Shown piece after piece: positions 1 to 64,000 of a DNA stretch of 64,000 nt. This DNA comes from Eledone cirrhosa (Eukaryota). The stretch's first letter is position 1. Every line of letters begins with the position of its first letter. The stretch spans positions 5,146,001 through 5,210,000 of the forward strand of contig OZ024764.1 of assembly GCA_964016885.1 (NCBI GenBank). The letters run 5' to 3'. A model generated the notes under the pieces. It searched no databases, had not been told where the DNA came from, and saw only the letters and a program-made list of their open reading frames with translations. The position numbers and the translations under genes were made by a program.

Positions 1-1260
1 CATACCATCTCAGTCTTCTCTCCTGCACACCACAACTCATCCCCAGTTTCTCTCTCAACTCATCTATGGTCTTGTCGTTCACGCACATTGACACACACAC
101 ACACACACACATATATATATTAATTCTATTGACTGATTAATAGCTCTTGTTAATTTTAAAACCATTCTGTTGAGAGCTTAATTCGTTCTGTGATATTTTG
201 CAATTTTGCAATAACACACATACTGAATTCATCCGCCAAAACTAAGGGCTGTCCCCCCCCCCCCCCTGTGAAGCCCCACGTGGGTTTTGATAACGGTCAG
301 TCCTTGGCTTGGCACTGAACTAAAAGCCTGTTGAGAAAGTGACTTCCTTGTTCGATCATCATACCAAAAGCTTAACATTATTTGTCTAAGTAGACAGTAC
401 TTGATTTAGGAGTTGCAGAAACCCAATACTGGATATTACCAACCTTCCAGGGGTCCGGGTATAATTTTCCATCATATTTTATTTGTTTTACTCGAATTAC
501 TTGGTCGTGTCTATGGCTGTGCGGATAATTGTTTAACCATCGTCTCAGTGTGTTTGGCCTTTTAACTTATGTTGTTGCTCTAGTTCACTAGCTTCTATGG
601 AGCGCCTGCCACACATCTCGGAAGTTGTTTTTCGTTAATTTCCAATAGCAGAAATGCAATTCTCGCTAATTTATATATATATATATATATATATACACGT
701 ATAAGGGATAACAAAATATCGTTATAGGTAATCCAGGTAGAAGTTGTGAATACTCTGTATTGTGGTTAGTCTTAGTCTACGGCGTTGTTTGACTCAACAA
801 GAGGTTTCCGTAGGTGGCAAGTATTTGAGTTCTCTTGAATTTCTATGTAAGTTTATCTTGGAGTAATAATATTGAAAGCGTGAAGAATAACATGGTCAAC
901 AGTACAAAAGAAGGTTTTTATTTACAGTATTAACAATTGTTTCACTGATTAAGTTGTCTAAAAATCGCTGAAAACTTAAAGCTGTGCCACTCAATCTACT
1001 ATATATATTGGAAGTGGTCGGACGTTGTATATTTAAGTAAATAAGTAGGTGTAGTCGGATAAACGTCGAAACGGCTTGGTAGAATGCAGCGAAAATTTAC
1101 ACAGTTATGCAGAATTGTAGCAGTTAATGATGATATATATGTAAAAGAAATAGGATTTCGCTTCAAGCATATCTTTATACAATATGTATAAATATTTTAT
1201 ATCTCCAAAGAAATACGGTTTTAGGAAGCCTTAGCTCTGCAAACCCTGGGGGGCTAACGT

Positions 1261-1425
1261 CCTCTGGTGATGTCCAGCAGAAGCAAGGGGGACAACCGTC
1301 TATGCATTTCAGGCTTAACTGACCATCGTCTGGACAGTCCCTCCCACTGCTTGCGACTGCTGGCCAGTTAAGCATGAAATGCATAGACGGTTGTCCCCCT
1401 TGCTTCTGCTGGACATCACCAGAGG
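1261..1425. repeat. Long inverted repeat (65-bp arms, ~35-nt spacer) ending ~116 nt upstream of every type-A micro-exon; copies at 3997-4161, 20301-20465, 23286-23450, 26053-26217, 41549-41713, 62181-62345
   Basis: CCTCTGGTGATGTCCAGCAGAAGCAAGGGGGACAACCGTCTATGCATTTCA... is the reverse complement of ...TGAAATGCATAGACGGTTGTCCCCCTTGCTTCTGCTGGACATCACCAGAGG. Confidence 0.9.
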
Positions 1426-1541
1426 CCTTGAAACCCTAAGTCCCTTTTGTTCTGTGTATGAACAGAAATAAATAATGTAATATATATATATGTATGTGTG
1501 TGTATCTATTTATATATTTAACTATATTTTTCTCATTACAG

Positions 1542-1571
1542 GAACACCACTAATTTCTCCAAAACAGTTAC
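1542..1571 (+). CDS. Putative micro-exon E1 (type A1), 30 nt, phase 2-2: NTTNFSKTV
   Basis: TTTAAC-tatatttttctcattacAG | GAACACCACTAATTTCTCCAAAACAGTTAC | GTAAGT. Length is 3n. The phase-0 frame has TAA; phase 2 is open. Confidence 0.75.
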
Positions 1572-1763
1572 GTAAGTGTTACCTTAACATACTGTCTAAC
1601 CATTGTTTAATCTGCTCCTCCCTCTACCTCTCCCTTTATACACACACACACATATATACCCCTATATATATATGTATACACACACACACACAAATATATA
1701 CACATATATACATATATATATACACACATATATATATAATCACATATATATATACATATATAC

Positions 1764-1857
1764 AAGCGAGACACGGCCTGCTGACCAATCTCGCCTTAAG
1801 TGGGACAAAACCGTCCAACCCATGCTAGCATGGAAGATGGACTTTAAATGATGATGA
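1764..1857 (+). mobile_element. Short 3'-end fragment of an RTE-type LINE or an RTE-tailed SINE, repeated after each type-A exon
   Basis: ...ccgtccaacccatgctagcatggaagatggactttaaatgatgatgat resembles the 3' end of the RTE copy at ~8215-8268, with a (TGA)n tail. Confidence 0.55.
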
Positions 1858-1933
1858 TATATACACACTGACACATATATATATACATATATATATATAC
1901 ACATATATATACGCATATATTTATATATATATA

Positions 1934-2044
1934 TGAGTTCAAGTCCGCCGAGGTTAACTTTGCCTTTCATCTTTACGAGGTCGATAAAATAAAGTACCAG
2001 TGGTGTACTGGGGTAATCGCTGGCCTTGTGCCAAAAGTAGAAAC
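1934..2044 (+). mobile_element. 5'-truncated tRNA-derived SINE, same family as 22213-22401; copies near 4653, 20974, 23959, 26709, 42201, 62833
   Basis: B-box-like GAGTTCAAGTCC followed by the core GCCTTTCATC...GGTCGATAAAATAAAGTACCAG. Confidence 0.75.
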
Positions 2045-2159
2045 TATAATTATATATATATAACCAAAGATTAATATAGTTCGTTGATTACTCAACGAAT
2101 ACAGTTGTACAATAGATTAGAAGAACTCAACAGTGAAAGTTTTCCTGGACTTTTTAATA

Positions 2160-2413
2160 TTAACAAATGAAAAATATTCTCATAATCAAAATATATACTT
2201 TATTATATACATTTCAAAGGTATATGACATACCTCTACGGTCTTGATTCTTCAATTCCAGTATTGCAGTCACTGCCAATACTGGAATTGAAGAATCAAGA
2301 CCGTAGCGCTATGTCATAATCATATATTTTGTCTGATGAGGACGTACTGAAAAAACAACAATATATATAATATAGTATATATTTTGATTATGCGAATATT
2401 TTTCATTTGTTAA
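2160..2413. repeat. Nested inverted repeat (foldback): outer arms of ~50 bp and an inner near-perfect hairpin at 2235-2306; copies at 21200-21453, 24185-24438, 42427-42680, 63059-63312; only the left arm is present at ~4.9 and ~27.0 kb
   Basis: CTACGGTCTTGATTCTTCAATTCCAGTATTG pairs with CAATACTGGAATTGAAGAATCAAGACCGTAG. TTAACAAATGAAAAATATT pairs with AATATTTTTCATTTGTTAA. Confidence 0.85.
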
Positions 2414-2424
2414 CATTTTGAATA

Positions 2425-2470
<46 letters not shown>

Positions 2471-2536
2471 AGGTAAAATGAATAATGAAAGAGTTGCAAG
2501 CCTTTAAAACATATCTTTATAAAGCTCTTACATATG

Positions 2537-2587
<51 letters not shown>

Positions 2588-2590
<3 letters not shown>

Positions 2591-2822
2591 TCATTATCAT
2601 TTTATGTCCGCTTCTCCCTGCTTGCAAGGGTTGGGCTCTCACCACCACTGGCCATGTTTTTCGTGGTCTTCCTTTTACTGGGATTTTTTAGCACCTCTTT
2701 ACCCAGCAGTCATCCTCGATGCGCATCACTTGTCCATACCATCTCAGTCTTCTCTCCTGCACACCACAACTCATCCCCAGTTTCTCTCTCAACTCATCTA
2801 TGGTCTTGTCGTTCACGCACAT
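2588..2822 (-). mobile_element. Degenerate RTE LINE 3' fragment; also at 1-90 and near 21670, 24637, 42857, 63489
   Basis: The reverse strand resembles the RTE C-terminal region and ends in an (ATG)n-like tail next to (TA)n. Confidence 0.5.
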
Positions 2823-4277
2823 TGACACACACACACACACACATATATATATATTAATTCTATTGACTGATTAATAGCTCTTGTTAATTTTAAAACCATT
2901 CTGTTGAGAGCTTAATTCGTTCTGTGATATTTTGCAATTTTGCAATAACACACATACTGAATTCATCCGCCAAAACTAAGGGCTGCCCCCCCCCCCCCCC
3001 TGTGAAGCCCCACGTGGGTTTTGATAACGGTCAGTCCTTGGCTTGGCACTGAACTAAAAGCCTGTTGAGAAAGTGACTTCCTTGTTCGATCATCATACCA
3101 AAAGCTTAACATTATTTGTCTAAGTAGACAGTACTTGATTTAGGAGTTGCAGAAACCCAATACTGGATATTACCAACCTTCCAGGGGTCCGGGTATAATT
3201 TTCCATCATATTTTATTTGTTTGACCCGAATTACTTGGTCGTGTCTATGGCTGTGTGGATAATTGTTTAACCATCGTCTCAGTGTGTTTGGCCTTTTAAC
3301 TTATGTTGTTGCTCTAGTTCACTAGCTTCTATGGAGCGCTTGCCACACATCTCGGAAGTTGTTTTTCGTTAATTTCCAATAGCAGAAATGCAATTCTCGC
3401 TAATTTATATATATATATATATATATATATACACGTATAAGGGATAACAAAATATCGTTATAGGTAATCCAGGTAGAAGTTGTGAATACTCTGTATTGTG
3501 GTTAGTCTTAGTCTACGGCGTTGATTGACTCAACAAGAGGTTTCCATAGGTGGCAAGTATTTGAGTTCTCTTGAATTTCTATGCAAGTTTATCTTGGAGT
3601 AATAATATTGAAAGCGTGAAGAATAACATGGTCAACAGTACAAAAGAAGGTTTTTATTTACAGTATTAACAATTGTTTCACTGATTAAGTTGTCTAAAAA
3701 TCGCTGAAAACTTAAAGCTGTGCCACTCAATCTACTATATATATTGGAAGTGGTCGGACGTTGTATATTTAAGTAAATAAGTAGGTGTAGTCGGATAAAC
3801 GTCGAAACGGCTTGGTAGAATGCAGCGAAAATTTACACAGTTATGCAGAATTGTAGCAGTTAATGATGATATATATGTAAAAGAAATAGGATTTCGCTTC
3901 AAGCATATCTTTATACAATATGTATAAATATTTTGTATCTCCAAAGAAATACGGTTTTAGGAAGCCTTAGCTCTGCAAACCCTGGGGGGCAAACGTCCTC
4001 TGGTGATGTCCAGCAGAAGCAAGGGGGACAACCGTCTATGCATTTCAGGCTTAACTGGCCATCGTCTGGACAGTCCCTCCCACTGCTTGCGACTGCTGGC
4101 CAGTTAAGCGTGAAATGCATAGACGGTTGTCCCCCTTGCTTCTGCTGGACATCACCAGAGGCCTTGAAACCCTAAGTCCCTTTTGCTCTGTGTATGAACA
4201 GAAATAAATAATGTAATATATATATATGTATGTGTGTGTATCTATTTATATATTTAACTATTTTTTTCTCATTACAG

Positions 4278-4313
4278 CACCAATCACACACTTTCCAAGT
4301 ACGAGAATATTAT
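4278..4313 (+). CDS. Putative micro-exon E2 (type A2), 36 nt: TNHTLSKYENI
   Basis: tttttttctcattacAG | CACCAATCACACACTTTCCAAGTACGAGAATATTAT | GTAAGT. Same flanks as E1 but a different core. Confidence 0.75.
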
Positions 4314-5104
4314 GTAAGTGTTACCTTAACAAACTGTCTAACCATTGTTTAATCTGCTCCTTCCTCTACCTCTCCCTTTAATACACACACACACATATAT
4401 ACCCCTATATATATATGTATACACACACACACACAAATATATACACATATATACATATATATATACACACATATATATACATATATACAAGCGAGACACG
4501 GCCTGCTGACTAATCTCGCCTTAAGTGGGACAAAACCGTCCAACCCATGCTAGCATGGAAGATGGACTTTAAATGATGATGATATATATACACTGACACA
4601 TATATATACATATATACAAATATATATACGCATATATCTATATATATATATATGAGTTCAAGTCCGCCGAGGTTAACTTTGCCTTTCATCTTTACGAGGT
4701 CGATAAAATAAAGTACCAGTGGTGCACTGGGGTAATCGCTGGCCTTGTGCCAAAAGTAGAAACTATATTTATATATATATAACTAAAGATTAATATGGTT
4801 CGTTGATTACTCAACGAATACAGTTTTACAATAGATTAGAAGCACTCAACAGTGAAATTTTCCTGGAGTTTTTAATATTATTCAAAATATTAACAAATGA
4901 AAAATATTCTCATAATCAAAATATATACTTTATTATATATATTTCAAAGGTATATGACATACCTCTACGGTCTTGATTATTCAATTCCACTATTGGCAGT
5001 GACTATATATTTATAGGCAAAATGAATAATGAAAGAGTTGCAAGCCGTTAAAACATATCTTTATAAAGCTCTTACATATGTTATATATATATATATCATC
5101 ATCA

Positions 5105-5620
5105 TCAGCAGCGAGACCTGGGCACTGTGTGTAGAAGATCTGTAAAGATTGGAAAGAAATGAGCCTCCATGCTTCAATGGATGTGCCATAGTAATATATG
5201 CAAATGGCAAAACATAAATGTACTGTGAGAGGATTTAGGCATAAGAGGGATTAGATGCAGTGTGCAGGAGTGGGATTGTTTTGGTATAGACATGTGATGT
5301 GTATGAAGGGTGACAGCTGTATAAAAAGGTGCCAAACGCACAAAGTTGACAGAGGCCGTGGAGTGGGCAGGTCTAGGAAGACTTGGGATGAGGTAAGGAA
5401 AGCTGATTTTGCACAATTACACCTAGCTAAGGCAATGACACAGGATGGTGACCTCTGGCGCTATGCACAATTATAGAGGACTACATCCACAATCCACCAG
5501 ACATTTTCCCTACCAACACCCCACACAAGTTCCCAAACCTCACCATAAAGTGGTCCCGCTGCAGCCATGACAAATATGTCCAGTCCACACTGTACAGTGG
5601 TATTGTAGGTGTCCTGCCAA
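5105..5620 (+). mobile_element. RTE LINE 3' fragment (truncated copy of the 10.4-11.8 kb element); copy at ~27161-27676
   Basis: Decayed SETWAL..EDL..LERNE and WYRHVMCMKGDSCIKRC...GRSRKTW motifs. Confidence 0.8.
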
Positions 5621-5680
5621 AAATCAATATTGGGCCTTAAAACCTTGAGTCCCTTTTGTTCTGTGTATGAACATAAATAA

Positions 5681-5865
5681 TTGTTTCTACTTTTGGCACA
5701 AGGCCAGCAATTATCCAGTGCATTACTGGTACTTTAATTTATCGACCCCGTAAGGATGAAAGGCAAAGTTAACCTTGGCGGAATTTGAACTCAGATCATA
5801 CAGGGAGGTAACTTTGCTTCAAAGCATGGCGTCCGACCCTCTACCGATACTGCCAATCCACCGCC
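5681..5865 (-). mobile_element. Full-length tRNA-derived SINE in antisense orientation just upstream of the type-B exon acceptor, with TGAACATAAATAA target-site duplication; copy at 27737-27921, partial copies at ~13247-13327 and 47705-47837
   Basis: Reverse complement of the 22213-22401 element. TGAACATAAATAA occurs on both sides. Type-A cassettes show the empty site (tgaacagaaataaataatgtaa). Confidence 0.85.
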
Positions 5866-5953
5866 TGAACATAAATAAATAATGTAATATATATATATAT
5901 GTATGTGTGTGTGTATCTATTTATATATTTAACTATATTTTTTGTAATCACAG

Positions 5954-5995
5954 GTCTGATTCACTGCCGAGGTCCACTATAGGAAACAGTGACGA
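5954..5995 (+). CDS. Putative micro-exon E3 (type B1), 42 nt: SDSLPRSTIGNSD
   Basis: ttttttgtaatcacAG | GTCTGATTCACTGCCGAGGTCCACTATAGGAAACAGTGACGA | GTAAGT. Phase 0 has TGA and phase 1 has TAG, so only phase 2 is open. Confidence 0.75.
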
Positions 5996-6187
5996 GTAAG
6001 TTTTAGTTTTACACACTATCTAACCATTATTCTATCTGTTCCTTCCCGTCTCTCTCTCTCTTTATATATACTAAGGTGTATTATTGGTTGTGTAAAACGG
6101 TCCAATAAATTTTTGTTAGCAATATTAAGTTCTCCACGCTTTTGTATATCTCCAATTCCATTCAAGGGAACAGCTAGATGATGTAAC

Positions 6188-6274
6188 AAAATCCGAAGGC
6201 AAGGTAAAATTTCCAATCATTTTAATCATGTCGTGATTAAAATGATTGGAAATCTTACCTTCCCTTCGGATTTT
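6188..6274. repeat. Hairpin-forming inverted repeat (~42-52 bp arms) ~200 nt downstream of each type-B exon; copies at 12629-12734, 13658-13764 and near 28.25, 34.9, 48.2 and 55.45 kb
   Basis: AAAATCCGAAGGCAAGGTAAAATTTCCAATCATTTTAATCA pairs with TGATTAAAATGATTGGAAATCTTACCTTCCCTTCGGATTTT. Confidence 0.85.
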
Positions 6275-6329
6275 CATTTTGATATATATATATATATATA
6301 TATAAATATGACTCTGTCTCTTATAAACC

Positions 6330-6527
6330 ACGTTGGCTATTATGACACTCTCTCCAACATAGAGAGCTATGTTGGCTAATATGACTCTCTCTGTATGTTG
6401 ACTATAATGACTCTCTCTCTATGTTGGCTATTATGACTCTCTCTCTCTCTATGTTGGCTATTATGACTCTCTCTCTCTCTCTATGTTGGCTATAATGACT
6501 CTCTCTCTCTCTATTATGTCTCTCTCT
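6330..6527 (+). repeat. Compound minisatellite [TATGTTGGCTATTATGA(CT)n] with a variable ~26-40 bp unit; copies near 12790-12968, 13810-14062, 28390-28555, 35046-35232, 48358-48866 (expanded) and 55591-55776
   Basis: Tandem units are directly visible and produce the spurious MLAIMTLSLS ORFs. Confidence 0.9.
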
Positions 6528-6883
6528 GTTCAAGCTTTATGAAGTTAGATGAACATCTTCAAAGTCCTCCCATATTCGCCTTGTCTAATATGCGTTCTTG
6601 TACCTGATTATTTCCCCCAAATCTCCTGGGATGTTATAAACCATGATGGCTACCTATCTCACAATTTCTCTCCTGCCCACCCCCTCACACCACCATAGTC
6701 TATTCGACCAATCAAACCTCAGAAACATGTCCCCACCCATTACCAACCCCAACAAACTCTGCCATTACTACTACTTCTACTTTTCTTCTAGCCCTTACCA
6801 GCCCCAACAAACCCTGACATTATTACTACTATTGTCCTTCTAGCCATGGGCTGAGGATAAATGGGGCTACCCCAAATTAATAA

Positions 6884-8268
6884 ATGAATATGAATCCGCG
6901 AGTTACCAAGCACCCATGCAAAGCTTTAATTCAGAGACAGGAAGCATACACACCCCACTGCAAAAATTCACCCTTTCCCACGAATGGTGGCAAATGCCCA
7001 AAACTCCGAGTTGGAACCATCAATGTAAGCACAATGAAAGGAAGAGCAGGAGAAATTGTAGAGATGCTAGAGCGAAAGAAAATTGATGTATGCTGTGTGC
7101 AAGAGACTAGATGGAGAGCAGGGTCCGCTGGAGTCCTTGCAGGCAGAAGTCAGTGCTACCAATTTGTCTGGGTAGCAAATGACAACAGGATGGGAGGTGT
7201 AGCTATCCTATTAGCTGACAAATGGGTAGATAAGGTAATCTCAGTAAACAGGGTGAATGCAAGAATAATGAAACTTGGACTAGTCCTGAATAAAACAATT
7301 GCCACAATAATATCAGCTTACGCACCCCAATTGGGGTTGCCAGCTGACTATAGCGGGGAATTTAGTTTAGAGGTCGGTGTCCACCAGGGCTCTGTTCTTA
7401 GCCCACTCCTGTTCGTTGAAGTATTGCAAGCAATAACGGAGGTGATTATGACCGGTGCCCATGGGAACTCCTATATGCGGATCATCTCACACTTATAGCC
7501 GAATCTATGGTGGAACTATACTTGCTCAGTATGTAGAAAAGGAGTAGGCTGGCTGCAAAAGGCTTTCCCCTCAAAATGAAAAGCAGACTGTATGATGTGG
7601 GTATACGAATAGCAATGTTACATAGTAGTGAAACCTGGGCGCCGTCTGTGGAAGACTTGCATAGATTAGAAAGAAATGAAGCCTGCATGCTCCGATGGAT
7701 GTGTAATAGTAATATACGCGAACGGCAAAGCATAAATGAATTGAGAGAGTGACTGAGCATAAGAGGAATGAAATGCTGTGTGCAGGAGAGGAGGTTGCAT
7801 TGGACATGTGATGCGTATGAAGGATGACAGCTGTATAAAAAGGTGTAGAGCAGTAGAAGTCGATGGAAGCCGTAGAGTGGGGAGACCCAAGAAGAGCTGG
7901 GATGAGGTGATAAAAGCCGACCTTACCCAGTTGCACCTCTCAAAGGCGATGACACAGGACCGTCACCTCTGGCATCAAGCAGTAATACAGAAGACCTGAC
8001 TCCCCAGGGCTACAAGCGGAAGCTGAAGCGTATGCTCCCACCCTCTTCGACTGTACAGTGGACGTATAGGCGCCACAGACAAAAAGCACCCAGGACTCAC
8101 TGTAAATGAGGTTGGTGTTAGGAAGGGCATCCAGCTGTAGGAATCAAGCCAGAATCAGTTCCTGTATGAGCAAGACAAGGTCAGCTGAACAGACACTGCC
8201 CACAACAGGACAACCCGTCTAACCCATGCTAGCGTGGAAGAATGGACGTAAAACAGTGATGAAGATGA
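6884..8268 (+). mobile_element. Internally deleted RTE-clade LINE relic (N-terminal AP endonuclease joined to RT and C-terminal fragments); copies at 14419-15630, 28912-30297, 35590-36800, ~49223-50608, 56134-57345
   Basis: APE motifs LRVGTINVSTMKGR, DVCCVQETRW, GGVAIL and ISAYAPQ jump directly to RT motifs GVHQGSVLSPLLF and ELLYADHL. Stops and frameshifts follow, and the element ends in a (TGA)n-like tail. Confidence 0.88.
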
Positions 8269-8270
8269 TA

Positions 8271-10394
8271 TATCATATATGCCAGTGTACAAGTTGACAT
8301 TTGGAGCCTAAAAATATCTCTCCAAAACCAGGGGTCGACTTGTCTGCTGAATATAGTATGTTACCTTTACCACTGAGGGGTATACAGTGAAACTGCCTGC
8401 CTAACACTTGTTGTACACCACTTACCATAACTCTAGCAACCCACCACATTTATTTCTACTGAATCTCATATTTGTTAAGTTTAACGTAGAGATTATAGTA
8501 ATATCAATGTCTTGCTGTAGCTTATAGGGTAGGTTACTGTTGGGTAGGTTACTGTAGCATAGGTTACCATAGGGTAGGATAGTGTCTGGTAGGTTACCAT
8601 AGGGTAGGTTACGATAGGGCAGGATACTGTAGGGTAAGTTACTGGAGGGTAGGTTACCATAGGGTAGGTTACCGTAGTGTAGGTTACCATTGGGTAGGTT
8701 ATTATAGGGTAGGTTACCACAGGGTAGGTGACCATAGAATAGGTTACTGTAGGGTATTTTACCATAGGGTATGTTACCATAGGGTAGGTTACCTTATGGT
8801 AGGTTACCTTAAGGTAGGTTACCATAGGGTAAGTTACCATAGGGTAGGTTACCTTAGGGTAGGTGACCATAGTGTAGGCTACCATAGGTTAGGTTCTGTA
8901 TGGTAGGTTAGGTTACTATAGGGTAGGTTACCATAGGGTAGGTTACGATAGGGTTAGTTACCATAGGGTAGGTTACCATAGCGTAGGTTACTATTGGGTA
9001 GGTTACCATAGGGTAGGTTACTGTAGGTTAGGTTACGTAGGGTAGGTTACCATAGGGTAGGTTGCCATAGAGTAGGTTATTATAGGGTAGGTTACCATAA
9101 GGTAGATTACCTCAGGGTATGTTACCATATGGTAGGTTACCATAGGGTAGGTTACTGTAGGGTAGTTTACCATAGTGTAGGATACCTTAAATTAGGTTAC
9201 CACAGGAAAAGTTACCATATGGTAGGTTACTGTAGGTTAGGTTACCATAGGGTAGGTTATCATAGGTTAGGTTACCAAAGGGTAGGTTACTATAGGTTGT
9301 TACCATTGGGTAGGTTACTGTAGGGTAACATAGGTTACGATAGTGTAGGTTAATATAACATAGGTCACCATAGTGTAGGTTACCTTAGATTAGGTTACCA
9401 CAGGATAGGTTACCATATGGTAGGTTACTGTAGGTTAGGTCACCATAGGGTAGGTTACTATAGGGTAGGCTACTATAGGTTGTTACCATAGGGTAGGTTA
9501 CCATAGAGTAGGTTACAATATGGTTGGTTACCATAGTGTAGGTTACTATAACATTGGTTACCACAGTGTAGGTTACCTTAATTTAGGTTACCATAGGTTA
9601 GGTTACCGTATCGTAGGTTACTGTAGGTTAGGTTACAATAGGGTAGGTTACTATAGGGTAGGCTACCAATGATAGGTTATGATGGGTTAGGTTCCATAGG
9701 GTAGGTTACCACAGTATATGTTACCATATGGTAGGTTAGGTTACCATAGGGTAGGTCACCATAGTGTAGGTTACTTTAGATTAGGTTACCATAGGGTAGG
9801 TTACCACAGGATAAGTTACCATATGGTAGGTTACTATAACATAGGTTACCAAAGTGTAGGTTTCTATAGGTTGTTACCATAGGGTAGGTTACTGTAGGGT
9901 AGGTTACTGTAAGGTAGGTTACCATAGGGTAGGATACTGTAGGGTAGGTTACCAGAGGGTAGGTTATTATAGTATAGGTTACCGTAGGGTAGGTTTCCAT
10001 GAAGTAGGTGACCATAGGGTAGGTTACTATAAGTTAGGTTACCATAGGGTAGGTTTCCATGAAGTAGGTTACCACAGGGTAGGTTAACATAAATTAGGTT
10101 ACCTTAGGGTAGGTTACCATAAGTTAGGTTACCATACGGTAGGTTACCATAGGTTTGTTAAGGTTAGGCTAGGCTGGTCTACTCGGTGAGTTAAAACTCA
10201 CTTGTGACTGTAGTGTTTTAGAAGAAGTGTCTTAATCTTTCGTGCACCACTAAATTTTTTAACTATTTCCCCTGAAACTGCCTTATTTTGGGGAGGTTAT
10301 CTTATCAATCGAATAGCGTCCTAAATCTAAATTACACCTCAGAATTTTAGGGGCCACGCTATGTACCGGATAGACTTGTACACCGGCATATATA
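8271..10394. mobile_element. Non-autonomous TIR DNA transposon (Tc1/mariner superfamily, Tc2/pogo-like ends) carrying the 15-bp satellite; copies at 15633-17393, ~30299-32478, ~36803-38684, ~50611-52994, ~57347-59228, with partial copies elsewhere
   Basis: Left end TATCATATATGCCAGTGTACAAGT. Right end ACTTGTACACCGGCATATATGGTA (17370-17393), whose reverse complement is TACCATATATGCCGGTGTACAAGT. Both ends are in TA context. The family assignment is from recall. Confidence 0.6.
8525..10170 (+). repeat. 15-bp satellite, consensus TAGGGTAGGTTACCA (variant TAGGGTAGGTTACTG)
   Basis: About 110 diverged units; source of the VGYHR/VTYPM pseudo-ORFs. Confidence 0.95.
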
Positions 10395-10439
10395 TATATG
10401 CAAAGAGAGCGAGAGAAACAGCGGGAGTGAGAGAGATAC

Positions 10440-11830
10440 ATTAAAACAATAACAGAGGTCTGACTGGAGAATTTACTTTAGAATTTTAAGAGAAAAGAGG
10501 AAGGTTTCAGACTTCTGGAATTCCTTCACGAAAATGTCCTATTTATCTGTAACACAAACTTCAAAAAATGAGACAACCACTTAATAACATATAGATCATG
10601 TGAGCCCACCAGCTAGATAGATTTCCTTGTTACCATAAGACAGAGTGACTGTTATAAACACAAAGTCCCTCCCTAGTGAAGAATGCACCTCCCAACATAC
10701 CTTAGGAGACAAACTGGAAGAAAAGATTATAGATCAAAATCAAAAGGTCTTAAAGTCAATTTGGTAAAGACTAAAGTTCTAGTAAGTAGAAAGGAAAACA
10801 GGGCCCAGATCTCTTCAGGTAAACTGTCCTGCTCAGTGTGCAGAAAAGGAGTAGGTAGAAATTCCATCCTATGTCCCATATAGAAATGATGGGTACACAA
10901 AAGATGTCGTGGGATCTCAGGGAGGCTAACAAAGAACGTAGCTTCTACATGTGGCCAATGAACAGGAGATGGAAATATCAAGAGCTCTCGGGTTACAATC
11001 TCCTTCAAATACCCGAAAGTCTCTGTAGAGGTGGTAGATAGTTTCTGTTACCTAGGTGACTAAATCAGCAGTGGAGTAGGGTGGTCCCAAAACTCAGTAA
11101 CAAGAGTGAGATTAGATTGGAGAAAGTGCAGGGATCTACTACTACTGCTAACAACAAAAAGTTTTTCCCTCAAAATGAAGGGCAGACTGTATGATGCAGG
11201 TATACAAACAACAATGTTGCACAGCAGCGAGACCTGGGCACTGTGTGTAGAAGATCTGTAAAGATTGGAAAGAAATGAAGCCTCCATGCTTCAATGGATG
11301 TGCCATAGTAATATATGCAAATGGCAAAACATAAATGTACTGCGAGAGAAATTAGGCATAAGAGGGGTTAGATGCAGTGTGCAGGAGAGGGATTGTTTTG
11401 GTATAGACATGTGATGTGTATGAAGGGTGACAGCTGTATAAAAAGGTGCCGAACAAACAAAGTTGACAGAAACCGTGGAGTGGGCAGGTCTAGGAAGACA
11501 TGGGATGAGGTAAGGAAAGCTGACTTTGCACAATTACACCTCGCTAAGGCAATGACACAGGAGGGTGACCTCTGGCGCTATGCACAATTATAGAGGACCT
11601 GCCCTCATAAATCCACGAGCTGAGGCATATATCTAGTATGTAACACCTTCCCCACCATCATCCCTCCCAAACACCTTCACCCCTATAACTACATCCACAA
11701 TCCACCAGACATTTTCCCTACCAACACCCCACACAAGTTCCCAAACCTCACCATAAAGTGGTCCTGCTGCAGCCATGACAAATGTGTCCAGTCCACACTG
11801 TACAGTGGTCTTGTAGGTGTCCTGCCAAAA
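10440..11830 (+). mobile_element. Decayed RTE LINE (endonuclease remnant, post-RT region and 3' end); copies at ~17780-18641 (truncated), 32520-33910, 39070-39932 (truncated), 46340-47640, 53060-54450, 59610-60476 (truncated)
   Basis: SKGLKVNLVKTKVLV, CSVCRKGVGRNSILC, VVDSFCYLGD* and SETWAL motifs with in-frame stops. Confidence 0.85.
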
Positions 11831-11888
11831 ATCAATATTGGGCCTTAAAACCTTGAGTCCCTTTTGTTCTGTGTATGAACATAAATAA

Positions 11889-12278
11889 TTGTTTCTACTT
11901 TTGGCACAAGGCCAGCAATTATCCAGTGCATTACTGGTACTTTATTTTATCGACCCCGTAAGGATGAAAGGCAAAGTTAACCTTGGCGGGATTTGAACTC
12001 AGATCATACAGGGAGGTAACTATGCTTCAAAGCATGGCGTCCGACTCTCTACCGATACTGCCAATCCACCGCCTGAACATAAATAAATAATTGTTTCTAT
12101 TTTAGGCACAAGGCCAGCAATTACCCAGTACATGACTGGTACTTTATTTTATCGACCCCGTAAGGATGAAAGGCAAAGTTAACCTCGGCGGGATTTGAAC
12201 TCAGATCATAAAGGGACGTAACTCTATGCTTCAAAGCATGGTGTCCGACTCTCTACCGATACTGCCAATCCACCACCC
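11889..12278 (-). mobile_element. Tandem dimer of the antisense SINE upstream of E4
   Basis: Two head-to-tail copies separated by TGAACATAAATAAATAA. Confidence 0.85.
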
Positions 12279-12366
12279 TGAACATAAATAAATAATGTAA
12301 TATATATATATATGTATGTGTGTGTGTATCTATTTATATATTTAACTATATTTTTTGTAATCACAG

Positions 12367-12408
12367 GACTGTTCCACTGCAGGGTTCCGCTAGAGGAAAC
12401 AGTGACGA
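12367..12408 (+). CDS. Putative micro-exon E4 (type B2), 42 nt: TVPLQGSARGNSD
   Basis: tcacAG | GACTGTTCCACTGCAGGGTTCCGCTAGAGGAAACAGTGACGA | GTAAGT. Confidence 0.75.
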
Positions 12409-12729
12409 GTAAGTTTTAGTTTTACACACTATCTAACCATTATTCTATCTGTTCCTTCCCGTCTCTCTCTCTCTCTTTATATATATATATTTATATATAC
12501 TAAGGTGTATTATTGGTTGTGTAAAACGGTCCAATAAATTTTTGTTAGCAATATTAAGTCCTCCACGCTTTTGTATATCTCCAATTCCATTCAAGGGAAC
12601 AGCTAGATGATGTAAAACGGAGTATTTCTATCAAAATGAAAATCCGAAGGCAAGGTAAAATTTCCAATCATTTTAATCACATCGTGATTAAAATGATTGG
12701 AAATCTTACCTTCCTTTGGATTTTCATTT

Positions 12730-12767
<38 letters not shown>

Positions 12768-13406
12768 CTGTCTCTTATAAACCACGTTGGCTATTATGAC
12801 ACTCTCTCCAACATAGAGAGCTATGTTGGCGATTATGACTCTCTCTCTCCCTCTCTATGTTGGCTATTATGACTCTCTCTCTCTCTATGTTGGCTATTAT
12901 GACTCTATCTCTCTATGTTGGCTATAATGACTCTCTCTCTCTCTATGTTGGCTATTATGTCTCTCTCTGTTCAAGCTTTATGAAGTTAGTTGAACATCTT
13001 CAAAGTCCTCCCATATTCGCCTTGTCTAATATGCGTTCTTGTACCTGATTATTTCCCCCAAATCTCCTGGGATGTTATAAACCATGATGGCTACCTATCT
13101 CACAAGTTCTCTCCTGCCCACCCCCTCACACCACCATAGTCTATTCGACCAATCAAACCTCAGCAACATGTCCCCCACCCATTAAAAACCCCAACAAACT
13201 CTGCCATTACTACTACTTCTACTTTTCTTCTAGCCCTTACCAGCCCTTTATTTTATTGACCCCGTAAGGATGAAAGGCAAAGTTAACCTCGGCGGGATTT
13301 GAACTCAGATCGGAAAGGGACGTAACTAAATAAATAATGTAATATATATATATGTATTTGTGTGTGTATCTATTTATATATTTAACTATATTTTTTGTAA
13401 TCACAG

Positions 13407-13448
13407 GACTGATACAGAGGAGAGTACCGCTCTAGAAAAGAATGACAA
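13407..13448 (+). CDS. Putative micro-exon E5 (type B3), 42 nt: TDTEESTALEKND
   Basis: tcacAG | GACTGATACAGAGGAGAGTACCGCTCTAGAAAAGAATGACAA | GTAAGT. Confidence 0.75.
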
Positions 13449-13512
13449 GTAAGTTTTAGTTTTACATACTATCTAACCATTATTCTATCTGTTCCTTCCC
13501 GTCTCTCTCTCT

Positions 13513-13550
<38 letters not shown>

Positions 13551-15886
13551 AGGTGTATTATTGGTTGTGTAAAACGGTCCAATAAATTTTTGTTAGCTTT
13601 TGTATATCTCCAATTCCATTCAAGGGAACAGCTAGATGATGTAAAACGGAGTATTTGTATCAAAATGAAAATCCAAAGGCAAGGTAAAATTTCCAATCAT
13701 TTTAATCTCGCCGTGATTAAAATGATTGCAAATCTTACCTTGCCTTTGGATTTTCATTTTGATATATATATATATATGTATATATATGACTCTGTCTCTT
13801 ATAAACCACGTTGGCTATTATGACACTCTCTCCAACATAGAGAGCTATGTTGGCTATTATGTCTCTCTCTCTCTCTATCTATGTTGGCTAATATGACTCT
13901 CTCTCTCTCTCTCTATGTTGGCTATTATGACTCTATCTCTCTCTATGTTGGCTATTATGTCTCTCTCTCTCTATCTATGTTGGCTATTATGACTCTCTCT
14001 CTCTCTATGTTGGCTATTATGTCTCTCTCTCTCTATCTATGTTGGCTATTATGTCTCTCTCTGTTCAAGGTTTATGAAGTTAGTTGAACATCTTCAAAGT
14101 CCTCCCATATTCGCCTTGTCTAATATGCGTTCTTGTACCTGATTATTTCCCCCAAATCTCCTGGGATGTTATAAACCATGATGGCTACCTATCTCAAAAT
14201 TTCTCTCCTGCCCACCCCCTCATACCACCATAGTCTATTCGACCAATCAAACCTCAGAAACATGTCCCCACCCATTACCAACCCCAACAAACTCTGCCAT
14301 TACTACTACTTCTACTTTTCTTCTAGCCCTTACCAGCCCCAACAAACCCTGACATTATTACTACTATTGTCCTTCTAGCCATGGGCTGAGGATAAATGGG
14401 GCTACCCCAAATTAATAAATGAATATGAATCCGCGAGTTACCAAGCACCCATGCAAAGCTTTAATTCAGAGACAGGAAGCATACACACCCCACTGCAAAA
14501 ATTCACCCTTTCCCACGAGTGGTGGCAAATGCCCAAAACTCCGAGTTGGAACCATCAATGTAAGCACAATGAAAGGAAGAGCAGGAGAAATTGTAGAGAT
14601 GCTAGAGCGAAAGAAAATTGATGTATGCTGTGTGCAAGAGACTAGATGGAGAGCAGAGTCCGCTGGAGTCCTTGCAGGCAGAAGTCAGTGCTACCAATTT
14701 GTCTGGGTAGCAAATGACAACAGGATGGGAGGTGTAGCTATCCTATTAGCTGACAAATGGGTAGATAAGGTAATCTCAGTGAACAGGGTGAATGCAAGAA
14801 TAATGAAACTTGGACTAGTCCTGAATAAAACAATTGCCACAATAATATCAGCTTACGCACCCCAATTGGGGTTGCCAGCTGACTATAGCGGGGAATTTAG
14901 TTTAGAGGTCGGTGTCCACCAGGGCTCTGTTCTTAGCCCACTCCTGTTCGTTAAAGTATTGCAAGTAATAATGGAGGTGATTATGACCGGATGCCCATGG
15001 GAACTCCTATATGCGGATCATCTCACACTTATAGCCGAATCTATGGTGGAACTATACTTGCTCAGTATGTAGGAAAGGAGTAGGCTGGCTGCAAAAGGTT
15101 TTCCCCTCAAAATGAAAAGCAGACTGTATGATGTGGGTATACGAATAGCAATGTTACATAGTAGTGAAACCTGGGCGCCGTCTGTGGAAGACTTGCATAG
15201 ATTAGAAAGAAACGAAGCCTGCATGCTCCGATGGATGTGTAATAGTAATATACGCAAACGGCAAAGCATAAATGAATTGAGAGAGTGACTGAGCATAAGA
15301 GGAATGAAATGCTGTGTGCAGGAGAGGATGTTGCATTGGACATGTGATGCGTATGAAGGATGACAGCTGTATAAAAAGGTGTAGAGCAGTAGAAGTCGAT
15401 GGAAGCCGTGGAGTGGGGAGACCCAAGAAGAGCTGGGATGAGGTGATAAAAGCCGGACTCACTGTAAATGAGGTTGGTGTTAGGAAGGGCATCCAGCTGT
15501 AGGAATCAAGCCAGAATCAGTTCCTGTATGAGCAAGACAAGGTCAGCTGAACAGACACTGCCCACAACAGGACAACCCGTCTAACCCATGCTTGCGTGGA
15601 AGAATGGACGTAAAACAGTGATGAAGATGATATATCATATATGCTAGTGTACTATTTGACATTTGGAGCCTAAAAATATCTCTCCAAAACCAGGGGTCGA
15701 CTTGTCTGCTGAATATAGTATGTTACCTTTACCACTGAGGGGTAAACAGTGAAACTGCCTGCCTAACACTTGTTGTACACCACTTACCATAACTCTAACA
15801 ACCCACCACATTTATTTCTACTGAATCTCATATTTGTTAAGTTTAACGTAGAGATTATAGTAATATCAATGTCTTGCTGTAGCTTA

Positions 15887-17170
15887 TAGGGTAGGTTACC
15901 ATACGGTAGGGTACTGTAGGGTAGGTTACCATAGGGCAGGTTACTGTAGGGTAGGATACTGTCTGGTAGGTTACCATAGGGTAGGTTACTGTAGGGTAGG
16001 TTACTATAGGGTAGGTTACTGTAGGGTAGGTTACTGTAGGGTAGGTTACTATAGGGTAGGTTACTGTATGGTAGATTACTCTAGGCTAGGTTACCATAGG
16101 GTAGGTTACTGTAGTGTAGGTTACCATAGGGTAGGTTACCACAGAGTAGGTGACCATAGGGTATGTTATTATAGGGTAGGTAACTGTAGGTTAGGTTACT
16201 GTAGGGTAGGTTACCTTATGGTAAGTTACTATAGGGTAGGTTACCATAGTGTAGGTTACCTTATGGTAAGTTACTATAGGGTAGGTTACCATAGGGTAGG
16301 TTACCTTAGTGTAGGTAAGAATAGGGTAGGTTACCATAGGTTAGGTTACCATAGGTTAGGTTACTGTAGGGTAGGTTACCATAAGGTAGGTTACCATAGG
16401 GTAGGTTACTGTAGGGTAGGTTACCATAGGGTAGGTTACTGTAGGTAGGTTACCGTAGGTTAGGTTACTGTAGGGTAGGTTAACATAGGGTATGTTAGCA
16501 TAGGGTTGGTTACCATAGGTTAAGTTCATATAGGTTGTTACCATATTGTAGGTTACTGTAGGGTAGGTTGCTATAGGGTAGGTTATCGTAGAGTAGGTTA
16601 CCATAAGGTAGGTTACCGTAGGGTAGGTTACTATAGGGTAGGGTATCATAGGATAGGTTACCATAGAGTAGGTTACCTTAGGGTAGTTTACTATAAGATA
16701 GGTTACCATAGTGTAGCTTACCATAGGGTAGGTTGTTACCATAGGCAAGGTTACTATAGGGTGGGTTACCATAGGGTAGTTTATGATATGGTTGGTTACC
16801 ATAGTGTAGGTTACTATAACATAGGTTACCATAGTGTAGGATACCTTAGATTAGGTTACCACAGGATAGGTTACTGTAGGTTAGGTTACCATATGGTAGG
16901 TTACCATAGGTTAGGTTAGCAATGGGTAGGTTACTATAGGTTGTTACCATAAGGTAGGTTACTGTATGGTGGGTTACCATAGGGTAGGGTACCATAAAGT
17001 AGGTTATTATAGTGTAGGTTACCTTAGGATAGGTAACCATAGGGTAGGTTACTATGGGGTAAGTTACCATAGGGTAGGTTCCCATAGGGTAGGTTAACAT
17101 AAGCTAGGTTACCTCAGGGTAGGTTACCATACCATAAAGTAGGTTACCATAGGTTTGTTAAGGTTAGGCT
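15887..17170 (+). repeat. 15-bp TAGGGTAGGTTACCA satellite array
   Basis: Tandem units directly visible. Confidence 0.95.
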
Positions 17171-17410
17171 AGGCTGGTTTACTCGGTGAGTTAAAACTCA
17201 CTTGTGACTGTAGTGTTTTAGAAGTGTCTCAATCTTTCATGCACCACTAAATTTTTTAACTATTTCCCCTGAAACTGCCTTATTTTTGGGGGTCATCTTA
17301 TCAATCGAATAGCGTCCTAAATCTAAATTATACTTCAGAATTTTAGGGGCCGACTTATGTACCGGATAGACTTGTACACCGGCATATATGGTATATATAT
17401 ATATATGCAT

Positions 17411-17745
17411 GGAGGCACATGGCTTAGTGGTTAGAGCATTGGTCATGCAATCGAAAGGTTGTGAGTTCAATTCTCAGACCGGGTGATGTGTTGGTTCCTT
17501 GAGCAAGACACTTTATTTCACATTGCTCCAGTTTACTCAGCTGTAGAAATGAGATGATAGGGACTGGGGTCCCTATCATTCCACTGCAAAGTGGTCGTGG
17601 AGGTGCCACGGCAAAAAAAGCACCCAGCACTCACTGTAAATGAGGTTGGTGACAGGAAGGGAATACAGCTGTAGAAATCAAGCCAGAATCAGTTCCCGTC
17701 CCGCCCTTGCAAGCAGGGAAAAGTGGACGTAAAATGAAATGATGA
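17411..17745 (+). mobile_element. tRNA-derived SINE with a CORE-like domain and an RTE-like 3' tail; copies at 38702-39036 and 59246-59580
   Basis: A-box TGGCTTAGTGG and B-box GAGTTCAATTC, followed by CCTTGAGCAAGACACTTTA. The tail (aaaaagcaccc...ctcactgtaaatgaggttgg) is shared with the RTE 3' UTR at ~8080-8160. Confidence 0.75.
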
Positions 17746-18640
17746 AAGAGAGATAGAGAGAAAGAGAGGGAGTGAGAGAGATACGTTAAAACAATAACAG
17801 AAGGTCTGACTGGAGAATTTACTTTAGAATTCCTTCACGGAAATGTCTTATTTATCTGTAACACAAACTTCAAAAAACAAGACAACCACTTAATAATCGA
17901 TAGATCAAGTGAGCCCTCCAGCTAGATAGATTTCCTTGTTACCAGAAGATAGAGTGACTGTTATAAACACAAAGTCCTTCCCTAGTGAAGAATGCACCTC
18001 CCAACATACCTTAGAATACAACCTGGAAGAAAAGAGTATAGATCAAAATCAAAAGGTCTTAAAGTCAATTTGGTAAAGACTAAAGTTCTAGTAAGTAGAA
18101 AGGAAAACTGGGCCCAGATCTCTTCAGGTAAACTGTCCTGCTCAGTGTGCAGAAAAGGAGTAGGTAGAAATTCCATCCTATGTCCCATATAGAAATGATG
18201 GGTACACAAAAGATGTTGTGGGATCTCAGGAAGGCTAACAAAGAACGTAGCTTCTACATGTGGCCAGTGAACAGGGGCAGGAAATATCAAGAGCTCTCGA
18301 GTTACAATCTCCTTCAAATGCCCAAATGTCTCTGCAGAGGTGGTAGATAGTTTCTGTTACTTAGGTGACTAAATCAGCAGTGGAGGAGGGTGGTCCAAAA
18401 ACTCAGTAACAAGAGTGAGATTAGATTGGAGAAAGTGCAGGGATCTACTACTACTGCTAACTACAAAACATTTTTCCATCAAAATGAAGGGCCGACTGTA
18501 TGATGCAGGTATACAAACAACAATGTTGCACAGCAGCGAGACCTGGGCACTGTGTGTAGAAGATCTGTAAAGATTGGAAAGAAATGAAGCCTCCATGCTT
18601 CAATGGATGTGCCATAGTAATATATGCAAATGGCAAAACA

Positions 18641-19080
18641 TAGGTTACCATTGGGTAGGTTACTGTAGGGTAGGGTACCATAGGGTGGGTTACCATAGCG
18701 TAGATTACTGAATGGTAGGTTACATTTCGTTAGGTTACTGTAGGGTCGGTTACCATAGGGTAGGTTACCATAGGGTGGGTTACCATAGGGTAGGTTACTG
18801 TAGGGTAGGTTACCATAGGGTAGTTATGTAGGGTAGGTTACCATAGTGTAGGTTACTGTAGGGTAGGTTACCATAGAGTAGGATACTGTAGGGTAGGTTA
18901 CCATAGGTTAGGTCACTGTAGGGTAGGTTACCATAGGGTAGGTTATTATAGGGTAGGTTACCATAGGTTAGGTTACTATAGGGTTGGTTGCCATAGGGTA
19001 TGTTACCATAGGGTAGGTTACTATAAGGTAGGTTACCATACCATAGGTTAGGTTACCATATGTTTGTTAAGGTTAGGCTA
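18641..19080 (+). repeat. 15-bp satellite array fused directly to a truncated RTE; equivalents at 39932-40330 and 60476-60960
   Basis: Junction ...ggcaaaacata|ggttacc with CATA microhomology. Confidence 0.9.
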
Positions 19081-19214
19081 GGCTGGTTTACTCGGTGAGT
19101 TAAAACTCACTTGCGACTGTAGTGTTTTAGAAGAAGTGTCTTAATCTTTAGTGCGCCACTAAATTTTTTAACTATTTCCCCTGAAACTGCCTTATTTTTT
19201 GGGTGTCGTCTTAT

Positions 19215-20168
19215 GAATCGAATAGTGTCGTATAGGACTATCTGGCATGTTTTCTATGGCTGGATGCCCTTCCTAACACCAACCACGTTTACAGTGTGGG
19301 GACTGGGAGGTTTTTACCATGTTAACTACACGGCCAATTTACAGCGTGGACTGTGTGTTTTATTGTCATGACACCTACACAACCTCATTTATTTAGGACT
19401 GGATGTTGTGTGACCAACATAATTTTACAGAGATGGGGGTGGGAGTAGTGGGGTGGGGGCGTATATTTGGTTAAGAGGTGCCTACTGACTGTAGGTTTCG
19501 CTTTGTACTTAGGCAAGGGTGGTCTTCTGTATTACTGCGTAGCGCCAAAGATCTTGGTTCAGTGACATTGTCTTGGAGAGGTGTAAGTGTGTGAGATCGG
19601 AATTTATCAATTCGTCCCAGGGTTTTCTGGGTCTGCCTACTCCGTGGCTACCATCTATTTTGATCGCCCTGCACTTTTTTATACAGCTGTCGTCTTTCAT
19701 GCGCATCACGTGACCATACCAACGTAGTCTTCTCTCGAGTACACAACATCTGATCCCTCTTATTCCTAATTTCTCACTTAGTTCATTTATGCTTTGCCGT
19801 TCACGTATATTACTATTACACATCCAGCGGAGCATGCAAACTTCATTCCTCTCCAGTCTGCGTATATCCTCTGCACACAATGCCCAAGTCTCACTGCCAT
19901 GTAACATTGTTGTTCGTATGCAGGCATCATACAGCCTGCCTTTCATTTTTAGAGAGAACCCTTTAGCGGCCAATCGTACAATGAAAAGAGCGTCTGTGAT
20001 ACTTTTACCTGACACAAACCCAAACTGCATTTCATCTAGATCAATTCTCTCTCTGATTAGTTGCGCTATTACTTTTTCTGTGACCCTCATGAACTGGTCA
20101 ATTAATTTAATGCCTCTATAGTTTCCCCTATCTAGGGCATCTCCTTTACCCTTGTAGCAGTTAATGAT
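19215..20168 (-). mobile_element. Internally deleted RTE LINE in antisense orientation; copies at ~40463-41416 and ~61095-62048
   Basis: ORF 19509-20222 has CYKGKGDALDRGNYRGIKL, QFGFVSGKSITDALF, HGSETWAL and RRLRWYGHVMR. The catalytic YADD region is deleted. Confidence 0.88.
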
Positions 20169-20583
20169 GATGATATATATATAAAAGAAATAGGATTTCG
20201 CTTCAAGCATATCTTTATACAATATGTATAAATATTTTGTATCTCCAAAGAAATACGGTTTTAGGAAGCCTTAGCTCTGCAAACCCTGGGGGGCTAACGT
20301 CCTCTGGTGATGTCCAGCAGAAGCAAGGGGGACAACCGTCTATGCATTTCAGGCTTAACTGGCCATCGTCAGGACAGTCCCTCCCACTGCTTGCGACTGC
20401 TGGCCAGTTAAGCATGAAATGCATAGACGGTTGTCCCCCTTGCTTCTGCTGGACATCACCAGAGGCCTTGAAACCTTAAGTCCCTTTTGTTCTGTGTATG
20501 AACAGAAATAAATAATGTAATATATATATGTATGTATGTGTGTGTATCTATTTATATATTTAACTATATTTTTCTCATTACAG

Positions 20584-20613
20584 GAACACCACTAATTTCT
20601 TCGAAAAATGTAT
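20584..20613 (+). CDS. Putative micro-exon E6 (type A1 variant), 30 nt: NTTNFFEKC
   Basis: ctcattacAG | GAACACCACTAATTTCTTCGAAAAATGTAT | GTAAGT. Six substitutions relative to E1. Confidence 0.72.
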
Positions 20614-21472
20614 GTAAGTGTTACCTTAACATACTGTCTAACCATTGTTTAATCTGCTCCTCCCTCTACCTCTCCCTTTATACACACACACACATATATA
20701 CCCCTATATATATATGTATACACACACACACACAAATATATACACATATATACATATATATATACACACATATATATATAATCACATATATATATACATA
20801 TATACAAGCGAGACACGGCCTGCTGACCAATCTCGCCTTAAGTGGGACAAAACCGTCCAACCCATGCTAGCATGGAAGATGGACTTTAAATGATGATGAT
20901 ATATACACACTGACACATATATATATACATATATATATACACATATATATACGCATATATTTATATATATATATGAGTTCAAGTCCGCCGAGGTTAACTT
21001 TGCCTTTCATCTTTACGAGGTCGATAAAATAAAGTACCAGTGGTGTACTGGGGTAATCGCTGGCCTTGTGCCAAAAGTAGAAACTATAATTATATATATA
21101 TAACCAAAGATTAATATAGTTCGTTGATTGCTCAACGAATACAGTTGTACAATAGATTAGAAGAACTCAACAGTGAAAGTTTTCCTGGACTTTTTAATAT
21201 TAACAAATGAAAAATATTCTCATAATCAAAATATATACTTTATTATATACATTTCAAAGGTATATGACATACCTCTACGGTCTTGATTCTTCAATTCCAG
21301 TATTGCAGTCACTGCCAATACTGGAATTGAAGAATCAAGACCGTAGCGCTATGTCATAATCATATATTTTGTCTGATGAGGACGTACTGAAAAAACAACA
21401 ATATATATAATATAGTATATATTTTGATTATGCGAATATTTTTCATTTGTTAACATTTTGAATAATATATAT

Positions 21473-21530
<58 letters not shown>

Positions 21531-21596
21531 AGGTAAAATTAATAATGAAAGAGTTGCAAGCCTTTAAAACATATCTTTATAAAGCTCTTACATATG

Positions 21597-21672
<76 letters not shown>

Positions 21673-22212
21673 TCATTATCATTTTATGTCCGCTTTTCCC
21701 TGCTTGCAAGGGTTGGGCTCTCACCACCACTGGCCATGTTTTTCGTGGTCTTCCTTTTACTGGGATTTTTTAGCACCTCTTTACCCAGCAGTCATCCTCG
21801 ATGCGCATCACTTGTCCATACCATCTCAGTCTTCTCTCCTGCACACCACAACTCATCCCCAGTTTCTCTCTCAACTCATCTATGGTCTTGTCGTTCACGC
21901 ACATTGACACACACACACACACACACATATATATATTAATTCTATTGACTGATTAATAGCTCTTGTTAATTTTAAAACCATTCTGTTGAGAGCTTAATTC
22001 GTTCTGTGATATTTTGCAATTTTGCAATAACACACATACTGAATTCATCCGCCAAAACTAAGGGCTGCCCCCCCCCCCCCCCCCTGTGAAGCCCCACGTG
22101 GGTTTTGATAACGGTCAGTCCTTGGCTTGGCACTGAACTAAAAGCCTGTTGAGAAAGTGACTTCCTTGTTCGATCATCATACCAAAAGCTTAACATTATT
22201 TGTCTAAGTAGA

Positions 22213-22401
22213 TGGGCGGTGGATTGGCAGTATCGGTAGAGGGTCGGACGCCATGCTTTGCAGCAATGAGTTACGTCCCTTTATGGTCTGAGTTCAAATC
22301 CCGCTGAGGTTAACTTTGCCTTTCATCCTTACGGGGTCGATAAAATAAAGTACCAGTAATGCACTGTGATAATTGCTGGCCTTGTGCCAAAAGTAGAAAC
22401 A
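22213..22401 (+). mobile_element. Young full-length tRNA-derived SINE insertion with an 18-bp target-site duplication
   Basis: ATTATTTGTCTAAGTAGA at 22195-22212 and 22402-22419. A-box TGGCAGTATCGG and B-box GAGTTCAAATCC. Absent from the paralogous sites at ~380, ~3115, ~25170 and ~43375. Confidence 0.9.
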
Positions 22402-23566
22402 ATTATTTGTCTAAGTAGACAGTACTTGATTTAGGAGTTGCAGAAACCCAATACTGGATATTACCAACCTTCCAGGGGTCCGGGTATAATTTTCCATCAT
22501 ATTTTATTTGTTTTACTCGAATTACTTGGTCGTGTCTATGGCTGTGCGGATAATTGTTTAACCATCGTCTCAGTGTGTTTGGCCTTTTAACTTATGTTGT
22601 TGCTCTAGTTCACTAGCTTCTATGGAGCGCCTGCCACACATCTCGGAAGTTGTTTTTCGTTAATTTCCAATAGCAGAAATGCAATTCTCGCTAATTTATA
22701 TATATATATATATATATATACACGTATAAGGGATAACAAAATATCGTTATAGGTAATCCAGGTAGAAGTTGTGAATACTCTGTATTGTGGTTAGTCTTAG
22801 TCTACGGCGTTGTTTGACTCAACAAGAGGTTTCCGTAGGTGGCAAGTATTTGAGTTCTCTTGAATTTCTATGTAAGTTTATCTTGGAGTAATAATATTGA
22901 AAGCGTGAAGAATAACATGGTCAACAGTACAAAAGAAGGTTTTTATTTACAGTATTAACAATTGTTTCACTGATTAAGTTGTCTAAAAATCGCTGAAAAC
23001 TTAAAGCTGTGCCACTCAATCTACTATATATATTGGAAGTGGTCGGACGTTGTATATTTAAGTAAATAAGTAGGTGTAGTCGGATAAACGTCGAAACGGC
23101 TTGGTAGAATGCAGCGAAAATTTACACAGTTATGCAGAATTGTAGCAGTTAATGATGATATATATGTAAAAGAAATAGGATTTCGCTTCAAGCATATCTT
23201 TATACAATATGTATAAATATTTTGTATCTCCAAAGAAATACGGTTTTAGGAAGCCTTAGCTCTGCAAACCCTGGGGGGCAAACGTCCTCTGGTGATGTCC
23301 AGCAGAAGCAAGGGGGACAACCGTCTATGCATTTCAGGCTTAACTGGCCATCGTCTGGACAGTCCCTCCCACTGCTTGCGACTGCTGGCCAGTTAAGCAT
23401 GAAATGCATAGACGGTTGTCCCCGTTGCTTCTGCTGGACATCACCAGAGGCCTTGAAACCCTAAGTCCCTTTTGTTCTGTGTATGAACAGAAATAAATAA
23501 TGTAATATATATATATGTATGTGTGTGTATCTATTTATATATTTAACTATATTTTTCTCATTACAG

Positions 23567-23596
23567 GAACACCACTAATTTCTCCAAAACAGTTAC
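23567..23596 (+). CDS. Putative micro-exon E7 (identical to E1), 30 nt: NTTNFSKTV
   Basis: Same AG/GTAAGT-bounded sequence as 1542-1571. Confidence 0.72.
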
Positions 23597-24449
23597 GTAA
23601 GTGTTACCTTAACATACTGTCTAACCATTGTTTAATCTGCTCCTCCCTCTACCTCTCCCTTTATACACACACACACATATATACCCCTATATATATATGT
23701 ATACACACACACACACAAATATATACACATATATACATATATATATACACACATATATATATAATCACATATATATATACATATATACAAGCGAGACACG
23801 GCCTGCTGACCAATCTCGCCTTAAGTGGGACAAAACCGTCCAACCCATGCTAGCATGGAAGATGGACTTTAAATGATGATGATATATACACACTGACACA
23901 TATATATATACATATATATATATACACATATATATACGCATATATTTATATATATATATGAGTTCAAGTCCGCCGAGGTTAACTTTGCCTTTCATCTTTA
24001 CGAGGTCGATAAAATAAAGTACCAGTGGTGTACTGGGGTAATCGCTGGCCTTGTGCCAAAAGTAGAAACTATAATTATATATATATAACCAAAGATTAAT
24101 ATAGTTCGTTGATTACTCAACGAATACAGTTGTACAATAGATTAGAAGAACTCAACAGTGAAAGTTTTCCTGGACTTTTTAATATTAACAAATGAAAAAT
24201 ATTCTCATAATCAAAATATATACTTTATTATATACATTTCAAAGGTATATGACATACCTCTACGGTCTTGATTCTTCAATTCCAGTATTGCAGTCACTGC
24301 CAATACTGGAATTGAAGAATCAAGACCGTAGCGCTATGTCATAATCATATATTTTGTCTGATGAGGACGTACTGAAAAAACAACAATATATATAATATAG
24401 TATATATTTTGATTATGCGAATATTTTTCATTTGTTAACATTTTGAATA

Positions 24450-24495
<46 letters not shown>

Positions 24496-24561
24496 AGGTA
24501 AAATTAATAATGAAAGAGTTGCAAGCCTTTAAAACATATCTTTATAAAGCTCTTACATATG

Positions 24562-24639
<78 letters not shown>

Positions 24640-24873
24640 TCATTATCATTTTATGTCCGCTTTTCCCTGCTTGCAAGGGTTGGGCTCTCACCACCACTGG
24701 CCATGTTTTTCGTGGTCTTCCTTTTACTGGGATTTTTTAGCACCTCTTTACCCAGCAGTCATCCTCGATGCGCATCACTTGTCCATACCATCTCAGTCTT
24801 CTCTCCTGCACACCACAACTCATCCCCAGTTTCTCTCTCAACTCATCTATGGTCTTGTCGTTCACGCACATTG

Positions 24874-24911
<38 letters not shown>

Positions 24912-26333
24912 TAATTCTATTGACTGATTAATAGCTCTTGTTAATTTTAAAACCATTCTGTTGAGAGCTTAATTCGTTCTGTGATATTTTGCAATTTTGC
25001 AATAACACACATACTGAATTCATCCGCCAAAACTAAGGGCTGCCCCCCCCCCCCCCTGTGAAGCCCCACGTGGGTTTTGATAACGGTCAGTCCTTGGCTT
25101 GGCACTGAACTAAAAGCCTGTTGAGAAAGTGACTTCCTTGTTCGATCATCATACCAAAAGCTTAACATTATTTGTCTAAGTAGACAGTACTTGATTTAGG
25201 AGTTGCAGAAACCCAATACTGGATATTACCAACCTTCCAGGGGTCCGGGTATAATTTTCCATCATATTTTATTTGTTTGACCCGAATTACTTGGTCGTGT
25301 CTATGGCTGTGTGGATAATTGTTTAACCATCGTCTCAGTGTGTTTGGCCTTTTAACTTATGTTGTTGCTCTAGTTCACTAGCTTCTATGGAGCGCTTGCC
25401 ACACATCTCGGAAGTTGTTTTTCGTTAATTTCCAATAGCAGAAATGCAATTCTCGCTAATTTATATATATATATATATATATATATACACGTATAAGGGA
25501 TAACAAAATATCGTTATAGGTAATCCAGGTAGAAGTTGTGAATACTCTGTATTGTGGTTAGTCTTAGTCTACGGCGTTGATTGACTCAACAAGAGGTTTC
25601 CATAGGTGGCAAGTATTTGAGTTCTCTTGAATTTCTATGCAAGTTTATCTTGGAGTAATAATATTGAAAGCGTGAAGAATAACATGGTCAACAGTACAAA
25701 AGAAGGTTTTTATTTACAGTATTAACAATTGTTTCACTGATTAAGTTGTCTAAAAATCGCTGAAAACTTAAAGCTGTGCCACTCAATCTACTATATATAT
25801 TGGAAGTGGTCGGACGTTGTATATTTAAGTAAATAAGTAGGTGTAGTCGGATAAACGTCGAAACGGCTTGGTAGAATGCAGCGAAAATTTACACAGTTAT
25901 GCAGAATTGTAGCAGTTAATGATGATATATATGTAAAAGAAATAGGATTTCGCTTCAAGCATATCTTTATACAATATGTATAAATATTTTGTATCTCCAA
26001 AGAAATACGGTTTTAGGAAGCCTTAGCTCTGCAAACCCTGGGGGGCAAACGTCCTCTGGTGATGTCCAGCAGAAGCAAGGGGGACAACCGTCTATGCATT
26101 TCAGGCTTAACTGGCCATCGTCTGGACAGTCCCTCCCACTGCTTGCGACTGCTGGCCAGTTAAGCGTGAAATGCATAGACGGTTGTCCCCCTTGCTTCTG
26201 CTGGACATCACCAGAGGCCTTGAAACCCTAAGTCCCTTTTGCTCTGTGTATGAACAGAAATAAATAATGTAATATATATATATGTATGTGTGTGTATCTA
26301 TTTATATATTTAACTATTTTTTTCTCATTACAG

Positions 26334-26369
26334 CACCAATCACACACTTTCCAAGTACGAAAATATTAT
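26334..26369 (+). CDS. Putative micro-exon E8 (type A2), 36 nt: TNHTLSKYENI
   Basis: As E2 with one change, GAG>GAA, which is synonymous in the phase-2 frame. Confidence 0.72.
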
Positions 26370-28009
26370 GTAAGTGTTACCTTAACAAACTGTCTAACCA
26401 TTGTTTAATCTGCTCCTTCCTCTACCTCTCCCTTTAATACACACACACACATATATACCCCTATATATATATGTATACACACACACACACAAATATATAC
26501 ACATATATACATATATATATACACACATATATATACATATATACAAGCGAGACACGGCCTGCTGACTAATCTCGCCTTAAGTGGGACAAAACCGTCCAAC
26601 CCATGCTAGCATGGAAGATGGACTTTAAATGATGATGATATATATACACTGACACATATATATACATATATACAAATATATATACGCATATATCTATATA
26701 TATATATATGAGTTCAAGTCCGCCGAGGTTAACTTTGCCTTTCATCTTTACGAGGTCGATAAAATAAAGTACCAGTGGTGCACTGGGGTAATCGCTGGCC
26801 TTGTGCCAAAAGTAGAAACTATATTTATATATATATAACTAAAGATTAATATGGTTCGTTGATTACTCAACGAATACAGTTTTACAATAGATTAGAAGCA
26901 CTCAACAGTGAAATTTTCCTGGAGTTTTTAATATTATTCAAAATATTAACAAATGAAAAATATTCTCATAATCAAAATATATACTTTATTATATATATTT
27001 CAAAGGTATATGACATACCTCTACGGTCTTGATTATTCAATTCCACTATTGGCAGTGACTATATATTTATAGGCAAAATGAATAATGAAAGAGTTGCAAG
27101 CCGTTAAAACATATCTTTATAAAGCTCTTACATATGTTATATATATATATATCATCATCATCAGCAGCGAGACCTGGGCACTGTGTGTAGAAGATCTGTA
27201 AAGATTGGAAAGAAATGAGCCTCCATGCTTCAATGGATGTGCCATAGTAATATATGCAAATGGCAAAACATAAATGTACTGTGAGAGGATTTAGGCATAA
27301 GAGGGATTAGATGCAGTGTGCAGGAGTGGGATTGTTTTGGTATAGACATGTGATGTGTATGAAGGGTGACAGCTGTATAAAAAGGTGCCAAACGCACAAA
27401 GTTGACAGAGGCCGTGGAGTGGGCAGGTCTAGGAAGACTTGGGATGAGGTAAGGAAAGCTGATTTTGCACAATTACACCTAGCTAAGGCAATGACACAGG
27501 ATGGTGACCTCTGGCGCTATGCACAATTATAGAGGACTACATCCACAATCCACCAGACATTTTCCCTACCAACACCCCACACAAGTTCCCAAACCTCACC
27601 ATAAAGTGGTCCCGCTGCAGCCATGACAAATATGTCCAGTCCACACTGTACAGTGGTATTGTAGGTGTCCTGCCAAAAATCAATATTGGGCCTTAAAACC
27701 TTGAGTCCCTTTTGTTCTGTGTATGAACATAAATAATTGTTTCTACTTTTGGCACAAGGCCAGCAATTATCCAGTGCATTACTGGTACTTTAATTTATCG
27801 ACCCCGTAAGGATGAAAGGCAAAGTTAACCTTGGCGGAATTTGAACTCAGATCATACAGGGAGGTAACTTTGCTTCAAAGCATGGCGTCCGACCCTCTAC
27901 CGATACTGCCAATCCACCGCCTGAACATAAATAAATAATGTAATATATATATATATGTATGTGTGTGTGTATCTATTTATATATTTAACTATATTTTTTG
28001 TAATCACAG

Positions 28010-28051
28010 GTCTGATTCACTGCCGAGGTCCACTATAGGAAACAGTGACGA
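28010..28051 (+). CDS. Putative micro-exon E9 (identical to E3), 42 nt: SDSLPRSTIGNSD
   Basis: taatcacAG | GTCTGATTCAC...AGTGACGA | GTAAGT. Confidence 0.72.
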
Positions 28052-30551
28052 GTAAGTTTTAGTTTTACACACTATCTAACCATTATTCTATCTGTTCCTT
28101 CCCGTCTCTCTCTCTCTTTATATATACTAAGGTGTATTATTGGTTGTGTAAAACGGTCCAATAAATTTTTGTTAGCAATATTAAGTTCTCCACGCTTTTG
28201 TATATCTCCAATTCCATTCAAGGGAACAGCTAGATGATGTAACAAAATCCGAAGGCAAGGTAAAATTTCCAATCATTTTAATCATGTCGTGATTAAAATG
28301 ATTGGAAATCTTACCTTCCCTTCGGATTTTCATTTTGATATATATATATATATATATATATAAATATGACTCTGTCTCTTATAAACCACGTTGGCTATTA
28401 TGACACTCTCTCCAACATAGAGAGCTATGTTGGCTAATATGACTCTCTCTGTATGTTGACTATAATGACTCTCTCTCTATGTTGGCTATTATGACTCTCT
28501 CTCTCTCTCTATGTTGGCTATAATGACTCTCTCTCTCTCTATTATGTCTCTCTCTGTTCAAGCTTTATGAAGTTAGATGAACATCTTCAAAGTCCTCCCA
28601 TATTCGCCTTGTCTAATATGCGTTCTTGTACCTGATTATTTCCCCCAAATCTCCTGGGAAGTTATAAGCCATGATGGCTACCTATCTCACAATTTCTCTC
28701 CTGCCCACCCCCTCATACCACCATAGTCTATTCGACCAATCAAACCTCAGAAACATGTCCCCACCCATTACCAACCCCAACAAACTCTGCCATTACTACT
28801 ACTTCTACTTTTCTTCTAGCCCTTACCAGCCCCAACAAACCCTGACATTATTACTACTATTGTCCTTCTAGCCATGGGCTGAGGATAAATGGGGCTACCC
28901 CAAATTAATAAATGAATATGAATCCGCGAGTTACCAAGCACCCATGCAAAGCTTTAATTCAGAGACAGGAAGCATACACACCCCACTGCAAAAATTCACC
29001 CTTTCCCACGAATGGTGGCAAATGCCCAAAACTCCGAGTTGGAACCATCAATGTAAGCACAATGAAAGGAAGAGCAGGAGAAATTGTAGAGATGCTAGAG
29101 CGAAAGAAAATTGATGTATGCTGTGTGCAAGAGACTAGATGGAGAGCAGGGTCCGCTGGAGTCCTTGCAGGCAGAAGTCAGTGCTACCAATTTGTCTGGG
29201 TAGCAAATGACAACAGGATGGGAGGTGTAGCTATCCTATTAGCTGACAAATGGGTAGATAAGGTAATCTCAGTAAACAGGGTGAATGCAAGAATAATGAA
29301 ACTTGGACTAGTCCTGAATAAAACAATTGCCACAATAATATCAGCTTACGCACCCCAATTGGGGTTGCCAGCTGACTATAGCGGGGAATTTAGTTTAGAG
29401 GTCGGTGTCCACCAGGGCTCTGTTCTTAGCCCACTCCTGTTCGTTGAAGTATTGCAAGCAATAACGGAGGTGATTATGACCGGTGCCCATGGGAACTCCT
29501 ATATGCGGATCATCTCACACTTATAGCCGAATCTATGGTGGAACTATACTTGCTCAGTATGTAGAAAAGGAGTAGGCTGGCTGCAAAAGGCTTTCCCCTC
29601 AAAATGAAAAGCAGACTGTATGATGTGGGTATACGAATAGCAATGTTACATAGTAGTGAAACCTGGGCGCCGTCTGTGGAAGACTTGCATAGATTAGAAA
29701 GAAATGAAGCCTGCATGCTCCGATGGATGTGTAATAGTAATATACGCGAACGGCAAAGCATAAATGAATTGAGAGAGTGACTGAGCATAAGAGGAATGAA
29801 ATGCTGTGTGCAGGAGAGGAGGTTGCATTGGACATGTGATGCGTATGAAGGATGACAGCTGTATAAAAAGGTCTAGAGCAGTAGAAGTCGATGGAAGCCG
29901 TAGAGTGGGGAGACCCAAGAAGAGCTGGGATGAGGTGATAAAAGCCGACCTTACCCAGTTGCACCTCTCAAAGGCGATGACACAGGACCGTCACCTCTGG
30001 CATCAAGCAGTAATACAGAAGACCTGACTCCCCAGGGCTACAAGCGGAAGCTGAAGCGTATGCTCCCACCCTCTCCGACTGTACAGTGGACGTATAGGCG
30101 CCACAGACAAAAAGCACCCAGGACTCACTGTAAATGAGGTTGGTGTTAGGAAGGGCATCCAGCTGTAGGAATCAAGCCAGAATCAGTTCCTGTATGAGCA
30201 AGACAAGGTCAGCTGAACAGACACTGCCCACAACAGGACAACCCGTCTAACCCATGCTAGCGTGGAAGAATGGACGTAAAACAGTGATGAAGATGATATA
30301 TCATATATGCCAGTGTACAAGTTGACATTTGGAGCCTAAAAATATCTCTCCAAAACCAGGGGTCGACTTGTCTGCTGAATATAGTATGTTACCTTTACCA
30401 CTGAGGGGTATACAGTGAAACTGCCTGCCTAACACTTGTTGTACACCACTTACCATAACTCTAGCAACCCACCACATTTATTTCTACTGAATCTCATATT
30501 TGTTAAGTTTAACGTAGAGATTATAGTAATATCAATGTCTTGCTGTAGCTT

Positions 30552-32255
30552 ATAGGGTAGGTTACTGTTGGGTAGGTTACTGTAGCGTAGGTTACCATAG
30601 GGTAGGATAGTGTCTGGTAGGTTACCATAGGGTAGGTTACTGTAGGGTAGGTTACGATAGGGCAGGATACTGTAGGGTAAGTTACTGGAGGGTAGGTTAC
30701 CATAGGGTAGGTTACCGTAGGGTAGGTTACCATTGGGTAGGTTATTATAGGGTAGGTTACCACAGGGTAGGTGACCATAGAATAGGTTACTGTAGGGTAT
30801 TTTACCATAGGGTATGTTACCATAGGGTAGGTTACCTTATGGTAGGTTACCTTAAGGTAGGTTACCATAGGGTAAGTTACCATAGGGTAGGTTACCTTAG
30901 GGTAGGTGACCATAGTGTAGGCTACCATAGGTTAGGTTCTGTATGGTAGGTTAGGTTACTATAGGGTAGGTTACCATAGGGTAGGTTACGATAGGGTTAG
31001 TTACCATAGGGTAGGTTACCATAGCGTAGGTTACTATTGGGTAGGTTACCATAGGGTAGGTTACTGTAGGTTAGGTTACGTAGGGTAGGTTACCATAGGG
31101 TAGGTTGCCATAGAGTAGGTTATTATAGGGTAGGTTACCATAAGGTAGATTACCTCAGGGTATGTTACCATATGGTAGGTTACCATAGGGTAGGTTACTG
31201 TAGGGTAGGTTACCATAGTGTAGGATACCTTAAATTAGGTTACCACAGGAAAAGTTACCATATGGTAGGTTACTGTAGGTTAGGTTACCATAGGGTAGGT
31301 TATCATAGGTTAGGTTACCAAAGGGTAGGTTACTATAGGTTGTTACCATTGGGTAGGTTACTGTAGGGTAACATAGGTTACCATAGTGTAGGTTAATATA
31401 ACATAGGTCACCATAGTGTAGGTTACCTTAGATTAGGTTACCACAGGATAGGTTACCATATGGTAGGTTACTGTAGGTTAGGTCACCATAGGGTAGGTTA
31501 CTATAGGGTAGGCTACTATAGGTTGTTACTATAGGGTAGGCTACTATAGGTTGTTACCATAGGGTAGGTTACTATAGATTGTTACCATAGAGTAGGTTAC
31601 AATATGGTTGGTTACCATAGTGTAGGTTACTATAACATTGGTTACCATAGTGTAGGTTACCTTAATTTAGGTTACCATAGGTTAGGTTACCGTATCGTAG
31701 GTTACTGTAGGTTAGGTTACAATAGGGTAGGTTACTATAGGGTAGGCTACCAATGATAGGTTATGATGGGTTAGGTTCCATAGGGTAGGTTACCACAGTA
31801 TATGTTACCATATGGTAGGTTAGGTTACCATAGGGTAGGTCACCATAGTGTAGGTTACTTTAGATTAGGTTACCATAGGGTAGGTTACCACAGGATAAGT
31901 TACCATATGGTAGGTTACTATAACATAGGTTACCAAAGTGTAGGTTTCTATAGGTTGTTACCATAGGGTAGGTTACTGTAGGGTAGGTTACTGTAAGGTA
32001 GGTTACCATAGGGTAGGATACTGTAGGGTAGGTTACCAGAGGGTAGGTTATTATAGTATAGGTTACCGTAGGGTAGGTTTCCATGAAGTAGGTGACCATA
32101 GGGTAGGTTACTATAAGTTAGGTTACCATAGGGTAGGTTTCCATGAAGTAGGTTACCACAGGGTAGGTTAACATAAATTAGGTTACCTTAGGGTAGGTTA
32201 CCATAAGTTAGGTTACCATACGGTAGGTTACCATAGGTTTGTTAAGGTTAGGCTA
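30552..32255 (+). repeat. 15-bp satellite array (paralog of 8525-10170)
   Basis: Tandem units directly visible. Confidence 0.95.
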
Positions 32256-33971
32256 GGCTGGTCTACACGGTGAGTTAAAACTCACTTGTGACTGTAGTGT
32301 TTTAGAAGAAGTGTCTTAATCTTTCGTGCACCACTAAATTTTTTAACTATTTCCCCTGAAACTGCCTTATTTTGGGGAGGTTATCTTATCAATCGAATAG
32401 CGTCCTAAATCTAAATTACACCTCAGAATTTTAGGGGCCACGCTATGTACCGGATAGACTTGTACACCGGCATATATATATATGCAAAGAGAGCGAGAGA
32501 AACAGCGGGAGTGAGAGAGATACATTAAAACAATAACAGAGGTCTGACTGGAGAATTTACTTTAGAATTTTAAGAGAAAAGAGGAAGGTTTCAGACTTCT
32601 GGAATTCCTTCACGAAAATGTCCTATTTATCTGTAACACAAACTTCAAAAAATGAGACAACCACTTAATAACATATAGATCATGTGAGCCCACCAGCTAG
32701 ATAGATTTCCTTGTTACCATAAGACAGAGTGACTGTTATAAACACAAAGTCCCTCCCCAGTGAAGAATGCACCTCCCAACATACCTTAGGAGACAAACTG
32801 GAAGAAAAGATTATAGATCAAAATCAAAAGGTCTTAAAGTCAATTTGGTAAAGACTAAAGTTCTAGTAAGTAGAAAGGAAAACAGGGCCCAGATCTCTTC
32901 AGGTAAACTGTCCTGCTCAGTGTGCAGAAAAGGAGTAGGTAAAAATTCCATCCTATGTCCCATATAGAAATGATGGGTACACAAAAGATGTCGTGGGATC
33001 TCAGGGAGGCTAACAAAGAACGTAGCTTCTACATGTGGCCAATGAACAGGAGCAGGAAATATCAAGAGCTCTCGGGTTACAATCTCCTTCAAATACCCGA
33101 AAGTCTCTGTAGAGGTGGTAGATAGTTTCTGTTACCTAGGTGACTAAATCAGCAGTGGAGTAGGGTGGTCCCAAAACTCAGTAACAAGAGTGAGATTAGA
33201 TTGGAGAAAGTGCAGGGATCTACTACTACTGCTAACAACAAAAAGTTTTTCCCTCAAAATGAAGGGCAGACTGTATGATGCAGGTATACAAACAACAATG
33301 TTGCACAGCAGCGAGACCTGGGCACTGTGTGTAGAAGATCTGTAAAGATTGGAAAGAAATGAAGCCTCCATGCTTCAATGGATGTGCCATAGTAATATAT
33401 GCAAATGGCAAAACATAAATGTACTGCGAGAGAAATTAGGCATAAGAGGGGTTAGATGCAGTGTGCAGGAGAGGGATTGTTTTGGTATAGACATGTGATG
33501 TGTATGAAGGGTGACAGCTGTATAAAAAGGTGCCGAACAAACAAAGTTGACAGAAACCGTGGAGTGGGCAGGTCTAGGAAGACATGGGATGAGGTAAGGA
33601 AAGCTGACTTTGCACATTACACCTCGCTAAGGCAATGACACAGGAGGGTGACCTCTGGCGCTATGCACAATTATAGAGGACCTGCCCTCATAAATCCACG
33701 AGCTGAGGCATATATCTAGTATGTAACACCTTCCCCACCATCATCCCTCCCAAACACCTTCACCCCTATAACTACATCCACAATCCACCAGACATTTTCC
33801 CTACCAACACCCCACACAAGTTCCCAAACCTCACCATAAAGTGGTCCTGCTGCAGCCATGACAAATGTGCCCAGTCCACACTGTACAGTGGTCTTGTAGG
33901 TGTCCTGCCAAAAATCAATATTGGGCCTTAAAACCTTGAGTCCCTTTTGTTCTGTGTATGAACATAAATAA

Positions 33972-34564
33972 TTGTTTCTACTTTTGGCACAAGGCCAGCA
34001 ATTATCCAGTGCATTACTGGTACTTTATTTTATCGACCCCGTAAGGATGAAAGGCAAAGTTAACCTTGGCGGGATTTGAACTCAGATCATACAGGGAGGT
34101 AACTCTATGCTTCAAAGCATGGCGTCCGACTCTCTACCGATACTGCCAATCCACCGCCTGAACATAAATAAATAATTGTTTCTATTTTAGGCACAAGGCC
34201 AGCAATTACCCAGTACATGACTGGTACTTTATTTTATCGACCCCGTAAGGATGAAAGGCAAAGTTAACCTCGGCGGGATTTGAACTCAGATCATAAAGGG
34301 ACGTAACTCTATGCTTCAAAGCATGGCGTCCGACTCTCTACCGATACTGCCAATCCACCGCCTGAACATAAATAAATAATTGTTTCTATTTTAGGCACAA
34401 GGCCAGCAATTACCCAGTACATGACTGGTACTTTATTTTATCGACCCCGTAAGGATGAAAGGCAAAGTTAACCTTGGCGGGATTTGAACTCAGATCATAC
34501 AGGGAGGTAACTATGCTTCAAAGCATGGCGTCCGACTCTCTACCGATACTGCCAATCCACCGCC
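33972..34564 (-). mobile_element. Tandem trimer of the antisense SINE upstream of E10; a second trimer at 54510-55102 lies upstream of E13
   Basis: Three head-to-tail copies, each followed by TGAACATAAATAAATAA. Confidence 0.85.
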
Positions 34565-34652
34565 TGAACATAAATAAATAATGTAATATATATATATATG
34601 TATGTGTGTGTGTATCTATTTATATATTTAACTATATTTTTTGTAATCACAG

Positions 34653-34694
34653 GACTGTTCCACTGCAGAGTTCCGCTAGAGGAAACAGTGACGA
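34653..34694 (+). CDS. Putative micro-exon E10 (type B2 variant), 42 nt: TVPLQSSARGNSD
   Basis: tcacAG | GACTGTTCCACTGCAGAGTTCCGCTAGAGGAAACAGTGACGA | GTAAGT. GGT>AGT (G>S) relative to E4. Confidence 0.72.
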
Positions 34695-34992
34695 GTAAGT
34701 TTTAGTTTTACACACTATCTAACCATTATTCTATCTGTTCCTTCCCGTCTCTCTCTCTCTTTATATATATATATTTATATATACTAAGGTCTATTATTGG
34801 TTGTGTAAAACGGTCCAATAAATTTTTGTTAGCAATATTAAGTTCTCCACGCTTTTGTATATCTCCAATTCCATTCAAGGGAACAGCTAGATGATGTAAA
34901 AAAATCCGAAGGCAAGGTAAAATTTCCAATCATTTTAATCATGTCGTGATTAAAATGATTGGAAATCTTACCTTCCCTTCGGATTTTCATTT

Positions 34993-35026
<34 letters not shown>

Positions 35027-37037
35027 CTCTGTCTCTTATAAACCACGTTGGCTATTATGACACTCTCTCCAACATAGAGAGCTATGTTGGCGATTATGAC
35101 TCTCTCTCTCCCTCTCTATGTTGGCTATTATGACTCTCTCTCTCTCTATGTTGGCTATTATGACTCTCTCTCTCTCTATGTTGGCTATAATGACTCTCTC
35201 TCTCTATCTATGTTGGCTATTATGTCTCTCTCTGTTCAAGGTTTATGAAGTTAGATGAACATCTTCAAAGTCCTCCCATATTCGCCTTGTCTAATATGCG
35301 TTCTTGTACCTGATTATTTCCCCCAAATCTCCTGGGATGTTATAAACCATGATGGCTACCTATCTCACAATTTCTCTCCTGCCCACCCCCTCACACCACC
35401 ATAGTCTATTCGACCAATCAAACCTCAGAAACATGTCCCCACCCATTACCAACCCCAACAAACTCTGCCATTACTACTACTTCTACTTTTCTTCTAGCCC
35501 TTACCAGCCCCAACAAACCCTGACATTATTACTACTATTGTCCTTCTAGCTATGGGCTGAGGATAAATGGGGCTACCCCAAATTAATAAATGAATATGAA
35601 TCCGCGAGTTACCAAGCACCCATGCAAAGCTTTAATTCAGAGACAGGAAGCATACACACCCCACTGCAAAAATTCACCCTTTCCCACGAGTGGTGGCAAA
35701 TGCCCAAAACTCCGAGTTGGAACCATCAATGTAAGCACAATGAAAGGAAGAGCAGGAGAAATTGTAGAGATGCTAGAGCGAAAGAAAATTGATGTATGCT
35801 GTGTGCAAGAGACTAGATGGAGAGCAGAGTCCGCTGGAGTCCTTGCAGGCAGAAGTCAGTGCTACCAATTTGTCTGGGTAGCAAATGACAACAGGATGGG
35901 AGGTGTAGCTATCCTATTAGCTGACAAATGGGTAGATAAGGTAATCTCAGTGAACAGGGTGAATGCAAGAATAATGAAACTTGGACTAGTCCTGAATAAA
36001 ACAATTGCCACAATAATATCAGCTTACGCACCCCAATTGGGGTTGCCAGCTGACTATAGCGGGGAATTTAGTTTAGAGGTCGGTGTCCACCAGGGCTCTG
36101 TTCTTAGCCCACTCCTGTTCGTTAAAGTATTGCAAGCAATAATGGAGGTGATTATGACCGGATGCCCATGGGAACTCCTATATGCGGATCATCTCACACT
36201 TATAGCCGAATCTATGGTGGAACTATACTTGCTCAGTATGTAGGAAAGGAGTAGGCTGGCTGCAAAAGGTTTTCCCCTCAAAATGAAAAGCAGACTGTAT
36301 GATGTGGGTATACGAATAGCAATGTTACATAGTAGTGAAACCTGGGCGCCGTCTGTGGAAGACTTGCATAGATTAGAAAGAAACGAAGCCTGCATGCTCC
36401 GATGGATGTGTAATAGTAATATACGCGAACGGCAAAGCATAAATGAATTGAGAGAGTGACTGAGCATAAGAGGAATGAAATGCTGTGTGCAGGAGAGGAG
36501 GTTGCATTGGACATGTGATGCGTATGAAGGATGACAGCTGTATAAAAAGGTGTAGAGCAGTAGAAGTCGATGGAAGCCGTGGAGTGGGGAGACCCAAGAA
36601 GAGCTGGGATGAGGTGATAAAAGCCGGACTCACTGTAAATGAGGTTGGTGTTAGGAAGGGCATCCAGCTGTAGGAATCAAGCCAGAATCAGTTCCTGTAT
36701 GAGCAAGACAAGGTCAGCTGAACAGACACTGCCCACAACAGGACAACCCGTCTAACCCATGCTTGCGTGGAAGAATGGACGTAAAACAGTGATGAAGATG
36801 ATATATCATATATGCTAGTGTACTATTTGACATTTGGAGCCTAAAAATATCTCTCCAAAACCAGGGGTCGACTTGTCTGCTGAATATAGTATGTTACCTT
36901 TACCACTGAGGGGTAAACAGTGAAACTGCCTGCCTAACACTTGTTGTACACCACTTACCATAACTCTAACAACCCACCACATTTATTTCTACTGAATCTC
37001 ATATTTGTTAAGTTTAACGTAGAGATTATAGTAATAT

Positions 37038-38460
37038 CAATGTCTTGCTGTAGCTTATAGGGTAGGTTACCATACGGTAGGGTACTGTAGGGTAGGTTAC
37101 CATAGGGCAGGTTACTGTAGGGTAGGATACTGTCTGGTAGGTTACCATAGGGTAGGTTACTGTAGGGTAGGTTACTATAGGGTAGGTTACTGTAGGGTAG
37201 GTTACTGTAGTGTAGGTTACTGTAGAGTAGGTTACTATAGGGTAGGTTACTGTAGTGTAGATTACTCTAGGCTAGGTTACCATAGGGTAGGTTACTGTAG
37301 TGTAGATTACCATAGGGTAGGTTACCACAGAGTAGGTGACCATAGGGTATGTTATTATAGGGTAGGTAACTGTAGGTTAGGTTACTGTAGGGTAGGTTAC
37401 CTTATGGTAAGTTACTATAGGGTAGGTTACCATAGTGTAGGTTACCTTATGGTAAGTTACTATAGGGTAGGTTACCATAGGGTAGGTTACCTTATGGTAG
37501 GTTACCTTATGGTAAGTTACTATAGGGTAGGTTACCATAGTGTAGGTTACCTTATGGTAAGTTACTATAGGGTAGGTTACCATAGGGTAGGTTACCTTAG
37601 TGTAGGTTACCATAAGGTAGGTTACTGTAGGGTAGGTTACCATAGGGTAGGTTACTGTAGGGTAGGTTACCATAGGGTAGGTTACTGTAGGTAGGTTACC
37701 ATAGGGTAGTTTACCGTAGGTTAGGTTACTGTAGGGTAGGTTAACATAGGGTATGTTAGCATAGGGTTGGTTACCATAGGTTAAGTTCATATAGGTTGTT
37801 ACCATATGGTAGGTTACTGTAGGGTAGGTTGCTATAGGGTAGGTTATCGTAGAGTAGATTACTATAAGGTAGGTTACCATAAGGTAGGTTACCGTAGGGT
37901 AGGTTACTATAGGGTAGGGTATCATAGGATAGGTTACCATAAGGCAGGTTACCATAGAGTAGGTTACCTTAGGGTAGTTTACTATAAGATAGGTTACCAT
38001 AGTGTAGCTTACCATAGGGTAGGTTGTTACCATAGGCAAGGTTACTATAGGGTGGGTTACCATAGGGTAGTTTATGATATGGTTGGTTACCATAGTGTAG
38101 GTTACTATAACATAGGTTACCATAGTGTAGGATACCTTAGATTAGGTTACCACAGGATAGGTTACTGTAGGTTAGGTTACCATATGGTAGGTTACCATAG
38201 GTTAGGTTAGCAATGGGTAGGTTACTATAGGTTGTTACCATAAGGTAGGTTACTGTATGGTGGGTTACCATAGGGTAGGGTACCATAAAGTAGGTTATTA
38301 TAGTGTAGGTTACCTTAGGATAGGTAACCATAGGGTAGGTTACTATGGGGTAAGTTACCATAGGGTAGGTTCCCATAGGGTAGGTTAATATAAGCTAGGT
38401 TACCTCAGGGTAGGTTACCATACCATAAAGTAGGTTACCATAGGTTTGTTAAGGTTAGGC
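37038..38460 (+). repeat. 15-bp satellite array; near-identical copy at 57602-59005
   Basis: Tandem units; the 248-aa pseudo-ORFs are identical in both copies. Confidence 0.95.
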
Positions 38461-41400
38461 TAGGCTGGTCTACTCGGTGAGTTAAAACTCACTTGTGACT
38501 GTAGTGTTTTAGAAGTGTCTCAATCTTTCATGCACCACTAAATTTTTTAACTATTTCCCCTGAAACTGCCTTATTTTTGGGGGTCATCTTATCAATCGAA
38601 TAGCGTCCTAAATCTAAATTATACTTCAGAATTTTAGGGGCCGACTTATGTACCGGATAGACTTGTACACCGGCATATATGGTATATATATATATATGCA
38701 TGGAGGCACATGGCTTAGTGGTTAGAGCATTGGTCATGCAATCGAAAGGTTGTGAGTTCAATTCTCAGACCGGGTGATGTGTTGGTTCCTTGAGCAAGAC
38801 ACTTTATTTCACATTGCTCCAGTTTACTCAGCTGTAGAAATGAGATGATAGGGACTGGGGTCCCTATCATTCCACTGCAAAGTGGTCGTGGAGGTGCCAC
38901 GGCAAAAAAAGCACCCAGCACTCACTGTAAATGAGGTTGGTGACAGGAAGGGAATACAGCTGTAGAAATCAAGCCAGAATCAGTTCCCGTCCCGCCCTTG
39001 CAAGCAGGGAAAAGTGGACGTAAAATGAAATGATGAAAGAGAGATAGAGAGAAAGAGAGGGAGTGAGAGAGATACATTAAAACAATAACAGAAGGTCTGA
39101 CTGGAGAATTTACTTTAGAATTCCTTCACGGAAATGTCTTATTTATCTGTAACACAAACTTCAAAAAACAAGACAACCACTTAATAATCGATAGATCAAG
39201 TGAGCCCTCCAGCTAGATAGATTTCCTTGTTACCAGAAGATAGAGTGACTGTTATAAACACAAAGTCCTTCCCTAGTGAAGAATGCACCTCCCAACATAC
39301 CTTAGAATACAACCTGGAAGAAAAGAGTATAGATCAAAATCAAAAGGTCTTAAAGTCAATTTGGTAAAGACTAAAGTTCTAGTAAGTAGAAAGGAAAACT
39401 GGGCCCAGATCTCTTCAGGTAAACTGTCCTGCTCAGTGGGCAGAAAAGGAGTAGGTAGAAATTCCATCCTATGTCCCATATAGAAATGATGGGTACACAA
39501 AAGATGTTGTGGGATCTCAGGAAGGCTAACAAAGAACGTAGCTTCTACATGTGGCCAGTGAACAGGGGCAGGAAATATCAAGAGCTCTCGAGTTACAATC
39601 TCCTTCAAATGCCCAAATGTCTCTGCAGAGGTGGTAGATAGTTTCTGTTACTTAGGTGACTAAATCAGCAGTGGAGGAGGGTGGTCCAAAAACTCAGTAA
39701 CAAGAGTGAGATTAGATTGGAGAAAGTGCAGGGATCTACTACTACTGCTAACTACAAAACATTTTTCCATCAAAATGAAGGGCAGACTGTATGATGCAGG
39801 TATACAAACAACAATGTTGCACAGCAGCGAGACCTGGGCACTGTGTGTAGAAGATCTGTAAAGATTGGAAAGAAATGAAGCCTCCATGCTTCAATGGATG
39901 TGCCATAGTAATATATGCAAATGGCAAAACATAGGTTACCATTGGGTAGGTTACTGTAGGGTAGGGTACCATAGGGTGGGTTACCATAGCGTAGGTTACT
40001 GAATGGTAGGTTACATTTTGTTAGGTTACTGTAGGGTAGGTTACCATAGGGTAGGTTACCATAGGGTGGGTTACCATAGGGTAGGTTACTGTAGGGTAGG
40101 TTACCATAGGGTAGGTTACTGTAGGGTAGGTTACCATAGAGTAGGATACTGTAGGGTAGGTCACTGTAGGGTAGGTTACCATAGGGTAGGTTATTATAGG
40201 GTAGGTTACCATAGGTTAGGTTACTATAGGGTTGGTTGCCATAGGGTATGTTACCATAGGGTAGGTTACTATAAGGTAGGTTACCATACCATAGGCTAGG
40301 TTACCATATGTTTGTTAAGGTTAGGCTAGGCTGGTTTACTCGGTGAGTTAAAACTCACTTGCGACTGTAGTGTTTTAGAAGAAGTGTCTTAATCTTTAGT
40401 GCGCCACTAAATTTTTTAACTATTTCCCCTGAAACTGCCTTATTTTTTGGGTGTCGTCTTATGAATCGAATAGTGTCGTATAGGACTATCTGGCATGTTT
40501 TCTATGGCTGGATGCCCTTCCTAACACCAACCACGTTTACAGTGTGGGGACTGGGAGGTTTTTACCATGTTAACTACACGGCCAATTTACAGCGTGGACT
40601 GTGTGTATTATTGTCATGACACCTACACAACCTCATTTATTTAGGACTGGATGTTGTGTGACCAACATAATTTTACAGAGATGGGGGTGGGAGTAGTGGG
40701 GTGGGGGCGTATATTTGGTTAAGAGGTGCCTACTGACTGTAGGTTTCGCTTTGTACTTAGGCAAGGGTGGTCTTCTGTATTACTGCGTAGCGCCAAAGAT
40801 CTCGGTTCAGTGACATTGTCTTGGAGAGGTGTAAGTGTGTGAGATCGGAATTTATCAATTCGTCCCAGGGTTTTCTGGGTCTGCCTACTCCGTGGCTACC
40901 ATTTATTTTGATCGCCCTGCACTTTTTTATACAGCTGTCGTCTTTCTTGCGCATCACGTGACCATACCAACGTAGTCTTCTCTCGAGTAAACAACATCTG
41001 ATCCCTCTTATTCCTAATTTCTCACTTAGTTCATTTATGCTTTGCCGTTCACGTATATTACTATTACACATCCAGCGGAGCATGCAAACTTCATTCCTCT
41101 CCAGTCTGCGTATATCCTCTGCACACAATGCCCAAGTCTCACTGCCATGTAACATTGTTGTTCGTATGCAGGCATCATACGGCCTGCCTTTCATTTTTAG
41201 AGAGAACCCTTTAGCGGCCAATCGTACAATGAAAAGAGCGTCTGTGATACTTTTACCTGACACAAACCCAAACTGCATTTCATCTAGATCAATTCTCTCT
41301 CTGATTAGTTGCGCTATTACTTTTTCTGTGACCCTCATGAACTGGTCAATTAATTTAATGCCTCTATAGTTTCCCCTATCTAGGGCATCTCCTTTACCCT

Positions 41401-41829
41401 TGTAGCAGTTAATGATGATGATATATATATAAAAGAAATAGGATTTCGCTTCAAGCATATCTTTATACAATATGTATAAATATTTTGTATCTCCAAAGAA
41501 ATACGGTTTTAGGAAGCCTTAGCTCTGCAAACCCTGGGGGGCAAACGTCCTCTGGTGATGTCCAGCAGAAGCAAGGGGGACAACCGTCTATGCATTTCAG
41601 GCTTAACTGACCATCGTCTGGACAGTCCCTCCCACTGCTTGCGACTGCTGGCCAGTTAAGCGTGAAATGCATAGACGGTTGTCCCCCTTGCTTCTGCTGG
41701 ACATCACCAGAGGCCTTGAAACCCTAAGTCCCTTTTGCTCTGTGTATGAACAGAAATAAATAATGTAATATATATATATGTATGTGTGTGTATCTATTTA
41801 TATATTTAACTATTTTTTTCTCATTACAG

Positions 41830-41862
41830 CAACCTTCTTATGTTAGATTACAAGAAATTTAT
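41830..41862 (+). CDS. Putative micro-exon E11 (type A3), 33 nt: NLLMLDYKKF
   Basis: tcattacAG | CAACCTTCTTATGTTAGATTACAAGAAATTTAT | GTAAGT. Phase 1 has TAG; phase 2 is open. Confidence 0.75.
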
Positions 41863-42691
41863 GTAAGTGTTACCTTAACAAACTGTCTAACCATTGTTTA
41901 ATCTGCTCCTCCCTCTACCTCTCCCTTTATACACACACACATATATACCCCTATATATATATGTATACACACACACACACAAATATATACACATATATAC
42001 ATATATATATACACACACATATATATACATATATACAAGCGAGACACGGCCTGCTGACCAATCTCGTCTTAAGTGGGACAAAACCGTCCAACCCATGCTA
42101 GCATGGAAGATGGACTTTAAATGATGATGATATATATACACTGACACATATATATACATATATACAAATATATATACGCATATATCTATATATATATATA
42201 TGAGTTCAAGTCCACCGAGGTTAACTTTGCCTTTCATCTTTACGAGGTCGATAAAATAAAGTACCAGTGGTGCACTGGGGTAATCGCTGGCCTTGTGCCA
42301 TAAGTAGAAACTATAATTATATATATATAACCAAAGATTAATATAGTTCGTTGATTACTCAACGAATACAGTTGTACAATAGATTAGAAGAACTCAACAG
42401 TGAAAGTTTTCCTGGACTTTTTAATATTAACAAATGAAAAATATTCTCATAATCAAAATATATACTTTATTATATACATTTCAAAGGTATATGACATACC
42501 TCTACGGTCTTGATTCTTCAATTCCAGTATTGCAGTCACTGCCAATACTGGAATTGAAGAATCAAGACCGTAGCGCTATGTCATAATCATATATTTTGTC
42601 TGATGAGGACGTACTGAAAAAACAACAATATATATAATAAAGTATATATTTTGATTATGCGAATATTTTTCATTTGTTAACATTTTGAATA

Positions 42692-42737
<46 letters not shown>

Positions 42738-42803
42738 AGGTAAAATGAATAATGAAAGAGTTGCAAGCCTTTAAAACATATCTTTATAAAGCTCTTACAT
42801 ATG

Positions 42804-42859
<56 letters not shown>

Positions 42860-43961
42860 TCATTATCATTTTATGTCCGCTTTTCCCTGCTTGCAAGGGT
42901 AGGGCTCTCACCACCACTGGCCATGTTTTTCGTGGTCTTCCTTTTACTGGGATTTTTTAGCACCTCTTTACCCAGCGGTCATCCTCGATGCGCATCACTT
43001 GTCCATACCATCTCAGTCTTCTCTCCTGCACACCACAACTCATCCCCAGTTTCTCTCTCAACTCATCTATGGTCTTGTCGTTCACGCATATTGACACACA
43101 CACACACACACACATATATATATTAATTCTATTGACTGATTAATAGCTCTTGTTAATTTTAAAACCATTCTGTTGAGAGCTTAATTCGTTTTGTGATATT
43201 TTGCAATAACACACATACTGAATTCATCCGCCAAAACTAAGGGTTGCCCCCCCCCCCCCCCTGTGAAGCCCCACGTGGGTTTTGATAACGGTCAGTCCTT
43301 GGCTTGGCACTGAACTAAAAGCCTGTTGCAAAAGTGACTTCCTTGTTCGATCATCATACAAAAAGCTTAACATTATTTGTCTAAGTAGACAGTACTTGAT
43401 TTAGGAGTTGCAGAAACCCAATACTGGATATTACCAACCTTCCAGGGGTCCGGGTATAATTTTCCATCATATTTTATTTGTTTTACTCGAATTACTTGGT
43501 CGTGTCTATGGCTGTGTGGATAATTGTTTAACCATCGTCTCAGTGCGTTTGGCCTTTTAACTTACGTTGTTGCTCTAGTTCACTAGCTTCTATGGAGCGT
43601 TTCCCACACATCTCGGAAGTTGTTTTTCGTTAATTTCCAATAGCAGAAATGCAATTCTCGCTAATTTATATATATATATATATATACACGTATAAGGGAT
43701 AACAAAATATCGTTATAGGTAATCCAGTTAGAGGTTGTGAATACTCTGTATTGTGGTTAGTCTTAGTCTACGGCGTTGTTTGACTCAACAAGAGGTTTCC
43801 GTAGGTGGCAAGTATTTGAGTTCTCTTGAATTCCTATGTAAGTTTTGTTGTACACCAGTTACCATAACTCTAGCAACCCATCACATTTATTTCTACTGAA
43901 TCTCATATTTGTTAAGTTTAACGTAGAGATTATAGTAATATCAATGTCTTGCTGTAGCTTA

Positions 43962-46080
43962 TAGGGTAGGTTACCATAGGGTAGGTTACTGTAGGGTAGG
44001 TTACCATAGGGTAGATAGTGTCTGGTAGGTTACCATAGGGTAGGTTACGATAGGGTAGGATAGTGTTTGGTAGGTTACCATAGGGTAGGTTACTGTAGGG
44101 TAGGTTACGATAGGGTAGGATACTGTAGGGTAAGTTACTGGAGCGTAGGTTACGATAGGGTAGGTTACCATTGGGTAGGTTACCATTGGGTAGGTTATTA
44201 TAGGGTAGGTTACCACAGGGTAGGTTACCATAGAATAGGTTACTGTAGGGTATTTTACCATAGGGTATGTTACCATAGGGTAGGTTACCTTAAGGTAGGT
44301 TACCATAGGTAGGTTACCTTAGGGTAGGTGACCATAGTGTAGGTTACCATAGATTAGGTTCTGTATGGTAGGTTAGGTTACTATAGGGTAGGTTACCATA
44401 GGGTAGGTTACGATAGGGTAGGTTACCATAGCGTAGGTTACTATTGGGTAGGTTACCATAGGGTAGGTTACTGTAGGTTAGGTTACGTAGGGTTGGTTAC
44501 CATAGGGTAGGTTGCCATAGAGTAGGTTATTATAGGGTAGGTTACCATAAGGTAGATTACCTCAGGGTAGGTTACTGTAGGGTAGGTTACCATGGGGTAG
44601 GTTACCATAGGGTAGGTTACCATAGTGTAGGTTACCTTAAATTAGGTTACCACAGGATAAGTTACCATATGGTAGGTTACTGTAGGTTAGGTTACCATAG
44701 GTCAGGTTACCATAGGGTAGGTTACTATAGGTTGCTACCATTGGGTAGGTTACTGTAGGGTAACATAGGTTACCATAGTGTAGGTTAATATAACATAGGT
44801 CACCATAGTGTAGGTTACTTTAGATTAGGTTACCATAGGGTAGGTTACCACAGGATAGGTTACCATAGGGTAGGTTACTATAGGTTGTTACCATAGGGTA
44901 GGTTACGATATGGTTGGTTACCATAGTGTAGGTTACTATAACATTGGTTACCATAGTGTAGGTTACCTTAATTTAGGTTACCATAGGTTAGGTTACCGTA
45001 TCGTAGGTTACTGTAGGTTAGGTTACCATAGGGTAGGTTACTATAGGGTAGGCTACCAATGATAGGTTACCATAGGGTAGGTTACCACAGGATATGTTAC
45101 CATAGGGTAGGTTACTGTAGGGTAGGTTACTATAACATAGGTCACCATAGTGTAGGTTACTTTAGATTAGGTTACCATAGGGTAGGTTACCACAGGATAA
45201 GTTACCATATGGTAGGTTACTGTAGGTTGTTACCATAGGCTAGGTTACTATAACATAGGTTACCAAAGTGTAGGTTTCTATAGGTTGTTACCATAGGGTA
45301 GGTTACTGTAGGGTAGGTTACCATAGGTTAGGTTACCATAGTGTAGGTTACTGTAGGGTAGGTTACTGTAGGGTAGGATACTGTAGGGTAGAATACTGTA
45401 GGGTAGGTTACCATAGGGTAGGATACTGTAGGGTAGGTTACTGTAGGGTAGGTTACTGTAGGGTAGGATACTGTAGGGTAGGTTACTGTAGGGTAGGATA
45501 CTGTAGGGTAGGTTACCGTAGGGTAGGTTACTGTAGGGTAGGTTACCATAGGGTAGGATACTGTAGGGTAGGTTACTGTAGGGTAGGATACTGTAGGGTA
45601 GGATACTGTAGGGTAGGTTACCATAAGGTAGGATACTGTAGGGTAGGATACTGTAGGGTAGGATACTGTAGGGTAGGTTACTGTAGGGTAGGTTACCGTA
45701 GGGTAGGTTACTGTAGGGTAGGTTACCATAGGGTAGGATACTGTAGCGTAGGTTACTGTAGTGTAGGTTACCATAGGGTAGGTTATTATAGTATAGGTTA
45801 CCGTAGGGTAGGTTTCCATGAAGTAGGTGACCATAGGGTAGGTTACTATAAGTAAGGTTACCATAGGGTAGGTTTCCATGAAGTAGGTTACCACAGGGTA
45901 GGTTAACATAAATTAGGTTACCTTAGGGTAGGTTACCATAAGTTAGGTTACCATAGGGTAGGTTTCCACAAGGTATTAACATAAAGTAGGTTACCATAAG
46001 TTAGGTTACCATAGGGTAGGTTACCATAAGTTAGGTTACCAGAGGGTAGGTTACCATAGGTTTGTTAAGGTTAGGCTAGG
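43962..46080 (+). repeat. 15-bp satellite array with a homogeneous recent expansion at ~45350-45770
   Basis: Run of GGGTAGG(T/A)TACTGTA units. Confidence 0.95.
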
Positions 46081-47918
46081 CTGGTCTACTCGGTGAGTTA
46101 AAACTCACTTGTGACTGTAGTGTTTTAGAATAAGTGTCTTAATCTTTCGTGCACCACTAAATTTTTTAACTATTTCCCCTGAAACTGCCTTATTTTGGGG
46201 AGGTTATCTTATCAATCGAATAGCGTCCTAAATCTAAATTACACCTCAGAATTTTAGGGGCCACGCTATGTACCGGATAGACTTGTACACCGGCATATAT
46301 ATATATGCAAAGAGAGCGAGAGAAACAGCGGGAGTGAGAGAGATACATTAAAACAATAACAGAGGTCTGACTGGAGAATTTACTTTAGAATTTTAAGAGA
46401 AAAGAGGAAGGTTTCAGACTTCTGGAATTCCTTCACGAAAATGTCCTATTTATCTGTAACACAAACTTCAAAAAATGAGACAACCACTTAATAACCTATA
46501 GATCATGTGAGCCCACCAGCTAGATAGATTTCCTTGTTACCATAAGACAGAGTGACTGTTATAAAAACAAAGTCCCTCCCTAGTGAAGAATGCACCTCCC
46601 AACATACCTTAGGAGACAACCTGGAAGAAAAGAGTATAGATCAAAATCAAAAGGTCTTAAAGTCAATTTGGTAAAGACTAAAGTTCTAGTAAGTAGAAAG
46701 GAAAACTGGGCCCAGATCTCTTCAGGTAAACTGTCCTGCTCAGTGTGCAGAAAAGGAGTAGGTAGAAATTCCATCCTATGTCCCATATAGAAATGATGGG
46801 TACACAAAAGATGTTGTGGGATCTCAGGAAGGCTAACAAAGAATGTAGCTTCTACATGTGGCCAATGAACAGGAGCAGGAAATATCAAGAGCTCTCGGGT
46901 TACAATCTCCTTCAAATACCCAGAAGTCTCTGTAGAGGTGGTAGATAGTTTCTGTTACCTAGGTGACTAAATCAGCAGTGGAGTAGGGTGGTCCCAAAAC
47001 TCAGTAACAAGAGTGAGATTAGATTGGAGAAAGTGCAGGGATCTACTACTACTGCTAACTACAAAAGGTTTTTCCCTCAAAATGAAGGGCAGACTGTATG
47101 ATGCAGGTATACAAACAACAATGTTGCACAGCAGCGAGACCTGGGCACTGTGTGTAGAAGATCTGTAAAGATTGGAAAGAAATGAAGCCTCCATGCTTCA
47201 ATGGATGTGCCATAGTAATATAGGCAAATGGCAAAACATAAATGTACTGTGAGAGAAATTAGGCATAAGAGGGATTAGATGCAGTGTGCAGGAGAGGGAT
47301 TGTTTTGGTATAGAAATGTGATGTGTATGAAGGGTGACAGCTGTATAAAAAGGTGCCAAACGCACAAAGTTGACAGAGGCCGTGGAGTGGGCAGGTCTAG
47401 GAAGACTTGGGATGAGGTAAGGAAAGCTGACTTTGCACAATTACACCTAGCTAAGGCAATGACACAGGATGGTGACCTCTGGCGCTATGCACAATTATAG
47501 TGGACTACATCCACAATCCACCAGACATTTTCCCTACCAACACCCCACACAAGTTCCCAAACCTCACCATAAAGTGGTCCCGCTGCAGCCATGACAAACG
47601 TGTCCAGTCCACACTGTACAGTGGTCTTGTAGGTGTCCTGCCAAAAATTAATATTGGGCCTTAAAACCTTGAGTGCCTTTTGTTCTGTGTATGAACATAA
47701 ATAATTGTTTCTACTTTTGGCACAAGGCCAGCAATTATCCAGTGCATTACTGGTACTTTATTTTATCGACCCCGTAAGGATGAAAGGCAAAGTTAACCTC
47801 GGCGGGATTTGAACTCAGATCGGAAAGGGAAGTAACTAAATAAATAATGTAATATATATATATATGTATTTGTGTGTGTATCTATTTATATATTTAACTA
47901 TATTTTTTGTAATCACAG

Positions 47919-47960
47919 GACTGATACAGAGGAGAGTATCGCTCCAGAAAAGAATGACGA
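47919..47960 (+). CDS. Putative micro-exon E12 (type B3 variant), 42 nt: TDTEESIAPEKND
   Basis: aatcacAG | GACTGATACAGAGGAGAGTATCGCTCCAGAAAAGAATGACGA | GTAAGT. Three nonsynonymous changes relative to E5. Confidence 0.73.
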
Positions 47961-48033
47961 GTAAGTTTTAGTTTTACATACTATCTAACCATTATTCTAT
48001 CTGTTCCTTCCCATCTCTCTCTCTCTCTCTCTT

Positions 48034-48067
<34 letters not shown>

Positions 48068-48300
48068 GTAAGGTGTATTACTGGCTGTGTAAAACGGTCC
48101 AATAAATTTTTGTTAGCAATATTAAGTCCTCCACGCTTTTGTATATCTCCAATTCCATTCAAGGGAACAGCTAGATGATGTAAAACGGAGTATTTGTATC
48201 AAAATGAAAATCCGAAGGCAAGGTAAAATTTCCAATCATTTTAATCACGTTGTGATTAAAATGATTGGAAATCTTACCTTCCTTTGGATTTTCATTTTGA

Positions 48301-48335
<35 letters not shown>

Positions 48336-50865
48336 GACTCTGTCTCTTATAAACCACGTTGGCTATTATGACACTCTCTCCAACATAGAGAGCTATGTTG
48401 GCTAATATGACTCTCTCTCTCCCTCTCTATGTTGGCTATTATGACTCTCTCTCTCTCCCTCTCTATGTTGGCTATTATGACTATCTCTCTCTATGTTGGC
48501 TATAATGACTCTCTCTCTCTATTTATGTTGGCTATTATGACTCTCTCTCTCTCTCTCTCTCCCTCCCTCTCTATGTTGGCTATTATGACTCTCTCTCTCC
48601 CTCTCTATGTTGGCTATTATGACTCTCTCTCTCTCTATGTTGGCTATAATGACTCTCTCTCTCTCTATGTTGGCTATTATGACTCTCCCACTCTATGTTG
48701 GCTATTATGACTCTCTCTCTCTCTATGTTGGCTATAATGACTCTCTCTCTCTCTATGTTGGCTATAATGACTCTCCCACTCTATGTTGGCTATTATGACT
48801 CTCTCTCTCTCTATGTTGGCTATAATGACTCTCTCTCTCTCTATGTTGGCTATTATGTCTCTCTCTGTTCAAGCTTTATGAAGTTAGTTGAACATCTTCA
48901 AAGTCCTCCCATATTCGCCTTGTCTAATATGCGTTCTTGTACCTGATTATTTCCCCCAAATCTCCTGGGAAGTTATAAGCCATGATGGCTACCTATCTCA
49001 CAATTTCTCTCCTGCCCACCCCCTCACACCACCATAGTCTATTCGACCAATCAAACCTCAGAAACATGTCCCCACCCATTACCAACCCCAACAAACTCTG
49101 CCATTACTACTACTTCTACTTTTCTTCTAGCCCTTACCAGCCCCAACAAACCCTGACATTATTACTACTATTGTCCTTCTAGCTATGGGCTGAGGATAAA
49201 TGGGGCTACCCCAAATTAATAAATGAATATGAATCCGCGAGTTACCAAGCACCCATGCAAAGCTTTAATTCAGAGACAGGAAGCATACACACCCCACTGC
49301 AAAATTCACCCTTTCCCACGAGTGGTGGCAAATGCCCAAAACTCCGAGTTGGAACCATCAATGTAAGCACAATGAAAGGAAGAGCAGGAGAAATTGTAGA
49401 GATGCTAGAGCGAAAGAAAATTGATGTATGCTGTGTGCAAGAGACTAGATGGAGAGCAGAGTCCGCTGGAGTCCTTGCAGGCAGAAGTCAGTGCTACCAA
49501 CTTGTCTGGGTAGCAAATGACAACAGGATGGGAGGTGTAGCTATCCTATTAGCTGACAAATGGGTAGATAAGGTAATCTCAGTGAACAGGGTGAATGCAA
49601 GAATAATGAAACTTGGACAAGTCCTGAATAAAACAATTGCCACAATAATATCAGCTTACGCACCCCAATTGGGGTTGCCAGCTGACTATAGCGGGGAATT
49701 TAGTTTAGAGGTCGGTGTCCACCAGGGCTCTGTTCTTAGCCCACTCCTGTTCGTTGAAGTATTGCAAGCAATAACGGAGGTGATTATGACCGGTGCCCAT
49801 GGGAACTCCTATATGCGGATCATCTCACACTTATAGCCGAATCTATGGTGGAACTATACTTGCTCAGTATGTAGAAAAGGAGTAGGCTGGCTGCAAAAGG
49901 CTTTCCCCTCAAAATGAAAAGCAGACTGTATGATGTGGGTATACGAATAGCAATGTTACATAGTAGTGAAACCTTGGCGCCGTCTGTGGAAGAATTGCAT
50001 AGATTAGAAAGAAATGAAGCCTGCATGCTCCGATGGATGTGTAATAGTAATATACGCAAACGGCAAAGCATAAATGAATTGAGAGAGTGACTGAGCATAA
50101 GAGGAATGAAATGCTGTGTGCAGGAGAGGAGGTTGCATTGGACATGTGATGCGTATGAAGGATGACAGCTGTATAAAAAGGTGTAGAGCAGTAGAAGTCG
50201 ATGGAAGCCGTAGAGTGGGGAGACCCAAGAAGAGCTGGGATGAGGTGATAAAAGCCGACCTTACCCAGTTGCACCTCTCAAAGGCGATGACACAGGACCG
50301 TCACCTCTGGCATCAAGCAGTAATACAGAAGACCTGACTCCCCAGGGCTACAAGCGGAAGCTGAAGCGTATGCTCCCACCCTCTCCGACTGTACAGTGGA
50401 CGTATAGGCGCCACAGACAAAAAGCACCCAGGACTCACTGTAAATGAGGTTGGTGTTAGGAAGGGCATCCAGCTGTAGGAATCAAGCCAGAATCAGTTCC
50501 TGTATGAGCAAGACAAGGTCAGCTGAACAGACACTGCCCACAACAGGACAACCCGTCTAACCCATGCTAGCGTGGAAGAATGGACGTAAAACAGTGATGA
50601 TGAAGATGATATATCATATATGCCAGTGTACAAGTTGACATTTGGAGCCTAAAAATATCTCTCCAAAACCAGGGGTCGACTTGTCTGCTGAATATAGTAT
50701 GTTACCTTTACCACTGAGGGGTAAACAGTGAAACTGCCTGCCTAACACTTGTTGTACACCACTTACCATAACTCTAGCAACCCACCACATTTATTTCTAC
50801 TGAATCTCATATTTGTTAAGTTTAACGTAGAGATTATAGTAATATCAATGTCTTGCTGTAGCTTA

Positions 50866-52795
50866 TAGGGTAGGTTACTGTTGGGTAGGTTACTGTAGCG
50901 TAGGTTACCATAGGGTAGGATAGTGTCTGGTAGGTTACCATAGGGTAGGTTACTGTAGGGTAGGTTACTGTAGCGTAGGTTACCATAGGGTAGGATAGTG
51001 TCTGGTAGGTTACCATAGGGTAGGTTACTGTTGGGTAGGTTACTGTAGCGTAGGTTACCATAGGGTAGGATAGTGTCTGGTAGGTTACCATAGGGTAGGT
51101 TACTGTTGGGTAGGTTACTGTAGCGTAGGTTACCATAGGGTAGGATAGTGTCTGGTAGGTTACCATAGGGTAGGTTACTGTAGGGTAGGTTACGATAGGG
51201 CAGGATACTGTAGGGTAAGTTACTGGAGGGTAGGTTACCATAGGGTAGGTTACCGTAGGGTAGGTTACCATTGGGTAGGTTATTATAGGGTAGGTTACCA
51301 CAGGGTAGGTGACCATAGAATAGGTTACTGTAGGGTATTTTACCATAGGGTATGTTACCATAGGGTAGGTTACCTTATGGTAGGTTACCTTAAGGTAGGT
51401 TACCATAGGGTAAGTTACCATAGGGTAGGTTACCTTAGGGTAGGTGACCATAGTGTAGGCTACCATAGGTTAGGTTCTGTATGGTAGGTTAGGTTACTAT
51501 AGGGTAGGTTACCATAGGGTAGGTTACGATAGGGTTAGTTACCATAGGGTAGGTTACCATAGCGTAGGTTACTATTGGGTAGGTTACCATAGGGTAGGTT
51601 ACTGTAGGTTAGGTTACGTAGGGTAGGTTACCATAGGGTAGGTTGCCATAGAGTAGGTTATTATAGGGTAGGTTACCATAAGGTAGATTACCTCAGGGTA
51701 TGTTACCATATGGTAGGTTACCATAGGGTAGGTTACTGTAGGGTAGGTTACCATAGTGTAGGATACCTTAAATTAGGTTACCACAGGAAAAGTTACCATA
51801 TGGTAGGTTACTGTAGGTTAGGTTACCATAGGGTAGGTTATCATAGGTTAGGTTACCAAAGGGTAGGTTACTATAGGTTGTTACCATTGGGTAGGTTACT
51901 GTAGGGTAACATAGGTTACCATAGTGTAGGTTAATATAACATAGGTCACCATAGTGTAGGTTACCTTAGATTAGGTTACCACAGGATAGGTTACCATATG
52001 GTAGGTTACTGTAGGTTAGGTCACCATAGGGTAGGTTACTATAGGGTAGGCTACTATAGGTTGTTACTATAGGGTAGGCTACTATAGGTTGTTACCATAG
52101 GGTAGGTTACTATAGGTTGTTACCATAGAGTAGGTTACAATATGGTTGGTTACCATAGTGTAGGTTACTATAACATTGGTTACCATAGTGTAGGTTACCT
52201 TAATTTAGGTTACCATAGGTTAGGTTACCGTATCGTAGGTTACTGTAGGTTAGGTTACAATAGGGTAGGTTACTATAGGGTAGGCTACCAATGATAGGTT
52301 ATGATGGGTTAGGTTCCATAGGGTAGGTTACCACAGTATATGTTACCATATGCTAGGTTAGGTTACCATAGGGTAGGTCACCATAGTGTAGGTTACTTTA
52401 GATTAGGTTACCATAGGGTAGGTTACCACAGGATAAGTTACCATATGGTAGGTTACTATAACATAGGTTACCAAAGTGTAGGTTTCTATAGGTTGTTACC
52501 ATAGGGTAGGTTACTGTAGGGTAGGTTACTGTAAGGTAGGTTACCATAGGGTAGGATACTGTAGGGTAGGTTACCAGAGGGTAGGTTATTATAGTATAGG
52601 TTACCGTAGGGTAGGTTTCCATGAAGTAGGTGACCATAGGGTAGGTTACTATAAGTTAGGTTACCATAGGGTAGGTTTCCATGAAGTAGGTTACCACAGG
52701 GTAGGTTAACATAAATTAGGTTACCTTAGGGTAGGTTACCATAAGTTAGGTTACCATACGGTAGGTTACCATAGGTTTGTTAAGGTTAGGCTAGG
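50866..52795 (+). repeat. 15-bp satellite array with a 75-bp higher-order repeat at its start
   Basis: A 5-unit block containing TAGTGTCTGG is repeated 4 times (50870-51180). Confidence 0.93.
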
Positions 52796-55190
52796 CTGGT
52801 CTACACGGTGAGTTAAAACTCACTTGTGACTGTAGTGTTTTAGAAGAAGTGTCTTAATCTTTCGTGCACCACTAAATTTTTTAACTATTTCCCCTGAAAC
52901 TGCCTTATTTTGGGGAGGTTATCTTATCAATCGAATAGCGTCCTAAATCTAAATTACACCTCAGAATTTTAGGGGCCACGCTATGTACCGGATAGACTTG
53001 TACACCGGCATATATATATATGCAAAGAGAGCGAGAGAAACAGCGGGAGTGAGAGAGATACATTAAAACAATAACAGAGGTCTGACTGGAGAATTTACTT
53101 TAGAATTTTAAGAGAAAAGAGGAAGGTTTCAGACTTCTGGAATTCCTTCACGAAAATGTCCTATTTATCTGTAACACAAACTTAAAAAATGAGACAACCA
53201 CTTAATAACATATAGATCATGTGAGCCCACCAGCTAGATAGATTTCCTTGTTACCATAAGACAGAGTGACTGTTATAAACACAAAGTCCCTCCCCAGTGA
53301 AGAATGCACCTCCCAACATACCTTAGGAGACAAACTGGAAGAAAAGATTATAGATCAAAATCAAAAGGTCTTAAAGTCAATTTGGTAAAGACTAAAGTTC
53401 TAGTAAGTAGAAAGGAAAACAGGGCCCAGATCTCTTCAGGTAAACTGTCCTGCTCAGTGTGCAGAAAAGGAGTAGGTAAAAATTCCATCCTATGTCCCAT
53501 ATAGAAATGATGGGTACACAAAAGATGTCGTGGGATCTCAGGGAGGCTAACAAAGAACGTAGCTTCTACATGTGGCCAATGAACAGGAGCAGGAAATATC
53601 AAGAGCTCTCGGGTTACAATCTCCTTCAAATACCCGAAAGTCTCTGTAGAGGTGGTAGATAGTTTCTGTTACCTAGGTGACTAAATCAGCAGTGGAGTAG
53701 GGTGGTCCCAAAACTCAGTAACAAGAGTGAGATTAGATTGGAGAAAGTGCAGGGATCTACTACTACTGCTAACAACAAAAAGTTTTTCCCTCAAAATGAA
53801 GGGCAGACTGTATGATGCAGGTATACAAACAACAATGTTGCACAGCAGCGAGACCTGGGCACTGTGTGTAGAAGATCTGTAAAGATTGGAAAGAAATGAA
53901 GCCTCCATGCTTCAATGGATGTGCCATAGTAATATATGCAAATGGCAAAACATAAATGTACTGCGAGAGAAATTAGGCATAAGAGGGGTTAGATGCAGTG
54001 TGCAGGAGAGGGATTGTTTTGGTATAGACATGTGATGTGTATGAAGGGTGACAGCTGTATAAAAAGGTGCCGAACAAACAAAGTTGACAGAAACCGTGGA
54101 GTGGGCAGGTCTAGGAAGACATGGGATGAGGTAAGGAAAGCTGACTTTGCACAATTACACCTCGCTAAGGCAATGACACAGGAGGGTGACCTCTGGCGCT
54201 ATGCACAATTATAGAGGACCTGCCCTCATAAATCCACGAGCTGAGGCATATATCTAGTATGTAACACCTTCCCCACCATCATCCCTCCCAAACACCTTCA
54301 CCCCTATAACTACATCCACAATCCACCAGACATTTTCCCTACCAACACCCCACACAAGTTCCCAAACCTCACCATAAAGTGGTCCTGCTGCAGCCATGAC
54401 AAATGTGCCCAGTCCACACTGTACAGTGGTCTTGTAGGTGTCCTGCCAAAAATCAATATTGGGCCTTAAAACCTTGAGTCCCTTTTGTTCTGTGTATGAA
54501 CATAAATAATTGTTTCTACTTTTGGCACAAGGCCAGCAATTATCCAGTGCATTACTGGTACTTTATTTTATCGACCCCGTAAGGATGAAAGGCAAAGTTA
54601 ACCTTGGCGGGATTTGAACTCAGATCATACAGGGAGGTAACTCTATGCTTCAAAGCATGGCGTCCGACTCTCTACCGATACTGCCAATCCACCGCCTGAA
54701 CATAAATAAATAATTGTTTCTATTTTAGGCACAAGGCCAGCAATTACCCAGTACATGACTGGTACTTTATTTTATCGACCCCGTAAGGATGAAAGGCAAA
54801 GTTAACCTCGGCGGGATTTGAACTCAGATCATAAAGGGACGTAACTCTATGCTTCAAAGCATGGCGTCCGACTCTCTACCGATACTGCCAATCCACCGCC
54901 TGAACATAAATAAATAATTGTTTCTATTTTAGGCACAAGGCCAGCAATTACCCAGTACATGACTGGTACTTTATTTTATCGACCCCGTAAGGATGAAAGG
55001 CAAAGTTAACCTTGGCGGGATTTGAACTCAGATCATACAGGGAGGTAACTATGCTTCAAAGCATGGCGTCCGACTCTCTACCGATACTGCCAATCCACCG
55101 CCTGAACATAAATAAATAATGTAATATATATATATATGTATGTGTGTGTGTATCTATTTATATATTTAACTATATTTTTTGTAATCACAG

Positions 55191-55232
55191 GACTGTTCCA
55201 CTGCAGAGTTCCGCTAGAGGAAACAGTGACGA
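55191..55232 (+). CDS. Putative micro-exon E13 (identical to E10), 42 nt: TVPLQSSARGNSD
   Basis: gtaatcacAG | GACTGTTCCA...GACGA | GTAAGT. Confidence 0.7.
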
Positions 55233-55530
55233 GTAAGTTTTAGTTTTACACACTATCTAACCATTATTCTATCTGTTCCTTCCCGTCTCTCTCTCTCTTT
55301 ATATATATATATTTATATATACTAAGGTCTATTATTGGTTGTGTAAAACGGTCCAATAAATTTTTGTTAGCAATATTAAGTTCTCCACGCTTTTGTATAT
55401 CTCCAATTCCATTCAAGGGAACAGCTAGATGATGTAAAAAAATCCGAAGGCAAGGTAAAATTTCCAATCATTTTAATCATGTCGTGATTAAAATGATTGG
55501 AAATCTTACCTTCCCTTCGGATTTTCATTT

Positions 55531-55570
<40 letters not shown>

Positions 55571-58500
55571 CTCTGTCTCTTATAAACCACGTTGGCTATT
55601 ATGACACTCTCTCCAACATAGAGAGCTATGTTGGCGATTATGACTCTCTCTCTCCCTCTCTATGTTGGCTATTATGACTCTCTCTCTCTCTATGTTGGCT
55701 ATTATGACTCTCTCTCTCTCTATGTTGGCTATAATGACTCTCTCTCTCTATCTATGTTGGCTATTATGTCTCTCTCTGTTCAAGGTTTATGAAGTTAGAT
55801 GAACATCTTCAAAGTCCTCCCATATTCGCCTTGTCTAATATGCGTTCTTGTACCTGATTATTTCCCCCAAATCTCCTGGGATGTTATAAACCATGATGGC
55901 TACCTATCTCACAATTTCTCTCCTGCCCACCCCCTCACACCACCATAGTCTATTCGACCAATCAAACCTCAGAAACATGTCCCCACCCATTACCAACCCC
56001 AACAAACTCTGCCATTACTACTACTTCTACTTTTCTTCTAGCCCTTACCAGCCCCAACAAACCCTGACATTATTACTACTATTGTCCTTCTAGCTATGGG
56101 CTGAGGATAAATGGGGCTACCCCAAATTAATAAATGAATATGAATCCGCGAGTTACCAAGCACCCATGCAAAGCTTTAATTCAGAGACAGGAAGCATACA
56201 CACCCCACTGCAAAAATTCACCCTTTCCCACGAGTGGTGGCAAATGCCCAAAACTCCGAGTTGGAACCATCAATGTAAGCACAATGAAAGGAAGAGCAGG
56301 AGAAATTGTAGAGATGCTAGAGCGAAAGAAAATTGATGTATGCTGTGTGCAAGAGACTAGATGGAGAGCAGAGTCCGCTGGAGTCCTTGCAGGCAGAAGT
56401 CAGTGCTACCAATTTGTCTGGGTAGCAAATGACAACAGGATGGGAGGTGTAGCTATCCTATTAGCTGACAAATGGGTAGATAAGGTAATCTCAGTGAACA
56501 GGGTGAATGCAAGAATAATGAAACTTGGACTAGTCCTGAATAAAACAATTGCCACAATAATATCAGCTTACGCACCCCAATTGGGGTTGCCAGCTGACTA
56601 TAGCGGGGAATTTAGTTTAGAGGTCGGTGTCCACCAGGGCTCTGTTCTTAGCCCACTCCTGTTCGTTAAAGTATTGCAAGCAATAATGGAGGTGATTATG
56701 ACCGGATGCCCATGGGAACTCCTATATGCGGATCATCTCACACTTATAGCCGAATCTATGGTGGAACTATACTTGCTCAGTATGTAGGAAAGGAGTAGGC
56801 TGGCTGCAAAAGGTTTTCCCCTCAAAATGAAAAGCAGACTGTATGATGTGGGTATACGAATAGCAATGTTACATAGTAGTGAAACCTGGGCGCCGTCTGT
56901 GGAAGACTTGCATAGATTAGAAAGAAACGAAGCCTGCATGCTCCGATGGATGTGTAATAGTAATATACGCGAACGGCAAAGCATAAATGAATTGAGAGAG
57001 TGACTGAGCATAAGAGGAATGAAATGCTGTGTGCAGGAGAGGAGGTTGCATTGGACATGTGATGCGTATGAAGGATGACAGCTGTATAAAAAGGTGTAGA
57101 GCAGTAGAAGTCGATGGAAGCCGTGGAGTGGGGAGACCCAAGAAGAGCTGGGATGAGGTGATAAAAGCCGGACTCACTGTAAATGAGGTTGGTGTTAGGA
57201 AGGGCATCCAGCTGTAGGAATCAAGCCAGAATCAGTTCCTGTATGAGCAAGACAAGGTCAGCTGAACAGACACTGCCCACAACAGGACAACCCGTCTAAC
57301 CCATGCTTGCGTGGAAGAATGGACGTAAAACAGTGATGAAGATGATATATCATATATGCTAGTGTACTATTTGACATTTGGAGCCTAAAAATATCTCTCC
57401 AAAACCAGGGGTCGACTTGTCTGCTGAATATAGTATGTTACCTTTACCACTGAGGGGTAAACAGTGAAACTGCCTGCCTAACACTTGTTGTACACCACTT
57501 ACCATAACTCTAACAACCCACCACATTTATTTCTACTGAATCTCATATTTGTTAAGTTTAACGTAGAGATTATAGTAATATCAATGTCTTGCTGTAGCTT
57601 ATAGGGTAGGTTACCATACGGTAGGGTACTGTAGGGTAGGTTACCATAGGGCAGGTTACTGTAGGGTAGGATACTGTCTGGTAGGTTACCATAGGGTAGG
57701 TTACTGTAGGGTAGGTTACTATAGGGTAGGTTACTGTAGGGTAGGTTACTGTAGTGTAGGTTACTGTAGAGTAGGTTACTATAGGGTAGGTTACTGTAGT
57801 GTAGATTACTCTAGGCTAGGTTACCATAGGGTAGGTTACTGTAGTGTAGATTACCATAGGGTAGGTTACCACAGAGTAGGTGACCATAGGGTATGTTATT
57901 ATAGGGTAGGTAACTGTAGGTTAGGTTACTGTAGGGTAGGTTACCTTATGGTAAGTTACTATAGGGTAGGTTACCATAGTGTAGGTTACCTTATGGTAAG
58001 TTACTATAGGGTAGGTTACCATAGGGTAGGTTACCTTATGGTAGGTTACCTTATGGTAAGTTACTATAGGGTAGGTTACCATAGTGTAGGTTACCTTATG
58101 GTAAGTTACTATAGGGTAGGTTACCATAGGGTAGGTTACCTTAGTGTAGGTTACCATAAGGTAGGTTACTGTAGGGTAGGTTACCATAGGGTAGGTTACT
58201 GTAGGGTAGGTTACCATAGGGTAGGTTACTGTAGGTAGGTTACCATAGGGTAGTTTACCGTAGGTTAGGTTACTGTAGGGTAGGTTAACATAGGGTATGT
58301 TAGCATAGGGTTGGTTACCATAGGTTAAGTTCATATAGGTTGTTACCATATGGTAGGTTACTGTAGGGTAGGTTGCTATAGGGTAGGTTATCGTAGAGTA
58401 GATTACTATAAGGTAGGTTACCATAAGGTAGGTTACCGTAGGGTAGGTTACTATAGGGTAGGGTATCATAGGATAGGTTACCATAAGGCAGGTTACCATA

Positions 58501-61500
58501 GAGTAGGTTACCTTAGGGTAGTTTACTATAAGATAGGTTACCATAGTGTAGCTTACCATAGGGTAGGTTGTTACCATAGGCAAGGTTACTATAGGGTGGG
58601 TTACCATAGGGTAGTTTATGATATGGTTGGTTACCATAGTGTAGGTTACTATAACATAGGTTACCATAGTGTAGGATACCTTAGATTAGGTTACCACAGG
58701 ATAGGTTACTGTAGGTTAGGTTACCATATGGTAGGTTACCATAGGTTAGGTTAGCAATGGGTAGGTTACTATAGGTTGTTACCATAAGGTAGGTTACTGT
58801 ATGGTGGGTTACCATAGGGTAGGGTACCATAAAGTAGGTTATTATAGTGTAGGTTACCTTAGGATAGGTAACCATAGGGTAGGTTACTATGGGGTAAGTT
58901 ACCATAGGGTAGGTTCCCATAGGGTAGGTTAATATAAGCTAGGTTACCTCAGGGTAGGTTACCATACCATAAAGTAGGTTACCATAGGTTTGTTAAGGTT
59001 AGGCTAGGCTGGTCTACTCGGTGAGTTAAAACTCACTTGTGACTGTAGTGTTTTAGAAGTGTCTCAATCTTTCATGCACCACTAAATTTTTTAACTATTT
59101 CCCCTGAAACTGCCTTATTTTTGGGGGTCATCTTATCAATCGAATAGCGTCCTAAATCTAAATTATACTTCAGAATTTTAGGGGCCGACTTATGTACCGG
59201 ATAGACTTGTACACCGGCATATATGGTATATATATATATATGCATGGAGGCACATGGCTTAGTGGTTAGAGCATTGGTCATGCAATCGAAAGGTTGTGAG
59301 TTCAATTCTCAGACCGGGTGATGTGTTGGTTCCTTGAGCAAGACACTTTATTTCACATTGCTCCAGTTTACTCAGCTGTAGAAATGAGATGATAGGGACT
59401 GGGGTCCCTATCATTCCACTGCAAAGTGGTCGTGGAGGTGCCACGGCAAAAAAAGCACCCAGCACTCACTGTAAATGAGGTTGGTGACAGGAAGGGAATA
59501 CAGCTGTAGAAATCAAGCCAGAATCAGTTCCCGTCCCGCCCTTGCAAGCAGGGAAAAGTGGACGTAAAATGAAATGATGAAAGAGAGATAGAGAGAAAGA
59601 GAGGGAGTGAGAGAGATACATTAAAACAATAACAGAAGGTCTGACTGGAGAATTTACTTTAGAATTCCTTCACGGAAATGTCTTATTTATCTGTAACACA
59701 AACTTCAAAAAACAAGACAACCACTTAATAATCGATAGATCAAGTGAGCCCTCCAGCTAGATAGATTTCCTTGTTACCAGAAGATAGAGTGACTGTTATA
59801 AACACAAAGTCCTTCCCTAGTGAAGAATGCACCTCCCAACATACCTTAGAATACAACCTGGAAGAAAAGAGTATAGATCAAAATCAAAAGGTCTTAAAGT
59901 CAATTTGGTAAAGACTAAAGTTCTAGTAAGTAGAAAGGAAAACTGGGCCCAGATCTCTTCAGGTAAACTGTCCTGCTCAGTGGGCAGAAAAGGAGTAGGT
60001 AGAAATTCCATCCTATGTCCCATATAGAAATGATGGGTACACAAAAGATGTTGTGGGATCTCAGGAAGGCTAACAAAGAACGTAGCTTCTACATGTGGCC
60101 AGTGAACAGGGGCAGGAAATATCAAGAGCTCTCGAGTTACAATCTCCTTCAAATGCCCAAATGTCTCTGCAGAGGTGGTAGATAGTTTCTGTTACTTAGG
60201 TGACTAAATCAGCAGTGGAGGAGGGTGGTCCAAAAACTCAGTAACAAGAGTGAGATTAGATTGGAGAAAGTGCAGGGATCTACTACTACTGCTAACTACA
60301 AAACATTTTTCCATCAAAATGAAGGGCAGACTGTATGATGCAGGTATACAAACAACAATGTTGCACAGCAGCGAGACCTGGGCACTGTGTGTAGAAGATC
60401 TGTAAAGATTGGAAAGAAATGAAGCCTCCATGCTTCAATGGATGTGCCATAGTAATATATGCAAATGGCAAAACATAGGTTACCATTGGGTAGGTTACTG
60501 TAGGGTAGGGTACCATAGGGTGGGTTACCATAGCGTAGGTTACTGAATGGTAGGTTACATTTTGTTAGGTTACTGTAGGGTAGGTTACCATAGGGTAGGT
60601 TACCATAGGGTGGGTTACCATAGGGTAGGTTACTGTAGGGTAGGTTACCATAGGGTAGGTTACTGTAGGGTAGGTTACCATAGAGTAGGATACTGTAGGG
60701 TAGGTTACCATAGGGTAGTTATGTAGGGTAGGTTACCATAGTGTAGGTTACTGTAGGGTAGGTTACCATAGAGTAGGATACTGTAGGGTAGGTCACTGTA
60801 GGGTAGGTTACCATAGGGTAGGTTATTATAGGGTAGGTTACCATAGGTTAGGTTACTATAGGGTTGGTTGCCATAGGGTATGTTACCATAGGGTAGGTTA
60901 CTATAAGGTAGGTTACCATACCATAGGCTAGGTTACCATATGTTTGTTAAGGTTAGGCTAGGCTGGTTTACTCGGTGAGTTAAAACTCACTTGCGACTGT
61001 AGTGTTTTAGAAGAAGTGTCTTAATCTTTAGTGCGCCACTAAATTTTTTAACTATTTCCCCTGAAACTGCCTTATTTTTTGGGTGTCGTCTTATGAATCG
61101 AATAGTGTCGTATAGGACTATCTGGCATGTTTTCTATGGCTGGATGCCCTTCCTAACACCAACCACGTTTACAGTGTGGGGACTGGGAGGTTTTTACCAT
61201 GTTAACTACACGGCCAATTTACAGCGTGGACTGTGTGTATTATTGTCATGACACCTACACAACCTCATTTATTTAGGACTGGATGTTGTGTGACCAACAT
61301 AATTTTACAGAGATGGGGGTGGGAGTAGTGGGGTGGGGGCGTATATTTGGTTAAGAGGTGCCTACTGACTGTAGGTTTCGCTTTGTACTTAGGCAAGGGT
61401 GGTCTTCTGTATTACTGCGTAGCGCCAAAGATCTCGGTTCAGTGACATTGTCTTGGAGAGGTGTAAGTGTGTGAGATCGGAATTTATCAATTCGTCCCAG

Positions 61501-62461
61501 GGTTTTCTGGGTCTGCCTACTCCGTGGCTACCATTTATTTTGATCGCCCTGCACTTTTTTATACAGCTGTCGTCTTTCTTGCGCATCACGTGACCATACC
61601 AACGTAGTCTTCTCTCGAGTAAACAACATCTGATCCCTCTTATTCCTAATTTCTCACTTAGTTCATTTATGCTTTGCCGTTCACGTATATTACTATTACA
61701 CATCCAGCGGAGCATGCAAACTTCATTCCTCTCCAGTCTGCGTATATCCTCTGCACACAATGCCCAAGTCTCACTGCCATGTAACATTGTTGTTCGTATG
61801 CAGGCATCATACGGCCTGCCTTTCATTTTTAGAGAGAACCCTTTAGCGGCCAATCGTACAATGAAAAGAGCGTCTGTGATACTTTTACCTGACACAAACC
61901 CAAACTGCATTTCATCTAGATCAATTCTCTCTCTGATTAGTTGCGCTATTACTTTTTCTGTGACCCTCATGAACTGGTCAATTAATTTAATGCCTCTATA
62001 GTTTCCCCTATCTAGGGCATCTCCTTTACCCTTGTAGCAGTTAATGATGATGATATATATATAAAAGAAATAGGATTTCGCTTCAAGCATATCTTTATAC
62101 AATATGTATAAATATTTTGTATCTCCAAAGAAATACGGTTTTAGGAAGCCTTAGCTCTGCAAACCCTGGGGGGCAAACGTCCTCTGGTGATGTCCAGCAG
62201 AAGCAAGGGGGACAACCGTCTATGCATTTCAGGCTTAACTGACCATCGTCTGGACAGTCCCTCCCACTGCTTGCGACTGCTGGCCAGTTAAGCGTGAAAT
62301 GCATAGACGGTTGTCCCCCTTGCTTCTGCTGGACATCACCAGAGGCCTTGAAACCCTAAGTCCCTTTTGCTCTGTGTATGAACAGAAATAAATAATGTAA
62401 TATATATATATGTATGTGTGTGTATCTATTTATATATTTAACTATTTTTTTCTCATTACAG

Positions 62462-62494
62462 CAACCTTCTTATGTTAGATTACAAGAAATTTAT
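62462..62494 (+). CDS. Putative micro-exon E14 (identical to E11), 33 nt: NLLMLDYKKF
   Basis: tctcattacAG | CAACCTTC...TTTAT | GTAAGT. Confidence 0.7.
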
Positions 62495-63323
62495 GTAAGT
62501 GTTACCTTAACAAACTGTCTAACCATTGTTTAATCTGCTCCTCCCTCTACCTCTCCCTTTATACACACACACATATATACCCCTATATATATATGTATAC
62601 ACACACACACACAAATATATACACATATATACATATATATATACACACACATATATATACATATATACAAGCGAGACACGGCCTGCTGACCAATCTCGTC
62701 TTAAGTGGGACAAAACCGTCCAACCCATGCTAGCATGGAAGATGGACTTTAAATGATGATGATATATATACACTGACACATATATATACATATATACAAA
62801 TATATATACGCATATATCTATATATATATATATGAGTTCAAGTCCACCGAGGTTAACTTTGCCTTTCATCTTTACGAGGTCGATAAAATAAAGTACCAGT
62901 GGTGCACTGGGGTAATCGCTGGCCTTGTGCCATAAGTAGAAACTATAATTATATATATATAACCAAAGATTAATATAGTTCGTTGATTACTCAACGAATA
63001 CAGTTGTACAATAGATTAGAAGAACTCAACAGTGAAAGTTTTCCTGGACTTTTTAATATTAACAAATGAAAAATATTCTCATAATCAAAATATATACTTT
63101 ATTATATACATTTCAAAGGTATATGACATACCTCTACGGTCTTGATTCTTCAATTCCAGTATTGCAGTCACTGCCAATACTGGAATTGAAGAATCAAGAC
63201 CGTAGCGCTATGTCATAATCATATATTTTGTCTGATGAGGACGTACTGAAAAAACAACAATATATATAATAAAGTATATATTTTGATTATGCGAATATTT
63301 TTCATTTGTTAACATTTTGAATA

Positions 63324-63369
<46 letters not shown>

Positions 63370-63435
63370 AGGTAAAATGAATAATGAAAGAGTTGCAAGC
63401 CTTTAAAACATATCTTTATAAAGCTCTTACATATG

Positions 63436-63491
<56 letters not shown>

Positions 63492-64000
63492 TCATTATCA
63501 TTTTATGTCCGCTTTTCCCTGCTTGCAAGGGTAGGGCTCTCACCACCACTGGCCATGTTTTTCGTGGTCTTCCTTTTACTGGGATTTTTTAGCACCTCTT
63601 TACCCAGCGGTCATCCTCGATGCGCATCACTTGTCCATACCATCTCAGTCTTCTCTCCTGCACACCACAACTCATCCCCAGTTTCTCTCTCAACTCATCT
63701 ATGGTCTTGTCGTTCACGCATATTGACACACACACACACACACACATATATATATTAATTCTATTGACTGATTAATAGCTCTTGTTAATTTTAAAACCAT
63801 TCTGTTGAGAGCTTAATTCGTTTTGTGATATTTTGCAATAACACACATACTGAATTCATCCGCCAAAACTAAGGGTTGCCCCCCCCCCCCCTGTGAAGCC
63901 CCACGTGGGTTTTGATAACGGTCAGTCCTTGGCTTGGCACTGAACTAAAAGCCTGTTGCAAAAGTGACTTCCTTGTTCGATCATCATACAAAAAGCTTAA

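Follow-up and report, generated by a model that had tools for sequence, protein, structure and literature searches.

The window, the 64,000-nucleotide stretch of Eledone cirrhosa DNA analysed here, carries very short exons whose cores differ from one another far more than the introns around them. What keeps the exons apart while the introns stay alike, and to what kind of protein do they contribute? An earlier note, which saw the window only, had claimed 12 such exons; all lie where it placed them, and the window contains two more, E13 and E14 (Table 1).

Table 1 Micro-exons in the window (E1–E14, window positions) and landmarks of the array and its host gene (contig positions)
Feature	Position	Strand	Remarks
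E1	1542..1571	+	A type, 30 nt, phase 2/2
E2	4278..4313	+	A type, 36 nt, YxxI (ITIM-like) motif at end
E3	5954..5995	+	B type, 42 nt
E4	12367..12408	+	B type, 42 nt
E5	13407..13448	+	B type, 42 nt
E6	20584..20613	+	A type, 30 nt
E7	23567..23596	+	A type, 30 nt, identical to E1
E8	26334..26369	+	A type, 36 nt
E9	28010..28051	+	B type, 42 nt, identical to E3
E10	34653..34694	+	B type, 42 nt
E11	41830..41862	+	A type, 33 nt, YxxF at end
E12	47919..47960	+	B type, 42 nt
E13	55191..55232	+	B type, 42 nt, identical to E10; beyond range of the earlier note
E14	62462..62494	+	A type, 33 nt, identical to E11; beyond range of the earlier note
Whole array	G000:C25:4,871,418-5,399,532	+	100 called exons and 7 further splice-damaged copies
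Transmembrane exon	C25:5,413,283-5,413,395	+	Downstream of array, beyond window
Zinc-motif exon (HKIFH)	C25:5,618,006-5,618,073	+	Beyond window
Last coding exon	C25, from 5,629,413	+	Beyond window

Extent and reading frame of the array

The window forms the middle part of a 530-kb micro-exon array on the + strand. Exon lengths across the array range from 27 to 78 nt (42 nt or shorter in 95 of 100), and all 100 called exons are multiples of three in phase 2/2. They comprise 54 distinct sequences encoding 49 peptides. No stop interrupts the phase-2 frame in any of the 54, whereas in the other two frames 40 and 21 of them have stops, and a check for stops at junctions found no array exon ending in TA or TG. 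From the counted changes 7.7–11.6 stops were expected and none was observed; for close pairs only, the expectation is 1.9–2.8, and the zero count there is not significant alone. A damaged donor or acceptor was found in 8 of 107 cassettes.

Exons of 30–42 nt are spaced about 6 kb apart, in units of 1–10 kb. Repeat units of 12–13 kb share 99% identity, and copy number could be inflated, but it is extremely unlikely that misassembly of a few copies produced most of the array, because 54 distinct, frame-true exons cannot arise in that way. The 864 kb of assembly examined contain no N, and sequencing runs X1–X3 contain the cassette with other cores; one contig of run X2 carries a 36-nt core with an open frame that shows 8 substitutions relative to E2 and is absent from the assembly's 54. 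In a comparison of runs X1–X4 with window positions 1100–7900, which genome-wide repeats swamped, two exon-core variants were readable and no splice joints were found among the matches listed. An intronic query listed no RNA run among those carrying the cassette, which speaks neither for nor against transcription.

Divergence of exon cores and their flanks

We compared exon columns with unmasked flank columns in pairwise tests. The changes counted by hand in the earlier note proved exact: 6 within the last 13 nt of E1/E6, 7 of 7 nonsynonymous in E3/E10, 3 of 3 nonsynonymous in E5/E12, G>S in E4/E10 and a single silent change in E2/E8. Exons differed more than flanks in E1/E6 (6/30 versus 2/706, p=7e-8), E3/E10 (7/42 versus 2/133, p=7e-4) and E2/E11 (13/33 versus 0/325, p=3e-15), whereas E5/E12 (3/42 versus 0/55, p=0.08) and E4/E10 (1/42 versus 3/221, p=0.5) were not significant alone. 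Across the whole array, the 42-nt (B) type showed 70 changes in 42 sites compared with 16 in 106 in flanks (11-fold), and the A type a mean pairwise difference of 0.298 compared with 0.016 (19-fold, 1035 pairs). Diversity jumps at AG and falls at GT. We conclude that exon cores do outrun their flanks, by 11–19-fold, and that the change coincides with the AG/GT borders.

The further claim, that the substitutions are almost only amino-acid-changing and reflect diversifying selection, held for one class of exon. Random substitution already yields about 75–80% nonsynonymous changes, so that counts such as 3 of 3 or 7 of 7 are weak proof in themselves. The 42-nt exons carried 56.5 nonsynonymous and 7.5 synonymous changes, and a codon model gave omega 3.9 (likelihood ratio test, p=0.005), rising to 9.6 once a divergent clade was removed (p=0.001), in tests that span 13 codons and in which recombination can inflate omega. 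The youngest one-change steps among B exons were nonsynonymous in 8 of 9 cases, the ninth sitting at a junction. Close pairs of A type, by contrast, showed 34 nonsynonymous and 14 synonymous changes, which is no excess, and diversifying selection was not detected (omega 0.7–1.5, p 0.4–0.5).

Selection alone is insufficient, because silent sites of the non-B exons also far exceed flank divergence: 14 silent changes were seen in A exons compared with 1.5–3.3 expected from the flank rate (p<=1e-5). Among the A-type pairs with identical 266-nt flanks, 33 of 69 have exons more than 20% different, and flank sites failed the four-gamete test in 8/84 and 9/66 cases. These observations support the intron homogenisation that had been suggested, and it is likely that recombination homogenises the flanks while the cores escape. 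Selection and homogenisation had been posed as alternatives; each is needed in part.

A targeted mutation process, of the kind proposed for conotoxins, would raise silent and replacement changes together in the cores between AG and GT. The silent excess in A exons and the sharp rise at exon borders are in keeping with such a process, as is the single-copy transmembrane exon of the host gene, at which paralogs C and D differ in 33/87 sites compared with 1/85 in its flanks. However, the spectrum of exon changes does not differ from that of flanks and has no editing-like bias (A/G in 23/87 and 23/83, respectively), silent divergence in the ectodomain exons (0.04–0.06) is near that of flanks (0.03–0.04), an omega above 1, as in the B exons, calls for selection, and the evident recombination of flanks explains the silent excess. 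Targeted hypermutation, which the earlier note had offered, thus found no positive support, and we regard it as quite unlikely. A signature of RNA editing or retro-copying was looked for and not found, there being no A/G excess.

A neprilysin-like host gene and its paralogs

Downstream of the array come a transmembrane exon and an ectodomain of divergent neprilysin (M13) type. Four of the seven exons scanned matched PF05649/PF01431 in order (E-values between 4e-5 and 0.013, none reaching the cut-off for whole proteins), giving the order Peptidase_M13_N then Peptidase_M13 of an M13 homolog, and the last exon was above cut-off in a genome search and matched neprilysin in the PDB (E=1e-4). A canonical M13 gene on contig C24 has exons of the same sizes and phases (78 nt, 68 nt). 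The gene carries VNAFY and QENIAD, corresponding to the VNAFY/GENIAD motifs of active enzymes (PMC2259306), and has HKIFH in place of the HExxH of active M13 enzymes, the catalytic Glu being replaced. The host, which lay outside the view of the earlier note, is a neprilysin-like membrane gene and not a short secreted one of toxin type.

Two canonical M13 segments are missing in all four paralogs; tblastn and blastn of 8 introns found neither, and in this region the frame works only if splicing uses donors that lie 4 nt beyond the strong ones. An M13 match at C25:24,978,256 was set aside, as it matched only the last two mapped exons and not the 59-aa exon, and Pfam matches to ASLyase_C, EGF_Hmr-1 and SHP were discarded as weak or simple hydrophobic matches. 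Protein searches with single exons gave no match at E<=1 or E<=10 (weak negatives with queries of 43–59 aa). With similarly short queries, a profile search of 1.84 billion representatives returned one match, to a repetitive protein and judged to be chance, and the ESM Atlas gave a best score of 0.88 and no family. No relative of the subfamily turned up in the protein databases searched.

Three close paralogs have 6, 9 and 1 micro-exons compared with about 100 in the array gene (paralog A), and copy number varies from 6 to 100 among paralogs only 0.6% apart. Paralog D begins with an ATG exon in phase 2, followed by a single basic micro-exon and then the transmembrane exon, with no signal peptide. 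Exon order fits the type II layout of M13 proteins (PMC2259306), a short N-terminus, one transmembrane segment and an ectodomain, in all four paralogs and fully in D, the array gene being without an intact start exon. The zinc motif is HQIFH in D and HEIFH in B and C.

Could the gene be untranslated through the array, its start exon and catalytic residue lost, with runaway amplification of an older, once-selected exon diversity? A and B retain only a truncated form of the ATG exon present in C and D, the HExxH Glu and a conserved N-terminal cysteine are replaced in A (not in B), and the splice-damaged cassettes and low stop expectation for close pairs also leave room for decay. Against this, no stop or frameshift occurs in the 54 distinct or the 17 constant exons compared, the latter open in all four paralogs (omega 1.1–1.8) with both A/B indels in frame; the youngest B-type steps are mostly nonsynonymous; and a gene-specific TATA-like block is preserved upstream. 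Translation of A would need another start exon or an ATG split as AT/G at a junction, and such junction codons are available. A search of 31 kb yielded 33 phase-2 ATG-donor candidates, 10 of them distinct in low-copy DNA, and singled out none. We consider decay unlikely.

The predicted tail and its relation to known systems

Taken together, the roughly 100 symmetric micro-exons probably encode the N-terminal cytoplasmic tail of an M13 membrane protein that lacks the catalytic Glu, their diversity likely being kept by selection while the introns are homogenised. Unequal crossing-over would copy and delete exon-plus-intron units and, with gene conversion, keep introns similar; selection would act against copies or conversion tracts in which an exon lost its identity and would favour new amino-acid variants, so that cores diverge and flanks stay flat. 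The tail could reach 1,321 aa. Because all exons are multiples of three and no junction makes a stop, exon skipping would yield many tails on one ectodomain. A YxxPhi tyrosine motif ends 15 of 30 A-type peptides, a count that is not independent because the exons share descent, and tails may thereby differ in putative sorting or signalling sites. The driver would most likely be an arms race whose opponent is a partner protein or one from a pathogen. More tentatively, and with considerable doubt, the array might be a combinatorial library through which a catalytically dead receptor of the neprilysin fold diversifies its tyrosine-motif tail inside the cell: a Dscam- or MEG-like generator, evolved independently in an octopus-like animal, that serves immunity, self-recognition or fertilisation from the signalling face of the membrane.

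Alternatively, the variable region encoded by the micro-exons might be luminal and mucin-like and belong to a product that is secreted or lies at the surface (saliva, venom, skin or gamete), in the manner of the schistosome MEG and SmPoMuc genes. The peptides are Thr/Ser-rich, and 12 of 30 of the A type contain N-glycosylation sequons (reached by 59 of 2000 shuffles), which hints weakly at a luminal position. Venoms have often recruited neprilysin-like genes (PMC8314478), and in octopus the salivary and digestive glands contain neprilysin transcripts (PMC12607849). However, neither C nor D has a signal peptide upstream, the array comes before the single transmembrane segment seen, a signal-anchor exon, with the M13 domain after it, the last exons of the array are basic, as expected on the cytosolic side, and B-type peptides have sequons in 0/19 compared with 4.5 by shuffling. 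We therefore judge a luminal product very unlikely and favour the cytoplasmic tail.

Large variable micro-exon arrays are known mainly from parasitic flatworms, where they act outside the cell; this one likely varies a tail inside it, where arms races are rarely seen. Exons of this size and spacing are easily missed by standard annotation. Paralogs with 1, 6, 9 and about 100 exons form a ready series for array growth, which bears on the old venom-gene question of selection plus intron homogenisation versus a raised mutation rate. We found no description of this array, nor of any M13 gene with a micro-exon array, in the literature searched, which comprised the main texts of papers open without subscription.

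The closest architecture is that of SmPoMuc in Schistosoma mansoni. There, a 27 bp exon and flanking intron are tandemly repeated at the 5' end, with microsatellites in the units; introns are homogenised (>93–94%) by conversion and exon types are kept apart by selection (PMC2576457). The array likewise consists of tandem exon–intron units with introns more alike than exons. The likeness is one of architecture, the downstream exons here being M13: SmPoMuc is a mucin with <=20 repeats and few exon types (PMC2576457), whereas the array has about 100 exons and 49 peptides, likely cytosolic, with omega above 1 in one class, kilobase-scale units and a neprilysin-like membrane protein as host. Schistosome MEGs share very small symmetric exons, frame-keeping skipping, which the array would allow, and high dN/dS, but are mostly micro-exon-coded, begin with a signal peptide and, by their description, occur in flatworms only (PMC4350168). 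The array, by contrast, lacks a signal peptide, stands before a conventional M13 ectodomain and probably originated through tandem copying of exon–intron units.

Within the M13 family, inactive neprilysin-like proteins of Drosophila have a type II layout, lost catalytic residues and lineage-specific expansion (PMC2259306). The array gene has an exon order compatible with that layout and shares the other features along with the VNAFY and ENIAD motifs and Pfam and PDB matches, and differs in a whole-ectodomain omega of about 1 or above and in its predicted long tail. Mammalian ECE-1 draws its alternative N-terminal tails from a few first exons. In conotoxin and snake-venom genes exon divergence is reported to exceed intron divergence greatly (PMC3862624). 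There, the divergence is among members of multigene families that encode short secreted toxins; here it is among exons inside one gene. Arthropod Dscam has dozens of tandem alternative exons, which are domain-sized, extracellular and mutually exclusive. A comparison of the flanks of 4 exons with the first and last intron gave no convincing complement of Dscam-like docking sites (the only matches were one of 14 nt within a repeat hairpin and one of 11 nt), although short sites could escape. Both systems have many tandem exons in one gene, but nothing in the frame of the array enforces exclusivity.

Extent and coding character of the array

The window, from a 3.0-Gb genome, is composed of duplicated units, the largest of 12.9 kb at 99% identity, and carries repeats that we take to resemble octopus SINEs. 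Using an upstream motif common to the cassettes, we found 14 AG...GT cassettes there, the 12 of the earlier note and two more. Exact copies of the motif number 97 genome-wide, always on contig C25, and examination of the neighbouring stretches revealed a single array with 100 called exons and 7 extra copies in which the donor or the acceptor is damaged. Its introns span 1-10 kb (median 6.1 kb); many hold arrays of a 15-bp telomere-like unit, which could act as recombination seeds. A-type exons (those of variable length) are preceded, at a distance of 110 nt, by a ~50-bp inverted repeat; judging by its depth in the sequencing run, this is more likely a high-copy element than a structure dedicated to splicing.

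The micro-exons look coding, judging from frame and splice features. Their lengths (27, 30, 33, 36, 42 or 78 nt) are all multiples of three. The 54 distinct sequences encode 49 peptides; read in phase 2 none of them contains a stop, where the number of changes along minimum spanning trees would predict 7.7-11.6, and the alternative frames have stops in 40 and 21 of them. GTAAGT is the donor of 96 of the 100 exons and none ends in TA or TG, so a stop cannot arise at any junction. B-type exons (54, of 42 nt) are acidic and the 46 A-type exons have basic or hydrophobic ends; if all 100 were used, they would contribute 1,321 residues. A single contig from sequencing run X2 across E2, one of the window micro-exons, carries 8 substitutions with 5 residue changes and no stop, and its E2-like core is absent from the assembly. 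Some exons look fused, with two A micro-exons joined in frame around a captured acceptor remnant that is now variable at the amino-acid level.

Divergence of exons and flanks

The excess of exon over intron divergence in the array is real. The five exon-pair substitution counts from which the earlier note had argued were exact on recount from the sequences; the excess is highly significant in divergent pairs, but weak or absent in pairs with 1-3 changes. Taken over all exons of the array, the B type shows 1.67 changes per site versus 0.15 in the adjoining introns (flanks), and A exons differ by a mean of 0.298 versus 0.016. The peak meets the AG border: per-site diversity climbs within the first 1-2 exon bases, and over the 20 intron bases before them it is zero at 16 positions in the A type and at all 20 in the B type.

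That the differences are almost all amino-acid-changing holds for B exons (56.5 nonsynonymous, 7.5 synonymous) but not for A exons (34 and 14 in close pairs). For B exons, omega (dN/dS) was 2.0-2.7 by counting (p 0.09-0.01), 3.9 under a codon model ignoring recombination (19 sequences; LRT p=0.005), and 9.6 under the same model minus the three most divergent sequences (p=0.001). For A exons, the codon model gave 1.5 (78-nt), 0.7 (30-nt) and 1.5 (33-nt), none different from 1, with the 27- and 36-nt exons left out and poorly alignable cores dropped (2 from the 30-nt set, 3 from the 33-nt set). All omega tests on micro-exons cover 9-25 codons and ignore recombination.

Positive selection alone cannot account for the silent changes in A exons, which far exceed the flank rate (14 seen versus 1.5-3.3 expected, p<=1e-5). 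Exons are >20% apart in 33 of the 69 A pairs whose 266-nt flanks are identical, and among pairs of flank sites 8 of 84 and 9 of 66 violate the four-gamete test; both observations argue that shuffling and homogenisation are probably at work in the flanks. Targeted hypermutation, offered earlier as an alternative, gains no support from the spectrum of changes, which exons and flanks share. The likely mechanism is that unequal crossing-over duplicates exon-intron units, that the introns are levelled by conversion and crossing-over, and that selection retains and favours differing cores; skipping of symmetric exons would yield many alternative tails.

The host gene and its paralogs

The last micro-exon is followed after 13.8 kb by an exon of phase 2 to 1 that encodes a ~20-residue hydrophobic stretch, and then by exons common to this gene (gene A) and three close paralogs (B, C and D). 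Peptidase_M13_N or Peptidase_M13 matches 4 of 7 scanned exons, in domain order; the last exon of gene A has a neprilysin match in PDB, and two of its exons have the same size and phase as exons in a canonical M13 gene on contig C24. Most M13 proteins have a type II membrane layout; HExxH, GENIAD and VNAFY are the motifs of the family, which includes inactive members (PMC2259306). Gene A retains VNAFY and ENIAD, and its zinc motif is HKIFH (HQIFH in D, HEIFH in B and C); its predicted product is an M13 homolog but, by the HExxH test, not an active M13 peptidase. Constant exons are open in all four paralogs (17 of 17 compared, indels in frame), and omega over the ectodomain ranges from 1.1 to 1.8, with one of the 6 paralog pairs reaching significance (C-D, p=0.023, uncorrected). 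Two canonical M13 segments were not found in any of the four; at those places the reading frame fits only if donors 4 nt beyond strong ones are used, and paralog B is without the first strong GT, which fits use of the further donors.

Several features accompany these genes. The single-copy transmembrane exon repeats the exon-above-intron pattern between C and D (33 of 87 sites versus 1 of 85 in flanks). A 16- or 20-nt exon-like piece, whose first GT is lost in B, directly precedes the VNAFY exon in 4 of 4 paralogs, introns of A and C hold minisatellites of 78 kb (46-bp unit) and 71 kb (about 60-bp unit), and several additional M13 genes of more canonical type lie elsewhere in the genome.

In paralog D, an ATG exon with a phase-2 end leads to one basic micro-exon and the transmembrane exon, giving a short tail without signal peptide. 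Paralog C has an equivalent exon, whose ATG is another one but agrees in phase, and then 9 micro-exons. In both paralogs the ATG exon sits in dispersed-repeat sequence matching many contigs, and is possibly an exapted element. There are 6 micro-exons in B and about 100 in gene A; their introns differ at 27 of 4,300 bases and their first two micro-exons are identical, so the ~17-fold change in copy number, by growth in A or shrinkage in B, is very recent. Genes A and B lack that half of the start exon which carries the ATG. Some 14 kb ahead of the first micro-exon there is a gene-specific block that includes a TATA-like box. As 39 micro-exons end in AT and 77 begin with G, the start codon of gene A could form at the first junction, split there as AT and G.

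Coordinates of the features described
Feature	Location	Strand
Window	G000:C25:5,146,001-5,210,000	forward
Micro-exon array	C25:4,871,418-5,399,532	
15-bp telomere-like arrays	window 8524-10153, 15886-17131, 30552-32237, 37057-38422, 43961-46060, 50865-52775, 57601-58966	
Inverted repeat	window 1261-1430	
Fused-looking exons, 78 nt	C25:4,952,553; 4,968,128; 4,985,029; 5,066,424; 5,306,123	
Fused-looking exons, 57 nt	C25:4,902,087; 5,229,117; 5,252,286	
Paralog B	C25 7.15-7.32 Mb	minus
Paralog C	C25 25.04-25.35 Mb	
Paralog D	C25 7.48-7.55 Mb	
ATG-exon regions in repeat	C25:7,491,826-7,492,132 (D); 25,041,720-25,042,030 (C)	
Transmembrane exons compared across paralogs	C25:5,413,283; 7,498,831; 25,176,278	
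Exon-like piece before VNAFY exon	C25:5,453,832-5,453,847	
Minisatellite, gene A	C25:5,539,000-5,617,400	
Minisatellite, gene C	C25:25,237,300-25,308,600	
More canonical M13 genes	C24:7.50-7.83 Mb (cluster of three); C2; C3	

The proposed variable tail and known systems

YxxPhi occurs in 15 of 30 distinct A peptides (4.3 in shuffles) and ITIM/ITSM-like patterns in 4 of 30 (0.7), counts that the shared descent of A exons weakens to a lead only. The pairing of a dead enzyme with a rapidly evolving, probably cytosolic tail suggests that the product may serve as receptor or decoy in a conflict with some partner.

We found no published description of this array in the main texts of the openly readable literature. 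Its logic matches that of MEGs, although the gene lacks the signal peptide by which MEGs are recognised (PMC4350168). In architecture the array matches SmPoMuc, with its 27-bp exon repeats, homogenised introns and distinct exons, and it is ~5 times the SmPoMuc maximum of 20 (PMC2576457).
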